From Patescibacteria group bacterium (lineage in GTDB: Bacteria; Patescibacteriota; Minisyncoccia; UBA6257; UBA9933): a stretch of 64,000 bases of DNA. Shown one piece after another: positions 1 to 64,000 of the stretch. The position numbers were made by a program, and so were the translations under genes. Numbering within the stretch: position 1 is the first letter of the stretch; every line of letters begins with the position of its first letter. The notes below the pieces were generated by a model that saw only the letters and a list, made by a program, of their open reading frames with translations, ran no database searches and was not told where the DNA came from. Location: assembly GCA_038078555.1 (NCBI GenBank), contig JBBTYQ010000005.1, positions 6,266 to 70,265 on the forward strand. Direction: 5' to 3'.

Positions 1-61
1 CATGATCCCGAAAGGATTCGTTCGGGGTTTGAAAATTTACTTGAAAAGGTCGAAAAAATGA
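1..61 (+). CDS. 3' end of an ORF that starts upstream of the window (partial)
   Basis: Frame 2 is open from the window edge to TGA at 59-61. The stop overlaps the next ATG (ATGA overlap at 58-61). Only 20 codons are visible, so no function is assignable. Confidence 0.25.
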   Translation, partial: MIPKGFVRGLKIYLKRSKK

Positions 62-510
62 AAAAAATAGGAAGCGTTGATCTTTCGACCGAAGAAGACC
101 TAAGTCTTGCGATTATGAATCTTATCAGCCTCGAGGAACATTTTTTCTTCACTGGAGCGAAAACAAAAAAATCTGAATATTTTGATCTTTTGGGCGAAGT
201 GAGGAATATGAGAAAAGAGTTGCTTGCCAAGATGATGGATAAAAATGAAGGCGAGACGTGGTGCATTGCAAAACATTTACTGGCAACGACTATGAGGCTC
301 ATTGAAGTGGGTACAAAGCTTCACTCTGACGGCAAGCAAGCTGAGGCCAAAGAGATGTTCGATAAAGCTTATAAGATGTATTCGATTTTTTGGGCGTTGC
401 GTCTTAAATTGATTGATATATCCGGATTCCAAAAAATAGCGATTGCCGATGTGCCGTGGACTTTCGAAGATATTGTAAATAAACTTGTTGACTGCTGTGA
501 TGAAAAGTAA
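58..510 (+). CDS. hypothetical soluble protein (150 aa), ends CCDEK
   Basis: Uninterrupted ORF, ATGA-coupled to the upstream ORF. No TM segment. C-terminal Cys pair (VDCCDEK). No family recognised. Confidence 0.5.
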   Translation: MKKIGSVDLSTEEDLSLAIMNLISLEEHFFFTGAKTKKSEYFDLLGEVRNMRKELLAKMMDKNEGETWCIAKHLLATTMRLIEVGTKLHSDGKQAEAKEMFDKAYKMYSIFWALRLKLIDISGFQKIAIADVPWTFEDIVNKLVDCCDEK

Positions 511-528
511 TTAAACAAACAAAAATTT

Positions 529-1482
529 ATGGAAGACGAAACACAAAATCAAATAAGCGAAAATTTTTCTAAAAACAAACAAATAAAAAAGGATTATTTA
601 ATTTCCGCCAGTATTCTTATTTCAACGGCAATTATTTTCGGAGCGTGGATATATGCAACAGGATTTAAAGCTATCAATATTCCGCAAAGAGCAAATATGT
701 TAACAGCTCCGGAAAAAACACAATTATCAGAGCCGGAAGAGAAAATATTGCCGTCCGAAGGGGTTGTCTTGCCGGTTCGCTGGGGCGATCTTGGCGCAAA
801 AATGGTCAGCGCAGGCGTAATTGATGGAGAAAAATTCGAAAAACTTTATGCAAATCGTGGCGGACTTGATAACGAGACGAGAAATTTGCTTTACAACGAA
901 AATAACAGCAATCTCAAAATAACTTCGGAGAATTCCGGAATGATTTTAAACCTTTTATGGGCAGCGGGGTTGGCCACAAAAAACGATATTTTAGATGCAG
1001 GGCCGATGGCTGATTCGCAATACGGCGGCGCGGGAAATTTTGCCTCAACCGGAGGATGGACTTTGGCGAAAGGCGACGCGATGGATCATTACAGCCAGCA
1101 TTCATTTATTGTTTTAACTCCGGAACAGCAAAAATTGGTTGAGCAGGTTAGTAAAAACATCTACCGCCCTTGTTGCAATAATTCAACTCATTTTCCGGAT
1201 TGCAATCACGGAATGGCAATGCTGGGACTTCTTGAGCTTATGGCTTCCCAGGGCGTTTCCGAGGAAGATATGTATAAAACAGCTCTCCAAGTGAACGCTT
1301 ACTGGTTTCCCGACACTTACCTTGCTATTGCAAAATATCTTGAATCTAAGGGAATTAATTGGTACGAGGCAGATTCTAAGGAGCTTTTGGGATATAATTA
1401 TTCAAGTGCGGCTGGCTATCGTCAAATTTTGAGTCAAATTTCTCCGCCGGAGCGCAAATCTTCAGGCGGATGCGGAGTATAA
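529..1482 (+). CDS. membrane-anchored Cys/His-rich protein, possible metal-handling partner of the adjacent ATPase
   Basis: One N-terminal TM helix (ISASILISTAIIFGAWIYATGF). Cluster YRPCCNNSTHFPDCNHGMAM and C-terminal SSGGCGV. The stop lies 4 nt before the ATPase start. No family recognised. Confidence 0.6.
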   Translation: MEDETQNQISENFSKNKQIKKDYLISASILISTAIIFGAWIYATGFKAINIPQRANMLTAPEKTQLSEPEEKILPSEGVVLPVRWGDLGAKMVSAGVIDGEKFEKLYANRGGLDNETRNLLYNENNSNLKITSENSGMILNLLWAAGLATKNDILDAGPMADSQYGGAGNFASTGGWTLAKGDAMDHYSQHSFIVLTPEQQKLVEQVSKNIYRPCCNNSTHFPDCNHGMAMLGLLELMASQGVSEEDMYKTALQVNAYWFPDTYLAIAKYLESKGINWYEADSKELLGYNYSSAAGYRQILSQISPPERKSSGGCGV

Positions 1483-1486
1483 AAAT

Positions 1487-3595
1487 ATGGAGCACGATCA
1501 CTTGCAAAAAATATACACTTGCCCAATGCATCCAAAAGTTATTTCCGATAAGGCCGGTATGTGTCCGGAATGCGGAATGCAGCTTATTCCCGCGAAAAAA
1601 GAGGAAAATAAACAAAGAACTCAAGATAATTTTAGCAAACACAAAGGACACTCGGTAAATATTTTCAAAAAGAAGTTTTGGGTGAGTTTTTTATTATCTA
1701 TTCCGATAGTCGCGTATTCCGACATTGCCCAAGAACTTCTTGATTATCAAGCGCCGGTATTTTTCGGTTCCAACTATATCCCGTTTATATTGGCCTCTGT
1801 CATTTTCTTTTATTGCGGATGGATATTCATCAACTCCGCATATCGAGAGCTTAAAGCAAAACTGCCCGGCATGATGACGCTTATCGCGCTTGCGATTTCA
1901 ACCGCATATTTTTACAGCGCCGCAGTAATATTATTTGGCGGAGGAGAAACGCTTTTTTGGGAGCTTGCCACGTTAATTACGATTATGCTTCTCGGACATT
2001 GGCTTGAAATGCGCGCAGTTTCCGGAGCTCAAAGCGCGCTCAAAGAGCTTTCTAAATTATTGCCAGACCAGGCGGAAGTAATCAGAAATGGAAAGACGGA
2101 AATCGTCCCGCTCTCAGAGCTCAAAAAAAACGATGCGGTGTTAGTAAGGCCTGGAGGCAGAATTCCCGCTGATGGTATTGTTAAAGATGGGTTGTCTGAT
2201 GTAAATGAATCCATTGCAACGGGTGAATCAAAATCCGTCTCAAAAAAAGAAGGCGATGCAGTTATTGCCGGTACGACAAATGGCGACGGTTCTCTTAAAA
2301 TCACGGTGACGAAAATTGGAGACGAGACTTTTTTGGCCGGCGTCATGCGGCTTGTGGCCGAAGCGCAGAGCTCAAAATCGCGTCTTCAGATGTTATCCGA
2401 CCGCGCTGCGTATTATCTGACAATTATTGCCGTGATAACCGGAGGCGTAACGTTTGCGGCGTGGCTAGCTTTTTCAGACCCGGCATTTGCCGTAAATCGT
2501 ATGGTAGCGGTTCTCGTTATTGCCTGTCCGCATGCTCTTGGTTTAGCAATACCTCTTGTGGCATCCATATCAACGACAAAAGCCGCGCGCAACGGATTTT
2601 TGGTAAAACAGCGCCTTGCGCTTGAAGCGGCGCGTAATATAGACATTGTTCTTTTTGATAAAACAGGAACACTCACAAAAGGAGAATTTGGCATTGATCG
2701 AATTATTTCGGAAACTCAAGGAGGCGAGCTTGAAGTGCTACGGTATGCCGCTTCCGTAAACAGTCATTCCGAACATCCGCTTGCAAGAGCAATGGTCTTA
2801 GAGGCAAAAAATAAAAATATTTCTTTGTTTGAAGCTAAAAACTTTCAGCGAATACCCGGCAAAGGCGTCCGAGCTGAAATAGGCGGCGCAGAAGTGTTTG
2901 TCGGCAGTGTATCGCTTGCGGAAGATCGCGGCGCAACGCTTTCCGTTAAAATAAAAGCCGAAACTGAAGCGTTTGCGCAACAAGGGAAAACTATCAATAT
3001 TGTGATGAAAAATGGCGCAGTATTTGGCGCGATTGCCCTTGCCGATGTCATACGCGAAGAATCGCGCGAAGCGATTAAGACCCTGCGAAACATGGGCGTT
3101 AAAACAGCCATGATTACCGGAGATGCGGAAGATGTGGCGAAATGGGTTGCCGGAGAGCTTGGTATTGATGAGTATTTTGCAAAAGTTCTTCCTCACGAAA
3201 AATCAGAAAAAGTGAAATTTCTTCAATCAAAAAGCAGTAAAGTTGCAATGGTCGGCGACGGCATTAATGACGCGCCGGCGCTTACTCAAGCTGACATTGG
3301 CATTGCTATCGGCGCGGGGACAAATGTTGCAATTGAGTCAGCGGGAATTATCCTTGTTCGCAATGATCCCCGGGATATCGCAAAAATTATAAAACTTTCC
3401 CGTCTTACTTATGCAAAAATGATTCAAAATCTTTTCTGGGCAACGGGATATAATATAATTGCCTTGCCTCTTGCCGCAGGAATACTTGTGTCTAAAGGCA
3501 TTCTTCTGCAACCTGCGCTTGCCGCTCTCTTTATGTCGCTTTCTACGATAATTGTGGCAATAAACGCTATGCTTCTTCGAAATAAGATTTTATAG
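1487..3595 (+). CDS. heavy-metal (copper) translocating P1B-type ATPase, CPH (CopB-like) subtype
   Basis: N-terminal CPMHP...CPECG metal-binding module; actuator TGES (ATGESKSV); TM motif [11 protein letters not shown]; phosphorylation site DKTGTLT; hinge GDGINDAP. Confidence 0.9.
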
Positions 3596-3639
3596 CTAAA
3601 CGCGGCATGGTCGAACCGCGCTAAAATAATTAATAAAAT

Positions 3640-3888
3640 ATGAATACTAAACATTTATTAAAAATCACTTCAGCCTGGGTCAGCATTGTTTATGTAGTCT
3701 GTTTTGTCGGAGTGGCGCTGTTTCCCGGAATTCGATCCAGTTTTATGCTGTATGGATTGCACACAAGTATTGATATAGGACAGAATATTGTTACATTCGG
3801 AACATTTATCTCCGGTTTGGTGATTTGGAACATAATCGCGCTTTTGGCAGTAGGACTTTTTGCAATTCTCTATAACAAAATAAAGTGA
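3640..3888 (+). CDS. small membrane protein (82 aa, 2-3 TM)
   Basis: ORF with hydrophobic segments (VSIVYVVCFVGVALFPG, LVIWNIIALLAVGLFAIL). No family call. Confidence 0.45.
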   Translation: MNTKHLLKITSAWVSIVYVVCFVGVALFPGIRSSFMLYGLHTSIDIGQNIVTFGTFISGLVIWNIIALLAVGLFAILYNKIK

Positions 3889-3987
3889 TAAAGAAATAAA
3901 AATAGAAAAACAGAACGGGTTTATCCGCTCCATTTTTTTAGAAAACTTATTTTTGCCAAAAATTTTTATTAATAATAGGATATTAAA

Positions 3988-5061
3988 ATGAGAATTATCG
4001 CTCATCTTGATATGGACGCGTTTTTTGCCGCAGTAGAAGAAAGGGATAAGCCTTGGCTTTCAGGAAAACCTATCGTGGTTGGTTCTGACCCGATGGATGG
4101 TTATGGAAGAGGCGTTGTTTCAACGGCCAATTATAAAGCGAGAGAATACGGAATCCATTCAGCAGTGCCGATTTCCACGGCTTGGCGGCTTTCGGAAAAA
4201 GCAAAAAACGAAAGCAAGCCAGCCGTTGTTTTTATTGAGCCGAATTTCAGCCGTTATCAAAAAGCCTCGGAAGAAATTATGGATATTATAAAAAAATACG
4301 CGCCGATAGTTGAAGAAGCGAGTATAGATGAAGCTTATTTTGATTTAAGCTTTGCCGGTTCTTTTGAAAAAGCGCAAAAAATTTGCGAAAAAATAAAAGA
4401 GGAAATTAAAAGTCGGGAACAATTAACCGCGTCAATTGGCATTGGTCCGAATAAGATGATTGCCAAAATCGCTTCGGATTTTAAAAAACCAAACGGATTG
4501 ACTATTATATCCGAAAAAGAAATTCAAGCCTTTTTAGAGCCGCTATCAATCCGTAAAATTCCCGGTATCGGGCCAAAAACCGAAGAGGCTCTTAACAAAA
4601 AAGGAATTAAAATTATTAAAGATTTAAAAAAAATCTCTTCCGAAAATTTAAAAAGTATGCTTGGCAAGTGGGGCGAGGAAATGTATAAAAAAGCGCGAGG
4701 CATAGATGAATCTCCTTTGGAGCTTGAGCATGAAATAAAATCAATCGGAGAACAGGAAACTTTTTTAAAAGACGCTCATGAGCCGGGTTTTGTTATAAAT
4801 AAGATGAGCGATTTAGGCGGGGATGTTTTTAAGAGATTCAAGCAAAGCGGATTTAAAAATTTTAGAACGATAATGATAACCATTCGCTTTGCTGATTTTG
4901 AAACAATAAGCCGTTCGCTTACATTAAAAGAACCGGAAAGCGGTTTAAAAGATATTCAATATGCGGCTCTGCGGCTTTTGATGCCGTTTTTTGATAAGCG
5001 GGAAAATCCAAAACAAAAATTTATTCGTTTAATAGGCCTAAGAATAGAGAAATTAAAGTGA
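3988..5061 (+). CDS. dinB: DNA polymerase IV (Y-family translesion polymerase)
   Basis: N-terminus MRIIAHLDMDAFFAAVEERD, catalytic SIDEAYFDL, and a helix-hairpin-helix-like segment IRKIPGIGPKT. Typical length (357 aa). Confidence 0.9.
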   Translation: MRIIAHLDMDAFFAAVEERDKPWLSGKPIVVGSDPMDGYGRGVVSTANYKAREYGIHSAVPISTAWRLSEKAKNESKPAVVFIEPNFSRYQKASEEIMDIIKKYAPIVEEASIDEAYFDLSFAGSFEKAQKICEKIKEEIKSREQLTASIGIGPNKMIAKIASDFKKPNGLTIISEKEIQAFLEPLSIRKIPGIGPKTEEALNKKGIKIIKDLKKISSENLKSMLGKWGEEMYKKARGIDESPLELEHEIKSIGEQETFLKDAHEPGFVINKMSDLGGDVFKRFKQSGFKNFRTIMITIRFADFETISRSLTLKEPESGLKDIQYAALRLLMPFFDKRENPKQKFIRLIGLRIEKLK

Positions 5062-5081
5062 TTTTGTGATAAAATTAAAAA

Positions 5082-5702
5082 GTGAAATTGTATAAAAATA
5101 AAGAGAACGGTCAGTTATTGTTGGAAGTATTAGTTGCTATTGCAGTAGTGGCGGCAGTGGTTGGCATTGGATCGCAAATGATTATCGGCAGCTTGAGAAG
5201 CAGTAAAATTTCTAACGAACGGAATGCAGCTTTGGGGTTGGTTGAAGAAACTTTTGAAGCAGTTAGAAATTCATCTTCGGAAAGATGGCAGAATATTTAT
5301 GATTTAACAAAGGACTCTGTTCAATATTATCCCCAGCAATTCAGCGGGAAATGGCAGGTGGCTGCTGGCACGGAAAATATCGTGATTAACAGCATTGCAT
5401 ATACCCGTTATTTTACGGTTTCTAATGTGAGCCGCGATCCGACAACTCGGGACATTGAAAATACTTATAATGCCGGCAATAATGACCCTTCTACTCAAAA
5501 AATTTTCGTGACTGTCAGTTGGCCTAATGCCGATGCAATTACTTCAAGCGAATATACTACCCGATGGAGAAATAAAGCTTGTTTGCAAACTTCCTGGCAG
5601 TCAGCTGGTTCGGGCACCAGCACTTGTCCTACGAGTAATTACGGGTCAGTTATTAATATCACTCCCGGCGAGAATTTACAGCTGTGTGTTGGCGGATGCT
5701 GA
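5082..5702 (+). CDS. pilin-like (pseudopilin) protein with atypical prepilin N-terminus
   Basis: GTG start. Short basic leader, then NG-QLLLEVLVAIAVVAAVVGIG (Glu at +5, hydrophobic helix). Q at +1 is non-canonical. Confidence 0.5.
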   Translation: MKLYKNKENGQLLLEVLVAIAVVAAVVGIGSQMIIGSLRSSKISNERNAALGLVEETFEAVRNSSSERWQNIYDLTKDSVQYYPQQFSGKWQVAAGTENIVINSIAYTRYFTVSNVSRDPTTRDIENTYNAGNNDPSTQKIFVTVSWPNADAITSSEYTTRWRNKACLQTSWQSAGSGTSTCPTSNYGSVINITPGENLQLCVGGC

Positions 5703-5763
5703 TTCTTATCCACAAAGTAATCTGTTTTATGATTTAATTTTGTTATAAAATTAATACAGAGCC

Positions 5764-6315
5764 ATGCAAAATAAAAAAAATCTAATAATTATTTTCAGCG
5801 CGGTTATTTTTATTTTAATAACTTTAGGCGTTCTTGGAGCGCTTGGTATTATTAAATTTCCGTTTAAAAAATCTGCAATTGTTTTTGAGGAGCCGGACGC
5901 GAATTTAATGACCGTGCGCAATGCTTATGATATTGCTTTTCTTCGCGCGCGAGAGTGGCAGGCGGACGCCAAACTTGCAGATATGAAATCCTTTGAAACG
6001 GCAACTGGGCCAAACGGACGTTCGGATAATTGGAATCTACTTTTCATTTCTCCGAGCATAAAGAAAAAAGGTTTTAAAATAGAGATTATTAACGAGCAAA
6101 TTACAACAGCCGAAGAAATTTTTTATACAGGCACAGGAGCGGAACTTCCGGAAAATATTATTTCTTCCAAAGAGGCGATTACTCAAGTTCGCGCGATTAA
6201 AGGTTATGAGAATGAACCGATAATTTCCGTGGAAATGCTTTATGACCCGAGCGGTAAATGGTATTGGGGAATTAAAACTTCTAAAGGCGTGGTGTCGGTG
6301 AGAGCGGATAGATAG
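5764..6315 (+). CDS. membrane-anchored hypothetical protein (183 aa)
   Basis: N-terminal TM/signal anchor (LIIIFSAVIFILITLGVLGALGII). No family recognised. Confidence 0.45.
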   Translation: MQNKKNLIIIFSAVIFILITLGVLGALGIIKFPFKKSAIVFEEPDANLMTVRNAYDIAFLRAREWQADAKLADMKSFETATGPNGRSDNWNLLFISPSIKKKGFKIEIINEQITTAEEIFYTGTGAELPENIISSKEAITQVRAIKGYENEPIISVEMLYDPSGKWYWGIKTSKGVVSVRADR

Positions 6316-6364
6316 CTTAAGGTCAATTTACAATTTTTAATTTATAATTTTCAATTAATTTTTA

Positions 6365-7351
6365 ATGAAGCAATTTTTAAATAATAATAAGGAGTATCCT
6401 AAAAGAAGATATAATATTGTTATAATTTCGCTGGTTGTTTTGGTTGCGATTTTGGCAGGGGGAAATGTTTGGACGATTTTTTATTATATTCCTCAAATTT
6501 CAGGCGCAGGTTTGATAGAAAATAAATTTAATTTGCTTAATCCGACAAGGAATTTTTTTAAGCAGAAAGATTTGATAATAAATTTTCAGCCGTTGCGCGA
6601 TTATTTAAACGATAAATACGAAGCAAATAAAAATATTTCGATTTACTTTGAATATCTGCCGACCGGAGCCAGTATCAGCATTAATAAAGACGCGGAATTT
6701 TGGCCGGCGAGTTTGTTGAAACTGCCGGTGTCAATGGCGGTAACAAAAAAAATAGAAAAAAACGAATGGAAATGGACAAACGAGCTTGTAATCATGACGT
6801 CCGATAAAAACGACGGTTTCGGCGATTTATACAAACAGCCGATTGGCACAAAGCTTGCGATTGAAAAATTAGTCCAATTATCCCTTTCCGAATCGGATAA
6901 TACGGCTAATTTTGTTTTGGTGAGAAATCTGGAACCGTTTGATTTTCAGGATATTTATGACCATCTTGGATTAACAGATTTTTTGTCCGGAGAAGGCAAG
7001 ATAAGCGCAAAGAAGTATTCGGTAATGCTAAGGGCGCTTTATAACTCTTCTTATCTTTCTGATGAAAATTCTCAAAAGCTTTTGAATTTTTTGAATGAAA
7101 CGCCATTTAAGGAATATCTTGGCAGTGGTTTGCCGGATAGCGTTAAATTTTCCCATAAAATCGGCGTAAGCGATGACCAAAAAGTTTTTCTTGATTCCGG
7201 TATTGTTTTCGTCCAGAATCGTCCGTATATTCTGACAGCTATGCTTCAGACTGAGAATAAAGAATATGCCGAAAAAGTTATGAAAGACATTTCCGAGCAA
7301 GCTTATCAATATGTAGTAAATTACAGCGGAAAAGAGGAGCAAAATAATTAA
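6365..7351 (+). CDS. membrane-anchored serine hydrolase, class A beta-lactamase / PBP-like fold
   Basis: SxxK (ASLLK), SDN (SESDNTA) and a KTG-like HKIG motif in the canonical order. N-terminal TM. Confidence 0.6.
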   Translation: MKQFLNNNKEYPKRRYNIVIISLVVLVAILAGGNVWTIFYYIPQISGAGLIENKFNLLNPTRNFFKQKDLIINFQPLRDYLNDKYEANKNISIYFEYLPTGASISINKDAEFWPASLLKLPVSMAVTKKIEKNEWKWTNELVIMTSDKNDGFGDLYKQPIGTKLAIEKLVQLSLSESDNTANFVLVRNLEPFDFQDIYDHLGLTDFLSGEGKISAKKYSVMLRALYNSSYLSDENSQKLLNFLNETPFKEYLGSGLPDSVKFSHKIGVSDDQKVFLDSGIVFVQNRPYILTAMLQTENKEYAEKVMKDISEQAYQYVVNYSGKEEQNN

Positions 7352-7354
7352 AGT

Positions 7355-10300
7355 ATGAAACTTTTTAAGAAAACAATTAAAAAATTTTTTATATTCATAA
7401 TTGTTTTTGGTTTAGCGTTTTCAAATTTGCCGTATAACGCGGCGATGACGGTACTTCAGTCTTACATAGACAACCGCAATGTTGTCGACAAAATTTGGGT
7501 GGCGAGTTATGACGGCAATGTAGTGGATAAATTTGTGCCGTTTGAAAATGTAATCAGAAATTTGAAAATAAAAGACGCTTTGGCTGTGTCAAACGGCGAT
7601 GCTAAAATTTTTTACAGTATTTCGGCGAATACCACGCCAAGAACGCGCGATTATATTTCTTCAACCAATTCTTTTAATACTGCGGCAACAACCGTTGCCG
7701 GCGCCACAGCTCTTCAAGTAGTGACCAAGGCATCGCCGACTAAAGATGAAATGATCGCCGGCTATGTAAATTCCGCCGGCACGCTTCAAGTGGCATGCTG
7801 GAACGGCACAAGCTGGACCAACGAATGGTCGGTGGCCTCCGGCGGCACAGGCACGACAAGAAGATTTGATATTGCTTATGAAACCAATTCCGGAGACGCG
7901 ATGGTGCTTTATTCTACAAATGTCGGCACAACAAATGAACTTGCATATCGTACTAAGCCGGGCGCAAGCGCTTGCGGTTCGGCCAACTGGTCAGCTGCGA
8001 CTAATCTTGATCCAGTCAGAACTTCAGGCATTGTTCATTGGGTAAAGCTCGCGCATGACAGGCGCGCGGCTCAGAATTTAATTACTGCTATATGGGCAGA
8101 TGCCAATGCCGACCTTTCAGCAATGGTTTGGTCAGGCACCACTTGGGGCAATGAGCCTACCGCGGCTTTGGAAACCGCGTTGGAGATTGTTACCGCCGGG
8201 CAAGACGTTGAGTCATTTGATGTAGAATATGAATCGCTTTCGGGCGATGTAATGATTGTCAGAGGGTCGGGTGGAACAAACGGCACTAATGGCGGATATT
8301 ATTCAACTTGCACAGGAGGAACATCAGCCTGTACTTGGACTACTCGAACCGCTATGCCGACTATTTTAGATGACACAACTCATCTTGATATTTCCGCAAA
8401 TCCCAATAGTGATAGTATTCTTTTTGGCGCTATTGGTAACGCCGGTGCCGACCTTTCGCGTGGTGTTTGGTCAGGAAGCGCATGGACTAATACTGCAAAT
8501 GCGGATACCTCTTCTGCTGGTCCGCTTGCCGGCACTAAGTTTGTTGCTACGGGATGGCTTATCAGCGGAGCCAATACTAGAGGTGTGCTCGTGTATTATG
8601 ACTCGGCTGCTGTCAATATTGGTTGGTCTACGGTAAGCGGCACTACTTGGACCACGCAATCTGACTGGGTTCCAACTCCAGCTTTTGGTGTTCAAAAAAA
8701 TTATGATATTAAAATGGATCCGATTAATAAAGATAGGCTGATTTTTACTGTTAATGACGCCAATTCCGACATATTCGCCAAGCGGCTTATTTTATCTGGC
8801 ACCACTTTTACTTGGTCTAATGCTGATGGCAGTGCGGCAATAGAAGCTAATACCGGCTCGGCAATTTATAAATCATTTAATTTTGAATATAACAGGTATA
8901 TACCGGCACCGACCAATACTTTAACCATCGGCGTTACCGCCGGCTCAAAAGTAACAGCCATAAATTCCGGCGATACTTCGGTTTATGCCAATACGACGGG
9001 TTGTACCAGCGCGGCGACTTGTGCGGCTTTTACTTTAAATGTTTCCAATACTTCCGTAACGGTTGGCTCGATAAAAATTACGGAAACCGGCAGCGCTAAT
9101 GCCACTTCTGATTTGTCTCAGCTCGCGCTTTTTTATGATACTGACGGCAATTATTCTAATGGTATAACCGGACAATACGGAGCAACAGTAGCGAGTTTTA
9201 CTTCTGAAGCGGCTACAGTAAGCGGCTCTTTGGCTTTAACTCCAGCCACTACTTATTATTTTTATACTAGATTCAACGCTTCAAGTACTATCAGCTATCC
9301 AAAGGGCGGCCAGACTGTTAATTTTCAGATTGCCGCTAATGGTGATGTAACTTTATCAAGCGGCTCTGCAACAATTTCCGGCGCGCCTCAAAGTATGGCT
9401 GGTACTACCACGATTTTGCCAAAAGTCAGTTCTGTTAGTTATGGCGCTGGCTTAAGCGATGGTGCGCGGTCAAGTGAGGCGATAACTATTTCCGGTTATG
9501 GTTTTGGCGTGGCGCCTGGCGGTTCGCGTGCTAATTGCGCCGGCGCGGTTGATACCGGCTGTGTAAGATTTTTAGTCGGCGGCGCGGATACGGTGGCTGA
9601 TGCCAGTATTTCTTCTTGGTCAAACACTTCGGTTGGTTTAACAATTTCTTCAACTTTGGCGACTTTAGGCGGCGCTTCTTCTTTGGAATTGGTTAGCGGA
9701 GCTCAAGGTACAGCCACTGACACCACTTATTATATTTATCCTAATATCACTAGTTTGGTTGCCACTAGCACTAATGCGGCAAGAGAATATGCTGCTGGCG
9801 ATGTTGACGGACTGGTAATGCTTCAAGGCGACCACTTTGGTTCAGCTCAAGGCACAGTGGCTTTTACCGGAGCATTTGGCGGCGGTAGCGCGACAATCCA
9901 CGCGACTGCCGAAGGGTCGTGCGCTACCGGCGGTTGGTCAGCCGGAAGTTATTCCGGAAATAGTGTTTGCATTGAAGTGACGCCAGCTTCAATTCCTGAC
10001 AGCGTTTATAGCGGTTCAATTACTTTAACCAGAAACAGCGATTCCAAAACTCATCCGTTTTCCACTTTTAGTATTATGCCGAGAATTATATCCAATACGC
10101 CGGCTAACGGCATTGTGGCTGATGTGATTCAGGTTCTAGGCAATCATTTTTGCCAATCAGGAACTTGTCCGACGTCTCCTAATCGGTCGGATACAAGCAA
10201 TAATGTGAAATTTGGTTCTACTCAAGCGCTAGATAGCGATTTTGCCAATCAAACAGGCGGCGCCGGCGCTTGTAATGGCGCAGGAGCAGGTTGGACTCAT

Positions 10301-11482
10301 GCGGAAATTTGCGTAAAAGTTCCTTCAGGCATTCCAACCGGCAGCCAGCCGACAAAAGTTCGAACTAATAATACTTATGATTCCAACACCAAAACGTTTA
10401 CCGTTAATTCTACTGTGCCTAATGATCCGACTAATTTAAACCAATTTAAAGAAAATGGGACAACGATGATTCCCGCCGGCGGGACAACTGTTTCTTCCAA
10501 TGTTGTGCTTAAAGCCACTTCTACTGCTTCGTTAAGCATCAATATGCTTTTGCAAGTCGAAGTTGAGGCAACTGGCGCATCTTTTGACGGCATTGGAATT
10601 ATTGACGGTCCGGTTTGTACTGGTTGCACTTCCACTTCAACCGCTGTAAATGTTGCCGGTCTTTCTGACGGCACGAAACATTGGCGGGCGCGCACAAAAA
10701 ACACTTCTACCAGTGAATATTCTAATTGGGTTTATTATGGCACCAGCGATATTAATGAAACTGATTTTAAAATAGACTCCACAGCGCCGACTATTACTTT
10801 TACGCCAACTGACACTTGTGCTGGCGGTCAAAGCAATCTCGGTTCTAACAGCGTGACTATTAACTGGTCTCTTAACGAGCAAGCCAACGGCCAAGCAGAA
10901 TACAGCACTAATTCTGATTTGAGCGGCAGTATCAATTATCCAATTCCGGCAAGCGCCACTTCCACTTCGCATGCAATTATTTTAAGTAATCTTAATTCAG
11001 GCACCACTTATTATTACAAGGCAAAATCTCAGGATAATGCCGGCAATTTAGCAAATCGTCCATCAGCCCAGCCTTATTGTTCGTTTACAACAGGCAGCGT
11101 AACTCAGCCGGCAAAAACCACGAAATTTTTTGTAATCGGCGCTACTAGCACGATTGCCGGTGGCAGTACCGCTTCAACTAGTTTTGCGGTTTATATGCCA
11201 GAAACAGCAGCTTCTACCACTAGCGCGTTCGCAGTAATTAGGGGCATATATGATACAACAGGTTCTTCACCGAATAAAATAGGCATTCAAATAAATTCTC
11301 AAGCAGTCAAATACTATGAAATACCTTTGATTTTAGGAAAAGGACATTTCAAATTTATTTATCAAATTATTACTTTAAATGTTGATCCAACAACAAATAC
11401 TCTTTATATTACTCCCGAAGCTAATACATCAGTTAATGTATCATCTGTAGATGTATCTGTTACATATAAATATTCACCGTAA
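7355..11482 (+). CDS. giant secreted surface protein (1375 aa): N-terminal W-x-G-x-x-W repeat region, IPT/TIG-like domains, FN3 domain, uncharacterised C-terminal domain
   Basis: Signal peptide/anchor (FFIFIIVFGLAFSNLPYNAA). Repeated CWNGTSWTNEW / VWSGTTWGNEP / VWSGSAWTNTA / SGTTWTTQSDW blocks suggest a propeller. ISGYGFG, LQGDHFG and VLGNHFC resemble IPT/TIG. INWSLNEQANGQAEYS...GTTYYYKAKSQDNAGN resembles FN3. Thr/Ser/Gly/Ala-rich. Confidence 0.8.
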   Translation: MKLFKKTIKKFFIFIIVFGLAFSNLPYNAAMTVLQSYIDNRNVVDKIWVASYDGNVVDKFVPFENVIRNLKIKDALAVSNGDAKIFYSISANTTPRTRDYISSTNSFNTAATTVAGATALQVVTKASPTKDEMIAGYVNSAGTLQVACWNGTSWTNEWSVASGGTGTTRRFDIAYETNSGDAMVLYSTNVGTTNELAYRTKPGASACGSANWSAATNLDPVRTSGIVHWVKLAHDRRAAQNLITAIWADANADLSAMVWSGTTWGNEPTAALETALEIVTAGQDVESFDVEYESLSGDVMIVRGSGGTNGTNGGYYSTCTGGTSACTWTTRTAMPTILDDTTHLDISANPNSDSILFGAIGNAGADLSRGVWSGSAWTNTANADTSSAGPLAGTKFVATGWLISGANTRGVLVYYDSAAVNIGWSTVSGTTWTTQSDWVPTPAFGVQKNYDIKMDPINKDRLIFTVNDANSDIFAKRLILSGTTFTWSNADGSAAIEANTGSAIYKSFNFEYNRYIPAPTNTLTIGVTAGSKVTAINSGDTSVYANTTGCTSAATCAAFTLNVSNTSVTVGSIKITETGSANATSDLSQLALFYDTDGNYSNGITGQYGATVASFTSEAATVSGSLALTPATTYYFYTRFNASSTISYPKGGQTVNFQIAANGDVTLSSGSATISGAPQSMAGTTTILPKVSSVSYGAGLSDGARSSEAITISGYGFGVAPGGSRANCAGAVDTGCVRFLVGGADTVADASISSWSNTSVGLTISSTLATLGGASSLELVSGAQGTATDTTYYIYPNITSLVATSTNAAREYAAGDVDGLVMLQGDHFGSAQGTVAFTGAFGGGSATIHATAEGSCATGGWSAGSYSGNSVCIEVTPASIPDSVYSGSITLTRNSDSKTHPFSTFSIMPRIISNTPANGIVADVIQVLGNHFCQSGTCPTSPNRSDTSNNVKFGSTQALDSDFANQTGGAGACNGAGAGWTHAEICVKVPSGIPTGSQPTKVRTNNTYDSNTKTFTVNSTVPNDPTNLNQFKENGTTMIPAGGTTVSSNVVLKATSTASLSINMLLQVEVEATGASFDGIGIIDGPVCTGCTSTSTAVNVAGLSDGTKHWRARTKNTSTSEYSNWVYYGTSDINETDFKIDSTAPTITFTPTDTCAGGQSNLGSNSVTINWSLNEQANGQAEYSTNSDLSGSINYPIPASATSTSHAIILSNLNSGTTYYYKAKSQDNAGNLANRPSAQPYCSFTTGSVTQPAKTTKFFVIGATSTIAGGSTASTSFAVYMPETAASTTSAFAVIRGIYDTTGSSPNKIGIQINSQAVKYYEIPLILGKGHFKFIYQIITLNVDPTTNTLYITPEANTSVNVSSVDVSVTYKYSP

Positions 11483-11531
11483 TTTTTTAATTAACATTTA
11501 TAAATATTAATTAAATTTAATAATTAAAGGT

Positions 11532-14500
11532 ATGAAAAAATTATTATATGCTTTTGTTTTATTTTTCTGTATAAGTATTATTTTTGCCACTACGGTTTTT
11601 GCTGAAATTGCGCCTGTGCAATCATGGGCAGTTCGGTATAATGGAATAGGTAATAGGCATGATTATAGTAAGAAGATTGCCGTAGATGTTTTAGGAAATG
11701 TTTATGTGACGGGCTATAGCGAGATTGGATATTATGCTTTTACTACTATTAAATATGATACTAATGGCAATCAATTGTGGGTAGCAAAATATGATAATGG
11801 TGGTAGCGACGTTCCAATTGACATTGTGATAGATATTTTAGGAAATGTTTATATAACAGCGGGGAACGGCTCTGATTATATTACGATAAAGTATGACACT
11901 AAAGGTAATCAACTTTGGGTAGTACGATATGATGGCGGGTCTTCAGATTACGTAAAAGACCTTTCAATTGATACCGTAGGAAACGTTTATGTGACAGGAT
12001 GGAGTTTTATCACGCATAGCGAATCGATTGGTTCTTATGATTATGTTACTGTAAAATATGATACTAATGGCAATCAATTATGGGTAGCAAAATATGATAA
12101 TAACAGAAAATATGACTTTGCAGCTGCTCTTTCAATTGATACCGTAGGAAACGTTTATGTGACAGGATGGAGCGATAGTGTGGCGGGTTCTTATGATTAT
12201 GTGATTATAAAGTACGACTCTAACGGCAACCAACTTTGGGTGGCAAGATACGATAACGGAGGAACTTTTCAGGGCGATATTTCAACTAGTATTGTGGTTG
12301 ATGCCCTGGGAAATGTTTATGTAACTGGATTTAGCCGTCCCGTGACAAATCCTTATCCCCACGATTTCTATGATTTTGCTACCGTAAAATACGATACCAA
12401 TGGCAACCAACTTTGGGTGGCAAGATACGATAATAAAGATGGTAATCAAATTATCGCCCTTACAATCGATACCTCGGGCAATATTTATGTCTCCGGGCGG
12501 AGTTATAATGATTACATTACAATAAAATATAATAATAACGGCAATCAAATATGGGTGGCAAAATATGATAATGGAGCTGGTTATAGAGTTGTCAATACAG
12601 TTGATGTTTTAGGAAATGTTTATGTAACAGGTGGAAATTCTATTATAAAGTATGATTATAATGGAAACCAATTATGGAAAGATAGATACGACGGAAATGC
12701 TGTTGATATTGTAATAGATTCATTAAGAAATATTTATGTGACTGGACATAGTTATAGTATTGCAAGTGGCGATGATTACCTCACGGTAAAATATACTACG
12801 AATAATAATTTTTGGTCTCAAATTCAAAATTCCTCAGCGGGATGGCTTAATCTTCGCAAAACACCTGGTAATCAAAACAAACCAGCAGACGATATTATCA
12901 AAACAGTTCCCAATGGTTGGGCAGTTAAAGTTGCAAGTACTACTAGTGAGGGTGGAAATTATATAGATTTAGACGGTTACCGTTGGTACAAAGCTGAAGA
13001 TGTTACTGATGGGGTCGTTGGTTGGATGGCGGCAAAATCTCTGCCTGATGAAATAATATATTTAGATTACGATTTCAATAATCAGTCAAATCTAGAACAA
13101 AAAGCCACGGCTCAACTTGATACTTCTGAAAAACGAAAACCAATAATACTTCAGGCAGTTGATAATTTTTATATTGTAAGCACCACTAATTCTCTTTATA
13201 GCGGAGGTGGCGGCTTGGACGGTTTAAATAATTTCCAAAAATTTATTCAAGGAGCAAACTTCTTGAAAGAATTCGTTCTAGCAATTACAGCCGAGGAATC
13301 AGGGCCGAGCTTTAATAATGAAATATGCTCCAACGCGCTAGACGGCGGCATAGGAATTATACAAATCACATCCTTGGGATTTAAGGGACTTGGCAGTGGT
13401 TTATATAATAAGCCGAAATTAACTGATTGCGATAAAAACACAATTGGCTGGACTGGTAATTTAAGCAAATATTATTCAAACGCCGTCCAAGGTATTTACG
13501 CCAATATTAAAGACGGTTTTCGCGTTCTCCAAGAGAAATATCGCAGCCAGTGTTTTGAAGAAGTATCTGGCGGGCTTTATTTTAATTGCAATGATATAAG
13601 GAGAATTTTGACTATTTGGGGTTATAACGGTTTTGGCGATGAAAGCGGAAGTTATTTAAATAAAATAGCAGCAAGACTTGAAACGTTATCGAGTTATTTC
13701 AGTGGCATTGCTTATCCAGATACAGACCAGTTTATTCAGAAATTAAGAAAAGCTGATAGGCAAAAAATATTAGCTCTTCTTAAAAGCCCCGGCGAGCTTC
13801 AAATAGAAGATAAAAATGGCAACATTACCGGAGTTGTCGATAGCGTTATTCAAGAAAATATCCCTAATTCTCTTTACGAAAAAGACTATAAAGGCATTGC
13901 AATTTTCTTTCCAAAAAATCCCTATATTTATCGCGTAATTGGCACTAGCAGCGGCGCTTACGGCTTTAATGTTGATTTTTTCAATGATGATATTACCCAA
14001 TCTTTCAGAGCCAAAGATATCCCAATTACTCTTGGCGAAATTCATGAATATTATATTGATTGGGACGCTTTATTAAATGGAGAAGCGGGCACTACGCTTC
14101 AAATAGACCAGAACGGTGATAAAATCGTTGATAAAACTTTTATTTCTGATGAAACCTTTGAACCGGAAGACATTTTTCTCCAATCGCAGACATTAATCGA
14201 TTTTGAACCGAATGTTTTAAATTTAGAAAGCAACGGCATTGCCACGACTTATATTGAATTGCCGATTGGATGCAATATTAATGACATAGGCACTTCGTCA
14301 ATACGATTAAATAAGGTTGTCCACATATTATCAAAACCGATAGAAATCGGAGATTACGATAAAGATGGCATATCAGATTTGATGATAAAATTTGAAAGAG
14401 AAAATATAAAATCTGCTGTTATTGTAGGTGAGAAAATACCCATAATTATTACTGGTAAAGTTCTTTGTAATGGAAATTATTATCATTTTAAAGGCCAGGA

Positions 14501-14633
14501 TATTATCAAAATAATAAACAATAAAGCAGAGATTGTGCCAAATTCAGTAGTTTCGCGCTGGGCGTTGGTGCAAAAAATATTTAATAATGCGGGAGAAAAA
14601 GTGATTGCTATGTTTTATAGAATATTGAAATAA
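11532..14633 (+). CDS. secreted SBBP beta-propeller / SH3-like / lytic transglycosylase (GH23 SLT-like) multidomain protein (1033 aa)
   Basis: Signal peptide (FVLFFCISIIFATTVFA). 7-8 repeats of GNVYVTG...DY.T.KYD.NGNQLWVA.YD. SH3b-like segment (GWLNLRKTPG...GYRWYKAEDVTDGVVGWMAA). SLT motifs AEESG, GIGIIQIT and WGYNGFG. Confidence 0.8.
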   Translation: MKKLLYAFVLFFCISIIFATTVFAEIAPVQSWAVRYNGIGNRHDYSKKIAVDVLGNVYVTGYSEIGYYAFTTIKYDTNGNQLWVAKYDNGGSDVPIDIVIDILGNVYITAGNGSDYITIKYDTKGNQLWVVRYDGGSSDYVKDLSIDTVGNVYVTGWSFITHSESIGSYDYVTVKYDTNGNQLWVAKYDNNRKYDFAAALSIDTVGNVYVTGWSDSVAGSYDYVIIKYDSNGNQLWVARYDNGGTFQGDISTSIVVDALGNVYVTGFSRPVTNPYPHDFYDFATVKYDTNGNQLWVARYDNKDGNQIIALTIDTSGNIYVSGRSYNDYITIKYNNNGNQIWVAKYDNGAGYRVVNTVDVLGNVYVTGGNSIIKYDYNGNQLWKDRYDGNAVDIVIDSLRNIYVTGHSYSIASGDDYLTVKYTTNNNFWSQIQNSSAGWLNLRKTPGNQNKPADDIIKTVPNGWAVKVASTTSEGGNYIDLDGYRWYKAEDVTDGVVGWMAAKSLPDEIIYLDYDFNNQSNLEQKATAQLDTSEKRKPIILQAVDNFYIVSTTNSLYSGGGGLDGLNNFQKFIQGANFLKEFVLAITAEESGPSFNNEICSNALDGGIGIIQITSLGFKGLGSGLYNKPKLTDCDKNTIGWTGNLSKYYSNAVQGIYANIKDGFRVLQEKYRSQCFEEVSGGLYFNCNDIRRILTIWGYNGFGDESGSYLNKIAARLETLSSYFSGIAYPDTDQFIQKLRKADRQKILALLKSPGELQIEDKNGNITGVVDSVIQENIPNSLYEKDYKGIAIFFPKNPYIYRVIGTSSGAYGFNVDFFNDDITQSFRAKDIPITLGEIHEYYIDWDALLNGEAGTTLQIDQNGDKIVDKTFISDETFEPEDIFLQSQTLIDFEPNVLNLESNGIATTYIELPIGCNINDIGTSSIRLNKVVHILSKPIEIGDYDKDGISDLMIKFERENIKSAVIVGEKIPIIITGKVLCNGNYYHFKGQDIIKIINNKAEIVPNSVVSRWALVQKIFNNAGEKVIAMFYRILK
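11622..12807 (+). repeat. tandem coding repeats (SBBP-type propeller blades) with exact DNA sub-repeats
   Basis: NGNQ(L/I)W recurs 7 times. A 44-nt exact DNA repeat occurs at 11961-12004 and 12129-12172. A near-identical roughly 48-nt block occurs at 11751-11798 and 12054-12101. Confidence 0.85.
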
Positions 14634-14652
14634 AATAAAGCAATAGTAATTT

Positions 14653-15942
14653 ATGGATATAAGAGAATTATTTCAAAACAAAGGAAGATTTTATTTTTTA
14701 TTATTTTCTATTGGTTTTTTGATTTTTTTAACGGCGATTAAAGCATTAGCAGTTGACCAGATCAAATCCACCGAATTTTTTGTTTCTTCTTCCGAATCTC
14801 AAATATCTTCAGCCACTAGCACTGATTTTACTATTTACATCGGCGATAATTTAGCCGGAGTTTCTAATCCCGTAAAATCCGCTTATTTTGAAGTATCCGG
14901 AGTTTATACCGGCAGCGGTTCTTTGGAATTAAAAATCGACAACGACACAGCCACTTCCAAAACTTTTTCGTTGCCCAATGTCGGCGCCACTCCAACTCCA
15001 TATGAGATAATTTACAAAGACGATACCAATAAAATCAATCCATCTTCAGCCGGCTCTTACAATTACACTTTAAATATTATTCCCACCGGAATCACTATTT
15101 CCGGATTAGGCGCGGAGATGAAGTTGACTCACAGATATGTTCCGCCTTCTTGTCCTGATGGCCAGCCGACTAACGAAAAAATCAAATCCACCGAATTTTT
15201 TGTTTCTTCTTCCGAATCTCAAATATCTTCAGCCACTAGCACTGATTTTACTATTTACATCGGCGATAATTTAGCCGGAGTTTCTAATCCCGTAAAATCC
15301 GCTTATTTTGAAGTATCCGGAGTTTATACCGGCAGCGGTTCTTTGGAATTAAAAATCGACAACGACACAGCCACTTCCAAAACTTTTTCGTTGCCCAATG
15401 TCGGCGCCACTCCAACTCCATATGAGATAATTTACAAAGACGATACCAATAAAATCAATCCATCTTCAGCCGGCTCTTACAATTACACTTTAAATATTAT
15501 TCCCACCGGAATCACTATTTCCGGATTAGGCGCGGAGATGAAGTTGACTCACAGATATAAGCCGCCGAATTGCGGCGGTGGTTATCCGGCAACTGGAGAT
15601 TTAATTTCTTTGGTTTTTGATACTGGCATTGAAGGCGCGGCTTATAATTCAGTAATGTTTAAAGGTACAAAGCCAGTCAACACAAAAGTAAGGTTTCAAT
15701 TTGCCACTTCCAATAATTCCGGCGGGCCGTGGAGTTATATCGGCGGCGCGACTTGTGCGGTTGGTGATTGGTATGATGTGCCTAATGTTGATTCTCCGGT
15801 AGAAATCACTTGTGCTCCTTCCAGTCATAATAATCAACGATATTTCAGGTATAAAATTCAGTTATGTTCGGCGTCGGATTGTTCGAGCGGCGGCAGTGAT
15901 ACGCCTAGCGTGACAGATGTAGTTGTTAGTTGGTCTCCGTAA
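14653..15942 (+). CDS. secreted/anchored protein (429 aa) with two identical copies of an uncharacterised domain plus a C-terminal Cys-containing domain
   Basis: N-terminal TM (FYFLLFSIGFLIFLTAIKALA). Residues IKSTEFFVSSSE...MKLTHRY occur twice. The C-terminal region contains RYFRYKIQLCS. Confidence 0.75.
   Translation: MDIRELFQNKGRFYFLLFSIGFLIFLTAIKALAVDQIKSTEFFVSSSESQISSATSTDFTIYIGDNLAGVSNPVKSAYFEVSGVYTGSGSLELKIDNDTATSKTFSLPNVGATPTPYEIIYKDDTNKINPSSAGSYNYTLNIIPTGITISGLGAEMKLTHRYVPPSCPDGQPTNEKIKSTEFFVSSSESQISSATSTDFTIYIGDNLAGVSNPVKSAYFEVSGVYTGSGSLELKIDNDTATSKTFSLPNVGATPTPYEIIYKDDTNKINPSSAGSYNYTLNIIPTGITISGLGAEMKLTHRYKPPNCGGGYPATGDLISLVFDTGIEGAAYNSVMFKGTKPVNTKVRFQFATSNNSGGPWSYIGGATCAVGDWYDVPNVDSPVEITCAPSSHNNQRYFRYKIQLCSASDCSSGGSDTPSVTDVVVSWSP
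14761..15558 (+). repeat. perfect 378-bp direct repeat (14761-15138 and 15181-15558), 420-bp period, in frame
   Basis: Line-by-line comparison shows 378/378 identity. A 42-bp non-repeated linker (15139-15180) separates the copies. Confidence 0.95.
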
Positions 15943-15965
15943 TTAGCTTATTAGCTTGATAGTTT
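15942..15965 (+). promoter_or_regulatory. phased 8-nt AGCT repeat array (3 units), followed directly by an ATG
   Basis: ATTAGCTT ATTAGCTT GATAGTTT, then ATG at 15966. Confidence 0.5.
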
Positions 15966-16018
15966 ATGAAAAATTTTAAAGATTCATTATTAATATCAAA
16001 AATTAAATAAATTGAAAA

Positions 16019-16600
16019 ATGCTTCCTTCTTTTTTATCTAAAATTATGGAATCAAATAAGCTAACGAGCTGTCAAACTAACAAGCAGAATAATGGCTTTA
16101 CTCTCTTAGAGCTTTTAGTTTATGTCGCAATCTTGTCAGTTGTGACTATAATACTTAGCGATATTTTTATTTCTTTCAGTCGCGGCAGGGGACAGTCGGA
16201 AGCTTATTCTGAGGTCAATTCCAATATAATGTTTACTATTGAAAAAATCAGCCAAGATTTAAGGTCCGCCACGTCTTCCGTGGCAATTACTATGCCTATC
16301 AGTACCAGTACGCCAACTAATATTTTGTCTGCTGTTGTCGGTGCCAGTACGATTACCTATGCAACGAGTACCGCTGGTCAACTGTTAAGAACCGTTGGCA
16401 GTGATTCTTATTCCATTACCTCTGACTTGGTTAATGTGGATGCGCTAACCTTCAAGCGCTTGGAAAATATAAATCCGGTTTTTGGCGTGAATATGGCTTT
16501 TACGAGTGTTGAGATAAATATTACGATGAGTTATAAGAGCCAAAGTCCGGATTGGCAATATTCTCAGAGTAAGAAAACCACGATAGGAATCAGGAATTAG
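16019..16600 (+). CDS. type IV pilin-like protein (minor pilin / pseudopilin)
   Basis: Prepilin motif NNG-FTLLELLVYVAILSVV. The true start may be the ATG at 16046 (MESNKLTSCQTNKQNNG leader). Confidence 0.7.
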   Translation: MLPSFLSKIMESNKLTSCQTNKQNNGFTLLELLVYVAILSVVTIILSDIFISFSRGRGQSEAYSEVNSNIMFTIEKISQDLRSATSSVAITMPISTSTPTNILSAVVGASTITYATSTAGQLLRTVGSDSYSITSDLVNVDALTFKRLENINPVFGVNMAFTSVEINITMSYKSQSPDWQYSQSKKTTIGIRN

Positions 16601-16605
16601 GAATT

Positions 16606-16995
16606 ATGAATAATGAATCAAATAAAATTAAATCTTTTGTCGATTTAGATGTCTGGAAGGAGGGGCATAAAATGGTTCTAGATATTTATGAAATTACTAA
16701 ACATTTTCCCAGAGAAGAGCAATTTGGATTAATTATCCAATTACAAAGAGCAGCCGTTTCTTTTACATCAAACATAGCGGAGGGATTCAGTAGAAACTCT
16801 TATAAAGAAAAAGTACAATTTTATTCGATAGCTTTAGGTTCGCTTACCGAAATACAAAATCAATTATTAATAGCAAAAGATATCGGTTATATTACATGCG
16901 AAAATTTTGATAATCTTTTTGACCAGACAGTAAAAGTTAGCAGAATCGCCAATGGTCTTATTAAAAAATCTAAATTCATAATTCAAAATTCATGA
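16606..16995 (+). CDS. four-helix-bundle protein (23S rRNA intervening-sequence protein family)
   Basis: Family signature: DLDVWKEGHKMVLDIYEITKHFPREEQFGLIIQLQRAAVSFTSNIAEGFSR...EKVQFYSIALGSLTEIQNQLLIA. Confidence 0.85.
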   Translation: MNNESNKIKSFVDLDVWKEGHKMVLDIYEITKHFPREEQFGLIIQLQRAAVSFTSNIAEGFSRNSYKEKVQFYSIALGSLTEIQNQLLIAKDIGYITCENFDNLFDQTVKVSRIANGLIKKSKFIIQNS

Positions 16996-17432
16996 TTCAT
17001 AATTCTCAAAAAGGAGCCGCCACTTTACCAACTATTATCGCTTTAACCATTTTAATTCTCGCGGTAGGCATCGGCATTACCGCTGTCAGTTTTACCGAAA
17101 GTTTTATTTCCGCAGGTCAAAACCAATCAACCAGAGCTTTATTTTACGCTGAAGCCGGAGCGCGCGATGCTTTGATGCGGATTGCGCGCAATAAAAATTA
17201 TTATTGTACCAGCCCCTCAGCCGGCTGTTATCAGATAGATTTTGTTTCTAGCGGATGTTCAACAAATGAAGGCTGTGCTAAAATAACAGTGAGTGATGCA
17301 AGTTCGCCAAAAGTAATTATTTCCGAAGGCCGAGTGAATAGTAATATCAGAAAAGTTCAGGCTGATGTTTATTTTGACGCCGCGTTTAACGGAGAAATAA
17401 ATAACATTCAGTGGCAAGAACTGACGAATTAA
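16992..17432 (+). CDS. PilX-like pilus minor component
   Basis: ATGA overlap with the previous stop. Hydrophobic N-terminus (GAATLPTIIALTILILAVGIGITAV) followed by ALFYAEAGARDAL, the same pattern as ORF 42938. Confidence 0.55.
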   Translation: MIHNSQKGAATLPTIIALTILILAVGIGITAVSFTESFISAGQNQSTRALFYAEAGARDALMRIARNKNYYCTSPSAGCYQIDFVSSGCSTNEGCAKITVSDASSPKVIISEGRVNSNIRKVQADVYFDAAFNGEINNIQWQELTN

Positions 17433-17505
17433 TTCAAATGAATTTTTAATTTATCGATTAATAGCCGAGAAACCAGCGAGCTATTAAATTATTAAATAAT
17501 AAACG

Positions 17506-19107
17506 ATGAAATTTGACATATTAAAACTTTTTACGCGGGACGAACCGATTGCGGGAGTGGAAATAAACGATGATTTTATTCGGCTGGCGCTTTTAGATAT
17601 TAAGAGTAATGAGTCAGACAAGAAGCTAGGCAAGAAACTTGAAAAACCAGAAAAAAATATTCAAGTTATAGAAATCAAGGCGCTTGGCGAAAAATCCTTA
17701 AAAGAAGGCGTTATTATAAACGGCGAATTAAAAGATAAAGCGTCGTTTGTGGGCGCATTAAATAATTTATTAGGAGAAATCAAGCCAAGGATAAGATACG
17801 CTATAATTTCTTTGCCGTCCAATAATGTTTATTCCCGCATCTATTCTTTTCCTAAAACCGTAAGCAGTGAAAAAATAGAAGATGCGATGAAATTATCCAT
17901 TGGTTTTCAATTGCCCAATAAAACGGAAGATATTTATCTTGATTGGGAAAAAGGGGAAAGTCAGAAAAATATATTTAACGGAGAAAAAATAGCCGATCAA
18001 ATAGATAATAATATCAGCGAAAAAAAAGAAATCTTTTTGGCGTCAATTTCTAAAGCGCAAGTCAATAATTACTTGGAAGTTTTTAATTTATCCGGTCTTA
18101 ATGCGGTTGCTGTTGAATTTCATCCAATGAGCATTTTAAGAGCTATTGACGCACCCAGCGGCAAAAATATCGCATTTTTGGTTTTTAAGAAGGATGGCGC
18201 AGAAATTGTTATTGCCGAAAATAAAATAATCAAGTTTAGTCGATTTTTGCCGTTGAATTTTTTGAAGGAAAAAAGCATATTTATTGAGGAAATCAGGAAA
18301 ATTATTGATTTTTATGAATCAGAAAATTCGGTTGAGATATCTGATATTAGAATTGTCGGCGATGATAAGGGTTCAATGAATTCAAGCCAGTTGTCAAAGC
18401 CGATTTTGCCTGCAAAAATTATCAAGTCTATTTTAAATCTGGAGAGCATTAAATCTTCCGGTAAAATAACCGTTATAAAAGAAGAAAACAATCAATGGTT
18501 GGCATCTTTAGGAGCGGCTTTGCGGGGCATTTTACCAAGACCGGAAGATGAATTGATTAGCTTGATGCCTATTGGTACGGAAGAAGCTTATGAAAATCAG
18601 AAAGCTATTGTTTTTTCAGAATTTATTGCCAATTTAACCATTGGCCTTTCCGTGTTTTTCGTTGTTGTTTTTGTCGGCGCGTGGATTTTAATGCTGTCTT
18701 TTCAGAAAAATTTCGAGCAGCGGCTCAACATTTTGAATTCTTTGCCTTTGCCGGCAGAAGCCGCTAATTTAGAAGAGCGGGCAAAAAATTTTAACGAACA
18801 AGCGGAAAAATCAAGCATTATTTTATCAACTATTCCGAATTGGAGCTCTGTTTTGGAAGAATTAAAAGCGAGAACAGTATCGGGCATACTAATAAATAAT
18901 TTATCTATAGCCGCGCCGGTTGATGCGATAAATTTAAAAGGAGTCGCTCAAAATCGCGACCAGTTGAATTTATTTAAGAAAACGCTTGAAGGTTCGGCTA
19001 TTTTCATTGATATAAAATTACCCCTAACAAATTTAGAGGCCAAAGAGAATGTGCCATTTTCTCTATCATTTCGTTTAAAAGATCCGAATATTATTTATGC
19101 CCAGTAA
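17506..19107 (+). CDS. PilM-like actin-fold protein fused to a PilN-like membrane segment
   Basis: N-terminus IAGVEINDDFIRLALLD resembles the PilM start. Internal TM (LTIGLSVFFVVVFVGAWILMLSF) is followed by a periplasmic tail. Position is upstream of the pilO-like gene. Confidence 0.6.
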   Translation: MKFDILKLFTRDEPIAGVEINDDFIRLALLDIKSNESDKKLGKKLEKPEKNIQVIEIKALGEKSLKEGVIINGELKDKASFVGALNNLLGEIKPRIRYAIISLPSNNVYSRIYSFPKTVSSEKIEDAMKLSIGFQLPNKTEDIYLDWEKGESQKNIFNGEKIADQIDNNISEKKEIFLASISKAQVNNYLEVFNLSGLNAVAVEFHPMSILRAIDAPSGKNIAFLVFKKDGAEIVIAENKIIKFSRFLPLNFLKEKSIFIEEIRKIIDFYESENSVEISDIRIVGDDKGSMNSSQLSKPILPAKIIKSILNLESIKSSGKITVIKEENNQWLASLGAALRGILPRPEDELISLMPIGTEEAYENQKAIVFSEFIANLTIGLSVFFVVVFVGAWILMLSFQKNFEQRLNILNSLPLPAEAANLEERAKNFNEQAEKSSIILSTIPNWSSVLEELKARTVSGILINNLSIAAPVDAINLKGVAQNRDQLNLFKKTLEGSAIFIDIKLPLTNLEAKENVPFSLSFRLKDPNIIYAQ

Positions 19108-19618
19108 AAATAAAGTTTTTACGATAATTTTTAAGAATTTTTTAAAAGCCGTTGCGGCAATTATTATTGCAATTATTGCGCTTTTATTTTTCAGCCGGCA
19201 AATTGTAAAAATTAGCGAGTCGTTGGCAGAACAACGGGCTTCGGCTTTTATTTTGGAGAAAAAAAATGATGTAATAACTCAGCTTAGCGAAGATTTTAAT
19301 CTTATTGGAGACGCGGATAAAAAAATAGAAAACGCTTTTCCGCCCGCAGAGAATATTTTGGGATTTGTTGCGGCCCTGGAAACTCTCTCAAACCAAACTT
19401 CATTAAATCAGGTTTTGAGTTTTGGCACGCCGGTTGTTTCAAGTATTGATTATAATATCAAGCTTAGCGGAAATATTTCTAATCTGATAAGTTATTTGAA
19501 GCGTTTTGAAAAGCTCCCGTATTTTACGGAAATTTCATCGATAAATTTAAGCGCTTCAAGCGGAAATTGGGAAAACGATTCGTTGATTTCTTTAGAAGCT
19601 AAAATTCATACAAAATGA
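19097..19618 (+). CDS. PilO-like bitopic membrane protein
   Basis: Single N-terminal TM (AVAAIIIAIIALLFF). Overlaps the pilMN stop. The assignment is positional only. Confidence 0.4.
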   Translation: MPSKNKVFTIIFKNFLKAVAAIIIAIIALLFFSRQIVKISESLAEQRASAFILEKKNDVITQLSEDFNLIGDADKKIENAFPPAENILGFVAALETLSNQTSLNQVLSFGTPVVSSIDYNIKLSGNISNLISYLKRFEKLPYFTEISSINLSASSGNWENDSLISLEAKIHTK

Positions 19619-20217
19619 CACTGGAAGTAATTTTAAAAAAAATAAAACTGAAAAAGGTTATTTACCCGATCATTACTTTGGGAATTTTATTAATAGTGGC
19701 TATTGTTTTTGCTTATTCGGCAAAATTTTTATCTCATTCCATCAATAAGGCTCTGTTTCTTGACAGCGCATTGGCCGAATCTCTTTTAATAAAACTTGAT
19801 TTGGGTAAATTTAATTTGATAGCCAATAAATTATCCATTGAAATAAACCTTGTAGTTCCTGAAAAGCCTCAAGTAGAAGAAGCGGCAATCCCCTTAGAAG
19901 AATCAAAAAAAGACGACATTGAATCAGCTCAATTAGACAAAACTGCGGTAAAAATTGCGATTTTAAATAGCACTAAAACAAAAGGCCTAGCCGCTGACCT
20001 TGAAAATTTTTTGATAACTGCCGGTTTTCTAATTGAGCATACGGGAAATACTTCTCCGCTTGAAGCATCAACGGTTATTAAGATAAAAGAAAGTAAAAAT
20101 AATTACAAAACTCTTATAAGAGAAGCCGTCTCTCAAAAATATCAGTTAGCCGAGGACCAAATACTTCAAGAAAGCGAGGAAAATGATATTATTATAATAA
20201 TCGGTTCACCCCGTTAG
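19615..20217 (+). CDS. membrane-anchored LytR_C (LytR/CpsA/Psr C-terminal) domain protein
   Basis: N-terminal TM. C-terminal VKIAILNSTKTKGLAADLENFLITAGF...STVIKIK pattern typical of LytR_C. Confidence 0.55.
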   Translation: MTLEVILKKIKLKKVIYPIITLGILLIVAIVFAYSAKFLSHSINKALFLDSALAESLLIKLDLGKFNLIANKLSIEINLVVPEKPQVEEAAIPLEESKKDDIESAQLDKTAVKIAILNSTKTKGLAADLENFLITAGFLIEHTGNTSPLEASTVIKIKESKNNYKTLIREAVSQKYQLAEDQILQESEENDIIIIIGSPR

Positions 20218-20221
20218 AGAA
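20208..20221. repeat. left arm of a 14-bp perfect inverted repeat bracketing the GIY-YIG ORF
   Basis: ACCCCGTTAGAGAA. Its reverse complement TTCTCTAACGGGGT is at 20474-20487. Confidence 0.9.
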
Positions 20222-20228
20222 TAGTTCA

Positions 20229-20489
20229 ATGATATACACTTACGTCATAAAAAGTAAAAAAGACAGGAAATGGTACACCGGTTCTACTAATGATTTACGG
20301 AAACGCTTTAAGCAGCACAGTAATAACGAAATATCGTCTACAAAGGGACGAGGGCCCTTTATGCTTATTTATTATGAGGCCTGTGTTAATGATCATGACG
20401 CAAGGGTGAGAGAAAAATATTTGAAAACAGGAATGGGTAAAAGATATTTAAAGAATCGCTTAAAGCGTTTCTTTTCTCTAACGGGGTAA
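20229..20489 (+). CDS. stand-alone GIY-YIG nuclease-domain protein (86 aa)
   Basis: IYTYVI...KWYTGSTNDLRKRFKQH...REKYLK, i.e. GIY-(x10)-YTG, conserved Arg and Glu. Confidence 0.85.
   Translation: MIYTYVIKSKKDRKWYTGSTNDLRKRFKQHSNNEISSTKGRGPFMLIYYEACVNDHDARVREKYLKTGMGKRYLKNRLKRFFSLTG
20474..20487. repeat. right arm of the 14-bp inverted repeat
   Basis: TTCTCTAACGGGGT. Overlaps the last codons of the GIY-YIG ORF. Confidence 0.9.
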
Positions 20490-20501
20490 ATAAGATTTTT
20501 T

Positions 20502-21917
20502 ATGTCTCTACGCCAAAAATTAATTTTAACTCTTGGTTTATCTGTTGTTTTAATAATCAGCATAGTTTTTTATTTTTTAGAGATTAACTTAAAAACTCAT
20601 TTAAAAGAGCAGGCATTTAATAATCTTCGAGTTATTGCCGAAATAAATGAAGGAGCTTATTTTATGTTCATTGAAACTTTAAAAACAAGAGTTTTAGATT
20701 GGAGCTCTGATGGATATATCAGGGAAATGGCGGAAAAAATCACAGAATCTCAAAAAGAGAGCGATATTAATGAGTTAAGCAGTTACTTGCGGGAAAGAAA
20801 AATGCCATATGACCATTCGGTAATTTTAGTTGATGTTTTGGATAAAAATGGAATTGTTGTCGCTTCTTCAAGAGATGAGAGGCTTGGATTAGATGAAAAA
20901 GCTGAGGAAGAAAAAATAAAAGCTCATCGCTTCAGTGAAGCGATAAATTCCGATTTTGGAGAATCTTTCACAACCAGCATGATTTATGAATTTGACGAGC
21001 ATGACGAACCGATGATTCATTTGGTTACCAAGATCTTTTCGCTCTCAAGGGATTCTGAAAATAAATTCAAACCATTAGATGCTGTTTTATTGATACATTT
21101 TTCCGAAACCAGTCGGTTTGGTAATATTTTGAGCGGCAAGTGGCAAGAGGGAGAAGGCGCGTTAAGCGGGCAGGCGCTTTATGATAATTATAAAACAGCG
21201 GAAACTTATCTTGTTAACAGCGATCGGCTGATGATTACGCCCTCGCGTTTTATAGAAGATTCTATTTTAAAAATAAATGTTAATACCAAGCCGGTTGAAG
21301 AATGTTTTGAAAGAGAAAAAGAAGTAGTTGGCGAATACCTTAATTATGCGGGCGAGAAAGTATTTGGAGCGTCAATGTGCTTAAAAAGAGACAATGCGGT
21401 ATTAATAACCGAAGTCAAACCTGATGAGATTTTTACGCCGACCGAAGAATTGAAAAAAGATTTTATCTTAAGCGGATTTTTAGTCGTATTTTTAAGCCTT
21501 CTGATGATTATTTTACTTAGCCAGCTTCTTTTAAGGGAATTAAAAAGCGTTTCCGATGCTGCCGATAAAATTTCTGAAGGCGATTTAAGCGCTCGAATAA
21601 AAACAAAATCAAAAGATGAAATAGGCCGTTTGGCGATTGTATTTAATAAAATGCTGGATAAAATAGAAAATTCTCGACTGGAGCTGGAAAAAGTTAATTC
21701 CAGCTTAACTGAAAAAGTGAAGGGAAAAACATCTGAACTTGAAATGGCAAAAAATAGTTTGGAGCGCGAAGTTAGCGAGCAAACAGTTCAATTAAAAGAA
21801 AAATTATCCGAGTTGGAAAAATTCAAAAAACTTACTATTGGACGAGAATTAAAGATGATTGAACTTAAGAAAAAAATAGAAGAATTAGAAAAAGGCCATG
21901 GCGACACTAGCCACTAA
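20502..21917 (+). CDS. membrane sensor with extracytoplasmic domain, HAMP domain and coiled coil, no kinase domain
   Basis: TM1 (LILTLGLSVVLIISIVFYFL); roughly 290-aa external region; TM2 (FLVVFLSLLMIILLSQLLL); HAMP (LKSVSDAADKISEGDLSARIKTKSKDEIGRLAIVFNKMLDKIE); long coiled coil to the end. Confidence 0.7.
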   Translation: MSLRQKLILTLGLSVVLIISIVFYFLEINLKTHLKEQAFNNLRVIAEINEGAYFMFIETLKTRVLDWSSDGYIREMAEKITESQKESDINELSSYLRERKMPYDHSVILVDVLDKNGIVVASSRDERLGLDEKAEEEKIKAHRFSEAINSDFGESFTTSMIYEFDEHDEPMIHLVTKIFSLSRDSENKFKPLDAVLLIHFSETSRFGNILSGKWQEGEGALSGQALYDNYKTAETYLVNSDRLMITPSRFIEDSILKINVNTKPVEECFEREKEVVGEYLNYAGEKVFGASMCLKRDNAVLITEVKPDEIFTPTEELKKDFILSGFLVVFLSLLMIILLSQLLLRELKSVSDAADKISEGDLSARIKTKSKDEIGRLAIVFNKMLDKIENSRLELEKVNSSLTEKVKGKTSELEMAKNSLEREVSEQTVQLKEKLSELEKFKKLTIGRELKMIELKKKIEELEKGHGDTSH

Positions 21918-21944
21918 CCGCTTATCACTTATAATTAAATTAAT

Positions 21945-22445
21945 ATGGATTTAAATAAAACCGATGACCAAAAAGAATTTAATCGCAATCCGGCCGAGCT
22001 TGATATTGGCCAGCTTTTGCCGTTAAGGCCGACCATGGGCGATTCCGTGCCTGTTTTGCTCTGGAGATTAATCAGAATCAGCGGTTTGCATAAAGTTTTT
22101 GAAGAAGAAACGCCCACAATGAGTTATTTTATTGGCAAGCATATCGGAGAAATGTTGAAAGTTGATAATTTAGAAAATCTTAAAGATAAATTAGCCGATT
22201 TAAAAATCGGAAAAATAAATTTTATTGTCAATTCTGATGATAACGTGGAATTTGAAATAGCGGAATGCATTACTTGCAGCGGTATTACGCCGCCTTTAGG
22301 CCGTCCCATTTGCCAGTTGGAGGCAGGCATTATTGCCGGAGCCTTGGAAAACATTTATCTAGGGAAAAAAGTAGTCAGTGAAGAAACAAAATGCATAGGC
22401 GGCTTGGGCGATAAGACGTGTGTAATTGAGTGCAAAATAGTATAA
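21945..22445 (+). CDS. V4R (4-vinyl reductase-like) small-molecule-binding domain protein
   Basis: C-terminal pattern ECITCSG...PICQLEAGIIAGALE...SEETKCIGGLGDKTCVIEC matches my recollection of the V4R Cys/Gly pattern. Confidence 0.55.
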   Translation: MDLNKTDDQKEFNRNPAELDIGQLLPLRPTMGDSVPVLLWRLIRISGLHKVFEEETPTMSYFIGKHIGEMLKVDNLENLKDKLADLKIGKINFIVNSDDNVEFEIAECITCSGITPPLGRPICQLEAGIIAGALENIYLGKKVVSEETKCIGGLGDKTCVIECKIV

Positions 22446-22451
22446 ATTAAA

Positions 22452-23762
22452 ATGATAGATATAAATTTTAATAGAATAAAACTTGCTCACAAGGAAGAAG
22501 CAGATTATGAAAGGTCAAGAACAAAAGTGCTTGAAAAAATTTTAGATAGAAAAACGGCAGAAAGTAATATAAGGCTAAAAGAAAAAATTAGCGAAGCAGA
22601 AAAATCGGAATCCGCCTTGTTTAATATTCTTGAAGATGTTAAAGAGATGGAGGATGTTTTAAAAGAAAAAGGGGAAAGATTGAAAACTATTATTTCCGCA
22701 ATGGGAGACGGATTGCTGGTTATAGATAGAGATTATAGGATTCAATTAATGAATCCGACAGCCGAACGATTGCTTGAAATTGATACTTTGGGGGTAATCG
22801 GCCAGGATGCAAAAAAATTTATAATAATGTATAAAGGCGATCAATTGCTTCCCGATGACGAGCGGCCGGTTGCCCGAATGTTTAAAAATCGCCAGTCAGT
22901 GATAATTTCCAGCCCTGAAGAAGATTTGTATTATCAAACCGTTAACGGCAAGAAATTTCCCGTGGCTATATCAGTTACGCCATTATTGCAGGATAACGGA
23001 ATTTCCGGAGCAGTAGTTGTTTTTCGGGATATCAGCGACACAAAAGCGTTGGATGAGGCGCGAAAAAGTTTTATTTCCTTGGCTTCGCATCAATTGCGCT
23101 CTCCACTTACTGTTATCCGCTGGTATGTAGAACTTTTTAATTCCGACGAATTCGGGAAACTGACTAAAAAACAAAAAGGTTTTCTTAATGATATTCACGT
23201 TTCCGCTTTAAAATTAATAGATACGATAGATTTATTTTTGTCCTTATCAAGAGCAGAAAGCGGCAAAATGGAACTCAATTTGGCCAAAGCCGATATTTTA
23301 GCTTTTACCAAAGGGATTATTAAGGAATTAACTCCGCTGTTTAAAGAAAAGAAACTTAAAGCAAGCCTTGATTTTAAGGGCTCGGTGCTAGAAACTAATT
23401 TTGACGCTTCGCTATTAAGGCAGGTTTTGATTAACCTGATTTCTAATGCCGTTCGTTATACTAATGAAAGCGGTAAGATAGAAATCGGACTGGATAAAAA
23501 TTCTAAAGAAGTAGTTTGTTTTGTTAAAGACGACGGCATTGGCATACCGGAGAATCAGAAAGATAAAGTATTTGGCAAGTTTTTTAGAGCTGACAATGCT
23601 ATTACTAAAATTCAGAATGGCACGGGACTGGGTTTGTCTTTAGTTAAGGCGTTGGTAGAAACCTGGAAAGGACGAGTTTGGTTTGAGTCTCCGGCAACTT
23701 GGTTAATTAAAGGTCGTCAAGAAAAAAAAGGCACAATTTTTTATTTCACAATACCAATTTAA
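22452..23762 (+). CDS. soluble PAS-domain sensor histidine kinase
   Basis: Coiled coil; PAS (MGDGLLVIDRDYRIQLMNPTAERLL); H-box SHQLRSPLT; N box LINLISNAVRYT; G boxes DDGIGIP and GTGLGLSLV. Confidence 0.85.
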   Translation: MIDINFNRIKLAHKEEADYERSRTKVLEKILDRKTAESNIRLKEKISEAEKSESALFNILEDVKEMEDVLKEKGERLKTIISAMGDGLLVIDRDYRIQLMNPTAERLLEIDTLGVIGQDAKKFIIMYKGDQLLPDDERPVARMFKNRQSVIISSPEEDLYYQTVNGKKFPVAISVTPLLQDNGISGAVVVFRDISDTKALDEARKSFISLASHQLRSPLTVIRWYVELFNSDEFGKLTKKQKGFLNDIHVSALKLIDTIDLFLSLSRAESGKMELNLAKADILAFTKGIIKELTPLFKEKKLKASLDFKGSVLETNFDASLLRQVLINLISNAVRYTNESGKIEIGLDKNSKEVVCFVKDDGIGIPENQKDKVFGKFFRADNAITKIQNGTGLGLSLVKALVETWKGRVWFESPATWLIKGRQEKKGTIFYFTIPI

Positions 23763-23768
23763 TTTATC

Positions 23769-24131
23769 ATGAAGAAAGTTTTAATAATTGAAGACGACGA
23801 AGCAATTTCAAGAGTTTACTCTATTAAATTAAATCAGGGAAAAGCGGAAACAATTATCGCTTCTGACGGCGAAGAAGGTTTTAAAAAAATTACTTCGGAA
23901 AAACCCGATTTAATTTTACTTGACTTGATGCTTCCTAATAAAGACGGTTTTTGGGTTTTGGAAGAAATTGCCAAGCATGCAGAGCTTAAAAAAATTCCTG
24001 TTTTAATTTTATCTAATCTCGGCCAGCAGGCTGATATTGATAGGGCAATGAAGTTGGGCGCTAAAGATTATTTTATAAAAACCAGCATTTCGGTTAATGA
24101 AATGGCGGAAAAAATCAATAAATATCTTTAA
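23769..24131 (+). CDS. single-domain response regulator (CheY-like receiver only)
   Basis: VLIIEDDE...DLILLDLMLP...PVLILSNLG...GAKDYFIK. 120 aa with no output domain. Confidence 0.9.
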   Translation: MKKVLIIEDDEAISRVYSIKLNQGKAETIIASDGEEGFKKITSEKPDLILLDLMLPNKDGFWVLEEIAKHAELKKIPVLILSNLGQQADIDRAMKLGAKDYFIKTSISVNEMAEKINKYL

Positions 24132-24287
24132 GCGCTTAACGCAACAAGTTGTCGAAAGAATCAGAAAAAGTCTGGCATTATAAACTCGTTATGGTGTGTG
24201 GGTTATCCACAGCCATTGCTTGTTTTTATTTCTGCATAATTTAAAATAATAGAAACAAGTCGTTTTAATTTATTTATAAAATAATTT

Positions 24288-24986
24288 ATGACACAGCCAA
24301 GAGGAATAAGAGAAATAGGGAAAAAAGGTTTTACGCTTTTGGAGCTTTTAATTGTTATCGGCATTATTGCCGTATTATCAGTTGCTATTATTTTCGTGCT
24401 CGACCCGGCGGAAACTTTAAGGAAATCGCGCGATGCTCAGAGGATGTCGGATTTAGCAACGCTTAAAACCGCTTTGGGAATCTATGTAACAAGTAAAACT
24501 ACGCCTTATTTGGCAGGCGCAGCTTCTAATACGGCTTGCAAAACTAATTCTGGTTATGCTTCCGGCGATAAAGTATATTACAGCTATTCCAGCGATTCGC
24601 CTGGCGCCCTTATTACTGATACCACTCTTGACGGAGGAACAACCGATCCTTCTGCCGGTCAAGTGTTTAACTCTTCTACCTCGCTTACCAATGCCACGGG
24701 TTGGCTGCCGGTTAATTTAGACAGCTTAACGGGCGGTTCTCCGATATCGGCAATGCCGACTGATCCGGTAAATACTATTGCTACTCCGTCGGCAGTTGTT
24801 TCGACCGATTTAGTTTATCGATATGTTTGCAATTCCGATACGCTTAAATATGAAATTGACGCTCAATTGGAAAGCACCGCTTATACCAGCGATGATAATA
24901 AGCGCACCAAAGACGGCGGCAATAACAGCAACTATTATGAAGTTGGCACGGGCTTGAATATTTTAGGCAGCGGAACGGATTTCTAA
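24288..24986 (+). CDS. type IV pilin (major-pilin candidate of locus 1)
   Basis: Leader MTQPRGIREIGKKG, then FTLLELLIVIGIIAVLSVAI...RDAQRMSDL. Followed by a strong terminator, consistent with a highly expressed monocistron. Confidence 0.85.
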   Translation: MTQPRGIREIGKKGFTLLELLIVIGIIAVLSVAIIFVLDPAETLRKSRDAQRMSDLATLKTALGIYVTSKTTPYLAGAASNTACKTNSGYASGDKVYYSYSSDSPGALITDTTLDGGTTDPSAGQVFNSSTSLTNATGWLPVNLDSLTGGSPISAMPTDPVNTIATPSAVVSTDLVYRYVCNSDTLKYEIDAQLESTAYTSDDNKRTKDGGNNSNYYEVGTGLNILGSGTDF

Positions 24987-25004
24987 AATAAATAAAAAAT
25001 AAAA

Positions 25005-25033
25005 AACAGCCCCGCAAAAAGGGGCTGTTTTTA
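25005..25033 (+). terminator. rho-independent terminator after the pilin gene
   Basis: AACAGCCCC-gcaaaaa-GGGGCTGTT followed by a T-run. Confidence 0.85.
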
Positions 25034-25045
25034 TTATAATAAAAA

Positions 25046-25054
25046 TGATATAAT
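25046..25054 (+). promoter_or_regulatory. extended -10 promoter element TGATATAAT upstream of pilB-1
   Basis: TG-n-TATAAT at 25046-25054. No good -35. In an AT-rich context, so only moderate confidence. Confidence 0.4.
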
Positions 25055-25063
25055 TTTTTTAAG

Positions 25064-25127
25064 AAAAGCTTGCTAACTAATTAGCTAAACAACAAAACCG
25101 CTAAAAAGCCAAAGAGCTTTAATATGC
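25064..25127 (+). promoter_or_regulatory. phased 8-nt AGCT repeat array in the pilB-1 leader
   Basis: AAAAGCTT GCTAACTA ATTAGCTA AACAACAA AACCGCTA AAAAGCCA AAGAGCTT TAATATGC. The ATG is at 25124. Confidence 0.6.
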
Positions 25128-26839
25128 ACATTGTAGAGGAAAAATTAAAATCAATTTTTAAAAAATCAGGGCTTGTTGACGATAAAGTTTTTGAATCCGC
25201 TAAAGAAGAATCTTTAAGGTCGTCGCAGACTATTGCTGATGTATTAATTGGACGCGGAACAATTCCCGAGGATTATATGGTTGAACTTTTACAGCCTTAT
25301 TTTGGCGCAAAAATAGTTGATTTGAAAAAAATAATTATTCCGCCGGAAATTTTGGAATTAGTGCCGGAATCTTATGCTAAATCAAAAAAAGTAATTATTT
25401 TTGAGATTGATAAGGAAAATAATATTGTCAAAGCGGCCATGATTGACCCCTTGGATTACGACGTTCTAGAATTTTTAAGAGCTAAGCTGGACGCTTGGGT
25501 AGAACCGCATTTAACAACTCAAAGCAGTTTAAAATACGGGCTTAAGCAATATAAGAAAAAAATAAATTTGGAATTTAATAAAATAATTGCGGAAAATATT
25601 GAAAAAACTCTTTCGGTCGTGGGTGAACCGGATTTGAATAAAATGGCCGAAGCGGTTCCGATTATCACTATTTTAGACAGCATAATTGAGCAGGCAGTTA
25701 TTTTGGGGGCTTCCGATATTCATTTTGAGCCGTTAGCCAAAGAAGTTTTGATAAGATACCGGGTTGACGGAGTGATGCAGGAGATTTTAAGTTTGCCTAA
25801 AATAATTGCGCCGATTTTAGTTGCTCGGGTAAAAGTTTTAGCCAGCCTTTTAATTGACGAACATCGTTTGCCTCAAGATGGCCGCTTTAAATTCGAGCTT
25901 GAAGATATAAGCATTGATATCCGCGTCAATATAATGCCGGTTTTTCACGGAGAAAAAGTTGAAATGCGTATTTTAAAAAGTTCAGCTCGGCCGATTGGCT
26001 TGGAAGAGCTTGGCCTTTCAAAAAAAGCCGTTGATTTAATTTATGGGGAAATCAAGAAAACCCACGGCATGATTTTAGTAACTGGTCCGACTGGCCACGG
26101 AAAAACCACAACCCTTTATTCAATTTTACAAATTTTAAATACTTCAAAAGTAAATATTACTACCATTGAAGACCCGATTGAGTACGAAATTTCGCGCATT
26201 AATCAAACTCAAGTAAATACTAAAGCTGGTATTACTTTTGCCAATGGTTTGCGGTCGCTTTTAAGGCAGAATCCCGACATAATTATGATTGGCGAAATTC
26301 GCGATAATGAAACCGTTGATATTGCAGTGCATTCGGCCTTAACCGGCCATTTGGTGCTTTCCTCGCTTCATACCAACGACGCCGCCAGCGCTTTGCCGAG
26401 ATTATTAGATATGGGCGCGCCGGCTTTTCTTCTTTCCTCGACTGTTAATATGATTGTGGCTCAGAGATTGGTGAGAAAAATTTGCAGTTTTTGCATTGAA
26501 TCTTATCCAATCACTCCGGAAATAAAAAGGCTGATTATGGCCCAATTATCGGCTGTTCCGGAAACGCCGATTAAAGCAAAAAATCTTCCAACAAGATTAT
26601 TCCGGGGCAAGGGATGTAAGATTTGCAATAATTCCGGCTTTCATGGGCAAATCGGCGTATTTGAAGTTTTAAGAGTTACGGATAGTATCCGGGAATTGTT
26701 GCTGAAGTTGGTGCCGGTTGGAGAAATAAGAAAACGCGCTATTAAAGAAGGTATGACGACTTTATTTGAAGATGGCTTGGATAAGGTCGAAAGAGGAACA
26801 ACGACGATTGAAGAAGTGTTAAGAGTAATCAGAGAATAG
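25124..26839 (+). CDS. pilB: type IV pilus assembly ATPase PilB (GspE family), copy 1
   Basis: Walker A GPTGHGKTT; Walker B/Asp box DIIMIGEIRD; His box GHLVLSSLHTND; tetracysteine CSFC...CKIC; N-terminal T2SSE_N-like region. Confidence 0.9.
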   Translation: MHIVEEKLKSIFKKSGLVDDKVFESAKEESLRSSQTIADVLIGRGTIPEDYMVELLQPYFGAKIVDLKKIIIPPEILELVPESYAKSKKVIIFEIDKENNIVKAAMIDPLDYDVLEFLRAKLDAWVEPHLTTQSSLKYGLKQYKKKINLEFNKIIAENIEKTLSVVGEPDLNKMAEAVPIITILDSIIEQAVILGASDIHFEPLAKEVLIRYRVDGVMQEILSLPKIIAPILVARVKVLASLLIDEHRLPQDGRFKFELEDISIDIRVNIMPVFHGEKVEMRILKSSARPIGLEELGLSKKAVDLIYGEIKKTHGMILVTGPTGHGKTTTLYSILQILNTSKVNITTIEDPIEYEISRINQTQVNTKAGITFANGLRSLLRQNPDIIMIGEIRDNETVDIAVHSALTGHLVLSSLHTNDAASALPRLLDMGAPAFLLSSTVNMIVAQRLVRKICSFCIESYPITPEIKRLIMAQLSAVPETPIKAKNLPTRLFRGKGCKICNNSGFHGQIGVFEVLRVTDSIRELLLKLVPVGEIRKRAIKEGMTTLFEDGLDKVERGTTTIEEVLRVIRE

Positions 26840-26841
26840 TT

Positions 26842-26921
26842 TTTAGCTTTCTAGCTCCTTAGTTATAAAAGTTATAAACTAACGAGCTGATAAGCTATCA
26901 AGCTAACTGGCTTATATTATG
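26842..26921 (+). promoter_or_regulatory. phased 8-nt AGCT repeat array filling the pilB-1/pilC-1 intercistronic gap (10 units)
   Basis: TTTAGCTT TCTAGCTC CTTAGTTA TAAAAGTT ATAAACTA ACGAGCTG ATAAGCTA TCAAGCTA ACTGGCTT ATATTATG. Confidence 0.7.
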
Positions 26922-28142
26922 TTTTTTTCTTACGAAGCAACAGATAAAAACGGATTATTAGTAAGAGGCAGATTAGAAGCCGAAAGCCGCGCTGAAGTTA
27001 TTCAATATCTGGAAAAGCATGATCTTATTCCGATAACCATTGATGCTGAAGGCGGAGAAAGAACAGGCAACCGCGCTTCAATGCTGTCTTTTTCTATTTT
27101 TGAAACAATCAAACCGGTTGATCGCATACTTTTGGTTCGCAATCTGGCTGCTACGATTAAAGCCGGTTTAAATATTATTGAATCGCTGGATATTCTTATT
27201 GCCGACACGACAAAAAATTTAATGAGAAAAATTCTTATTTCTGCAAAAGCGAATCTTCAAAAAGGCCAGCCGCTTTCTTCGACTTTTGAATATTATAAAA
27301 AATATTTCCCGCCGATTTTTAGCGGATTGATTAGAGCCGGTGAAGCTTCCGGAAAATTGGATGAATCTTTTGAGGAATTGGGCCGTTATTTGGTGAAAGA
27401 ATATAATTTAGCAAGAAAGGTCAGGTCAGCATTGGCTTATCCAATGGTTCTCGTGGTGGCAAGCATTGGAGTAATAGGTCTGCTTTTATTTTTTGTTCTG
27501 CCTCGTTTGGCTAAATCTTTTAAAGCGAGCAAGGCGGAGCTTCCTTTTCTTACCAGAGCGCTTGTCGGCACGAGTAATTTCTTAATTTCTCACTGGATTC
27601 TTGTTTTAGCGGCAGTCATTGGATTAGTTTGGTTTTTCGTTTATTTCAGAAAAACATCTTTCGGCCGTCATTTGCTCACTAGAATATTTTTGACAGTTCC
27701 AGTGGCGCGGGAGCTTGTTAAAAAAGTGGCTTTAGTGCGCTTTACAAGGACTCTGGGCAGTTTGATATCAAGCGGCATAAATATTATCGAAGCTTTGAAG
27801 CTTTCAACCGAAGCGGTTTCTAATGAAGTTTATAAAAAAGCGATTTTAGAATCAGTGGACCAGATAAAAAACGGCGTGCCCTTGTCCAAAACATTGATAA
27901 AACATCAATCACTGTTCCCTCACTTGCTGATAAACATGATAGCCGTGGGCGAGCGAACCGGCACTTTAGAGCAAGTATTAAATACATTTGCCGATTTTTA
28001 TGACGAAGAAGTGGATAACGCGCTCAAGGATTTAGTGACTTTCATAGAACCGGTATTGATTCTTTTTATGGGTTTGATAATCGGAACTATCGCTTTTTCG
28101 ATTCTTTTGCCTATTTATCAATTAGTTGGAAAATTCATCTAG
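26919..28142 (+). CDS. pilC: type IV pilus platform protein PilC (GspF family), copy 1
   Basis: Two T2SSF repeats, 3 TM segments, C-terminal FIEPVLILFMGLIIGTIAFSILLPIYQL. Confidence 0.9.
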   Translation: MFFSYEATDKNGLLVRGRLEAESRAEVIQYLEKHDLIPITIDAEGGERTGNRASMLSFSIFETIKPVDRILLVRNLAATIKAGLNIIESLDILIADTTKNLMRKILISAKANLQKGQPLSSTFEYYKKYFPPIFSGLIRAGEASGKLDESFEELGRYLVKEYNLARKVRSALAYPMVLVVASIGVIGLLLFFVLPRLAKSFKASKAELPFLTRALVGTSNFLISHWILVLAAVIGLVWFFVYFRKTSFGRHLLTRIFLTVPVARELVKKVALVRFTRTLGSLISSGINIIEALKLSTEAVSNEVYKKAILESVDQIKNGVPLSKTLIKHQSLFPHLLINMIAVGERTGTLEQVLNTFADFYDEEVDNALKDLVTFIEPVLILFMGLIIGTIAFSILLPIYQLVGKFI

Positions 28143-28172
28143 TAATGATTATTAAATGCGGCTTAAAACGAA

Positions 28173-28634
28173 ATGCGAAAATTTAAATTTCAAAAAGGAT
28201 TCAGTTTGTTGGAATTATTGCTTGTTGTCGGCATTCTTTCTATTATATCATTAGTTGCCTTTGGAGCGTATCGCGACTTTGTAAAAAATTCCGGGCTTGA
28301 TTCAATTGCCAAAGGCATCATTTTTGATTTAAAAGGCGCGCGAGCCAAAGCAATGACTGCGGAAAATAACTTAAAATGGGGCGCTCATTTTATCAACAGT
28401 ACTGATGATTATTACGAGATATTTTCCACGCCAACCGACTATTCCAGCGCTTCAACAACCATTGATTCAACCGTATATCTTGGGGGAAATATTTCTTTCA
28501 GCGAACCGGCGGTTTCTTCAACGATTATTTTTGCTAAAATAAAAGGCACGATCTCCGCTACCACAACTATTACTGTTATTTCTGAAAGCAACAGTAAAAC
28601 AATAACCGTGACTCCGATTGGAAATATTTACTGA
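28173..28634 (+). CDS. type IV pilin-like protein (minor pilin, FimT/GspH-like size)
   Basis: MRKFKFQKG-FSLLELLLVVGILSIISLVAF. Confidence 0.75.
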   Translation: MRKFKFQKGFSLLELLLVVGILSIISLVAFGAYRDFVKNSGLDSIAKGIIFDLKGARAKAMTAENNLKWGAHFINSTDDYYEIFSTPTDYSSASTTIDSTVYLGGNISFSEPAVSSTIIFAKIKGTISATTTITVISESNSKTITVTPIGNIY

Positions 28635-28705
28635 ATTTAAAGCAATAAGCGTTTTAGCCTAATTTGACTTTCTTCGGGATTTTATTTATTATTAACGGAT
28701 TAAAA

Positions 28706-29206
28706 ATGAAAAAAATCAGCCAAGAAAACGAAGCGGAAATAGTCTGGCAGATTCCGGAATATGAATATCAGCCAAAAGATGTTAACTGGTTTTGGTTAAG
28801 CTTGATTTTGGCGATAATTATGTTGGCTTTTTCTTTTTGGCAGGAAAATTTTTTATTTGCGATTTTCGTCTTAATTGCATTTTTTGTGGTTAATGTTTTT
28901 GCGCGCCGATTTCCGCCGATTTGGGAATTTAAAATTAATAAGAGCGGAATTTCTTTGAATTTAACCACTGGAGAAAATAAACGATTCTATGGCTATAATG
29001 ATATTGAGAGTTTTGATATTCACGACGCGGGCGAGGAATATAAAGAATTGATTTTACAATTTCACAAAAAATTTTCACCGCATTTAAAAATTAATATTCA
29101 TTCATCGGACGAGGAAAAAATTAAGAGATTTTTAACGCAATTTATAAAACAAGAAGAAATTGAGCCGTTATTGATTGATTCCTTGTCAAAATTAATACGA
29201 TTTTAA
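28706..29206 (+). CDS. membrane protein (2 TM) of unknown function
   Basis: ATG at 28706 is preferred over the TTG at 28664. TM pair WFWLSLILAIIMLAF / FLFAIFVLIAFFVVNVF. Confidence 0.45.
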   Translation: MKKISQENEAEIVWQIPEYEYQPKDVNWFWLSLILAIIMLAFSFWQENFLFAIFVLIAFFVVNVFARRFPPIWEFKINKSGISLNLTTGENKRFYGYNDIESFDIHDAGEEYKELILQFHKKFSPHLKINIHSSDEEKIKRFLTQFIKQEEIEPLLIDSLSKLIRF

Positions 29207-29227
29207 AAAAATAGACGATAAAATTTT

Positions 29228-29299
29228 GCCCTCGTCGTTCAACGGATAGGACGCAAGATTGCGGATCTTGTAATCGAGGTTCGATTCCTCGCGAGGGCA
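29228..29299 (+). tRNA. tRNA-Arg (anticodon GCG)
   Basis: Hand-folded cloverleaf: acceptor GCCCTCG/CGAGGGC, D arm GTTC-AACGGATA-GGAC, anticodon arm CAAGA-TTGCGGA-TCTTG, T arm CGAGG-TTCGATT-CCTCG, discriminator A. No encoded CCA. Confidence 0.8.
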
Positions 29300-29475
29300 C
29301 TAGGCAATTATTTAAGTAAGCTTTAGAATTTTTTATCAGTGAATTTATAAGACTTAGAATAAGAAACGTCAGGAATGCCGTTTTTTGTTTGTCTTTGACA
29401 TATTCATATTTTGTGTATCATTATAAGTAGCATTTAAGAATTTGAAAAATTAATTGCCAGAAAGGAGGCTTGAAA

Positions 29476-29733
29476 ATGGAAAGTATCTTGGACTGGCTGG
29501 TTTTGACGCTACTTCTAATAAACGTAGTATTTTGCGTCATGATATTTTCAAAGAAAAATTTAAATAATAAAAATTTTCGGCTGACTTTCAGTATTTTGGC
29601 TTCTTTGTTAGCGATTTTACAAAGTATTGAGACACAAATGGGTTTTAGGGATTTTGGTCTTTTACCAGTTTATTTTTTGCTTGTAAGCTCGTTTAATTTT
29701 GTAAGTTGTTTGTTTGATATTGAATTTGTTTAA
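29476..29733 (+). CDS. small membrane protein (85 aa)
   Basis: GGAGG at 29464-29468, 7 nt before the ATG at 29476. Two to three hydrophobic helices. Terminator downstream. Confidence 0.4.
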   Translation: MESILDWLVLTLLLINVVFCVMIFSKKNLNNKNFRLTFSILASLLAILQSIETQMGFRDFGLLPVYFLLVSSFNFVSCLFDIEFV

Positions 29734-29772
29734 CTGTGATTTTTGGAATTTCCAGTATTTGTTCTTTATTTT

Positions 29773-29812
29773 AATCGGCTCACGTCCAAAAAGATGATGA
29801 GCCGATTTTTAT
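29773..29812 (+). terminator. rho-independent terminator
   Basis: AATCGGCTCA-15 nt-TGAGCCGATT followed by TTTTT. Confidence 0.75.
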
Positions 29813-29891
29813 TCAGTAATAGAGGAGGTTTTTGAAGAATCGGCTCAGTCGGTTTTCGGAGCTAAGTCATTCCTTGTGTTATAATTATGTA

Positions 29892-32057
29892 ATGATAAAG
29901 CTTGTTGACCAGTTAAGCGTGATTAAAGGCGTTGGCCCAAGCTTCATTGCCAAGTTAAGGAAATTAAATATCGAAACAGTTAAAGATTTACTTTGGCATT
30001 TTCCCAGCCGATATGATGATTTTTCCCAAATTGTGAAAATTGCCGATTTAAAAATCAATCAACGGGCAACTGTTTCCGGCTTAATCCAGCAAGTAAAGAT
30101 GCATCGCACCTGGCGCCGAAAAATGTTCATTATAGAGGCCTTGATAACCGACGACTCTGGCAGTATTAAGGCAATTTGGTTTAATCAGAGATTTTTGATT
30201 TCTATTTTAAAAAAGGGGAGATTGGTTAATTTGGCGGGAAAAGTTGTTGAAGCCCAAGGCGGCGGACTGTGCTTGTCTCATCCGACGCATGAATTAATAA
30301 ACGAGCAATCATCAATAAACGACGAGCAACAAGCGACCAAGCACACCGGGCGCCTTGTTCCGGTTTATCCCGAGACAAAAAAATTAACTTCAAAAGCATT
30401 TAGATACTTAATCAAGCCGGCTCTTGATAATTTAGAGAATTTGCCTGAAATCTTGCCGATGCCAGTTTTAGATCAAAATAATTTTCCGGAAATTAATATC
30501 GCGATAAAACAAATTCATTTTCCCGATGAGCAGAAAGACGCCAAAGCGGCTAAAAAAAGATTTGCATTTGAAGACCTTTTTTTGCTTCAACTGGCAAATT
30601 TAGCTGCGCGTTCGGCTTTATCCCGGCAAAGATCATATTCCTTTGAAGAAAATCTTGATTTTATAAAAAATATTTTATCAAAGCTTCCGTTTGAGCTTAC
30701 TTATTCCCAAAAAAAATCCTTATGGGAAATTTTAAATGACCTAAGTAAAAACAGCCCAATGAATCGCTTGCTTCAGGGTGATGTCGGTTCCGGAAAAACT
30801 ATAGTGGCGGCAATTGCCGCTTTAGTCGCGGCAAAAAACGGCCGTCAGGCGGCTTTTATGGCGCCGACTGAAGTTTTAGCGCGCCAGCATTATTCGACAT
30901 TTAAAAAGTTTTTTTCCGATTTTTCATCTGGCGCCGGCCTGCTTACTTCCGGCGAGGCTAAAATTTTTTATGGTGAAAACCTCGAAAGCAATTTAAAGAA
31001 ACCGGAATTAATTAAAAAAATTGAACAAAGCGAAATAAAGATAGTTTTTGGAACACATGCGCTGATTCAGAAAAGCGTGCGCTTCAGTGAATTGGCTTTG
31101 GTTATTATTGATGAACAGCACAGATTCGGCGTTAAGCAAAGAGCGGAACTTTTAAAAGAGAAAGAAATAGCTCCTCATTTTTTGAGTATGTCTGCCACGC
31201 CGATTCCCAGAACTCTGACTTTGACGATTTTTGGCGATCTTGATTTAAGCATTATCAGCGAACTGCCAAAAAATCGAAAGCCGATTATTACCAAAATTGT
31301 TGCTCCGGAAAATCGGGATAAAGCCTATGCTTTTATAAGAGGCCAGGTGAAGCATGGCCGACAGGTTTTTGTGGTATGTCCAAGAATTGAACCAACGATA
31401 AATAGCGTGCAAGCAACAGATATATTGGTTGAACCGATGACTGTGGATTATAAGTCAGCAGTTAATTTTGAAGTGAAAGCAGTCAAAGAAGAATATGAAA
31501 AACTTTCCACAAAAACATTTCCTGATTTAAGAGTGGGAATATTGCATGGCAAAATGAAAACCAAGGAAAAAAATGAAATTATGCAGAATTTTAAAGATGG
31601 GAAAATAGATATTTTGGTTTCCACCTCGGTTATTGAAGTTGGCGTTGATGTTCCCAATGCCGCAATTATGATGATTGAAGGTGCGGAAAAATTCGGACTA
31701 GCCCAGCTTTATCAATTTCGCGGCCGTGTTGGCCGGGGCGAGTATCAGTCATTTTGTTTTTTGTTTACGGATTCAAGTTCTAAAGCCACTTATAAAAGAT
31801 TATTTTCTATTGTTGAAGCAAAAAACGGTTTCGAGCTTGCCGAGAAAGATTTAGAAATCAGAGGGCCGGGCGAATTTTTAGGCCAATCGCAAACCGGTTA
31901 TCCTGATTTGGCGATGAAAGCGGTGCAAAATCCCGATTTGGTAAAATCCAGCCGCGAAACTGCCAAGGAAATATTGAAAAACGATTTTGAGCTTAAATCA
32001 TACCCATTTTTAAGAATAAGATTGGAAGAATTTAAGGCGAAAATACATTTGGAATAA
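29892..32057 (+). CDS. recG: ATP-dependent DNA helicase RecG
   Basis: Walker A GDVGSGKT, DEQH box (IIDEQHRFG), SATPIPRT, QLYQFRGRVGRG, and an N-terminal wedge/OB region. ATG at 29892 is preferred over the TTG at 29832. Confidence 0.9.
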   Translation: MIKLVDQLSVIKGVGPSFIAKLRKLNIETVKDLLWHFPSRYDDFSQIVKIADLKINQRATVSGLIQQVKMHRTWRRKMFIIEALITDDSGSIKAIWFNQRFLISILKKGRLVNLAGKVVEAQGGGLCLSHPTHELINEQSSINDEQQATKHTGRLVPVYPETKKLTSKAFRYLIKPALDNLENLPEILPMPVLDQNNFPEINIAIKQIHFPDEQKDAKAAKKRFAFEDLFLLQLANLAARSALSRQRSYSFEENLDFIKNILSKLPFELTYSQKKSLWEILNDLSKNSPMNRLLQGDVGSGKTIVAAIAALVAAKNGRQAAFMAPTEVLARQHYSTFKKFFSDFSSGAGLLTSGEAKIFYGENLESNLKKPELIKKIEQSEIKIVFGTHALIQKSVRFSELALVIIDEQHRFGVKQRAELLKEKEIAPHFLSMSATPIPRTLTLTIFGDLDLSIISELPKNRKPIITKIVAPENRDKAYAFIRGQVKHGRQVFVVCPRIEPTINSVQATDILVEPMTVDYKSAVNFEVKAVKEEYEKLSTKTFPDLRVGILHGKMKTKEKNEIMQNFKDGKIDILVSTSVIEVGVDVPNAAIMMIEGAEKFGLAQLYQFRGRVGRGEYQSFCFLFTDSSSKATYKRLFSIVEAKNGFELAEKDLEIRGPGEFLGQSQTGYPDLAMKAVQNPDLVKSSRETAKEILKNDFELKSYPFLRIRLEEFKAKIHLE

Positions 32058-32113
32058 AAAATAAGAGACGAATAATAATGAAATTATCGATTTCTAAAAT
32101 TTTGATTCAATGA

Positions 32114-32836
32114 TTACGCTCTGGCTATGACTAATGCGATTACTCTTCTAACTCCATTTTCTTTTAGGATTTTAACAGCTTCATCAATAGTGGCGCCGGA
32201 AGTATATACATCGTCAATTAAAAGAATATTTTTGCCTTTAAGAGAAGTATTATTTCTGATTTTAAAGCAATTTTTAATATTTTCTACGCGCGATTCTTCG
32301 CCCTTAAGTATTGCTTGAGGTTGAGCGTCTTTTATTCTTTCCAGCGCAGACGCCAATTCTAAATTAAGATTAACTGATATAAATTCAGCGAGAAGTTTTG
32401 ACTGATTGAATCCCCTCATCTTTTCGCGGCTTTTGTAAAGGGGGATTGGCATAACCGAAAAATTTTTAAAATTTAAATTTGCCGCGCCTATATAATTTAA
32501 TAGTAATTTTCCTAAAACAGGAGCAAGTTCCTGGAAATTTTTATATTTGAAATAATGGATTAAATTTCTAAGGATTTGGTCGTCGTAATTTCCAGCGGCC
32601 GCTAATAAATATAAATACGGCTGATTTTTTCTTCGGTGGCTGCAGATTCTTTTATTTTCCGCAAGGCGATTGCGGCAAACCGGGCAATATAGCGTGTTGT
32701 TGATTTTTATTAAATCAAAGCAATCATCGCAAATAAGCTCGTTGCTATTTTCAATATTTTTACGGCAAGCAATGCAGATTCTTGGAAAAACAATATTTAA
32801 CGCTAAGTTTTTTATTTTGATTAAAATTGGAAGCAT
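32114..32836 (-). CDS. comF: ComF family protein (ComFC-like, zinc ribbon + phosphoribosyltransferase fold)
   Basis: N-terminal Cys pairs CIACRK...CDDC...CPVCRN. PRTase motif ILLIDDVYTSGATI. Confidence 0.85.
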   Translation of the reverse strand: MLPILIKIKNLALNIVFPRICIACRKNIENSNELICDDCFDLIKINNTLYCPVCRNRLAENKRICSHRRKNQPYLYLLAAAGNYDDQILRNLIHYFKYKNFQELAPVLGKLLLNYIGAANLNFKNFSVMPIPLYKSREKMRGFNQSKLLAEFISVNLNLELASALERIKDAQPQAILKGEESRVENIKNCFKIRNNTSLKGKNILLIDDVYTSGATIDEAVKILKENGVRRVIALVIARA

Positions 32837-32875
32837 GCTATAATTTAATTATAAAAAATAATTGTAAAAATTAAT

Positions 32876-33940
32876 ATGCTTAGTTTTTTAAAATCATTTT
32901 TCACAGGAAATTCGGTCTTAGGAGTTGATATCGGCACATCTTCTATAAAAATAGCGGAAATTTCGAAATCTTCGGAAAAGCCCAAACTAAAAAATTACGG
33001 AATCCTGGAAGCTCAAAGCCACTTGGAACGTTCTAATAGCGCTTTGCAGACTAATTCCTTAAAATTAGCCGATAAAGAAACCGCTAAGCTTATTAGCGCT
33101 CTTGTAGAAAAATCAAGATTTAAAACTAAAAATGTGGTTGCTTCCATCCCGTCTTTTTCTTCTTTTGTTACGCTTGTGGAAATGCCGAAAATGAGCAATG
33201 AAGAAGTTAATAAAACAATGTCTTATCAGATTCGCCAGTATATTCCTTTGCCTGAATCGGAAGTGGCGATAGATTGGATTAAAGTTGGCGAATCAGAAAG
33301 TGAAGGTATTATTAAACAGCAGATTTTATTGGTATCAATACCCAACGAAGAAATCAGAAGATATCAGAATATATTCAAGCTGGCAGGTTTGAAATTAAAG
33401 TCTTTGGAAATTGAAAGCATGGCTTTATCAAGAGCATTGGTTTTTGGCGACTTAACGCCGACAATTTTGGTTGATATCGGAGCTTATTCTACCAATATCG
33501 CGGTTGTGGAAAATGGATTTTTAAAAAGTAATATTTTTACGGATTTTGCCGGTTCTTCTTTAACTCAGGCGATTGCTAACGGTCTGGGCATTGAGATGAA
33601 GCGGGCCGAGGAATTAAAAAAACAAAAAGGTCTTAAAGCAACCGGCGGCGAATATCAGTTATCCACATTGCCTCAGCCGTTTCTCGATGTTATAATAGGA
33701 GAAGTTGTAAGAATCAGAGAAAATTTTGAAGCCAAAAAAAGTAAAAAAATAGAAAGAGTGCTTTTGGCCGGCGGTGGCGCGAATTTAATCGGTATAGAGG
33801 AATATTTTGAAAAACAAACTGGTTTGCCGTCTGCTTTAGGTAATGCCTTGCTTCGAGTGGACTATCCCAAAGAAACAGAATTATTTTCTAAAGAATTGGG
33901 TGCAGAGCTTGCGGTGGCAATTGGTTTGGCGATTAAGTAG
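32876..33940 (+). CDS. pilM: type IV pilus assembly protein PilM
   Basis: VLGVDIGTSSIKIAEI N-terminus, actin-like fold motifs (ILVDIGAYSTNI, LLAGGGANLIG). 354 aa. Confidence 0.85.
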   Translation: MLSFLKSFFTGNSVLGVDIGTSSIKIAEISKSSEKPKLKNYGILEAQSHLERSNSALQTNSLKLADKETAKLISALVEKSRFKTKNVVASIPSFSSFVTLVEMPKMSNEEVNKTMSYQIRQYIPLPESEVAIDWIKVGESESEGIIKQQILLVSIPNEEIRRYQNIFKLAGLKLKSLEIESMALSRALVFGDLTPTILVDIGAYSTNIAVVENGFLKSNIFTDFAGSSLTQAIANGLGIEMKRAEELKKQKGLKATGGEYQLSTLPQPFLDVIIGEVVRIRENFEAKKSKKIERVLLAGGGANLIGIEEYFEKQTGLPSALGNALLRVDYPKETELFSKELGAELAVAIGLAIK

Positions 33941-33975
33941 TAATTTTAAAAAAGACTGGAAAATAAAATTAAAAA

Positions 33976-34542
33976 ATGCCATATAATCAATCGGTTATTG
34001 AAGAGCAATTAAAAAAAAAGGAAAGCACATCAGCCGGATTGCCGCTTAAGCTTTTTAGTTTAAGTTTAATAATTTTTTTGACCTCAATCTTTATTTATAT
34101 TGGCATAGCCTTCGGTTATCGGCCTTATTTAAATTCAGAAATTAAAAAATTGGAAAGCGAAATTTTCAATTTAACTCAATCGATTGATGAAACAAAACAA
34201 AAACAGATTATCAACTTTTATTACCAGTCATTAAATATAAAAAATCTTTTAAACTCGCGAATTACAATTTCAAGAATTTTCGACCTTATTGAGAAAAATA
34301 CTTATTCTAACGTTAAATACGGCAATTTTTCATTAAACGTAAACAATAAAGAAATAAGAATAGACGGAGTTGCTCCTAATTATGAAACCGTGATAAAGGA
34401 ATTGGCTTTATTTGAAAGCGTTGAAGGAGTGGAAAAAGTTTATTTGGAAAATTTTTCAGCAATAGATTCTTTAAAAACAAAGGGAGTATCTGAGATTAAT
34501 TTTGTTATAAAGTTGGTTTTAAACGAAAAAATTTTAAAATAA
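33976..34542 (+). CDS. PilN-like bitopic membrane protein
   Basis: Single TM (LFSLSLIIFLTSIFIYIGIAFGY), then a coiled segment. Position between pilM and the pilO-like gene. Confidence 0.55.
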   Translation: MPYNQSVIEEQLKKKESTSAGLPLKLFSLSLIIFLTSIFIYIGIAFGYRPYLNSEIKKLESEIFNLTQSIDETKQKQIINFYYQSLNIKNLLNSRITISRIFDLIEKNTYSNVKYGNFSLNVNNKEIRIDGVAPNYETVIKELALFESVEGVEKVYLENFSAIDSLKTKGVSEINFVIKLVLNEKILK

Positions 34543-34544
34543 TT

Positions 34545-35096
34545 ATGAAAGGGTCAGCAAAAAGAACGTTGAGCATTTTCTTGGCCATGTTGTTTCTAAT
34601 CGGCTCATTTTTGGTTTATTTTTACTTTATTAATCCGGTTTATGCTGAAATTAAAATTTTAAGGGGCAAGAATATTTCTTTGAAACAAAATCTTGAGAAT
34701 TCCAAAATTTTAAATGAAAAATTTGAAAAAATTCTTGGTGATTATGAAAATATTAAAGTTCAAGACAAGTTGTCGTTAATGCTGCCTGAAAAATTAAATA
34801 TTTCCTATGCGGTTAGCCAAATAATCGGCATTGCCCGGATTAATAGTTTATCGATTCAATCATTAAATGTTAAAGAACTGGCAATTACGCCCTCGCGGAC
34901 TTCGTCAAAAGGTTTAGGCACCTTAAGAATTGAAGCGAGAATGTCGGGTAATTACGAAAATTTAAAGTTATTTTTTAACAATCTAGAAGAAAATTTAATG
35001 ATTTCCGATCCGCTTGAATTAAAAATAGAAGCCCAAGTAGGTAATCCAAGCATGTCGTATTCATTAGCAATAGATACATATTATCAAGCGGAATAA
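34545..35096 (+). CDS. PilO-like bitopic membrane protein
   Basis: TM (LSIFLAMLFLIGSFLVYFYFI) followed by a coiled coil. Positional. Confidence 0.55.
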   Translation: MKGSAKRTLSIFLAMLFLIGSFLVYFYFINPVYAEIKILRGKNISLKQNLENSKILNEKFEKILGDYENIKVQDKLSLMLPEKLNISYAVSQIIGIARINSLSIQSLNVKELAITPSRTSSKGLGTLRIEARMSGNYENLKLFFNNLEENLMISDPLELKIEAQVGNPSMSYSLAIDTYYQAE

Positions 35097-35136
35097 ATAA
35101 AAAATACTAACCCTTAAAACCTAATACCTAACATAT

Positions 35137-35424
35137 ATGGCGATACTAATAGAAGAAGAAAAAAGAAACATAAATTGGTTTGCAATTTTAATTGTTTTGA
35201 TAATTTTAGGCTTAATTAGCACTGCGGTAATTTATATGTTTTTTATTAGTCCGGAATCAATTGAGGTGCTTGTGCCGGACAATCTTAAAAATATTCAGGA
35301 TTTGAGTGAAACAAAATTTGATCCGGCAGAAATTTTTAAAAATCCTGCTTTTAGCAAATTGAAATTGCAAACACCGCTTGTTGTTCCCGAGCCAGCTTTC
35401 AATCAAAATCCTTTTTTGCAATAA
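35137..35424 (+). CDS. small bitopic membrane protein (95 aa) within pilus locus 2
   Basis: TM WFAILIVLIILGLISTAVIYMFFI. No family recognised. Confidence 0.4.
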   Translation: MAILIEEEKRNINWFAILIVLIILGLISTAVIYMFFISPESIEVLVPDNLKNIQDLSETKFDPAEIFKNPAFSKLKLQTPLVVPEPAFNQNPFLQ

Positions 35425-35467
35425 ATTTATATTTCTTAATAATTGATTGCTGATTATCGTTTAAACT

Positions 35468-37228
35468 ATGGAAAATAGAATACTTCTCCAAGAATTAATT
35501 AAGCAGAATTTGCTTACCGAAGAAACTTCCAAAAAGCTTTTGCAGGAATCTACATTGATGCGTAGAAGCGCGGAAGATTTAATTTTAGACAGAAGATTAA
35601 TTAGCGAAGAAAAATTATTTTCCGTAAAAAGCCAGCTTTTAAATATTCCTTATAAAAAAATAATTGCTGAAGATATTGAAAATTTAAGTGAGGAATTACT
35701 TAAATTAATTCCGGAAGAAACCGTAAGAAACTACAAAGCCTTTCCTTTAGAGCGCAAAGATAATCTTTTGATTATCGGAATGGTTAATCCGGAAGACAAC
35801 AAAGCGCAAGACGCTTTAAAATTTATTGCTCGGCAATTGCGCCTTAACTTGGGAATTTATTTGGTTTCATTGTCTAGTTGGGAAATCGCTCTAAGAAAAT
35901 ATTCTCCTTTTTCCGGTGAAATAGAAACAGCGGTAAGATCTTTAAATATTGATTTGAGCAAGTCATCCTCAACTCAACATATTATTCGGCTCGAGGAAGG
36001 GGCGGCAGCCGCGGAAGAAGCGCCGATAATTAAAATAGTCGCATCTACTTTGAAGGAAGCTGTTTCGGAACAAGCATCGGATATTCACATAGAACCTCAA
36101 CGCGACAAATTAAGGATAAGATTCAGAATTGACGGTGAGCTTCAGGAAGTTTCTTCTTTGCCGTTAGTCCTTCACCAGCCTATTGTTTCAAGAGTTAAAG
36201 TCCTTTCCAATTTAAAAATTGACGAAACAAGAATTCCCCAAGACGGCCGTTTTCGAACCGTTCTTTTTGGCCGTGATATTGATTTTCGTGTGGCAACTTT
36301 TCCTACGCCTGTTGGAGAAAAAGCGGCGATTAGAGTTCTTGATCCGACAATCGGCTTAAAAGGACTGGAGCAATTAGGGTTAATCGGTAAAAATCTTCAA
36401 ATAATAAAAAAAGGTCTGGAGAAACCCTACGGAATGATTTTAATTACCGGTCCGACTGGTTCCGGAAAAACCACAACGCTTTACGCCACAATGCAAATGC
36501 TTAATAAAGAAGACGCAAACATTGTCAGTCTTGAGGACCCGGTTGAATATTTTATAGATGGATTAAATCAGTCTCAAGTTAGGCCGGAGATTGGTTATGA
36601 TTTTGCTTCCGGTCTCCGTCAGATTCTTCGGCAAGACCCCGACGTTATTATGGTCGGAGAAATTCGCGATAACGAAACAGCCGGCTTGGCTATTCACGCG
36701 GCGCTTACCGGCCATATTGTTCTTTCTACTCTTCACACCAATGATGCCATCGGAGTTATTCCGCGATTGATAGACATGAAAGTTGAACCGTTTTTAATTC
36801 CTTCGTCATTAAATTTAATGATTGCTCAAAGATTGATTCCCCGGCTTTGTCAAAAATGTAAAAAACCAGAAAAACCATCTTTGGAAATTCAGTCCATGAT
36901 AAAAAAAGAGCTGGTAAAATTGCCAAAAGATGTTATCGAAGAAGTGAAACAAAAAATCAAAAATATTGACGGTCCTTATGAGATATATCATTCTCCGGGC
37001 TGTTCTGCTTGTAAAAATAAAGGCGTAAGTGGAAGAATTGCATTATTTGAAGTGCTGGAAATGACTCAAACGCTTGAGGAAATTATTAATGCCGGGCCGA
37101 CAGAAATGAAAATTTTAGAAGAATCAAAGCGGCAAGAAATGATTACCTTAAGACAAGATGGAATTTTAAAAGCCCTGGACGGATTAGTCCGCGCAGAGGA
37201 GGTGTTGAGGGAGACCATGGAAGTATGA
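35468..37228 (+). CDS. pilB: type IV pilus assembly ATPase PilB (GspE family), copy 2
   Basis: Walker A GPTGSGKTT; DVIMVGEIRD; GHIVLSTLHTND; tetracysteine CQKC...CSAC. Confidence 0.9.
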   Translation: MENRILLQELIKQNLLTEETSKKLLQESTLMRRSAEDLILDRRLISEEKLFSVKSQLLNIPYKKIIAEDIENLSEELLKLIPEETVRNYKAFPLERKDNLLIIGMVNPEDNKAQDALKFIARQLRLNLGIYLVSLSSWEIALRKYSPFSGEIETAVRSLNIDLSKSSSTQHIIRLEEGAAAAEEAPIIKIVASTLKEAVSEQASDIHIEPQRDKLRIRFRIDGELQEVSSLPLVLHQPIVSRVKVLSNLKIDETRIPQDGRFRTVLFGRDIDFRVATFPTPVGEKAAIRVLDPTIGLKGLEQLGLIGKNLQIIKKGLEKPYGMILITGPTGSGKTTTLYATMQMLNKEDANIVSLEDPVEYFIDGLNQSQVRPEIGYDFASGLRQILRQDPDVIMVGEIRDNETAGLAIHAALTGHIVLSTLHTNDAIGVIPRLIDMKVEPFLIPSSLNLMIAQRLIPRLCQKCKKPEKPSLEIQSMIKKELVKLPKDVIEEVKQKIKNIDGPYEIYHSPGCSACKNKGVSGRIALFEVLEMTQTLEEIINAGPTEMKILEESKRQEMITLRQDGILKALDGLVRAEEVLRETMEV

Positions 37229-37241
37229 TATATTATATTAA

Positions 37242-37297
37242 ATAAGTTATTTAGTTTATTAGCTATTGAGCTAATAAACTATCAGCCAATATTAAAA
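37242..37297 (+). promoter_or_regulatory. phased 8-nt AG(C/T)T repeat array in the pilB-2/pilT intercistronic gap
   Basis: ATAAGTTA TTTAGTTT ATTAGCTA TTGAGCTA ATAAACTA TCAGCCAA TATTAAAA, then ATG at 37297. There is a one-nt phase slip in unit 6. Confidence 0.55.
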
Positions 37298-38367
37298 TGG
37301 ATTATAAACAAAAATTAAACGATTTACTTATGGCAGCGGCCCAACAAAATGCCTCTGACTTGCATTTAGCGGTTGGCCGTCACCCGATTTTAAGGATTGA
37401 CGGCGTTTTAATTCCTTTGCAAAAAGAGCCGATTTTAACTCCGGACTCTGCCCAAGAATTAATCTCTCGGCTTTTAACAGATGACCAAAAAATTAAGCTG
37501 GAAAAAGAAAGGGAAATTGACTTTGCTTATGCTTTTGAAGACAAAGCAAGATTTCGCGTCAATGTTTTTTATCAAAGAGGATTTATTGCAGCCGCGCTTC
37601 GTTTAATCCCTTCGCAAATTAAAACTATTGAGGAATTAAATCTGCCTCCGATTTTACATGATTTTACAAAACTTTCTCAGGGCTTCATTCTTATTGTCGG
37701 TCCGGCCGGTCATGGAAAATCAACATCGCTTGCTGGCATGCTTGATGAGATAAATCATAGGCATACTCATCATATTATTACGGTTGAAGACCCTATTGAA
37801 TATATTTTTACTCAAGACAAAGCTGTTATTTCTCAAAGGGAAGTTGGTTCTGACACGATTGATTTTCATAATGCGCTTCGTTCAGTTTTAAGACAGGACC
37901 CGGATGTAATTATGATAGGTGAAATGAGAGACGCAGAATCAATTGCTACGGCGCTCACGGCTGCTGAAACCGGCCACCTTGTTTTTTCTACTCTTCATAC
38001 CAACTCTGCATCGCAGACAATCGATAGGATTATTGATAGTTTTCCGTCAGAACAGCAAGGCCAGATTGCTTCGCAATTGGCCGCAGCTTTAGTAGGCATA
38101 GTTTCCGAAAGGCTTGTTCCTAGAATCGAAGGAGGCAGAGTGCCGGTTTGCGAAGTGATGATAACTAATCCGGCAATTAGAAATCTTATTCGCGAAAGAA
38201 AAGCCTATCAGATAGATTTAGTAATTGAAACGAGCTCTCAAGAAGGCATGGTTACTCTAAATCATTCGCTGGTCAATTTAATTAAAAGAAAAGAAATTTC
38301 TCTGGAAAACGGCGAACTTTATTCGTTAAACCCAAGCGAGTTGAGAATATTACTTGAAAGGTCATAA
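37297..38367 (+). CDS. pilT: twitching-motility retraction ATPase PilT
   Basis: 356 aa. SDLHL, Walker A GPAGHGKST, DVIMIGEMRD, GHLVFSTLHTNS. Confidence 0.9.
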   Translation: MDYKQKLNDLLMAAAQQNASDLHLAVGRHPILRIDGVLIPLQKEPILTPDSAQELISRLLTDDQKIKLEKEREIDFAYAFEDKARFRVNVFYQRGFIAAALRLIPSQIKTIEELNLPPILHDFTKLSQGFILIVGPAGHGKSTSLAGMLDEINHRHTHHIITVEDPIEYIFTQDKAVISQREVGSDTIDFHNALRSVLRQDPDVIMIGEMRDAESIATALTAAETGHLVFSTLHTNSASQTIDRIIDSFPSEQQGQIASQLAAALVGIVSERLVPRIEGGRVPVCEVMITNPAIRNLIRERKAYQIDLVIETSSQEGMVTLNHSLVNLIKRKEISLENGELYSLNPSELRILLERS

Positions 38368-38377
38368 ATTATAGAGC

Positions 38378-39595
38378 ATGAAGTATAAATACAGCGCAAG
38401 AACCAAAGACGGAGAACTTCAGGCAGGTTTTGTTGAAGCGGCCAGCCGTGAAACTGCGGCTAATGTATTGGCCAGCCACGAGCTTTTTGTTTTAAGCGTG
38501 GAAAGCCAGGAAAAGAAGCTTTTCCTGGAAAAAATCTATAAACTATTCAATCGAATAAAATTGGTTGATTTAATGGTTTTTACCAGGCAATTTGCCACTC
38601 TTTTAGAATCAGAAGTTCCATTAAGTGACGCGCTTACAAATATTGAAAAACATACCAAAAACGCCATTTTAAAGGAAACTGCTTATGAAATTTCTTCTGA
38701 TGTGGCTGCCGGTCTTTCTCTTTCTCAGGCTTTAGAGCGCCAAGACCGTATTTTTTCCGATTTTTACCTTAATATGGTAAGGTCCGCGGAAATTACCGGA
38801 CGATTGGGCGAAGTAATGAGTTATTTGGCTGATTATCTTGATAAAGAAGTTGCATGGAGAGCTCGGATAAGAAATGCAACAATTTATCCGATATTTTTAG
38901 TAGTTTTATTTTTTATTGTCGGTATCGTGCTTTTAACGGTAGTTTTTCCGAAACTTGCTCCCATTTTTACCGAAACCGGAGCGCAAATGCCATTAATCAC
39001 TAAAATTTTTTTGGAGACCGGTAATTTTATTCTTAATTGGTGGTGGATGATTCTGATAGTATTAATATTCTTGGCTACTGTTTTAATCGATTATTTTAAA
39101 GGAGAGGAAGGAAAGAATGTTTTTAATGAACTGGTTGTTAAGATTCCTATTTTCGGGGAATTATTTAAAAAAATCTATGCCGCAAGATTTTCCGAATCTT
39201 TAAGCGTTCTAATAAAAGGCGGCGTGCCAGTTGCTCAATCTCTGGAAATAGTCGGCCACAATATCGGAAATATTGTTTATCGGGACATTATCCATGACCT
39301 TGCTGAAGGCGTGAGGCGAGGCGAGCTTCTTTCCGCTCTTTTAATACAAAATGAATATTATTTTCCGCCCTTAGTGTCTCAAATGGTAGCTATTGGAGAA
39401 AATACCGGCCGTTTGGAGTCTATTTTATCTAAAATTTCCGCTTTTTATTCTCGAGAAGTGGAAAATATATTGGATAATCTTACGGAGATGATTCAGCCCT
39501 TGCTTATCGCGGTTATCGGCATTTTTGTTTTTTTGATGTTTGCTTCAATTTTAATTCCGATATATAATTTAATGCAGGGAATACAATCGTTGTGA
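38378..39595 (+). CDS. pilC: type IV pilus platform protein PilC (GspF family), copy 2
   Basis: Two T2SSF repeats. C-terminal MIQPLLIAVIGIFVFLMFASILIPIYNL. Confidence 0.9.
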   Translation: MKYKYSARTKDGELQAGFVEAASRETAANVLASHELFVLSVESQEKKLFLEKIYKLFNRIKLVDLMVFTRQFATLLESEVPLSDALTNIEKHTKNAILKETAYEISSDVAAGLSLSQALERQDRIFSDFYLNMVRSAEITGRLGEVMSYLADYLDKEVAWRARIRNATIYPIFLVVLFFIVGIVLLTVVFPKLAPIFTETGAQMPLITKIFLETGNFILNWWWMILIVLIFLATVLIDYFKGEEGKNVFNELVVKIPIFGELFKKIYAARFSESLSVLIKGGVPVAQSLEIVGHNIGNIVYRDIIHDLAEGVRRGELLSALLIQNEYYFPPLVSQMVAIGENTGRLESILSKISAFYSREVENILDNLTEMIQPLLIAVIGIFVFLMFASILIPIYNLMQGIQSL

Positions 39596-39657
39596 TTGAA
39601 ATTCAAAAGGTCGAAAAAACGAAATTCAAAACAATAAAATATTTATTTAATAAATTT

Positions 39658-40188
39658 ATGAAATTAAAGAATAGCGTAAAAGGTTTTACCTTGATTGAAA
39701 TGTTGATTGTCATTGCGATTATCGGCGTTTTAGCGTCTGTTTCTTTGGTTGCTTTGGGTAGTGCCCGTTCAAGCGCTCGGGATGCCAGAAGAATTTCTGA
39801 TATAGCATCGGTGCAATCAGCCCTAGAACTTTATTATACGAAATGCGGATTTTATCCCGGTGGCGTAAATTGTGCAGCAGGTAATCCGACAACCTGGGGC
39901 GCTTTGCAAACCTCTTTAGTTGGCGCTGCTGCGGGATTAGGCATTAATTCAATTCCTAATGACCCAATTAGCAGTAAAACGTATTATTACGGCGTGGCGC
40001 AAGCATCGGGTCAGAATTATATTGCCGGAACTCAATTAGAAAAAGATAATACTGTTATAAAAAGCGGTGAAGATGTAGATGCTTTACCCACTCCGCCGGT
40101 TCCGACCGATACTGGCTGGTCGTCTGGAATCACTAGCGGAAATTGCGCTGATGCTACTCCTACTTTTGGATATTGCATTTTCCATTAA
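39658..40188 (+). CDS. type IV pilin (major-pilin candidate of locus 2)
   Basis: MKLKNSVKG-FTLIEMLIVIAIIGVLASV...RDARRISD. Strong terminator follows. ATG at 39658 is preferred over the GTG at 39592. Confidence 0.85.
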   Translation: MKLKNSVKGFTLIEMLIVIAIIGVLASVSLVALGSARSSARDARRISDIASVQSALELYYTKCGFYPGGVNCAAGNPTTWGALQTSLVGAAAGLGINSIPNDPISSKTYYYGVAQASGQNYIAGTQLEKDNTVIKSGEDVDALPTPPVPTDTGWSSGITSGNCADATPTFGYCIFH

Positions 40189-40192
40189 AAAT

Positions 40193-40220
40193 AAAAAACC
40201 CCGGTGAGGGGTTTTTTATT
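40193..40220 (+). terminator. rho-independent terminator after pilin 2
   Basis: AAAACCCC-ggtga-GGGGTTTT followed by a T-run. Confidence 0.85.
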
Positions 40221-40246
40221 TTGATTGATCGTGATATTCTTAAATA

Positions 40247-41134
40247 ATGGTATATTTTTTGCTTTTTATTATTGGTTTGGCGATAGGTAGTTTTATAAAC
40301 GTTTTAACATTTCGCTATCAGCCAAATCAAAAACTTTTTGATTTAAAAATTATTGGCGGGCGGTCACATTGCATGCATTGCGCCAAAAAACTAAGCTGGT
40401 ATGAATTAATTCCGATACTAAGTTTTTTGATTCAATTAAGCAAATGCCGAAATTGCGGGCAAAAACTTTCTTTTCAATATCCGCTTATAGAATTTTTAAC
40501 CGGCTTAATTTTTGTTTTAGTGCCGTATTCGATCATCAATAGCCAATGGTTTATTTTTAAAACTGCTCAATTACCCGGTTATTTAGCGGTTGATTATCTT
40601 ATTATCGCGATTTGGCTGGCTATTTTCTTAATTTTTTTGTTGTTGTCAATAATAGATTTTCGTCATTATATTATTCCCGATAGGATAAATTTATCGCTGG
40701 CATTTTTAGGAATCATTTTAATGGTAATTAAATTTTTAAGCCAATGGTCAATGAGTCAGTGGTCGTTTATCAAGCATTATTCTCTGATGTTTGGTTCAAT
40801 TGATAATATTTGGTTTAATCATTTTTTTGCGGCTTTCATCGGAATGGCATTTTTTGGATTAATCATAATTTTAACAAAAGGAAAAGCGATGGGCTGGGGC
40901 GATTTCAAACTTATTGGCGCTTTAGGCTTAATTTTCGGCTGGCCCGATATTTTAATGATCATGTTCGGCTCTTTTGTCATTGGCACGATTTTTGTTTTGC
41001 CGCTTTTGGTTAAACGACAAAAAACAATGAAGGATATAGTTCCTTTTGGTCCGTTTTTAATCGTCGCATCAGCTTTAGTTTTCTTTTTCGGCTATAATAT
41101 AATTAACGGTTATTTTCAACTATTTAATTTATAA
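40247..41134 (+). CDS. pilD: prepilin peptidase / N-methyltransferase PilD (A24 family)
   Basis: Zinc-ribbon Cys pairs CMHC...CRNC. Catalytic Asp contexts IIDFRHYIIPD and GWGDFKL. Polytopic membrane protein. Confidence 0.9.
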   Translation: MVYFLLFIIGLAIGSFINVLTFRYQPNQKLFDLKIIGGRSHCMHCAKKLSWYELIPILSFLIQLSKCRNCGQKLSFQYPLIEFLTGLIFVLVPYSIINSQWFIFKTAQLPGYLAVDYLIIAIWLAIFLIFLLLSIIDFRHYIIPDRINLSLAFLGIILMVIKFLSQWSMSQWSFIKHYSLMFGSIDNIWFNHFFAAFIGMAFFGLIIILTKGKAMGWGDFKLIGALGLIFGWPDILMIMFGSFVIGTIFVLPLLVKRQKTMKDIVPFGPFLIVASALVFFFGYNIINGYFQLFNL

Positions 41135-41135
41135 G

Positions 41136-41762
41136 ATGAAAAGGGAAAATATATCTAATAGATTGAAAGTTTTTATCTCGTTTAGAAATAAATTTCTAAC
41201 AGGATTTACTTTAGTTGAGCTTTTGGTTGTTTTAGGCATTGCAACAATATTATCGGCAACTCTTGTTTTCTATGGTCGGACCGCAGAACGCCAATTGATA
41301 CTTTTAAAAGAGCAGGCAAAAGTGGTTGGCGCTATCCAAAAAACCAAATCTTTAAGCATTGAAACTTTTGGCAATCCGCCTGTGCCTTGCGGTTATGGAA
41401 TAAGATTTCTTTTGCCTGATACGATTCTTATTTTTGAAGACCAGCCTAAATTTGATTTAAATAACGACTGTTCATATGGCGATAATGCTTATGTAATTAG
41501 TGGTGTTAGTGGTTCAAATGACCGGCAATTTGAAGAAATAAAGCTGGATAAAAAAGTGAAATTTAGCGTAATCGAGACAGGGGATCCGCTTATTAGCGCC
41601 GACCCCGGAGCGCTTAATATAATTTTTATTCCGCCTAATCCCAAAACGATAATCAATAATGACAATATGAAAGATTTTACCTTGATAAAAATTCAAACTA
41701 TTGACGGTTTGGCGGAAAAAACGATAAAAGTTTCAAATAGCGGTCAGATAACTATGCAATGA
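41136..41762 (+). CDS. minor pilin (FimT/GspH-like)
   Basis: Long leader, then TG-FTLVELLVVLGIATILSA. Confidence 0.7.
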   Translation: MKRENISNRLKVFISFRNKFLTGFTLVELLVVLGIATILSATLVFYGRTAERQLILLKEQAKVVGAIQKTKSLSIETFGNPPVPCGYGIRFLLPDTILIFEDQPKFDLNNDCSYGDNAYVISGVSGSNDRQFEEIKLDKKVKFSVIETGDPLISADPGALNIIFIPPNPKTIINNDNMKDFTLIKIQTIDGLAEKTIKVSNSGQITMQ

Positions 41763-42310
41763 AGTCAAATACTAAAATTTTAAATTTTAAAATTAAAGGC
41801 GGGTATCTTTTAATTGAGCTGATGATCTCCATTTCGCTTTTGATTGCAGGATTTTTAGGTATTATAGGAATAATTTCTAATTCTTTAAGTTTGAATCGAG
41901 TGGTCAGCGATCAATTTACCGCTAATTATTTAGCGCTGGAAGGCATTGAAGTGACAAAAAGTATGCTTGATGCCAATTATATGCGGCCCGGACCATGGAA
42001 TCGGGGGGTTAGAGATGGATGTTATGATATAGAATATAATTCTTCTGGTTTGATAAATAATTTAAACGGATTTACTTGCTCTGATTTTTCCATGAGGAGA
42101 CCTCTTGAATTTAATCCGGCAACCGGCATATATGATTACAGCGGTACCGAGCGAACTCGTTTTTATAGAATGATTCAAGTTCAGCAGATTGATAGGGAAG
42201 GAAATCCAAGGCCTGACGAAATTCAAATTGATTCTATTGTCAGATGGGTAAGCCGCGGCGGCGGAATATTTGAAGTAAGATTAGAAGATCATTTTTTTGA
42301 TTGGCGCTGA
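41759..42310 (+). CDS. minor pilin (PilV-like)
   Basis: KGG-YLLIELMISISLLIAGFLGI. ATGA overlap with the previous gene. Confidence 0.6.
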   Translation: MKSNTKILNFKIKGGYLLIELMISISLLIAGFLGIIGIISNSLSLNRVVSDQFTANYLALEGIEVTKSMLDANYMRPGPWNRGVRDGCYDIEYNSSGLINNLNGFTCSDFSMRRPLEFNPATGIYDYSGTERTRFYRMIQVQQIDREGNPRPDEIQIDSIVRWVSRGGGIFEVRLEDHFFDWR

Positions 42311-42339
42311 TAAATAAAAATTATTACTTAGCATTAATT

Positions 42340-42918
42340 ATGGTGGAAAATATATCAAAAAATAAAAACGGATTTAGTATGATAGAGCTTATTGTTTCCT
42401 TCAGCCTTTTTGTTATTTTTATGTCGATTGCCATTACTGCATTTTTAGGCGCCTTAAGAAATCAAAGGATAATTGTCGCGCTTATGTCCGCCAATGACAG
42501 CGCCAGCTTAACACTTGAACAAATATCAAGAGAACTAAGGACAGCCAAAAGCTTTCAGGTTTCCGGCAATGAAATAAAATTCATCAATGCCGAAGGCATT
42601 GATGCCAGTTATAGATTAAACGCGACAGATTGGTCTATAGAGCGCGGCACCCAAGCTATTGCGCCAATCTGGGTTTATAAAAAACTTACAGCTGACAATG
42701 TCAAAGTAAAAAATTTTAACATTACTGCTTGCGGCACGAATTACGACGGCAGTTCGATAAACGGCAGAAGAGCCCTTGACAGATGTGGCAGCGGCAATGA
42801 AAATTATCCGGCCAGAATTACTATTAGTTTATCTATAACCAGTAATCAGAAGGGCATTGAAGATAAAGGAATTTTTACCAATATTCAAACAACTATCAGC
42901 GCCAGGAAAATTAATTAA
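42340..42918 (+). CDS. minor pilin (PilW-like)
   Basis: MVENISKNKNG-FSMIELIVSFSLFVIF. ATG at 42340 is preferred over the TTG at 42301. Confidence 0.7.
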   Translation: MVENISKNKNGFSMIELIVSFSLFVIFMSIAITAFLGALRNQRIIVALMSANDSASLTLEQISRELRTAKSFQVSGNEIKFINAEGIDASYRLNATDWSIERGTQAIAPIWVYKKLTADNVKVKNFNITACGTNYDGSSINGRRALDRCGSGNENYPARITISLSITSNQKGIEDKGIFTNIQTTISARKIN

Positions 42919-42937
42919 ATTATCTTTAATAAGAAAA

Positions 42938-43327
42938 ATGAAATCTAATCTTCTAAAATTTAAGGAAAATTTGAGTCAAATTATTAGCAATAATTCCGGC
43001 CAAGCGATGCTTTTAGCGGTATTTTTGATTGGCTCTGGCATTTTAGCGTTTACTTCAATTGCCGGTTATTTGATGGCTCAAAGGATAAGAACCGCTTCTG
43101 ATATCACTGATTCGGCAAAAGCGATTATAGCGGCTGACGCTGGTTTGGAATGCGGGCTTTATAAAATTTATAAATCAGATTCTAATCTTAGTGATTGCGC
43201 CAATTGGCTTATTTTTAATAATGGCGCTTCAAATAATATCTCAACTTTTACAATTACTGGCAATAATTATCTTAAAGTAATCGGCTCTTCTAGGAGAAGC
43301 AACCGGGCATTTATAATAGGCTTATAA
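42938..43327 (+). CDS. PilX-like pilus minor component
   Basis: SGQAMLLAVFLIGSGILAFTSIAG...AIIAADAGLECGLY. ATG at 42938 is preferred over the overlapping upstream start. Confidence 0.55.
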   Translation: MKSNLLKFKENLSQIISNNSGQAMLLAVFLIGSGILAFTSIAGYLMAQRIRTASDITDSAKAIIAADAGLECGLYKIYKSDSNLSDCANWLIFNNGASNNISTFTITGNNYLKVIGSSRRSNRAFIIGL

Positions 43328-43379
43328 CTAATTTTCTTGAAATAAATACGGCTTAATAAAAGGCCGTTTTTTTGTTATT

Positions 43380-45449
43380 ATGAAAACAATGGCTAAAGAG
43401 GAAATAAAAAAACGCATAGAAAAACTAAAGGCGGAAATAGGCAAATATCGTTATTCTTATCATGTTTTGGACAAATCTTTAATTTCTGACGCGGCTTTGG
43501 ATTCTTTAAAAAAAGAGCTTTTTGACTTAGAACAAAAATATCCTGAGTTTATCACTTCTGACTCGCCGACTCAAAGAATTGGCGGAGTACCGCTTGATAA
43601 ATTTAAAAAATCAGTTCATGAGGCTCCCATGCTTTCTTTTAATGACGCTTTTTCCGAAGGCGATATGAATGACTGGATGAAGCGAATTCAAAATTATTTA
43701 AAACACGCAATCATGCCGGAATTTTATTGTGAGCTTAAAATTGACGGCTTGGCAATAGAGCTTATTTATGAAAATGGAATTTTTGTAGAAGGTTCAACTA
43801 GGGGAGACGGAATTATCGGCGAGAACATTACTCAAAATTTAAAAACAATTGAAGCAATACCATTGCAAATTTTAGAACCGAAGGAAGTAAAAAACAATCT
43901 AAAAAAACTCGGCTTAAAAACTGAAACCTATAACCTAAAACCGAGAAAATTAGTTGTTAGAGGAGAGGTTTTTATAAACAAAAGAGAATTTGAGCTGGTT
44001 AATCGAGAGCAGCTTGAAAAGAAAGGGAAAATTTTTGCCAATCCGCGGAATATGGCCGCTGGTTCGGTGCGCCAGCTTAATCCGAAAATTACCGCAGCTC
44101 GTCGGCTTGATTCTTTTCAATACGATATTATCACTGATATTGGGCAAAAATATCATAATGATGCGCATTTATTGCTTCAGGCATTCGGTTTTAAGACTAA
44201 TCACAATAATAAATTAGTTAATTCGCTTGACGATGTCTTTAAGTTTAGAGATTATTGGGAACATCATCGCGAAAAAATATCTTATGAAATTGACGGTATT
44301 GTCGCCATTGTTAATGATAATAAAATTTTTGAATCAGCCGGAGTGATTGGCAAAGCGCCGAGAGCCGCTATTGCCTATAAATTTTCTTCAAAGGAAACAA
44401 CCACGATAGTTGAAGATATAAAAGTACAAATTGGCAGAACCGGCACGCTCACGCCCGTGGCAACTCTTAAACCTGTTGAGCTTGCTGGAATAAAAATTAT
44501 CCACGCTACTTTGCATAATTTCGACCAAATAAAAAAATTAGGATTAAAAATAGGCGATACGGTAATTATTTCCAGAGCCGGCGATGTGATTCCTCAAATA
44601 AGTTCGGTTTTGCCTAAATTACGCACCGGTAAGGAATATGAATTTAAAATGCCTAAAAATTGTCCGATTGACGGTTCAAAAGTTGTGCAAGAAGGCGCTT
44701 TTTTCAGATGTTCTAACCCTGATTGCGCCGCCAGAAATAGAAGAATTTTAATGCATTTTGTTTCTAAGAGAGGTTTTGATATTGTTGGCTTGGGCCCAAG
44801 AATTATTGACCGATTTTTAGATGAAGGCCTTATTTCTGATGCCGCTGATATTTTTGAGCTTGAAGAAGGGGATATAATTATTTTAGAAAGATTTGGAGAA
44901 AAATCCGCTCAAAATATAATAAGCGAGATAAAAGAGAAAAAAGTAATTCCTTTAGGCCGTTTTATTTATAGTTTAGGCATTCTTCATATTGGAGAAGAAA
45001 CTGCTTTGCTTTTAGCGAGTGAATTTCCTGTATCAAGCATTAAGGAATTTATTAAAAAATATCAATCGCTTTCAGTGGATGATTTTAAAAAAATAAAAGA
45101 TATCGGCCCAAGAGTCGCGGAGAGTCTTTATAATTGGTTTCATGCCCGGAGGAGCATCAAACTATTGGAAAAGTTTGATAAAAATGGTGTTAAAATATTA
45201 ATTGGAAAAAAAATAAAAAGCGGTAGATTAAATGGACAGACTTTTGTTTTAACCGGTTCGCTTGAGTTAATGAGCCGCGATAAAGCCAAGGAGAAAATCC
45301 GCGAACTAGGCGGAAATGTTTCAGAATCAATTTCCAAAAGCACCGATTATCTTGTAGCCGGCTTAGAGCCTGGTTCAAAATACGAAAAAGCTAAAAATTT
45401 AGGAGTAAAAATTATTAACGAGCAGGAATTTTTAAATATGATTAAATAG
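43380..45449 (+). CDS. ligA: NAD-dependent DNA ligase
   Basis: Adenylation motif CELKIDGLAIEL, OB fold, Zn finger CPIDGSKV...CSNPDC, HhH repeats, C-terminal BRCT (GQTFVLTGSL). Confidence 0.95.
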   Translation: MKTMAKEEIKKRIEKLKAEIGKYRYSYHVLDKSLISDAALDSLKKELFDLEQKYPEFITSDSPTQRIGGVPLDKFKKSVHEAPMLSFNDAFSEGDMNDWMKRIQNYLKHAIMPEFYCELKIDGLAIELIYENGIFVEGSTRGDGIIGENITQNLKTIEAIPLQILEPKEVKNNLKKLGLKTETYNLKPRKLVVRGEVFINKREFELVNREQLEKKGKIFANPRNMAAGSVRQLNPKITAARRLDSFQYDIITDIGQKYHNDAHLLLQAFGFKTNHNNKLVNSLDDVFKFRDYWEHHREKISYEIDGIVAIVNDNKIFESAGVIGKAPRAAIAYKFSSKETTTIVEDIKVQIGRTGTLTPVATLKPVELAGIKIIHATLHNFDQIKKLGLKIGDTVIISRAGDVIPQISSVLPKLRTGKEYEFKMPKNCPIDGSKVVQEGAFFRCSNPDCAARNRRILMHFVSKRGFDIVGLGPRIIDRFLDEGLISDAADIFELEEGDIIILERFGEKSAQNIISEIKEKKVIPLGRFIYSLGILHIGEETALLLASEFPVSSIKEFIKKYQSLSVDDFKKIKDIGPRVAESLYNWFHARRSIKLLEKFDKNGVKILIGKKIKSGRLNGQTFVLTGSLELMSRDKAKEKIRELGGNVSESISKSTDYLVAGLEPGSKYEKAKNLGVKIINEQEFLNMIK

Positions 45450-45471
45450 AAGCGGGGAAAACCGCTTTTTT
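45450..45471 (+). terminator. rho-independent terminator after ligA
   Basis: AAGCGG-ggaaaa-CCGCTT followed by TTTT. Confidence 0.7.
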
Positions 45472-45480
45472 ATTTAATGA

Positions 45481-45522
45481 TATCTAAAAACCGCCAGGAT
45501 AAATCCGGGCGGTTTTTAGATA
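45481..45522. terminator. bidirectional hairpin terminator between convergent genes
   Basis: 15-bp perfect stem TATCTAAAAACCGCC / GGCGGTTTTTAGATA with A/T runs on both sides. Confidence 0.75.
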
Positions 45523-45541
45523 TATTGTATCAGCTACAAAT

Positions 45542-46927
45542 TTATTGAGTTGTAGTGAAAGATTGAGCTGTAGACGTTGCAGTATTATTTGAAGCGTCTT
45601 TTGATTCAGCTACAAATTCGTAGGTGGAGCTGGCGGTAAGGCTGGAAAGATTCAAAGCGTGGCTTGTTAAAAGCGAGTTATCAGAAACACTTGAAGCAGT
45701 AGTTAAATTAATCGGCGCTAATGAAAAATAAACTTTACTTGTCGCCGGCTCATTGGTTGTCCAAGATACCGTAGCGGTACTTGAAGCGATATTTGATGCA
45801 GAAATACCGGAAATTGTCGGAGCAATTGTGTCAGCTACCGGTAAAGAAAGCGTGGTGAATTGATGGGTTTGAGCAGAAGAAGAAGCGGTGTTGCCTGACT
45901 GATCGCTTGATTGGACAACATAGTAATACGTGGTGCTGGCGCTAAGGCTTGTAAGATTGATGTTGTGGTCAGTGACAAAGCTGTTATCGGAAATATTTGC
46001 CGCAGTGTTTATATCAACAGGAAAACTTGTTCCGAAATAAACTTTGCTGGTTGCCAATTCATTTGTGTTCCAGTGTATTTTCGAACTGGTTGCGGTGATA
46101 TTTAACGCGGAAACGTTTGAAATAACCGGAGCGACAATATCAGGCGTTGATGTGGCGCTGGGCGACAATTTTTTGATAATGCCATAAGGCAAGATTTGGC
46201 AAATTGGAATAATCACATTATTATCATCATCATCGTAATGTTTCTTTAACCATCCAGGCGCAATTAAATGTCCCGGAGGAACAATGGCGCAAATTCTTCT
46301 TGACTCGAATTTTCTATCATCGTCATCATCTTCATCTTCGTCATCATCATCGCGCTTAGCTCTATCATCATCGTCTTCGTCGTCATCATCGCGCTTATTT
46401 TTATCATTTATTGCAATAACATTCGAGTTTGAAGTTGCATTTGCAACCGTGCTGGTTGATTCTGATTCATAAGCTAATGGATATTTTTCCAGTAATTCAT
46501 TAAGCTTGATTCTTGTTTTTGGGCCAACAAAGCCAACTGATTCTAAGCCGTGTTTTTCTTGAAATTTTTTAATAGCTTTTGTGGTAAGGGGTCCGTAAAA
46601 TCCAGTGATCAATCCTTCCGGATAAATACTTTGATCAGCGGCCAAAAGCGCTTGCAGTGTCCTTACATTCTCGCCGGCATCGCCCTGTTTTAAAGCAGAA
46701 ACGATTTGAGAAACAGTTTGCGTTATTTGCTGTTGTTGGGTTTTAACTTGGGCAAGTTGCTGTTGGAGTGTTTGCATTTGAGCTGTAAGCTGATTTATCA
46801 AAGCTTGTAGCTGTTCGACGGTTGTTGTTGTCTGAGCATTCGCGCTATTTGTTGTCAGCCCCGATACAATCAAGCCAAGCAATAAAGAAGCCACCAAAAA
46901 ACCTTTAACTTTATTATTTTTAAACAT
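45542..46927 (-). CDS. secreted protein: Gln-rich coiled coil, peptidoglycan-binding (PG_binding_1-like) domain, poly-Asp/Glu tract, two FN3-like domains
   Basis: Signal peptide (FLVASLLLGLIVSGLTTNSANA). GENVRTLQALLAADQSIYPEGLITGFYGPLTTKAIKKFQEKHGL. KRDDDDEDDDDRAKRDDDDEDEDDDDDR. Two copies of W(N/T)TNE(L/P)ATSKVYF...STTYYY-type FN3. Confidence 0.75.
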   Translation of the reverse strand: MFKNNKVKGFLVASLLLGLIVSGLTTNSANAQTTTTVEQLQALINQLTAQMQTLQQQLAQVKTQQQQITQTVSQIVSALKQGDAGENVRTLQALLAADQSIYPEGLITGFYGPLTTKAIKKFQEKHGLESVGFVGPKTRIKLNELLEKYPLAYESESTSTVANATSNSNVIAINDKNKRDDDDEDDDDRAKRDDDDEDEDDDDDRKFESRRICAIVPPGHLIAPGWLKKHYDDDDNNVIIPICQILPYGIIKKLSPSATSTPDIVAPVISNVSALNITATSSKIHWNTNELATSKVYFGTSFPVDINTAANISDNSFVTDHNINLTSLSASTTYYYVVQSSDQSGNTASSSAQTHQFTTLSLPVADTIAPTISGISASNIASSTATVSWTTNEPATSKVYFSLAPINLTTASSVSDNSLLTSHALNLSSLTASSTYEFVAESKDASNNTATSTAQSFTTTQ

Positions 46928-47139
46928 TTTTCTTAATTATCTTAATAATTATGCGACCTTTTTATATGCAATCATTATATCAAATATAATAATTAACTGA
47001 AGTATCAGTCATTTAAAAAGACGAAAATTACAGTAAAGCATTACAGCGTTTGGCAGTGTCTAATTGACGCAAAAATCGGCTAAAAGCGCAAAAAAAGTTA
47101 AAAATTTAAGTATAAAAACTATAAGCGAAAAAAATTCTA

Positions 47140-47176
47140 AAAATAAAAAAAGCCGGCAATTATAACAATTGCCGGC
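47140..47176 (-). terminator. rho-independent terminator after glgC (minus strand)
   Basis: GCCGGCAATT-ataac-AATTGCCGGC, followed on the minus strand by a T-run. Confidence 0.85.
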
Positions 47177-47193
47177 GCTAAAGAACATACAAT

Positions 47194-48429
47194 TTACTTC
47201 GGAAATTTAAATCCCCGGGGTATTATTCTGATATTGCTTTCGCTGTCCATCATGATGCCCAACTTGCGGTCAGCCTCCTTAGAAAATCCAATTTTAATAT
47301 CAGGAGGGATAATAACGTCTTCGCATACAATTACGCGATTAAGTTTTGCTCCGTTGCCGATAACCACGCGGTCAAAGAGAATACACTCTTTAATTTCTGA
47401 ATCAAGGCTTGCTATAACTCTTCTTCCTAAAACAGAGCCGATAACTGTAGCTCCGTCAAGAATATCTCCTCCGCTTAAAAGGGAATATTCCGCAATGGCT
47501 CGCCGCGCTATTTTCGCGGGCGGTTCTTTATCGGGCGGTGTCATAATTGGCCACTTATGCGAATAAAGATTTAGTTTCGGATTTTCTCCGGCCAAATCCA
47601 TATTTGCCTGCCAATAGGAGCCAATCGTTCCCACATCGACCCAATAAGGCGCTTTTTGATCCGGTACCTTATTCTCACCAAAGTTGTAGACATAAACATT
47701 GAGTCCATTGAGAATCATCGCAGGAATAACGTCGTTTCCAAAGTCATGGGAAGAGGCGTTATTAAGCGCATCTTCTTTAAGAACTTCGTAAAGGATTTTT
47801 ATACTGGCAAGGTAGTTTCCCATGCTTGCGTAGCAAAATCCTGGTTTTCCCGGAATTTCGGCGGGTTGTAATGGCTTTTCCTGAAATTCAACGACTCGGC
47901 TATTTTCGTCTACAACAATTACGCCAAATCTTCCGGCCGCTTCTTTTATGGAAACTTCTTTTGCGCAGATTGTAAAATCCGCTTTCTTTTGGTCATGAAA
48001 TTCGCGCATTTGGCTTACATCGAATTTAAAGATGTGGTCGCCCGCAGAAATTGCCATAAGCTCAAAAGAAGGATTCTGAAGCGCGATGTCAAAGTTTTGG
48101 AAAACCGCGTTAGCGGTTCCGGTATACCAGTCATCGCCCATTTGTTGCTGGGCAGGAATAACTTCTACGTAGTCGTCAAAGTTTGGCAGACGAGGCCAGC
48201 TTCTTTGTATATGCCGGCTCAGCGACTGGCTGTTGAATTGCGTAAGTACTTTGATTGTTTCAATTCCGGAGTAGTAGAGACTGTATAATGCCGGGTCAAT
48301 AATAAACCATTTCCCGCCAAACGGCACAGCGGGTTTCGCCCGGTCAGCAGTAAGCGGCATAAGACGTTGTCCGCGCCCCCCTGCAAGTAGATATGCGATA
48401 ACATCATCCATCATTTTCACTCTTTTCAT
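47194..48429 (-). CDS. glgC: glucose-1-phosphate adenylyltransferase
   Basis: LAGGRGQRLMPLTADRAKPAVPFGG N-terminus, a C-terminal left-handed beta-helix region. 411 aa. Confidence 0.9.
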   Translation of the reverse strand: MKRVKMMDDVIAYLLAGGRGQRLMPLTADRAKPAVPFGGKWFIIDPALYSLYYSGIETIKVLTQFNSQSLSRHIQRSWPRLPNFDDYVEVIPAQQQMGDDWYTGTANAVFQNFDIALQNPSFELMAISAGDHIFKFDVSQMREFHDQKKADFTICAKEVSIKEAAGRFGVIVVDENSRVVEFQEKPLQPAEIPGKPGFCYASMGNYLASIKILYEVLKEDALNNASSHDFGNDVIPAMILNGLNVYVYNFGENKVPDQKAPYWVDVGTIGSYWQANMDLAGENPKLNLYSHKWPIMTPPDKEPPAKIARRAIAEYSLLSGGDILDGATVIGSVLGRRVIASLDSEIKECILFDRVVIGNGAKLNRVIVCEDVIIPPDIKIGFSKEADRKLGIMMDSESNIRIIPRGFKFPK

Positions 48430-48626
48430 TTTTTTCTCCTTTTTTATGTTTGGTTGGACTGCTTTATTTAATTGTCAAAAAAACTAACAATATTTACTGT
48501 TTTTTATATCATAAATCATTATATCTGTCAATAATTAAATTAGTAATTATGGTTTGACAAATTGATAATTTAAGTGTATTGTAAAATCAGAATTGAATTT
48601 CAAAATAAAATAAGGGAGATAATTTA

Positions 48627-49190
48627 ATGTCTAGTATCCAGGAGAGAATACAAGTGAATGCAGCAATTGAAAAACTCATCGCGCGTGATGATAAAAATGG
48701 TGAAGCAGCACAAATTTTGATTGCATTTAGTTGTAAGCTGCCGATAACAGGAAAAATAATTAGGATTGAATATTTACGCACAACCAAAAACGATATTGAT
48801 GTAACTGGATACACTCAAGAGGCAGGTAATATTTCGGTAAAAGATAATCACAAAAAAACACGGGAATGGTCTTACGGAGCGGAAAAGGAAAGAATAGGCA
48901 AGTATAAATTATGGAAACCAAAAGAAGGCATATTGTGGTTCCATAATTTTTGGAAATCAGATATCGCTACACAGGAAAGCGATGGGAGAATGCCTGATCA
49001 TTATTGCCTCGTCTATGACGAAGGGACAAGAAAGCTTAAATATTTTGCGATAGAAAGAAAAAAAACCGTTCTTTCTTTCTGGTTTTTCGGTTATCGTATT
49101 AAGCTGGTGAAGTATTACCTTGAACGAATATATGGCGAAACCACCTGTGATGGCTATGGATCAATTAGTATCTGCATTTTAAATTACTAG
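48627..49190 (+). CDS. hypothetical protein (187 aa)
   Basis: SD-like AAGGGAG 8 nt upstream. No recognisable motifs. Confidence 0.5.
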   Translation: MSSIQERIQVNAAIEKLIARDDKNGEAAQILIAFSCKLPITGKIIRIEYLRTTKNDIDVTGYTQEAGNISVKDNHKKTREWSYGAEKERIGKYKLWKPKEGILWFHNFWKSDIATQESDGRMPDHYCLVYDEGTRKLKYFAIERKKTVLSFWFFGYRIKLVKYYLERIYGETTCDGYGSISICILNY

Positions 49191-49364
49191 CATATGAAGT
49201 ATGCAAAAGCGTTTTCATGACGAAAGCGCTTTTTTTATTTTCATTAAAAGTTATTGTAATTTTTTTTAATCCGAGGTTTTGTTTCTATGCCATTATTATA
49301 TATCGTTTTTATCCAATTCCAAACATTCATATCAAGAGTCATCTTTGACGGATCCGCTTCTTCT

Positions 49365-50039
49365 TCAAAATAAATTTAAATCCGTCTGTTTATATAGTAT
49401 TGGACGAGAAATATCGTCTTTCAAAATTTTTATGCACTTTTTAAGATCATCACTATTTAATATTTCATTAGCCTTCACTTCACCTTCAGACAAAATAAGC
49501 TCTGGATAAATCCATTTTCTATTTTTATCATCCCAATCAACAAACAAACTAATATATCTCAATTCAATATTTAGGCTTCTACCCCCTAGATTCGACGTAT
49601 CTTCTTTAATTCCTGTTTGATAAGGTCCAATAACTATATTTCCAATATTTTCATTTTCTAATCCTCTCGTCGTATTTGATACATTACTTGATATATGAAC
49701 ATCACACCTTATTTTAGATGGCAATCCATTAAGTTTTTCTTTTGCTTTATTAAATTTTTTTTCATGACCACAAAAACCACGAAACAACCAATTAGGCAAA
49801 CAATATTCATTACAATTATTACTTCTATTTAGCTTCTCATATAAATAAAGAAATTTACCATATTCCTCCATTGCGTATGTCCATAATGAATAAATAATGC
49901 CAAGATTAATTATTTCATTATTATCTATCAACAATTCAGCGACATTAAGAATATTCCTTACGTTTTTTTTACAATATTTTATTCCATCAAGTAATTCTTC
50001 TTTATTAATTTTTTTTGATTCTTTCACTGAATTATTCAT
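49365..50039 (-). CDS. HEPN-domain protein, AbiV-like (candidate abortive-infection / RNase toxin)
   Basis: Rx4H motif (FRGFCGHEKK, R87/H92). N-terminal helix pair with AMEEYGK resembling the AbiV family. Very AT-rich gene. Confidence 0.45.
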   Translation of the reverse strand: MNNSVKESKKINKEELLDGIKYCKKNVRNILNVAELLIDNNEIINLGIIYSLWTYAMEEYGKFLYLYEKLNRSNNCNEYCLPNWLFRGFCGHEKKFNKAKEKLNGLPSKIRCDVHISSNVSNTTRGLENENIGNIVIGPYQTGIKEDTSNLGGRSLNIELRYISLFVDWDDKNRKWIYPELILSEGEVKANEILNSDDLKKCIKILKDDISRPILYKQTDLNLF

Positions 50040-50086
50040 AAAAACTTTAAAAAAATATTTTATTTTTTTTTAATATTTATTAATTT

Positions 50087-50476
50087 TCATAAAACTATTT
50101 TCTTTTTCCTCCAACCAACAAAAATAGGAAGGACAAAAGTCAAAACATAATATAAATACACATCAAACTTATAATAGCCATCTGCCGGCTTAAAAGTTTT
50201 GACTAAGAAAAAATAATCAAAAACAACAGTAATTAAAACCCAAACAAAAGCCAATAAAACATAATATTTAAAAGAATCAGCTTTTATTTTTTTCAACAAT
50301 ATCCAAAGCGTGATAATTATCCCAATAGGCGTGATAATCCAGCCAATCATATAAATCGGCACAATTGAAAAAAGAATCATGCCGAGAGCGTAGCCAATAA
50401 GCCAAAGAATAAATCCCCACCCAAAAGCGTCTTTATAAAATTGCTTATTCAGAAAAAATTGAAAAATATTATTCAT
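50087..50476 (-). CDS. integral membrane protein (4 TM, 129 aa)
   Basis: Four hydrophobic helices. Sits directly upstream of, and on the same strand as, the HEPN candidate. Confidence 0.5.
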   Translation of the reverse strand: MNNIFQFFLNKQFYKDAFGWGFILWLIGYALGMILFSIVPIYMIGWIITPIGIIITLWILLKKIKADSFKYYVLLAFVWVLITVVFDYFFLVKTFKPADGYYKFDVYLYYVLTFVLPIFVGWRKKKIVL

Positions 50477-50527
50477 CTTATTTATCTTATAACTAAATTA
50501 TCTCTTAATTATGGTTATTTTTCAAAC

Positions 50528-50565
50528 AAAAAAATAGGACAATTTTTACAATTGTCCTATTTTTT
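50528..50565 (-). terminator. hairpin terminator downstream of tRNA-Asn
   Basis: ATAGGACAATT-tttac-AATTGTCCTAT with A/T runs on both sides. Confidence 0.75.
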
Positions 50566-50570
50566 CTTTG

Positions 50571-50642
50571 CTCCGGCACCTGGATTCGAACCAGGAACCC
50601 ACTCCTTAACAGGGAGGCGCTCTACCGTTGAGCTATGCCGGA
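50571..50642 (-). tRNA. tRNA-Asn (anticodon GTT)
   Basis: Reverse complement folds as acceptor TCCGGCA/TGCCGGA, D arm GCTC-AACGGTA-GAGC, anticodon loop CTGTTAA, T arm CCTGG-TTCGAAT-CCAGG, discriminator G. Confidence 0.9.
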
Positions 50643-50671
50643 ATGTTTACTTTTTTATTAACCGAAATCTA

Positions 50672-50923
50672 TTATATTGGAATATGTGTTTTAATAAATT
50701 GTCTACCTCTATAACTTTTCAATTGCTTTTCTCTTTTTAATGCGGTGTTTCTGTCGATTGCTGGCTCCTCATAAATCAATATCCACTCTCCTTTATTTTT
50801 AGAAGTATAACTCTTGGAAAATGATTTTTTATCATGAAGCTTCAATCGCTCTTTTAAATTATTTGTCTGGCCAATATATATTTTGCCTGAATCCTTATTA
50901 TAAAGCGCATAAACTGAATACAT
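50672..50923 (-). CDS. stand-alone GIY-YIG nuclease-domain protein (83 aa)
   Basis: YSVYALY...KIYIGQTNNLKERLKLH...REKQLK. Confidence 0.85.
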   Translation of the reverse strand: MYSVYALYNKDSGKIYIGQTNNLKERLKLHDKKSFSKSYTSKNKGEWILIYEEPAIDRNTALKREKQLKSYRGRQFIKTHIPI

Positions 50924-50950
50924 AATCTAATAATACATAATTATATTATT

Positions 50951-50995
50951 ATTAAGGACGTCGCTCTACCTCCGCCGGCTGGCGGAGAGCTATGC
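50951..50995 (-). pseudogene. tRNA 5'-half relic (acceptor + D arm copy of tRNA-Asn with a 16-nt palindromic insertion in the D loop)
   Basis: GAGCTATGCCGGAAT (50983-50997) and CGCTCTACC (50958-50966) are identical to 50630-50644 and 50618-50626 of the intact gene. Between them, GTT is replaced by TCCGCCGGCTGGCGGA. There is no matching anticodon 3' strand, T arm or acceptor 3' strand. Confidence 0.6.
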
Positions 50996-51078
50996 CGGAA
51001 TATTAAATTTTCAATAAAAGCGATTTTCCAAAAATTATTCGCTTTTTCAAGTTGATATAGTATCATATAATTATATTG

Positions 51079-51768
51079 ATGCCAATACTCGAAGTAAAAA
51101 ATCTGAATGTGGAAATTGGAGGCGCAAAAATTCTTGAAAGCGTTGATTTTGAGGTTAATAAAGGCGATGTTTTGGCGATTATCGGACCAAATGGGGCAGG
51201 GAAGAGCGTCCTTTTAAAAGCCCTCTTAGGCCTTATTTCTTATAAGGGAGAAATAAAATGGAGTCCAAGCATAAAAATTGGTTACGTGCCCCAAAGAATG
51301 GATATTGAAACAGATATTCCTTTAACAGTTGAAGAATTTTTACAACTTCGCGGAAAAGCCGATAAAGAAAAATGTATTAATACTTTAAAAACAGTTCAAC
51401 TCGGAGAAGAGATATTGCATCAAGGCTTTGGAGAAATATCAGTCGGCCAAAGGCAGAGAGTGCTGATTGCCTGGGCAATGCTGGGCAGTCCCGATATCTT
51501 GCTGTTTGACGAGCCGACTGCTGATATTGATATTTCCGGCCAGGAATCAATTTATAAAATGCTTCATTTTCTTCAGGACAAAATGAACCTTGCAATAATT
51601 TTGGTTTCTCATGATTTAAATGTTGTTTATAAATATGCCGAAAAAGTGCTTTGTTTAAATAGAAGAAAACTTTGTTTGGGCACGCCTCAAGAAGTTTTAA
51701 ATACCGAACATTTAGAAGCGCTTTACGGCGGAGAAAAAGGATTTTATTACCACGAACATAATAAATGA
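51079..51768 (+). CDS. metal (Zn/Mn-type) ABC transporter ATP-binding protein
   Basis: Walker A GPNGAGKS, signature SVGQRQR, Walker B ILLFDEPT. Paired with an ABC-3 permease. Confidence 0.85.
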   Translation: MPILEVKNLNVEIGGAKILESVDFEVNKGDVLAIIGPNGAGKSVLLKALLGLISYKGEIKWSPSIKIGYVPQRMDIETDIPLTVEEFLQLRGKADKEKCINTLKTVQLGEEILHQGFGEISVGQRQRVLIAWAMLGSPDILLFDEPTADIDISGQESIYKMLHFLQDKMNLAIILVSHDLNVVYKYAEKVLCLNRRKLCLGTPQEVLNTEHLEALYGGEKGFYYHEHNK

Positions 51769-52541
51769 ACATAACAATAGAAATGATTCAAATGATGCTG
51801 GTCGCGATTTCTATTGCCGCGGCAGCCAGTTTGCTCGGCTCGTTTGCCATTTTAAAAAGAATGGCTCTTGTGGGCGACGCCTTAAGCCACGTTGCCTTGC
51901 CCGGTCTGGCGCTGGCTTTAATTTTTAATTTTAGTCCGTTTTTGGGAGCAATGGTTTTTCTGATTGCCGCAACGCTCGGCATTTGGTTTTTGGAGTATCA
52001 AAGCCGGCTTCCCATAGAAACAATTGTTGGAGTATTTTTTGCCGCCAGTCTTGCCTTGGGAACTTTGATTACTCCTAACCATGAACTCTTAGAAGCGCTT
52101 TTGGGAAATATCACCAATCTAAGTCAAAATGAAGCTTTGGCATCAATTATACTTTCATTATTTTTAATTGTTTTATTGATAATGTTTCGCAAAAAATTAG
52201 CGCTCAATATGGTATCTCAAGAAATGGCTCAATCAATCGGCATAAAAAATAAGCGATTGGAATTAATTTACTTGCTTATTTTTGCTTTAGCGGTTGCTCT
52301 GGGCATAAAATTCGTTGGCGCGCTTTTGATGGGTTCGCTTGTGATAATTCCGGCAGCGTCCGCAAAAAATATCGCCAAAAGCCTGCGTTCTTTTATGAGC
52401 ATAAGCGTTATATTCGGAGTCTTTTCTTCCGCTTTGGGAGTTTATGTTTCTTATCTTTATAATCTTCCGCCCGGCCCGATATTTATTTTAATCAGCACGG
52501 CGATTTTTATAATTTCTTTAATCGCGCGAAAATTTAAATAA
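51765..52541 (+). CDS. metal ABC transporter permease (ABC-3 / ZnuB-like)
   Basis: ATGA overlap with the ATPase gene. About 8 TM. GDALSHVALPG motif typical of the ABC-3 family. Confidence 0.85.
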   Translation: MNITIEMIQMMLVAISIAAAASLLGSFAILKRMALVGDALSHVALPGLALALIFNFSPFLGAMVFLIAATLGIWFLEYQSRLPIETIVGVFFAASLALGTLITPNHELLEALLGNITNLSQNEALASIILSLFLIVLLIMFRKKLALNMVSQEMAQSIGIKNKRLELIYLLIFALAVALGIKFVGALLMGSLVIIPAASAKNIAKSLRSFMSISVIFGVFSSALGVYVSYLYNLPPGPIFILISTAIFIISLIARKFK

Positions 52542-52568
52542 TAGTCTAGTAATTTTATATTTAATATT

Positions 52569-53471
52569 ATGGAATTAAACCCCTTAACGCCCGAGGAGGA
52601 AAAAGTTATTGTCCATAAAGGCACCGAGCCGCCTTTTATCGGAGAATACGACAAGCATTTTGAAAGCGGAGTTTATGTTTGCCGCCGGTGCAACGCGCCG
52701 CTATATCGGTCAAAAGATAAATTTGACGCCCATTGCGGCTGGCCTAGTTTTGACGATGAAATAAAAGATGCTGTTAAAAAAATACCGGACCCTGACGGCA
52801 TAAGAACCGAAATTATTTGCGCCAATTGCGGAGCGCATTTGGGCCATGTATTTATCGGGGAAGGCCATACTTCTAAAAATATTCGCCATTGCGTTAATTC
52901 TGTTTCTTTAAAATTTATTCCGAAAAAAGAATCAGAAAATAAAACCGAAACGGCTTTTTTCGGAAGCGGATGTTTTTGGTGCGCGGAAGCTGTTTTTAAA
53001 ATGATTAAAGGAGTAATATCGGTAAAATCGGGCTATAGCGGCGGCAGTAAAGAAAATCCGCAATATGAAGAAGTATCAGGCGAAAAAACAGGCCACGCTG
53101 AGGTGGTTAAAATAGAATATGACCCGAAAATAATTTCTTACGAAGATTTATTAGACATATTTTTTTATGTTCACGATCCGACTTCTTTAAATCGTCAAGG
53201 TGATGATATCGGCCATCAATACCGGTCAATTATTTTATTTGTGTCGGAGAGACAAAAGCAAGCCGCAGAAAAAATTATCAAGGAATTGGAAGAGACCAAG
53301 GAATATTTAAAGCCGATTATTACGGAATTAAAGCAGTTTGAAAAGTTTTATGAAGCTGAAAATTATCACCAAAATTATTACGAGGAAAATGCAGGCGCGC
53401 CTTATTGCCAGCTAGTTATTTCTCCTAAATTGGAGCGTCTTAAGGAAAAATATAAGAAATTTTTAAAGTAA
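52569..53471 (+). CDS. msrAB: bifunctional peptide-methionine sulfoxide reductase MsrB-MsrA fusion
   Basis: The N-terminal half has the MsrB Zn cysteines CRRC...CANC and catalytic RHCVNS. The C-terminal half has MsrA GSGCFWCAE and GHAEVV. Confidence 0.9.
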   Translation: MELNPLTPEEEKVIVHKGTEPPFIGEYDKHFESGVYVCRRCNAPLYRSKDKFDAHCGWPSFDDEIKDAVKKIPDPDGIRTEIICANCGAHLGHVFIGEGHTSKNIRHCVNSVSLKFIPKKESENKTETAFFGSGCFWCAEAVFKMIKGVISVKSGYSGGSKENPQYEEVSGEKTGHAEVVKIEYDPKIISYEDLLDIFFYVHDPTSLNRQGDDIGHQYRSIILFVSERQKQAAEKIIKELEETKEYLKPIITELKQFEKFYEAENYHQNYYEENAGAPYCQLVISPKLERLKEKYKKFLK

Positions 53472-53475
53472 ATTC

Positions 53476-54384
53476 ATGACCAACGTAATCACTTCTTTAT
53501 TAATTTTATTGCAGACAATTCTGCAACTTTTGGTTTTTGTCGGGCAAAATCCCGGCTTGCCGCAAAGTTTTAAGCAAAGCGTAATTTTAGAAGCAACTCA
53601 AACAATTGAATTAGCGGCTAAAACCTTAGAACAAATCGAGCTTCAAAAAACTTCTGAACAAGAAAAAGGCGTAATTATTCCGGTGTCTGGCTTGAAAATT
53701 ACTCAAACGACATCAACCGGCTCTTATAAAATAAACCCCAAGCCGGATTACGAAATTTCAAAACTGGCGAGCATTATTAATGATTACATCAATCAAGAAA
53801 GAATAAGTAATGGATTAAAGGAACTTGCTTGGAATCAAAATCTGTCGGAAATTTCTTTTCGCCACAGTTTTGATCAGGCAAGCGACAATAAAACAATAAC
53901 CGATTATTCGAAACCGTGCGCTTATGTTTTAATCCGGCACGAAGGCTTGACTCTGGCGGGCTTTTCTTTGGCTGACCGCTTAAAATTCGCTTTAGTTGAT
54001 TTTCGTTTAGCCGGAGAAAACATCGCTGCAATTCCGTTTTCTAAAAATCTTACTTATAGTTATAAATCTCCGGATAAGCCGGTGAAATGTCCTGAATCTT
54101 ATTTTAAAAAAACAGAATCAAGTATGACAAAAACAGAAAAATTAAATATTATTTTAGAAAATATAAATCAAGCTCAAAATTTGATTGCGAGCGTCCCGAC
54201 GGTTAATTGGATTAATAAAGAGTGGCTTACATCCGAAGAAATCGCTAAAGAAGCGGTAAATGGCTGGATGAATTCTATTGGCCATCGACAAAACATTTTA
54301 AATTCGGAATTCAGCCAAGCCGGCATCGGCGTAGCTGAAATCAATGATTATTTCATTATTACGCAGGTTTTTATAAAGAATTAG
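53476..54384 (+). CDS. secreted CAP/SCP (PR-1-like) domain protein
   Basis: N-terminal hydrophobic segment. C-terminal GWMNSIGHRQNILNSEFSQAGIGVA typical of CAP domains. Confidence 0.65.
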   Translation: MTNVITSLLILLQTILQLLVFVGQNPGLPQSFKQSVILEATQTIELAAKTLEQIELQKTSEQEKGVIIPVSGLKITQTTSTGSYKINPKPDYEISKLASIINDYINQERISNGLKELAWNQNLSEISFRHSFDQASDNKTITDYSKPCAYVLIRHEGLTLAGFSLADRLKFALVDFRLAGENIAAIPFSKNLTYSYKSPDKPVKCPESYFKKTESSMTKTEKLNIILENINQAQNLIASVPTVNWINKEWLTSEEIAKEAVNGWMNSIGHRQNILNSEFSQAGIGVAEINDYFIITQVFIKN

Positions 54385-54413
54385 GTTTTAAAATCATAAA
54401 AACCAATTTATTA

Positions 54414-54442
54414 TTGACAAATCAAATTATTTGTGATAAAAT
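54414..54442 (+). promoter_or_regulatory. sigma-70-type promoter (TTGACA-17-TGaTAAAAT)
   Basis: -35 TTGACA at 54414-54419, 17-nt spacer, extended -10 TG at 54434-54435, -10 TAAAAT at 54437-54442. About 50 nt upstream of ORF 54493, which has a GGAGG SD. Confidence 0.6.
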
Positions 54443-54492
54443 TTTCGATAGCAGTTTTTTGACAAATTAAACATTTAAAAAGGAGGATTGCT

Positions 54493-55527
54493 ATGAGTAA
54501 TCAGAGTATCACCGGTTCCACATTGAGAGTAATGGAGGTAAAACTAAACGGTGCCTGCGAAGTGATGCTGGCCAAGATCAATTTCAAGGGAGTTGAATAC
54601 TCCATTGAAAAGGTAAGGTCAGTCAAAGCTCCGGAAGGCGCGATTTTCCTTTTGGCAAAAGTAATGGCAGGAGAGCCGGAAGGAGAGAAGGTTCTTTGGC
54701 AGTTTAAAGACGAAGAGTTTACGGGTTTTGCGTATCTCGAAGAGGCAGGCGGTATTCCTGTCATCTGTCTCGTGTCGTACGCAAAGAAACTCAAGCGGAT
54801 TATTCCGCTTGAGGATTTATCCAGCCTTCGCAGAGTAAAAGTGGCGGGCGAAATGCAAGTTATAACTTCCCGCAATATCGCGGAAGTTATAAAGCTTAAG
54901 GCGCTTGCCGCAAAGAAACTCAAACTTGAACCGGAATTTACCGAAGCAGAAAAGGCGATCAGCAGAGTATTGCTCGATCGCGAAAAAGAAAAAGAAGAGC
55001 AGAAAAGAAAAGACAGGATAAAGGAAAAAGAAGAGCGGATACAGCGCATCCTAAGCCGGCCGCAAGTTTTCGGCTATGACCAGAGTGGCTTTAAAAAATA
55101 TGGCCATCCGGTTATGGGCGACGAATGGTGTTCATTGCCCGAAGGAACCTTTGTTGTTCTCGTTGAATCGTACAATAACGAGACTAACGAATGCGGAGAG
55201 CTGATAGAAGCTTTTGCCGTTTCAAAAAAGAACGGCAAGCCGGAAAAGAAGAACGCCTCAAATGTCCAAAAGGAACCAGTTTGTCCGCGGACAAATAAAT
55301 TAACCGCGCCTGAGGCGATCCGTATTGCCTTTTTTGAGATAGAAGGCCGGCTTGAACAGATAGCTGTGTATAAGGACATAGAAGATGTTCGCATGGCGCG
55401 TCAGTCCGGACTTAACGGCGGAGCACTTGTTGCGACGGACAATCCGGATGAGCAAGGTCGCTACCAGATATTTGCCGTAGGTTGTAAGGAAATAGAAACC
55501 AAAGGGCATTTTATTCCTTTGGCGTAA
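54493..55527 (+). CDS. hypothetical protein (344 aa) with central Lys/Glu coiled coil
   Basis: Strong SD (AAAGGAGGA) and its own promoter and terminator. No family recognised. Confidence 0.6.
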   Translation: MSNQSITGSTLRVMEVKLNGACEVMLAKINFKGVEYSIEKVRSVKAPEGAIFLLAKVMAGEPEGEKVLWQFKDEEFTGFAYLEEAGGIPVICLVSYAKKLKRIIPLEDLSSLRRVKVAGEMQVITSRNIAEVIKLKALAAKKLKLEPEFTEAEKAISRVLLDREKEKEEQKRKDRIKEKEERIQRILSRPQVFGYDQSGFKKYGHPVMGDEWCSLPEGTFVVLVESYNNETNECGELIEAFAVSKKNGKPEKKNASNVQKEPVCPRTNKLTAPEAIRIAFFEIEGRLEQIAVYKDIEDVRMARQSGLNGGALVATDNPDEQGRYQIFAVGCKEIETKGHFIPLA

Positions 55528-55570
55528 GCGCAACCGCAACAATGAAACTCCTTTTTTATGTTTTGTATCA

Positions 55571-55617
55571 ACCCCGGCTTTTTATGATTGAGATCATATT
55601 AAGTCGGGGTTTTTTAT
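55571..55617 (+). terminator. rho-independent terminator (nested hairpin)
   Basis: ACCCCGGCTT...AAGTCGGGGT (10 bp, one G-U) followed by TTTTT. Confidence 0.7.
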
Positions 55618-55627
55618 TTTATAATTA

Positions 55628-55656
55628 TTGACTTTATTTTTTGGCCATGCTATAAA
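55628..55656 (+). promoter_or_regulatory. sigma-70-type promoter (TTGACT-17-TATAAA)
   Basis: -35 at 55628-55633, 17-nt spacer, -10 at 55651-55656, upstream of the sigma factor gene. Confidence 0.55.
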
Positions 55657-55692
55657 ATCACACTGTTGTTTTAAAAAATAAAAAGGGGGATT

Positions 55693-56550
55693 TTGAAAGT
55701 GGCAAAATTTTTTGGGATGGCAAACAAAGCAAGAAAGGATGATAGGCAAGAAGACCATGATTTAATAAAAACTTACATCAAAAACGTCAGAAAAATTCCT
55801 TTGCTTAGCGCCGAAGAAGAAAAAATGCTTTTCAAAAAAATCAAAAAAGGATGTAAGGCGTCAAAGAAGAAAATAATTGAGTCAAATTTGCGGTTAGTCG
55901 TTTCTATTGTGACTGCTAAATATGTTTCTTTTTTAAATTTTTCCGATTTGATTCAGGCGGGAAACATCGGTTTAATTACTGCTGTCAGAAAATTTAAGCT
56001 CGAAAAGGGATGCAGGTTTTCGACTTACGCAACTTATTGGATTAGGAAGGAAGTCTCAAAAGAAATTTTTAATATCGGCGATATGATTCGTTTGCCGGTT
56101 AATGTTCATGCAGAGCTATCGGACTATGAAAGAAAAAAGAGAAAAATTTCTTCGGAATTAAACGCTGATTTTTCGTCATATGAGGTGGCAAAAAAAATAA
56201 AAATGACTGATAAAAAAATCAGCCATCTTCAGCAAATTGAAAAAAGCAGAAAACTCGTTTGGCTTGATGCTTCTGCTGACGATAAAAGTGCGACCCTTGG
56301 TGATTTTGTGGAAGACGGAAATTCAACGCTTCCTTGTTATCAAACCATGGTCAGCCAAAGCGTGATGAATATCATGAATGCTTCTAGCGGTCAGCTTAGC
56401 GAGCGTGATAGAGAAATCATAAAAATGCTCTACGGCTTTTCCGGAAAAGATTACACGCTTAAGGAAATTTGCAAAAAATACCGTTTAGCCAGAGAAACCT
56501 TGCGTTTGATTGAATCCAGAGCTTTGAAAGTAATGAGAGAACATATCTGA
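55693..56550 (+). CDS. RNA polymerase sigma factor, sigma-70 family (RpoD-like, no region 1.1)
   Basis: Region 2 (NLRLVVSIV...DLIQAGNIGLITAVRKF...RFSTYATYWIRKEV); region 4 (LSERDREIIKMLYGF...LKEICKKYRLARETLRLIESRALKVMR). The GTG at 55699 has better spacing from the GGGGGA SD than the TTG at 55693. Confidence 0.85.
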   Translation: MKVAKFFGMANKARKDDRQEDHDLIKTYIKNVRKIPLLSAEEEKMLFKKIKKGCKASKKKIIESNLRLVVSIVTAKYVSFLNFSDLIQAGNIGLITAVRKFKLEKGCRFSTYATYWIRKEVSKEIFNIGDMIRLPVNVHAELSDYERKKRKISSELNADFSSYEVAKKIKMTDKKISHLQQIEKSRKLVWLDASADDKSATLGDFVEDGNSTLPCYQTMVSQSVMNIMNASSGQLSERDREIIKMLYGFSGKDYTLKEICKKYRLARETLRLIESRALKVMREHI

Positions 56551-56571
56551 ATATATGAAATTTAAAAACCC

Positions 56572-56608
56572 AAATCGGCACGGAAAATTGTGCCGATTTT
56601 TTTTATTT
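56572..56608 (+). terminator. rho-independent terminator
   Basis: AAATCGGCAC-ggaaaatt-GTGCCGATTT followed by a T-run. Confidence 0.85.
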
Positions 56609-56633
56609 TAAAAAATGCTTATAATTTAAAAAT

Positions 56634-57299
56634 ATGAAAGAATCATTTTCCGGAATTTTCGGAGTTTATAAGCCCAAGGGACCGACTTCTCATGACATTA
56701 TCAATAAAATAAGGAAAATTACCGGTGAAAAACGAGTTGGCCACGCTGGGACTTTAGATCCATTAGCAAGCGGCGTTTTGGTTATCGCTATTGGCCGGCC
56801 GGCAACTAAAGAACTTAAAGAATTTGTTTTATCGGAAAAAGAATATATAGCGACTATTAGGCTTGGCGCGCAAAGTGAAACCGATGACGAGGAGGGGAAT
56901 AAAACAATAAAAGAAATTCGTCTAAAGCCGAAAATCGATGAAATCAAAAAAACGCTAAAAAAATTTCAAGGTGTAATTTTGCAGACGCCTCCTATTTACA
57001 GCGCATTAAAAATTAACGGCAAGAGAGCGTATAAAATTGCGCGCAGCGGCAGGGATATAAAAGATATAAAACTAAAACCTCGCGAAGTTGAAATAAAAAG
57101 CATTAAAATTTTAAAATACAAATGGCCTGACTTAAAGATTAAGGTTATTACCGGACCGGGTGTTTATATTCGTTCGCTGGCTAGAAACATCGGAGAACAT
57201 CTTAAGACCGGCGGTTATTTAAAAGAACTGGAGCGTATTCGAGTAGGCCAATTTATAAAAAAAGAGACTACAGATATCAATAAGTTGCCGGCGAATTAA
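56634..57299 (+). CDS. truB: tRNA pseudouridine(55) synthase
   Basis: GVYKPKGPTSHDIINKIRK...VGHAGTLDPLASGVLVIAIG (catalytic Asp), PPIYSALKING. Confidence 0.9.
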   Translation: MKESFSGIFGVYKPKGPTSHDIINKIRKITGEKRVGHAGTLDPLASGVLVIAIGRPATKELKEFVLSEKEYIATIRLGAQSETDDEEGNKTIKEIRLKPKIDEIKKTLKKFQGVILQTPPIYSALKINGKRAYKIARSGRDIKDIKLKPREVEIKSIKILKYKWPDLKIKVITGPGVYIRSLARNIGEHLKTGGYLKELERIRVGQFIKKETTDINKLPAN

Positions 57300-57372
57300 A
57301 TCCCGTTTTTATATTATAAAAAAACACAAATAAAATTTTGTCATTTTTTTATTTTTCTGCTATAATTTTTTT

Positions 57373-57834
57373 ATGAAACACAAACCCCTAAGTTTAGATG
57401 AATTAAAAAAACAGCGCAAAGCAGTTATAAATACCGCTTTAGAACATAAACAACAATTAAATCGACTGGAAAAATTGGCGATTTTTATTACAAAATATGT
57501 CGGCAGTATGGGATTTTTTATATTACTTTTTACATGGACTATTTTGTGGTTTATTTGGAATGCTTTAGCGCCGGCTGACCTTAGGTTTGACCCTTATCCG
57601 GCTTTTGTCTTATGGCTTTTTATTTCCAACATGATTCAGTTAGTGCTTTTACCATTGCTTATGGTCGGACAAAACATTGAAGGGCGCCATTCGGAAATAA
57701 GGGCAAAAAATGATTATGAAATAAATTTGAAATCCGAAAAAGAAATTGAAACAATTCTCCAGCATTTAGAAAATCAAACTGACGCTATTTTAGAAATAAT
57801 AGAAACACTTAAAAATAAAAAAAGGAAAAAATAA
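57373..57834 (+). CDS. DUF1003-family membrane protein
   Basis: FDPYPAFVLWLFISNMIQLVLLPLLMVGQN...EIRAKNDYEINLKSEKEI matches my recollection of DUF1003. Confidence 0.65.
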   Translation: MKHKPLSLDELKKQRKAVINTALEHKQQLNRLEKLAIFITKYVGSMGFFILLFTWTILWFIWNALAPADLRFDPYPAFVLWLFISNMIQLVLLPLLMVGQNIEGRHSEIRAKNDYEINLKSEKEIETILQHLENQTDAILEIIETLKNKKRKK

Positions 57835-57841
57835 TTATTTT

Positions 57842-57864
57842 ATCCCGCCTTTGGCGGGATTTTA
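57842..57864 (+). terminator. rho-independent terminator
   Basis: ATCCCGCC-ttt-GGCGGGAT followed by TTT. Confidence 0.7.
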
Positions 57865-57951
57865 ATTTATTACTCTTGCTTATTTATAACTTATCAGGTA
57901 TTTTTACAAAGGTTCTTTTAATCAAAAAAATACACAGGGAGTAGCCCAAGG

Positions 57952-58350
57952 ATGAGATTAATTTATTTCTTGATAGTTTTTCTAGTTGCTTGTCTTTTAC
58001 CGTCGGCAACCGCCAATAAAGAAATTTTAGCGCCTCTTATTTTTAAGAGCGCGCGCATTGGAGTTGCTTCTTGGTACGGCCCGGGATTTCACGGCAGAAA
58101 AACCGCGAGCGGCATAATTTTCAATCAAAATGAAATTACTGTTGCTCACCGGACTTTACCATTTGGAACCATGATCAGCATTACTAACCTGATTAATGGT
58201 AAGACGATAATGGCTCCGGTGCTTGACCGCGGACCTTATACGAGAAAAAACGGGAGATATTCCCGTGATGTTGATCTGTCTTATCAGGCAGCGAAACTTT
58301 TGGGAGCCGTGGAAAAAGGAGTGGTTCCTATTTTAATTAAATTTAATTAA
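57952..58350 (+). CDS. RlpA-like double-psi beta-barrel protein (septal lytic transglycosylase family)
   Basis: Signal peptide. GVASWYGPGFHGRKTASGIIF...VAHRTLPFGT...VLDRGPY. Confidence 0.8.
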   Translation: MRLIYFLIVFLVACLLPSATANKEILAPLIFKSARIGVASWYGPGFHGRKTASGIIFNQNEITVAHRTLPFGTMISITNLINGKTIMAPVLDRGPYTRKNGRYSRDVDLSYQAAKLLGAVEKGVVPILIKFN

Positions 58351-58365
58351 ATTCTCAGAGTATTT

Positions 58366-58392
58366 AAAGCGGCCAACAAGCCGCTTTTTTTT
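58366..58392 (+). terminator. rho-independent terminator
   Basis: AAAGCGGC-caacaa-GCCGCTTT followed by a T-run. Confidence 0.8.
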
Positions 58393-58467
58393 GTAAAACT
58401 TGATAAAAATCAAATTTATTGTATTATAGTAATAGCTACTTTTAACTAAAAAAAGAGGAGGGAAGCG

Positions 58468-59256
58468 ATGACCGCAAAGATAGTAATTGTTTTATTGATG
58501 CTGAATTTTTATCCGAACTCAATTAAGGGCAACGAAACGAGCGATTTTTTTGAGATGCAAAAATTGGAAGTTGGCATAATGGATGAAAGATTCAAAACGA
58601 TTGTTGGAAATAAAATAAATTTAGACGAAGAATACTTACAAATAATTTTAGCTGATATGGCTAAGATTATCGGAAAAGAAAGCCAGAAAAAAAGATTTAA
58701 TAAATCACAGTACTTCGTTTATATCGACCGCAATCCAAAAAAACAGCTGGTTTTTCTTTGCTTCTATGACGCCTTAACAAAAAACATAAGAATTATCGGG
58801 GCGGATAAAACTTCCACTGGCAATCCCAAAAGAAAAGGCCATTTTATAACTCCCACAGGCGTTTTTGAAAATAGCGTTAAAAATTTTAACTACCGCGCTT
58901 TAGGGACAAAGAACGACCAAGGTTGGCGCGGTTTGGGAATAAAAGGTTCAAGAGTTTGGGATTTTGGCTGGCAAGAAACCAATTATAAAAGCGGAAAAAG
59001 ATATATTCGCCTTCTTATGCACGCCACTGATCCTAATTATGGAGAACCGCGTTTGGGCAAGGTTGATTCCAAAGGATGCATAAGAATTTCCGCAAAATTT
59101 AATAAGTTTCTTGACTACTATGGAGTTCTTGATGCTGATTACGAAAGAAATAAAAAATCAAAATCGGTCTTATGGCTTTTAAAGCACAATCGCGAGCCGG
59201 TTTTATTTGCCGGACAATACTTGATAACCGGAGACTCATCATCTCCTAACACTTAA
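58468..59256 (+). CDS. L,D-transpeptidase (YkuD) family protein
   Basis: Signal peptide. Catalytic context LMHATDPNYGEPRLGKVDSKGCIRI (His...Ser-x-Gly-Cys-x-Arg). Confidence 0.7.
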   Translation: MTAKIVIVLLMLNFYPNSIKGNETSDFFEMQKLEVGIMDERFKTIVGNKINLDEEYLQIILADMAKIIGKESQKKRFNKSQYFVYIDRNPKKQLVFLCFYDALTKNIRIIGADKTSTGNPKRKGHFITPTGVFENSVKNFNYRALGTKNDQGWRGLGIKGSRVWDFGWQETNYKSGKRYIRLLMHATDPNYGEPRLGKVDSKGCIRISAKFNKFLDYYGVLDADYERNKKSKSVLWLLKHNREPVLFAGQYLITGDSSSPNT

Positions 59257-59261
59257 GACTC

Positions 59262-59287
59262 AAAGCCCTTTCGGGGGCTTTTTTATT
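59262..59287. terminator. hairpin terminator between convergent genes
   Basis: AAGCCC-tttcgg-GGGCTT followed by a T-run. Confidence 0.65.
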
Positions 59288-59290
59288 TTA

Positions 59291-59695
59291 TCACCTCATT
59301 ATTCTAAGACCTATTTCTTCTACCAGCGTTCCAATTCCAGCCAAAGCAAAAACAAAAATTAAATACCAGCTAAAAGGAAAGAGAAAGTAAAAAGTAGAGA
59401 CTGTTAATGCAATCCAAATGCCTGTGCACCAGGGACAATGAATCATTACCGAAATAGTTTTTCTCGGACCTTTTTCGAATTTTTCAAAATAATCTCTGAT
59501 GTAATCGGTGATATGGTCATAAACGAATAAATGAGTGAGGCGGAAAATTGCCAAAGCAAGCAGCAAAAAATCAAAGTAAGAAATAGGGAATACTTTATTT
59601 TTAGAATATAAAAATCCTGTCAATATGGCTGCTAAGGCAATAAAAACAACAGTAAAGATAAAATTCCATATATATTGCTCTTTATTCTTGACCAT
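59291..59695 (-). CDS. DUF1360-family membrane protein
   Basis: RLTHLFVYDHITDYIRD and CPWCTGIWIA motifs. 4 TM. Confidence 0.6.
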   Translation of the reverse strand: MVKNKEQYIWNFIFTVVFIALAAILTGFLYSKNKVFPISYFDFLLLALAIFRLTHLFVYDHITDYIRDYFEKFEKGPRKTISVMIHCPWCTGIWIALTVSTFYFLFPFSWYLIFVFALAGIGTLVEEIGLRIMR

Positions 59696-59801
59696 AGATA
59701 TAAGAAAAATTTTATAGTATAATTATATCATTAAAGGTTTTTCTGTCAAATTAAGTTTACAACTGGTTTTTAACTAAAAGGTCGTTAAAAGAAAATCTTA
59801 T

Positions 59802-60191
59802 ATGGAAATTATTTTTCTTATTGGAAGAATTTTATACGGAGGATTTTTTGTTTTTGGAGGAATTAACCATTTCATGAAATTGGAAATGATGGCTGGATAT
59901 GCTGATGCAAAAGGAGTGCCAATGGCAAAAACAGCTGTTATTTTAAGCGGCGCCGTAAGCATACTCGGCGGATTAGGAATAATTTTTGGAGTTTATGTAA
60001 AAATTGCTATTGCGCTACTCGCCTTGTTCTTAATTGTAGTAACTTTGAAAATGCACAATTTTTGGAAAACAGCTGACCCAATGGTAAGAATGAATGACCA
60101 AGTCGGTTTCATGAAAAACACAGCGTTGCTTGGAGCTGATTTAATGTTTTTGGCAATAGAGGAGCCGTGGATTTTCAGCTGGTTATTCTAA
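59802..60191 (+). CDS. DoxX family membrane protein
   Basis: GRILYGGFFVFGGINHF N-terminus, 4 TM, 129 aa. Confidence 0.7.
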   Translation: MEIIFLIGRILYGGFFVFGGINHFMKLEMMAGYADAKGVPMAKTAVILSGAVSILGGLGIIFGVYVKIAIALLALFLIVVTLKMHNFWKTADPMVRMNDQVGFMKNTALLGADLMFLAIEEPWIFSWLF

Positions 60192-60248
60192 ACCTAAAAA
60201 ATCATGTAATATTTTAAACTGCAAACAAGCGGTGATATTAAAGTTTAT

Positions 60249-61121
60249 ATGAAAAAAATTTATTTAATTTTCACAATAACTTCTATTTTAATTACTTCTT
60301 TTTATTTTTTTTATAAAGACAGCGGATTTTTTTCTCCTGAACAAATAAATGAAATTAAAAATTTTAAAGAATGCGCCTTAGCCGGCTATCCGATTCTTGA
60401 ATCTTATCCAAGACAATGCCGGGCTGATAATAAAACTTTTATTGAAGAAATCGAGCCGATTATAGGCATAAATGAAAAAATACGCGTGGAAAAACCAATG
60501 CCGAACGATTTTATTGAAAGTCCGTTGCAAATAAAAGGCGAAGCGCGGGGCTTTTGGTTTTTTGAAGCGTCTTTTCCAATAAGGCTATTAGATGGAAATA
60601 GCAAGGAAATTGCCATAGCAATCGCCCAAGCGCAAAGCGAGTGGATGACTACTGAATTTGTGCCTTTTGAGGCAATGCTTGAATTTAAAATTCCGGACGC
60701 AACAACTGGTACTATTATTTTTAAAAAAGACAATCCCTCGGGGCTTCCCGAGTATGATGACGAGCTAAGAATGCCGGTTAAATTTACCAAAAAAGAAACA
60801 ATAAAGGAATTTGGCATCATAAAAGGCAAGGTGTTATTAGGCCCTGTTTGTCCGGTTATGCGGATTCCGTCCGACCCTAATTGCAACGATAAGCCATATC
60901 CTACCAATATAGAAGTTTTTAAAAAAAGCGACCTATCCAAGCCTTATAAAATCATAGAAACCGACGAAACAGCTTCTTTTGAAATAAATCTTGAACAAGG
61001 AGTCTATATTTTAAAGCCTCAAGGTAAAAATCCTTTGCCAAGATGTGCTGAAAAAGAGTTAAGTATATTGTCCGGTAAAATTCAGGAAATAGAATTTTCC
61101 TGCGATACGGGAATAAGATGA
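60249..61121 (+). CDS. secreted/anchored protein with Gmad2 immunoglobulin-like domain
   Basis: N-terminal TM. SPLQIKGEARGFWFFEASFPIRLLDGNSKEIA typical of Gmad2. Confidence 0.6.
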   Translation: MKKIYLIFTITSILITSFYFFYKDSGFFSPEQINEIKNFKECALAGYPILESYPRQCRADNKTFIEEIEPIIGINEKIRVEKPMPNDFIESPLQIKGEARGFWFFEASFPIRLLDGNSKEIAIAIAQAQSEWMTTEFVPFEAMLEFKIPDATTGTIIFKKDNPSGLPEYDDELRMPVKFTKKETIKEFGIIKGKVLLGPVCPVMRIPSDPNCNDKPYPTNIEVFKKSDLSKPYKIIETDETASFEINLEQGVYILKPQGKNPLPRCAEKELSILSGKIQEIEFSCDTGIR

Positions 61122-61122
61122 T

Positions 61123-61344
61123 ATGAGAGTTTTTATTAAAGCAAAGCCAAACTCCAAGCAAAACAAAGTTTCAAAAATTAGCGAAAATATTTTTGAAGTT
61201 TTTGTTAAAGAACCGCCAGTCGATAACAAAGCAAACGAAGCGATAATAAAAAGCCTTGCTGATTATTTTGGAATTCCTAAATCAAATATAAAAATAATTT
61301 CAGGGGCATCTTCCAAGCAAAAAATTATTGAAGTTGTTTTATAA
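61123..61344 (+). CDS. DUF167 (YggU) family protein
   Basis: 73 aa. IKAKPNSKQNKV...VKEPPVDNKANEAIIKSLADYF pattern. Confidence 0.7.
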   Translation: MRVFIKAKPNSKQNKVSKISENIFEVFVKEPPVDNKANEAIIKSLADYFGIPKSNIKIISGASSKQKIIEVVL

Positions 61345-61346
61345 CG

Positions 61347-62120
61347 ATGGTTTTGTATAATTTACTAATGTTTGCAAAACCAGCTAAAAGAAGCAGAAAT
61401 ATTTATAATCCCGCATCAAACGAGCCATTTAAATTAAGCCGTTCAAAAATCGAATTGTTTATTGAATGCCCGAGGTGTTTTTATGTTGACCGGAGATTGG
61501 GTGTTGGGCGGCCAGAAGGGCTGCCGTTTACTTTAAACAAAGCGGTTGATGCGTTAATGAAAAAAGAATTTGACATTCACCGCGCTAAAAATCAGGCGCA
61601 CCCTCTGATGAAAAAATATAACATTGATGCCGTTCCCTTCAGTCACAAAAATATGGGCAAATGGCGGGAGAATTTTGTAGGTGTTCAGTATTTGCATGAA
61701 TCAACTAATTTTATCATCACTGGAGCGGTTGACGATATTTGGATTAATCGCCAAAAAGAGCTTTTGGTTGTTGATTATAAGGCCACCAGCACCACCAGAG
61801 AAATTACGCTTGATGAAGAATACCGCCAAGGTTACAAAAGGCAGATGGAGATTTATCAGTGGCTTTTAAGACAAAATGATTTTTTAGTTTCCAATACCGG
61901 ATATTTTGTTTATGTTAACGGCAAAGCCGACAAAGAATCTTTTGACGGAAAACTGGAGTTTGATGTCCAAATTTTATCTTACGAAGGGAATGATAACTGG
62001 GTGGAAAAAACAATTATTGAAGCTCATAAATGCCTTAATTCCGAAAAAAATCCTCAAGCATCGGCAAATTGCAAATATTGCTCTTACGCAAAAGCGCGAG
62101 AAGAAGCCAAAGCGATTTAA
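61347..62120 (+). CDS. PD-(D/E)XK nuclease, Cas4/RecB-like, with four Cys
   Basis: Motifs GAVDDIW, VVDYKAT (D-x-K), QMEIYQWLL (QxxxY). CPRC near the N-terminus and CKYC at the C-terminus. Confidence 0.7.
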   Translation: MVLYNLLMFAKPAKRSRNIYNPASNEPFKLSRSKIELFIECPRCFYVDRRLGVGRPEGLPFTLNKAVDALMKKEFDIHRAKNQAHPLMKKYNIDAVPFSHKNMGKWRENFVGVQYLHESTNFIITGAVDDIWINRQKELLVVDYKATSTTREITLDEEYRQGYKRQMEIYQWLLRQNDFLVSNTGYFVYVNGKADKESFDGKLEFDVQILSYEGNDNWVEKTIIEAHKCLNSEKNPQASANCKYCSYAKAREEAKAI

Positions 62121-62193
62121 ACTTGCAAAAAATCGCATTTTGTTCTATTATATAACCAGCGTTTGATTTGAAAACCAAATAAGGAGAGGGAAA

Positions 62194-63399
62194 ATGGATG
62201 ACTTAATGAGACTTTCAAGAAGGCTTATCAGCAGCGTGACTTATCGTGAATTGAGAAAGGTGGTTACAGAAGAAGCGATTAAAATTTTTAAAGCGGATAG
62301 ATCTTGTTTAATAATCAAGAATAAAAAAGGCGAATTCAAGATCAAAGCTGGAGTCCCCGAGGAAGATCATGGCATAGGCGAAATTATCACTCCGCAAACA
62401 GGAGAAAAATTTCTTGCCGATGTTTTAAAATTCAGAATGCCGATGGTGGTGGAAAAGCCCTTGCATGACTCAAGAGTTTTTCATATGCGGGATATTGTAA
62501 TAAAATATGATATTACCGCGATTTTGTTGCTTACGATTTTTACCAACACAGAAGATCTGGGCATATTGGCGCTTGATTATACAGGCAGAAAAAAAATCTC
62601 CAAAGAAGTATTTTTGAAAATAAAAGATTTTAATTCGCTTGCAGCAGAAGCTCTTTTGGCGGCTTACCGAAGAAAGAAAGAGGAAGAAGACCTTTTAAGG
62701 AAACAAAGATTTATCATTTTAGGCGAAAAATATGCCGAATTTTGTCATGATACAAGAAATGATTCTGTAGCAATAAACACTTTTGCAAAATCTTTGCTTA
62801 ATCTAAATTTTCCGGAAGAAAAAAGGCGCGAGTATCTCGAGAAAATCATTTCAAAAGCAAAGCATTTTGAAAATGTCGCGCAAGACGCGCTTAATTGCGT
62901 AAATTTAGATAATATATGCAAATTAGACAGCGCAAAATCGGACAGCTTAAAATTAGAAAAAATCTTGCTTAATAAATTTCTGGAAGAATGCGCGAAAGAT
63001 TTTATTCTTGTGGCAAACGGGTGCAAGATAAGGTTTTGGGGCGATAGAAGGCTGGAAAAAATAAGGGTTTATGCTGACCCTCAAAAACTTTCCGCCGCCT
63101 TGAGAAACATTGTCCTTAATGCCATTGAAGCTTCGGCAAAAAATGTTGTAATTGCCGGCGCTATAAAAGGCCGGACGACTTTAATAACCGTTTTAAATGA
63201 CGGAGAAAAAATCGATCCGCAAATTAAAGATCATATTTTTTCTCGTTTTGCGACCACTAAAAAAAATATCGGCGGAACAGGCATAGGTTTGGCCAATGTA
63301 AAAGCAACGATAGATCTTCACAAAGGCGACATCAAAGTTGCGGAAAATGGTAAGTTTACTTTTTTCAATATTCGTATTCCTGTTTTTCCTTACGCTTGA
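62194..63399 (+). CDS. cytoplasmic GAF-domain sensor histidine kinase
   Basis: SD AAGGAGAGGG. N-terminal GAF-like region. H-box EFCHDTRND, N box NIVLNAIEAS, G box GGTGIGLANV. Confidence 0.75.
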   Translation: MDDLMRLSRRLISSVTYRELRKVVTEEAIKIFKADRSCLIIKNKKGEFKIKAGVPEEDHGIGEIITPQTGEKFLADVLKFRMPMVVEKPLHDSRVFHMRDIVIKYDITAILLLTIFTNTEDLGILALDYTGRKKISKEVFLKIKDFNSLAAEALLAAYRRKKEEEDLLRKQRFIILGEKYAEFCHDTRNDSVAINTFAKSLLNLNFPEEKRREYLEKIISKAKHFENVAQDALNCVNLDNICKLDSAKSDSLKLEKILLNKFLEECAKDFILVANGCKIRFWGDRRLEKIRVYADPQKLSAALRNIVLNAIEASAKNVVIAGAIKGRTTLITVLNDGEKIDPQIKDHIFSRFATTKKNIGGTGIGLANVKATIDLHKGDIKVAENGKFTFFNIRIPVFPYA

Positions 63400-63416
63400 T
63401 AGCTTAGTAATATGAT

Positions 63417-63447
63417 AATCCCTCCTAATCAGAGGGATTTTTTTTGA
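63417..63447 (+). terminator. rho-independent terminator
   Basis: AATCCCTC-ctaatca-GAGGGATT followed by TTTTTT. Confidence 0.85.
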
Positions 63448-63472
63448 CAAACTATAAATATAAGCTTAAAAT
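63444..63472 (+). promoter_or_regulatory. sigma-70-type promoter (TTGACA-17-TAAAAT) immediately upstream of typA
   Basis: -35 at 63444-63449, 17-nt spacer, -10 at 63467-63472. The ATG at 63486 is only 13 nt past the -10. Confidence 0.55.
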
Positions 63473-63485
63473 AAGCACTGTTTTT

Positions 63486-64000
63486 ATGAATATACGAAAC
63501 ATCGCAATAATTGCCCACGTTGACCACGGAAAAACCACGTTGGTTGACGCTCTATTAAAGCAATCAGAAAATTTTAAAATCAGGGCTGACGAGACTAAAG
63601 ATTTGATAATGGATTCCAATGAGCTTGAGCGCGAGCGCGGCATTACTATTTTCTCCAAAAACGCTTCAATTAAATACAAAGACGTAAAGATTAATATCGT
63701 TGATACGCCGGGTCATGCTGATTTTGGTGGAGAAGTGGAGCGCATTATGAGAATGGTTGACGGAGTTTTGCTTTTGGTTGATGCCAAAGAAGGCCCGATG
63801 CCTCAAACCAAGTTCGTTTTAAGAAAAGCGATTCAAGCCGGTCATAAAATAATTCTCGTAATTAATAAAATTGACAAGCCCGATGCGCGACCCCAATGGG
63901 CACTTAATGCCGCTTATGATCTTTTTATAGAGCTTGATGCGAGTGAAGAGCAGGTAAATTGTCCGGTGATTTATTCTTCTTCAATTCAAGGCAAGGCTGG
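63486..64000 (+). CDS. typA: translational GTPase TypA/BipA (5' part, runs off the window)
   Basis: My own translation: [27 protein letters not shown]...[13 protein letters not shown]...[17 protein letters not shown]...VINKID. Not in the ORF track because no stop falls inside the window. Confidence 0.9.

Follow-up and report, generated by a model that had tools for sequence, protein, structure and literature searches.

Phased AGCT arrays in two type IV pilus loci of a Patescibacteria group bacterium are probable miniature relatives of the inverted repeats bracketing IVP genes

Short units carrying AGCT, repeated in phase every 8 nt, precede several genes of two type IV pilus loci in a Patescibacteria group bacterium, and one array lies within a gene encoding a pilin-like protein. 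Do the arrays make up a signal shared by the pilus genes, or a family of repeats spreading among them? The DNA analyzed is a stretch of 64,000 nucleotides, hereafter the window (contig JBBTYQ010000005.1, positions 6,266 to 70,265). A first-pass annotation had listed six arrays with their units and positions, and all six were found in the window as described. Its gene assignments hold, since Pfam recognizes two type IV pilus loci, and the copy at 16056-16095 lies where the pilin-like ORF (start 16046) encodes its leader.

Arrays of this kind could be viewed as a compositional artefact of AT-rich intergenic DNA, since the G+C content of the window is 36%, and the weakest members (the array at 17460, the fold at 25064) are unconvincing singly. 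AGCT pairs at 8-nt spacing are however seven in the window, vs. a mean of 0.86 and a maximum of 5 in 300 dinucleotide-preserving shuffles; six of the seven reside at the annotated sites, and no other tetramer of the 256 is as enriched at this spacing. The weight-matrix check proposed earlier was run within the window, and each left-out array was recovered at ranks 1 to 47 of 127,954 positions. The top eight matches to the full matrix are the annotated sites and their opposite arms, and nothing else, scores falling from 14 to 11 thereafter. The match between 16058-16085 and 26876-26903 is 23 of 28 positions, exactly as previously counted by hand; elsewhere in the window nothing reaches 21/28, and none of 100 block-shuffled windows attains 23 (maximum 21). 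The three-way match noticed at 16066, 26884 and 37268 holds too, the 20-mers agreeing pairwise at 16, 14 and 16 positions, 13 of them common to all three. The similarity, which the first-pass annotation feared might vanish under a significance test, survives both shuffle tests and leave-one-out ranking; together with homologous arrays found in another genome, these results reduce the likelihood of a chance origin to practically nil. The statement that comparable arrays are missing outside pilus intergenic regions was too broad, as the window hosts period-7 arrays made up by other units: (GGAATNN)n and (ATTCNNN)n arrays flank a gene encoding a 23S-rRNA-intervening-sequence protein (IVP/S23p, PF05635) at 16584-16623 and 16968-17008, and (CAATTTA)4.7 precedes a non-pilus gene at 6324-6356.

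Rather than plain direct repeats, the arrays are the paired arms of imperfect palindromes. At all five sites inverted arrays may fold into hairpins of 21-31 pairs, a layout missed at every site by the earlier description, which is otherwise correct as to the arrays themselves. Four sites are listed here, the fifth is described below.

17443-17503, plus strand: small hairpin before pilM/N, 23 pairs, 18 Watson-Crick, fold z=-1.95
25064-25120, plus strand: hairpin in the pilB1 leader, arms 25065-25085 and 25100-25120, 21 pairs, 14 Watson-Crick
26837-26905, plus strand: hairpin filling the junction from pilB1 stop to pilC1 start, 31 pairs, 25 Watson-Crick
37238-37295, plus strand: hairpin filling the junction from pilB2 stop to pilT start, perfect 13-bp core at 37252-37281

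No member is weaker than the pilM/N hairpin, the AGCT-like units of which (17460-17483) are weak (leave-one-out rank 47). An extended -10-like box (TGATATAAT, 25046-25054) precedes the pilB1-leader hairpin, which is followed by the ATG at 25124 and folds weakly (z=-0.9). The pilB1-pilC1 hairpin is the object of a stable fold (-24.4 kcal/mol, z=-3.1; 0/200 shuffles equally stable), as is the pilB2-pilT hairpin (-16.2 kcal/mol, z=-2.9), the extended stem of which (26 pairs, 21 Watson-Crick) terminates 1 nt before the ATG. A role as terminators is ruled out, because a T-run is missing and no terminator is predicted at any AGCT site. Selection on RNA pairing was not detected: in the arms, 11 G-T stand against 14 A-C mismatches in the window, and 36 against 34 in other cassettes, and of 18 periodic hairpins just 7 fold better on the sense than on the antisense strand (p=0.70), leaving any RNA-level function putative. 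Hairpin formation is not universal, three arrays of the sister species being mainly direct rather than inverted. Neither a transposase nor target-site duplications were identified for AGCT elements.

The inverted layout recalls the sequences surrounding IVP genes, one of which resides between the pilin-like gene and pilM/N.

16584-17008, plus strand: intact IVP cassette, 5' arm 16584-16623 (GGAATNN)n, 3' arm 16968-17008 (ATTCNNN)n

The IVP ORF (16606-16995; Pfam 23S_rRNA_IVP, E=1.4e-36) ends in an ATGA overlap which opens the ORF 16992-17432. The arms are period-7 arrays according to TRF, and form 40 pairs, 30 of them Watson-Crick, in a stem kept in both MFE and centroid folds. Inverted short-period arrays flank the IVP gene of the window, and in related loci 7 of 10 such genes, with an arm complementarity that beats all 30 shuffles. 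In the sister species (locus L207, PilB 77% identical to that of the window) the arrays bracketing the IVP gene (967-1314) are inverted and of AGCT type, and a motif-only scan of metagenomes retrieved IVP genes with flanking AGCT arrays in four more loci (L110, L130, L146, L198). The IVP genes found at the same junction in the window and in L207 are 36% identical, the flanking genes 66% and 73%.

The fifth site, at the pilin-like gene, provides the connection between AGCT arrays and IVP cassettes.

15937-15967, plus strand: 5' arm of the gene-deleted IVP cassette (ATTAGCTT ATTAGCTT GATAGTTT), pairing with 16064-16095
15966-16010, plus strand: 14-codon mini-ORF (MKNFKDSLLISKIK, then stop), remnant of the IVP gene 5' end
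16006-16048, plus strand: remnant of the IVP gene 3' end, including the TTATG stop/start overlap
16056-16095, plus strand: 3' arm (ATAAGCTA ACGAGCTG TCAAACTA ACAAGCAG), encoding the prepilin leader NKLTSCQTNKQ

The 5' arm begins at the stop codon of the ORF 14653-15942. The stem, 31 pairs of which 22 are Watson-Crick and 4 G-T, is present in both MFE and centroid folds. The 5' arm and the start of the loop align to L207 944-1003 (score 30; maximum of 300 shuffles 20). Alignments of the loop (15966-16048) to the ends of the L207 IVP gene were likewise judged against 300 shuffles: residues 15966-16003 align to the first 38 nt of the gene (score 20; shuffle mean 10.4, maximum 18), the product of which starts with MKDFKNLLIWQKS, to be compared with the mini-ORF, and residues 16006-16048 to its last 44 nt, including TTATGA (score 22; shuffle mean 7.8, maximum 13). 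Judging from these alignments, the element at 15942-16095 is demonstrably an L207-type IVP cassette minus the gene, both gene ends being retained. The TTATG overlap now provides the pilin-like gene with its ATG (16046); the leader/mature junction lies between MESNKLTSCQTNKQNNG and FTLLELL, and the N_methyl motif spans residues 22-46 of the ORF counted from 16019. An array is thus found inside a pilin leader because the ATG(A) overlap and the 3' arm of the cassette became start codon and leader. The L207 ortholog of the protein (66% identical) has an unrelated 15-aa leader. The 3' arm of the cassette is the partner of the pilC1 3' arm in the 23/28 match.

Array positions change rapidly among relatives. 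The sister species carries the same AGCT unit at partly different junctions, only one of five (pilB to pilC) being common to the two genomes. Orthologous junctions measure 4-14 nt in L208-L210 and 5-23 nt in L207; the L207 junction orthologous to the pilM/N site is 5 nt long, and the pilB-pilC junction of L209 and L210 is 4 nt. In L207, 9 nt separate the end of this TGATATAAT box from the pilB ATG, therefore the pilB1 array is an insertion in the window. AGCT arrays are absent from the other 79 of 80 pilB loci fetched, and from three further relatives at 76% identity.

These data bear on the cis-regulon proposed by the first-pass annotation; in such a regulon a DNA- or RNA-binding factor would read the AGCT units and coordinate both pilus loci. 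The arrays are restricted to pilus loci within approximately 80 kb of contig (Fisher p=0.00045) and within 21.7 kb of the sister genome (Fisher p=0.053), the unit is kept in two species with PilB proteins 77% identical, and L179, a locus syntenic with locus 2, bears an AGCT hairpin before its pilB. Enrichment next to pilus genes, suggested as a check, is seen along the contig, but not within the 15.9-37.3 kb span alone (p=0.12); confinement to pilus loci cannot be separated from simple regional clustering, which accounts for the enrichment equally well. Confinement in two genomes would also fit a pilus-related role. Like operator arrays and upstream activating sequences of pilus regulons, the element is a short motif repeated upstream of several pilus genes. 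Unlike these, it has no fixed position relative to promoters, being found after a -10 box in a 5' leader, between cistrons or inside coding sequence, varies in orientation and in unit number (3 to 10), and is not conserved at orthologous genes, as the single junction in common with the sister species and the array-free pilB loci and relatives indicate. No cognate DNA-binding regulator is encoded in the pilus loci, the response regulator being receiver-only. The same architecture is found in unrelated operons elsewhere: AGCT hairpins reside at five junctions of the S8-L6-L18-S5-L15-SecY-Adk-Map ribosomal-protein operon of an uncultured bacterium (L157), each ending 1-6 nt before an ATG, and precede ftsA, atpG and scpB in other organisms. 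Periodic arrays occupy 26 of 207 same-strand junctions surveyed, 18 of the 26 being also hairpins, and units are genome-specific. The architecture is not pilus-specific in general, and Parcubacterial phyla feature the highest inverted-repeat density among all phyla (PMC13155455). Nothing shows that AGCT arrays switch pilus genes on or off, and a coordinating signal is unlikely.

The number of units is unstable. L005 and L207 are 99.65% identical, and the sole indels, of +16 and +8 nt, amount to three units within one AGCT array located between a kinase and a receiver gene. The arrays could accordingly be contingency loci, in which slippage alters unit number and switches or tunes pilus genes within the population; heptamer number is strain-variable in Coxiella as well, and switches of this sort classically target surface structures (PMC4679880). 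Phase variation is nevertheless highly unlikely. Because units are degenerate in the window arrays, without two long perfect runs, slippage should be lower; across the locus-1 arrays, two assemblies made from separate sequencing runs do not differ from the window; the variable array is neither at a promoter nor in a reading frame; and copies in a ribosomal operon hardly suit a switch.

[quoted passage not shown] Arrays end 0-14 nt before starts in the window, L005, L157, L179, L132, L133 and L202, of the two arms the A-rich one is in every case nearer to the start, and all array-preceded genes lack a Shine-Dalgarno sequence. Yet a clear Shine-Dalgarno is found in only about 11 of 64 window genes, therefore its absence at array-preceded genes is not special. 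Orthologs in relatives manage without an array, arrays also occur downstream of IVP genes and within coding sequence, and folding shows no sense-strand bias. A translational role looks improbable.

The alternative put forward in the first-pass annotation, a small repeat family spreading between pilus genes, fared better, being supported by the common unit types, the 23/28 stretch and the gene-deleted IVP cassette, and further by the partly different junctions of the sister species and the change in unit number between nearly identical strains. The reading preferred here, to which a probability of about 0.6 is assigned, is that the AGCT arrays are gene-less miniature derivatives of IVP cassettes, and represent tolerated insertions rather than a dedicated pilus regulator.

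AGCT elements may be likened to the REP/BIME sequences of enterobacteria and the Correia elements of Neisseria, which are dispersed, hairpin-forming, transcribed intergenic elements found inside operons; Correia elements are reported to be RNase III targets altering mRNA stability. Unlike AGCT elements, both have defined length, sequence and termini, Correia elements with a TA target duplication, and neither is known to have an internal 7-8 nt periodicity or an associated IVP gene. Also comparable are rRNA intervening sequences with an S23p/IVP ORF (Coxiella, Leptospira), elements regarded as selfish or neutral and excised by RNase III; that of Coxiella has a 28-bp terminal inverted-repeat stem, in which RNase III cuts, and strain-variable tandem heptamers before the ORF (PMC4990558). 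As in these, the window and its relatives carry the IVP gene in the loop of a terminal inverted-repeat stem, with tandem heptamers just before the ORF, varying in number between strains. In contrast, the cassettes described here lie between protein-coding genes and not in 23S or 16S rRNA, their arms consist of long periodic arrays, built in this clade from 8-nt AGCT units, most copies are fully devoid of the gene, and the leader of the next gene can be translated from the 3' arm. TAACTGA direct repeats (marine Beggiatoaceae, cyanobacteria, Bacteroidetes; MacGregor 2015, PMC4679880) likewise cluster few nt upstream of starts where Shine-Dalgarno sequences are rare, include ribosomal-protein operons, overlap in some cases ORF ends, and precede genes without functional bias. 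They are a single heptamer in direct orientation, with one inverted case in 170 sets and no link to IVP genes reported, whereas AGCT arrays are inverted pairs of genome-specific units. Long simple-sequence repeats with 5-11 nt units are a broader class to which AGCT arrays may be compared.

AGCT elements are probably miniature relatives of the inverted repeats bracketing IVP genes in tiny groundwater bacteria. The family would consist of fast-turnover, short-period (7-8 nt) repeat elements of Parcubacteria-type bacteria, the full-length form of which would be an IVP gene between inverted arrays. Its members occupy the space ahead of a start codon, bounded upstream by a stop codon or by a -10 box. 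In front of a prepilin-type gene, the ATG(A) overlap of a cassette may turn into the start codon and the 3' arm into a cleavable leader peptide. Copies probably arose by local spread of a cassette already present in the pilus locus, and this origin would explain why they are confined to pilus loci. By analogy with rRNA intervening sequences, transcribed stems of 21-31 pairs may be cut by RNase III, and cutting would separate cistrons, or trim leaders to few nucleotides; such trimming would suit a genome in which a Shine-Dalgarno sequence is missing from most genes and many genes seem to be leaderless.

The window has a G+C content of 36%, belongs to a 113-kb contig of the Hainich groundwater metagenome that an NCBI MAG also contains, and carries nearly all of its genes on the + strand. 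Pfam matches delineate two type IV pilus loci:

Locus 1: pilin-like gene (16046-16600), IVP gene (23S-rRNA-intervening-sequence protein, or S23p), PilM/N fusion, HAMP/kinase/receiver set, pilin, PilB1 (25124-26839), PilC1, further pilin
Locus 2: PilM, PilN, PilB2, PilT (37297-38367), PilC2, pilins, prepilin peptidase (40247-41134)

The nearest PilB relatives are found in Wolfebacteria, Terrybacteria and other Parcubacteria-group genomes; no strain-level PilB1 relatives with identity between 79% and 100% were returned by the search.

AGCT arrays, repeats phased over 8 nt, had been listed next to pilus genes in the first-pass annotation, and all their units are in the sequence as written. AGCT pairs at 8-nt spacing number 7 in the window, vs. 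0.86 (maximum 5) in 300 dinucleotide shuffles. None of the 256 tetramers is more enriched than AGCT at this spacing, and six of the seven pairs fall in the named regions. When each array was left out of the weight matrix in turn, the omitted array ranked 1st-47th of 127,954 positions; the top matches of the full matrix are the named sites and their opposite arms, and nothing else. The hand-counted identity at 23 of 28 positions between two arms is exact, and exceeds all 100 block-shuffled windows. The observation is real and non-random. The statement that non-pilus spacers lack comparable arrays holds for AGCT, restricted to pilus spacers, but a heptamer array at the non-pilus gene 6365-7351 had been overlooked. 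This array, (CAATTTA)4.7 at 6324-6356, fills the spacer 5' of the gene, which has a precomputed Beta-lactamase2 hit. No further AGCT arrays were found in 16 kb of added contig beyond the window.

Every AGCT site is an inverted array pair, a feature missed at first reading. The elements are listed below along with the intact IVP cassette, an IVP gene residing between inverted short-period arrays:

26837-26867 with 26873-26905, pilB1-pilC1 hairpin: 31 pairs, -24.4 kcal/mol, z=-3.1
37238 site, pilB2-pilT hairpin: perfect 13-bp core, 26 pairs when extended, end 1 nt 5' of ATG, z=-2.9
25065-25085 with 25100-25120, pilB1-leader hairpin: arms pair
17443-17503, small hairpin: arms pair
Copies at 15942 and 16056: the two pairing arms of a stem around 88 nt
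16606-16995, IVP gene of the intact cassette, PF05635 (Pfam E=1.4e-36): arms (GGAATNN)n at 16584-16623 and (ATTCNNN)n at 16968-17008, in opposite orientation

For a cassette of the intervening-sequence type, a stem of some 20 bp or longer is expected; stems feature 21-31 pairs at AGCT sites and 40 at the intact cassette, and are kept in both MFE and centroid folds. No intrinsic terminator is predicted at any array; the stems are A+T-rich and devoid of a T-run. Rfam at gathering thresholds detected two tRNAs only in the whole window. Without exception, copies are found in spacers separating protein-coding genes or at the termini of such genes; none is inside an rRNA gene. Copies are unequal, being 30-160 nt long with a variable number of units, and no target-site duplication is visible at their boundaries; a mobile palindrome of the MITE or REP type, expected to be uniform in length and bounded by duplications, was rejected on both counts. 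A generic inverted-repeat search gave mainly A+T-rich noise. Directly 5' of the first AGCT arm resides a 429-aa ORF (14653-15942) with no Pfam match. Within this ORF, a perfect 420-bp tandem duplication (14761-15558; 1.9 copies, 100% identity) is either a very recent event or an assembly artefact.

Arms made of period 7-8 arrays are a recurrent feature of IVP genes. Among 80 related pilB loci, 7 of 10 IVP genes have flanks more complementary than all 30 shuffles, the arm units differing between elements (GAACACA, TTGACAN, ACAACTG, GAATATN). Several of these cassettes are placed exactly between pilB and pilC, and the same junctions carry gene-less periodic hairpins in other species, yet with other units. 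Among 207 junctions surveyed between genes of the same strand, 26 are periodic at lag 6-10, and 18 of the 26 are also hairpins.

The element at 15942-16095 retains only the two ends of an IVP gene. Its loop was compared to the IVP gene of L207, one of two assemblies (L005 and L207) of the sister species Wolfebacteria RIFCSPLOWO2_01_FULL_38_11. The first 38 nt align to the gene start (score 20, shuffle maximum 18), the last 44 nt, inclusive of the TTATG(A) stop/start overlap, to the gene end (score 22, shuffle maximum 13); with arms included, scores are 30 and 35 vs. shuffle maxima of 20 and 15. Because the loop aligns to both gene ends, the 14-codon mini-ORF MKNFKDSLLISKIK is an IVP gene stump, and 15942-16095 is an AGCT-armed cassette from which the gene has been deleted. 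The hairpins at 25064, 26837, 37238 and 17443 contain no gene, and are linked to cassettes by arm similarity alone; they are tied in by the 3' arm of 15942-16095, which is the one matching the 3' arm of the pilB1-pilC1 hairpin at 23 of 28 residues.

When JGI metagenomes were scanned for runs of five AGCT units spaced 8 nt apart, most matches were unrelated perfect microsatellites of very diverse organisms; the scan became informative only once filtered for arrays adjoining start codons. IVP genes were found in 7/120 metagenome loci chosen solely for this spacing. AGCT-type arrays directly flank the IVP ORF in four loci (L198, L146, L110, L130), and short-period arrays of other units lie ahead of it in two more (L112, L156). 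The association of IVP genes with periodic arrays reaches organisms of 39-54% G+C. In locus L149, an IVP-like ORF, taken to the first in-frame ATG, starts directly after a sequence resembling a 16S rRNA 5' end (GAGAGTTTGATCCTAGCTCAGGATG), and may interrupt a 16S rRNA gene, as IVP ORFs have been reported to do in these bacteria (PMC11270868). A gene in a hairpin loop, the same layout as in IVP cassettes, is also found in pilus locus 1, where a GIY-YIG gene (86 aa, ORF 20229-20489) is flanked by a 14-bp inverted repeat (ACCCCGTTAGAGAA / TTCTCTAACGGGGT at 20208-20221 and 20474-20487) overlapping two stop codons, that of the gene located 5' and that of the GIY-YIG gene itself.

Arrays contribute to protein starts. 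The start codon and leader of the pilin-like gene are now the ATG and 3' arm of the gene-deleted cassette (MESNKLTSCQTNKQNNG, followed by FTLLELL); in the L207 ortholog, the mature part is 66% identical, but the leader (MPTRYSLNSKFFSKG, followed by FSLLEL) is unrelated. The next gene starts with MIHNSQKG, from the ATTC arm, followed by AATLPT in the window (ORF 16992), and with MKIIRLSNYQTIKLLNYQAIKG, from the AGCT arm, followed by IASLPT in L207 (ORF 1311), the rest of the two proteins being 73% identical. In locus L064, the homolog of the window pilin-like gene carries (GTCAGAT)5 within the leader-coding region (~9351-9440, minus strand), and heptamers of opposite orientation (ACAACTG/ACATCTG) are found just 3' of it. 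Cleavable prepilin leaders tolerate array-encoded starts, and this tolerance may be one reason why cassettes persist beside pilin genes.

The AGCT unit was found in one genome only among the 80 pilB loci, that of the sister species, whose PilB is 77% identical to that of the window; AGCT arrays are missing in the other 79 loci, and in three further relatives (L208-L210). In L005/L207 they reside at the kinase-receiver, pilB-pilC and pilC-pilin junctions, and at both flanks of the IVP gene, the 5' arm being (GATAGCTTGTTAGYTG)n at 868-950, and the 3' arm (CTATCAAR)n at 1322-1372, within the part of the next gene that encodes the N-terminus. Array-free versions of occupied sites are compact. The pilB-pilC junction is only 4 nt long in L209 and L210, the ORF160-pilM junction 5 nt in L207; 9 nt separate a TGATATAAT box from the pilB ATG in L207, and in the window the 60-nt array comes directly after this box (25046-25054). 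The junction between the pilin-like gene and ORF146/160 is occupied by IVP genes in both species (16606-16995 in the window, 967-1314 in L207). The two genes are only 36% identical and hence are separate insertions, the flanking genes being 66% and 73% identical and the arm units GGAAT in the window vs. AGCT in L207; this comparison indicates cassette replacement at one site. Unit number also varies between near-identical assemblies: in 9.7 kb shared by L005 and L207 at 99.65% identity, the sole indels (+16 and +8 nt, a difference of three 8-nt units) fall in one AGCT array, at the kinase-receiver junction (L005 1228-1252, L207 7207-7291). In a simple-sequence contingency locus, changes of copy number in a long perfect tract would alter expression; polymorphism is seen in the sister species, and the tracts of the window are degenerate and do not differ between two assemblies obtained in separate sequencing runs.

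The arrays had been proposed to be either a cis-regulatory signal shared by the two pilus loci, or a small repeat family spreading between pilus genes. In the window plus 16 kb extensions, AGCT arrays are found in 5/9 pilus-locus spacers vs. 0/25 others (p=0.00045), in L207 in 4/9 vs. 0/8 (p=0.053). Significance is lost when only the 15.9-37.3 kb span is considered (p=0.12), and regional spread from a resident cassette therefore accounts for the pattern equally well. Only one of five junctions is common to the window and L005/L207. Arrays do not occupy a fixed position, but follow a -10-like box (25064, 37238), lie between cistrons (26837), or are inside coding sequence (16056). A pilus cis-regulon is not supported, as both ortholog conservation and a constant position relative to promoters or start sites are lacking. 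Enrichment beside type IV pilus genes is seen in this clade, where it is confounded by regional clustering, and breaks down outside it.

In the metagenome locus L157, hairpins of the form (AGCTTNTT)3-4, loop, (AGCTAANA)3-6, each ending 1-6 nt 5' of ATG, reside at five junctions of the S8-L6-L18-S5-L15-SecY-Adk-Map ribosomal operon (989-7213). Nearly all junctions of this operon carry a periodic hairpin, the non-AGCT ones using TACGAAT or AATATTC units. A second palindromic element is nested in the AGCT array at 6943-7213. The locus lacks L30, an absence which we take to be a Parcubacteria-group criterion, and has 51% G+C; both traits would fit a member of the Parcubacteria group, for example Kaiserbacteria, the G+C range used for the placement having been read off genome names. 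Similar arrays were detected in metagenome loci 5' of a receiver gene, ftsA, atpG, scpB and IVP genes, and 5' of pilB in L179, which is syntenic with locus 2, yet that junction is array-free in the window.

Two functional ideas were dropped. A substitute for missing Shine-Dalgarno sequences was discarded because most genes here lack one anyway. Clusters of methylation sites were considered, AGCT being a palindrome and two N4/N6 methyltransferase genes lying at the contig start, and set aside because sister lineages have non-palindromic units in the same architecture. The two neighbouring N6_N4_Mtase genes, located 5' of the window, are followed by a 414-aa ORF with no Pfam match (240-3056 in L205), possibly forming a restriction-modification system; any tie between it and the palindromic AGCT core would be wholly speculative.

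What the data show are short-unit DNA palindromes that descend from IVP cassettes, have inserted at gene junctions and do not keep a stable number of units. Selection for RNA pairing was not detected: G-T and A-C mismatches number 11 vs. 14 in the window and 36 vs. 34 in other cassettes, with no G-U excess, and the sense strand is the more stable in 7/18 hairpins only (p=0.70). As mismatches are balanced and the sense strand has no excess stability, we regard the elements as insertions, tolerated or selfish, that have side effects on mRNA, and do not see in them a dedicated regulator.

Such side effects may be sketched as follows. The elements would be transcribed together with their operons and their stems cut by RNase III, as analogy with known intervening sequences suggests; after cleavage, the new 5' end would lie a few nt ahead of the start codon. 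Such ends would suit this genome, since a clear Shine-Dalgarno is found in only ~11/64 window genes, and many genes have a TATAAT box 6-12 nt ahead of ATG. The extended -10 box of the TGATATAAT type recurs at 37226-37234 in the window as at pilB1, at 9986-9994 in L207 and in several pilB loci, its end lying 8-12 nt from the pilB ATG in most relatives, a spacing which suggests leaderless or very-short-leader mRNAs in the lineage. Consensus promoter scans gave 43 matches vs. 39.5 in shuffles in one region and 25 vs. 16.0, only a modest excess, in another, and are uninformative in A+T-rich DNA.

The two closest described systems are rRNA intervening sequences with S23p ORFs and the TAACTGA repeats of Beggiatoaceae. 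In the Coxiella S23p intervening sequence, cleavage falls within a 28-bp stem, and heptamers whose number varies between strains precede the ORF (PMC4990558). The layout is the same as in the elements described here, variable-number short repeats included, but rRNA intervening sequences lie inside rRNA genes, whereas copies here adjoin protein-coding genes. The Beggiatoaceae heptamers stop just short of start codons, and their function is also unknown (PMC4679880). In work on rRNA insertions in these bacteria, IVP ORFs have been noted only within rRNA genes (PMC11270868), and our literature search turned up no account of IVP cassettes between protein-coding genes of these organisms, nor of their gene-less derivatives or of periodic hairpins at such junctions. 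IVP cassettes may be a mobile family whose members act as mRNA intervening sequences that RNase III removes, decay to gene-less junction hairpins across Parcubacteria, and donate start codons and cleavable leaders to prepilin genes; we give this reading about one chance in three. Terminal inverted arrays of 7-8 nt units would let the cassettes sit harmlessly between genes.

For annotation, a motif recurring 5' of functionally related genes is not necessarily regulatory. A repeat arm read as a prepilin leader exemplifies how such elements rewrite gene starts. If stems are processed, cutting and translation of polycistronic pilus and ribosomal-protein messages would be affected, in organisms largely devoid of Shine-Dalgarno sequences. 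Should the reading of a mobile IVP family be correct, the concept of intervening sequences would widen from rRNA to operons, and the long-unexplained S23p family would gain a genomic context. Bacteria of the candidate phyla radiation combine tiny genomes with a density of inverted repeats unequalled in other phyla, Campbellbacteria and Kaiserbacteria ranking highest (PMC13155455), a density so far unexplained. The window and the sister genome provide a concrete origin for part of this signal, in cassettes resembling intervening sequences and their gene-less remnants at gene junctions, and decay to gene-less stop-start hairpins would, if the same reading holds, explain the highest known density of inverted repeats in these phyla.

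Follow-up and report, generated by a model that had tools for sequence, protein, structure and literature searches.

The DNA analysed here, a 64-kb stretch that we refer to as the window, has a G+C content of 37% and belongs to a Parcubacteria-type genome from groundwater of the Hainich wells H41, H43 and H51. It carries a pilus operon in which pilB-1, the gene for a PilB-type ATPase, is followed by pilC-1, the gene for a PilC-type platform protein (Table 1), and the gap between these two cistrons contains the repeat element described below.

Results

A hairpin between pilB-1 and pilC-1

The stop codon of pilB-1 occupies positions 26837-26839 and the ATG of pilC-1 lies at position 26919. The RNA between them is predicted to fold into an imperfect 28-bp hairpin (26837-26905; 28 pairs) with a minimum free energy of -24.4 kcal/mol. 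Shuffled sequences gave -12.7±2.5 kcal/mol and none of 200 was as stable (z -4.6). The repeat array from which the hairpin is built is a genuine cis feature of this operon and not a random one. It is built from an outer helix (26837-26842 paired with 26900-26905), a second helix (26844-26849 with 26892-26897), a third helix (26852-26857 with 26884-26889) and an apical helix (26859-26868 with 26872-26882), which is closed by a loop of 3 nt, with no ORF inside. The UAG stop codon of pilB-1 forms the first paired triplet. The units of the left arm are of the TAGCTY type and those of the right arm are the same units reversed, RAGCTA. Pair probabilities reach 0.99 in the two central helices and are about 0 for the +8 register, which argues against the register-shifting structure envisaged in an earlier reading of the locus, hereafter the first-pass annotation.

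Beyond the last paired base, positions 26906-26913 are predicted to be partly open (unpaired probability 0.4-0.8 over 26907-26913), and the RNA from 26914 onwards, including the pilC-1 start codon, is predicted to be unpaired with a probability of about 0.9. The first-pass annotation had drawn attention to the lack of a GGAGG-type Shine-Dalgarno (SD) sequence in front of this ATG. Such a sequence is indeed missing, but this does not set pilC-1 apart, as a 5-mer SD core was found for just 6 of the 63 genes of the window (a 4-mer core for 12 of 63).

Neither a terminator nor a convincing promoter was predicted in the gap (26840-26918) and co-transcription of pilB-1 and pilC-1 is therefore likely. 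An intrinsic terminator at the hairpin was rejected because the scan was negative and the stem is AU-rich rather than G+C-rich; a U run begins 16 nt past the last paired base, within pilC-1. An internal promoter at the hairpin was likewise dismissed, having no support from prediction. Rfam searches with the element at gathering and permissive thresholds returned sub-threshold look-alikes of miRNA hairpins only, and across the whole window only two tRNAs and no rRNA were detected. Since the gap folds far beyond its shuffles, a role at the RNA level, in processing or translation, is plausible.

Table 1. Features of the pilus operon element and of related arrays in the window.
Feature	Position	Strand	Basis
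pilB-1 (T2SSE ATPase, PilB-type), upstream cistron	25124..26839	+	Pfam T2SSE
pilC-1 (T2SSF platform protein, PilC-type), downstream cistron	26919..28142	+	Pfam T2SSF
Left arm of the hairpin: UAGUUU, UAGCUU, UAGCUC, CUUAGUUAUA	26837..26868	+	RNA folding
Right arm of the hairpin, units in opposite orientation: UAUAAACUAA, GAGCUG, AAGCUA, AAGCUA	26872..26905	+	RNA folding
Linker of 13 nt from the last paired base to the pilC-1 ATG, no SD	26906..26918	+	Predicted pair probabilities
Exact tandem duplication of 9 nt at the hairpin apex (AGTTATAAA x2)	26861..26878	+	TRF
Second phased AGCT-type array, pilB-1 leader: AAAAGCTT GCTAACTA ATTAGCTA ... AAGAGCTT	25064..25123	+	Phase scan
Perfect 13-bp hairpin, TAGTTTATTAGCT-attg-AGCTAATAAACTA, pilB-2/pilT gap	37252..37281	+	Folding, z -4.9
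Three units, ATTAGCTT ATTAGCTT GATAGTTT	15942..15965	+	Sequence scan
Cargo-bearing copy: heptamer arrays around a TIGR02436/PF05635 gene	16584..17005	+	Array and domain search

Phased AGCT units in the gap

Read along the forward strand, the pilB-1/pilC-1 gap can be divided into ten units of 8 nt with an AGCT core (26842-26921). Exact AGCT copies are located at 26845, 26853, 26885, 26893 and 26901 and share one phase modulo 8. The in-phase parse proposed in the first-pass annotation agrees with this in its letters and in the five exact cores, whereas its count of four one-off variants needs correction: three cores differ from AGCT at one base, the core of unit 4 (AAGT) differs at two, and that of unit 10 (ATATTATG, core TTAT) differs at three and has only one base in common with AGCT. 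The array is non-coding, has a period that is not a multiple of 3 and lies inside a gap of 79 nt.

The phased AGCT pattern is not due to chance. Comparison of AGCT spacing with shuffled controls, which the first-pass annotation had put forward as a check, was run on the 64-kb window and bore out its observation: the ten units reach a phased score of 32, whereas 300 dinucleotide-shuffled versions of the window gave 22.1±0.9 and never more than 26, and the five exact in-phase copies compare with at most three in the same shuffles. AGCT density along the window peaks at this gap. Two of the 256 tetramers, ATAA and AAAA, also give five in-phase copies at period 8, and AGCT is the sole tetramer containing G or C that does so. 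TRF did not call a period-8 array in the gap because the units are too divergent, and no two adjacent octamers are identical. What it did report was a perfect 9-nt duplication at the apex of the hairpin (Table 1), which explains the one-base phase slip of unit 4, and a 16-nt period at 26874-26904.

Over the whole window, AGCT occurs 232 times with 216 occurrences expected. With the frequency as expected, restriction-modification was discarded as a cause of AGCT avoidance or enrichment. Two N4/N6 methyltransferase genes are located just outside the window, and nothing ties them to AGCT.

AGCT-type arrays at other pilus-gene junctions of the genome

The pilB-1/pilC-1 gap is one of four pilus-gene junctions with AGCT-type arrays. 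The array in the pilB-1 leader ranks second in the window-wide scan, with a score of 23 that exceeds every shuffle, and is found directly 3' of an extended -10 element (TGATATAAT, 25046-25054) and a terminator (25002-25032). The perfect hairpin in the pilB-2/pilT gap has the cores AGTT/AGCT/AGCT/AACT at a spacing of 8 nt and lies downstream of a predicted extended -10 element at 37226-37234. The three units of the fourth junction come immediately 3' of the stop codon of an ORF (14653-15942) and 5' of a pilin gene at 16019. AGCT clusters are present in 4 of the 45 intergenic regions of at least 25 nt, all four of them pilus-gene junctions, and no AGCT arrays were found in a further 15.7 kb of housekeeping DNA on the same contig. 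Within the approximately 80 kb of the genome that were examined, AGCT arrays are thus confined to these junctions. A cluster of AGCT at 46781 is coding, as part of a coiled-coil segment of ORF 45542-46927, and was set aside as unrelated.

The pilB-pilC junction in related genomes

The nearest PilC proteins are about 65-67% identical to that of the window, which has no close relative. Closer relatives were sought for a covariation analysis, but with the next PilC at just 67% identity no alignment of the gap is feasible. Gap length was compared among 80 species-level loci, and in most of them the pilB-pilC gap measures 3-25 nt. Since this is also the case for the two closest-scoring relatives (L001 and L002), the element is dispensable.

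The junction occurs in three states. It can be empty, it can contain an array-only hairpin, as in the window and in L003, L325 and L019, or it can contain arrays together with a TIGR02436 ORF, as in L009, L020, L022, L023, L032, L057 and L077. Such cassettes are placed with the left arm a few nucleotides from the pilB stop codon and with the right arm ending approximately 4-20 nt before the pilC ATG. The boundaries of the hairpin in the window agree with those of cargo-carrying cassettes (L009, L020 and L057) and with those of the array-only elements of L003 and L325.

The Wolfebacteria MAG L003, which is the sister of the window in a neighbour-joining tree of PilB and PilC constructed without support values, has a 98-nt pilB-pilC gap with ten GATAGCTT-type units at a spacing of 8 or 9 nt, and TRF calls this array with a period of 8 (8.5 copies, score 73). 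A second array in this genome, a near-perfect (GATAGCTK)n, is located between a histidine-kinase and a response-regulator gene. Weaker AATAGCTC arrays are present in L018. In L325, the pilB leader consists of (GTCATAA)x9 up to the ATG, the pilB-pilC gap of 79 nt holds a hairpin in which TAGGTGT-type units face (ACCTAAA)x4, and the pilC-pilin gap contains (GAGTAGG)x5 and a hairpin; in addition, ACGAGCTT / GTAAGCTC octamers are present at four sites. Across the related genomes, gaps of these kinds carry unrelated units such as GTCATAA, ACCTAAA, GAGTAGG, TGACAAT and GGAACAC. As the units of L325 occupy the same positions and are unlike those of the window, it is the habit of placing arrays at these junctions that is conserved and not the unit. 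Conservation in orthologous pilB-pilC gaps, to which the first-pass annotation had looked, therefore holds for the 7-8-nt array habit but not for the AGCT unit.

Arrays of period 7 and 8 in Patescibacteria pilus loci

A TRF census of 78 Patescibacteria loci (738 kb; score of at least 40 and at least 3.5 copies) yielded 37 arrays of period 7 and 8 arrays of period 8, compared with 0 in five shuffles, and periods of 6, 9 and 12 were almost missing from the same loci. The units differ among the 45 arrays and are mutually unrelated. While 26 of the arrays are clearly non-coding, the other 19 are located at the 5' ends of open frames, mainly those of pilin genes, and 23 of the 45 have a complementary partner array no more than 700 nt away. 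In 12 pilin-like genes, an array lies 0-19 nt before the codons for the mature N-terminus (FSLLELLIV...), and the probable start codon is often found inside the array. When 17 array hairpins were folded, the sense strand folded better in 6 (mean difference +1.3 kcal/mol), and in the absence of a sense-strand advantage there is no G-U signature of RNA-level selection.

Copy number of flanking arrays was compared in two other species, and no change was found in 10 + 10 strain-level contigs that differ by SNPs. Likewise, L325 and L326 are identical, though they come from different samples. For the contig of the window itself, strain variants are merged in the sequence look-up. A metagenome scan with GATAGCTNGATAGCTNGATAGCT gave at least 120 matches. 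Those listed are for the most part GATA/GATAGCTA microsatellites of a eukaryote-like kind, all from a single sample (Ga0126342), and tell nothing about CPR bacteria. When viral sequences were scanned with (AGCT-N4)x4, AGCT-containing 8-nt repeats were common among the matches listed, which says nothing about enrichment because the pattern itself selects AGCT.

Complementary arrays bracket TIGR02436 genes

TIGR02436 (PF05635) is the "23S rRNA intervening-sequence protein" family, whose members are four-helix bundles related to the Avd protein of diversity-generating retroelements (DGR). The pilB-pilC gap of L009, L020 and L057 contains a 133-aa ORF of this family between (TGACAAT)n and (GTCAATT)n. 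With adequate flanks, complementary short-unit arrays bracket all 12 TIGR02436 genes of the Patescibacteria loci, 7 of which are located in the pilB-pilC gap. In L325, the arrays that bracket a TIGR02436 gene are AGCT-core octamers and include a perfect inverted repeat of 26 nt. The window has a cargo-bearing copy of its own, in which a gene at 16606-16995 is flanked by TAGGAAT-type units (16584-16618) and ATTCATA-type units (16974-17005); the arms of 32 nt are 81% complementary in several 7-nt registers. Related arrays, (ATGAATY/AGGAATY)n ... (ATTCATR)n, surround a TIGR02436 gene in two further species, in one after PilC and a giant pilin and in the other after an ABC binding protein. The TIGR02436 protein has more than 5000 homologues, many of them on short contigs, and at 70-79% identity across many Patescibacteria it is more conserved than PilC (65%).

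Discussion

We propose that the element between pilB-1 and pilC-1 is a decayed, repeat-armed hairpin without an ORF, which is co-transcribed with the pilus genes as an intercistronic double-stranded RNA stem, and we assign this overall reading a probability of roughly 0.55. We are more confident about class and origin, and consider it likely that the element is a member of a family of inverted repeats at pilus junctions whose arms are made of 7-8-nt repeats. TAGCTT-type units would form the left arm and reversed AAGCTA units the right arm, and the two arms resemble a single array because AGCT is self-complementary. The element could be described as a partly decayed octamer-repeat inverted repeat without a cargo gene, in which the strict 8-nt phase would be a relic of tandem duplication, followed by substitutions without indels. 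A derivation from a TIGR02436-type cassette is suggested by position and architecture and not by the arms, which are unlike those of the TIGR02436 cassette of the window itself.

The cyanobacterial STRR sequences are heptamer repeats, and simple repeats with such units have been noted in several bacterial groups. Heptamers predominate among the prokaryotic long simple sequence repeats with units of 5-11 nt (Mrazek 2007, as summarised in PMC4679880). Heptamer repeats directly 5' of start codons without an SD sequence have been described, with function unknown, and TAACTGA repeats are found in Beggiatoaceae, Cyanobacteria and Bacteroidetes (PMC4679880). Like these repeats, the class to which our element belongs consists of tandem, short, non-triplet units in intergenic DNA, often ends a few nucleotides before a start codon lacking an SD sequence and has a sporadic phylogenetic distribution; the Parcubacteria heptamer GTCAGTT / CAACTGA is even only one base off TAACTGA / TCAGTTA. 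In contrast to the long simple sequence repeats, the Parcubacteria arrays typically have a complementary counterpart with which they give a hairpin, many units coexist per genome, and the arrays cluster at pilus-gene junctions and TIGR02436 genes, and the unit of the pilB-1/pilC-1 element is an octamer, has a palindromic core and is strongly decayed. The statement of the first-pass annotation that it knew of no such element is literally correct for the unit, but the class has been described (PMC4679880, PMC12721329). In the literature searched, we found no description of repeat-armed inverted repeats that bracket TIGR02436 genes at pilus junctions or of arrays at the 5' ends of Parcubacteria pilin genes.

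Two further systems bear on a possible function. In Coxiella and Leptospira, intervening sequences (IVS) with an S23p ORF are excised from the 23S rRNA by RNase III (PMC4990558). The positional equivalents of our element share the S23p / PF05635 gene family with these IVS and likewise have flanking inverted sequences, which give a long stem enclosing the ORF within a longer transcript. Unlike an IVS, the element is located between protein-coding cistrons and not in a 23S rRNA helix, its arms are 7-8-nt tandem units and it contains no ORF. In Haemophilus influenzae, a hairpin formed by (ATCTTTC)n in the 5'-UTR of hmw1A and hmw2A is cut by RNase III and controls adhesin expression (PMC12721329). 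This is also a transcribed repeat array 5' of a surface-adhesion gene, with the repeats as one arm of a long hairpin and a post-transcriptional effect. However, in hmw the repeats are free of mismatches, differ in number from strain to strain and face a right arm that is G-rich and not repetitive, whereas our element has degenerate repeats in both arms, and no copy-number variation was seen in related arrays.

In the mechanism that we propose, the element would be co-transcribed with pilB-1 and pilC-1, and the transcript would form an interrupted double-stranded stem of approximately 28 bp, which begins at the stop codon of pilB and ends 13 nt short of the pilC start codon. This stem might act as an intercistronic site of processing or uncoupling, either through RNase III-type cleavage, which would split the pilB and pilC segments, or through altered stability and re-initiation. 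We infer a processing role because IVS with the same ORF family and the hmw 5'-UTR hairpin are RNase III substrates; as an argument from analogy it is tentative, and we think it somewhat less probable than its opposite. No RNase III gene was detected within the approximately 80 kb examined. The proposal of an RNA-level cis element made in the first-pass annotation is accordingly retained in part: the pattern is non-random, the RNA folds with a z of -4.6 and co-transcription is likely, but the idea of a reader of AGCU units is not supported.

The most serious rival is a neutral or selfish remnant, left by slippage or by a repeat-armed mobile cassette that has lost its cargo, which is now decaying and has no effect on pilus expression. 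It is a serious rival since array hairpins have no sense-strand advantage in folding, most relatives lack the element, with a gap of 3-25 nt, and no RNase III gene is found nearby. The decay of the array, in which half of the ten units are no longer intact and TRF calls no period of 8, also fits a remnant, as does the four-helix-bundle gene, whose 70-79% identity against 65% for PilC, together with its many homologues on short contigs, would fit a mobile element; the Coxiella IVS, too, has been described as a selfish element (PMC4990558). A remnant without effect is harder to reconcile with the survival of AGCT-type arrays at four pilus junctions of this genome and at two sites of L003 in spite of saturating divergence (PilC identity 65%), with a stem that is still whole (28 pairs, z -4.6) and with a precise placement, from the stop codon to approximately 12-13 nt before the ATG, that matches the cargo-carrying cassettes. 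On balance, we regard such a remnant as rather unlikely, although it is the strongest of the alternatives.

Readings in which a protein recognises the unit itself fare less well. The met-boxes of MetJ and the ACTC boxes of ParG are 8-bp tandem operators that are read by ribbon-helix-helix (RHH) dimers, so that the 8-bp period, which the first-pass annotation had held against DNA binding, is no such argument. Our element resembles them in its 8-bp period and in having AT-rich spacers around a core that is palindromic or a tetramer, and one could imagine a regulator of a pilus regulon that binds double-stranded (ATAGCTAT)n with one dimer per unit. All four AGCT arrays in approximately 80 kb adjoin pilus genes and two follow closely on predicted extended -10 elements, which would suit an operator, but Pfam searches that covered about 60 of the window's 63 ORFs revealed no RHH or other DNA-binding regulator domain, the response regulator of the cluster has no output domain and no promoter is predicted at the element. 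Furthermore, unrelated units occupy the same positions in relatives, several of them even within L325, and inverted pairs around a gene would be left unexplained; we therefore consider an operator array very unlikely. TRAP recognises (G/U)AG triplets, nine to eleven in number and 2-3 nt apart, and HutP recognises UAG triplets in two groups of three with 4 nt between triplets, in both cases on single-stranded RNA. By analogy with these, the first-pass annotation had suggested a protein-binding RNA platform; in the form considered here, an oligomeric protein would read phased AGCU, (AUAGCUAU)n, on the single-stranded mRNA and control pilC translation. Phased short motifs in leader or intercistronic RNA are indeed common to all three, UAG recurs every 8 nt at 26844, 26852 and 26860, and the genome encodes candidate RNA binders, namely a CSD protein just beyond the window and the Avd-like four-helix-bundle protein. 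The units are, however, predicted to be tied up in the base pairs of a stable stem, at probabilities of 0.99, three UAG with 5-nt spacers resemble neither TRAP nor HutP in number and spacing, and no scanned ORF has a Pfam match to an oligomeric RNA-binding attenuator family or otherwise provides a cognate protein. Because equivalent gaps of related genomes contain unrelated units, an AGCU-reading RNA platform of a new type is not supported, and we rate it as still less probable than an operator. Least probable of all is a phase-variable contingency locus, in which slippage of the 8-nt units would tune pilC expression. It is true that genes for pili and for the cell surface are typical contingency loci, that the near-perfect arrays of L003 and L325 are in principle prone to slippage and that hmw offers a precedent (PMC12721329), but our element lacks two identical adjacent octamers, the copy number of flanking arrays is constant in the 10 + 10 strain-level contigs of two other species, and L325 and L326 are the same although sampled separately.

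Returning to the repeat-armed hairpin as the preferred reading, one might speculate that the 7-8-nt arrays and the TIGR02436 genes are one previously undescribed, IVS-like cassette system of Patescibacteria, which spreads into the junctions between cistrons in pilus and surface-protein operons, and that the Avd-like, probably oligomeric protein binds phased repeats both in the arms of its own cassette and in copies without an ORF, for example 26837-26905, thereby coupling pilus RNA processing or expression to the cassette. We regard this wider scenario as improbable in its full form; if true, such a system might explain the STRR sequences and the TAACTGA heptamers of Cyanobacteria, Bacteroidetes and Beggiatoaceae.

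Taken by itself, the element between pilB-1 and pilC-1 is a modest finding, another hairpin of short repeats located between the cistrons of an operon. The wider pattern, with arrays at pilus junctions and pilin 5' ends and in brackets around TIGR02436 genes, is the more interesting lead. Parcubacteria depend on pili for their episymbiotic life. Should the stems prove to be cut by RNase III, they would determine the stoichiometry of the pilus motor and platform proteins in these organisms, and they would provide a testable function for the very large and uncharacterised TIGR02436 family and perhaps for bacterial heptamer repeats in general.

Short tandem arrays within the pilus region

The window contains two pilus gene clusters, and short tandem arrays are also found at genes near or within the first of them. 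A heptamer array (CAATTTA x4.7, 6324-6356) occupies the whole 49-nt gap 5' of a beta-lactamase-family gene (6365-7351), which is followed by two very large secreted-looking proteins of 1375 and 1033 amino acids and then by pilus cluster 1. Within this cluster, heptamer arrays are located on both sides of a gene of the TIGR02436/PF05635 family ('23S rRNA intervening-sequence protein'), and pairing between them is possible in several 7-nt registers. The left array of this element contains the ATG of the gene, and inside the right array the stop codon of the gene and the start codon of the following ORF overlap (ATGA).

Features of the window discussed here
Feature	Position	Strand	Description
Pilus cluster 1	16019-29206		Pilins, fused PilM-PilN (17506-19107), HAMP and V4R proteins, PilB-1, PilC-1; signalling genes: PAS histidine kinase, receiver-only response regulator
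TIGR02436/PF05635 gene	16606-16995		Four-helix bundle; within 16584-17005, pilin gene on one side, pilin-like gene on the other
GIY-YIG nuclease ORF	20229-20489		86 aa, unlisted; sole ORF in the 284 nt that separate 19615-20217 from 20502-21917
Pilus cluster 2	32876-43327		PilM, PilN, PilB-2, PilT, PilC-2, prepilin peptidase, several pilins
ORF	45542-46927	minus	Coiled-coil N-terminus, PG-binding and fn3-like domains
tRNA gene	50571-50642	minus	

A possible second GIY-YIG sequence lies next to the tRNA gene, the 5' part of which is partially repeated 357 nt away (50955-51018; 81% over 32 nt). The minus strand of the DNA between the gene and its partial copy resembles, by eye, the C-terminal portion of a further GIY-YIG protein, and the duplication together with this DNA may be the scar of an insertion at the tRNA gene.

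AGCT-containing sequences outside the pilB-1/pilC-1 gap

The 10-mer CTAACGAGCT is present in the right arm of the AGCT octamer-repeat hairpin in the pilB-1/pilC-1 gap (26878-26888) and within the stretch of pilin gene 16019 that encodes the leader peptide (16058-16068). It is found twice, one copy with a mismatch, 5' of a pilin gene in locus L018 (2441-2460), and the octamer unit of the related pilus locus L325 is ACGAGCTT too. A sequence of 64 kb is expected to contain matching 11-mers, so these recurrences could be due to chance. The second densest AGCT cluster of the window, with four AGCT in 32 nt (46781-46812), falls within the protein-coding sequence of ORF 45542-46927 and is unrelated to the intergenic arrays.

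On the same contig, approximately 3-6 kb before the window begins, two adjacent genes for N4/N6 DNA methyltransferases are found together with a 414-aa ORF of unknown function (L328, 240-3056), and this set looks like a restriction-modification system. No link between these methyltransferases and AGCT was seen, since the frequency of AGCT in the window is as expected. A 64-aa cold-shock-domain protein is encoded nearby.

Among the matches listed, many phage and giant-virus contigs (viral loci L082-L201) contain 8-nt tandem repeats that are long and near-perfect, with units resembling WWWAGCTW (for example GTTAGCTT, GATAGCTT, ATTAGCTT and AATAAGCT). The pattern searched for itself selected AGCT, so these matches do not allow an enrichment to be claimed.

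Arrays at the 5' ends of pilin genes

In 12 pilin-like genes from related Patescibacteria pilus loci (L007, L008, L009, L022, L024, L029, L032, L057, L062, L322 and L325), a tandem array of 7-8-nt units is located 0-19 nt 5' of the sequence encoding the mature N-terminus (FSLLELLIV). Several of these genes have an in-frame ATG or TTG inside the array, 9-10 codons upstream, so that each unit offers a potential start codon, the reading frame differing from unit to unit.
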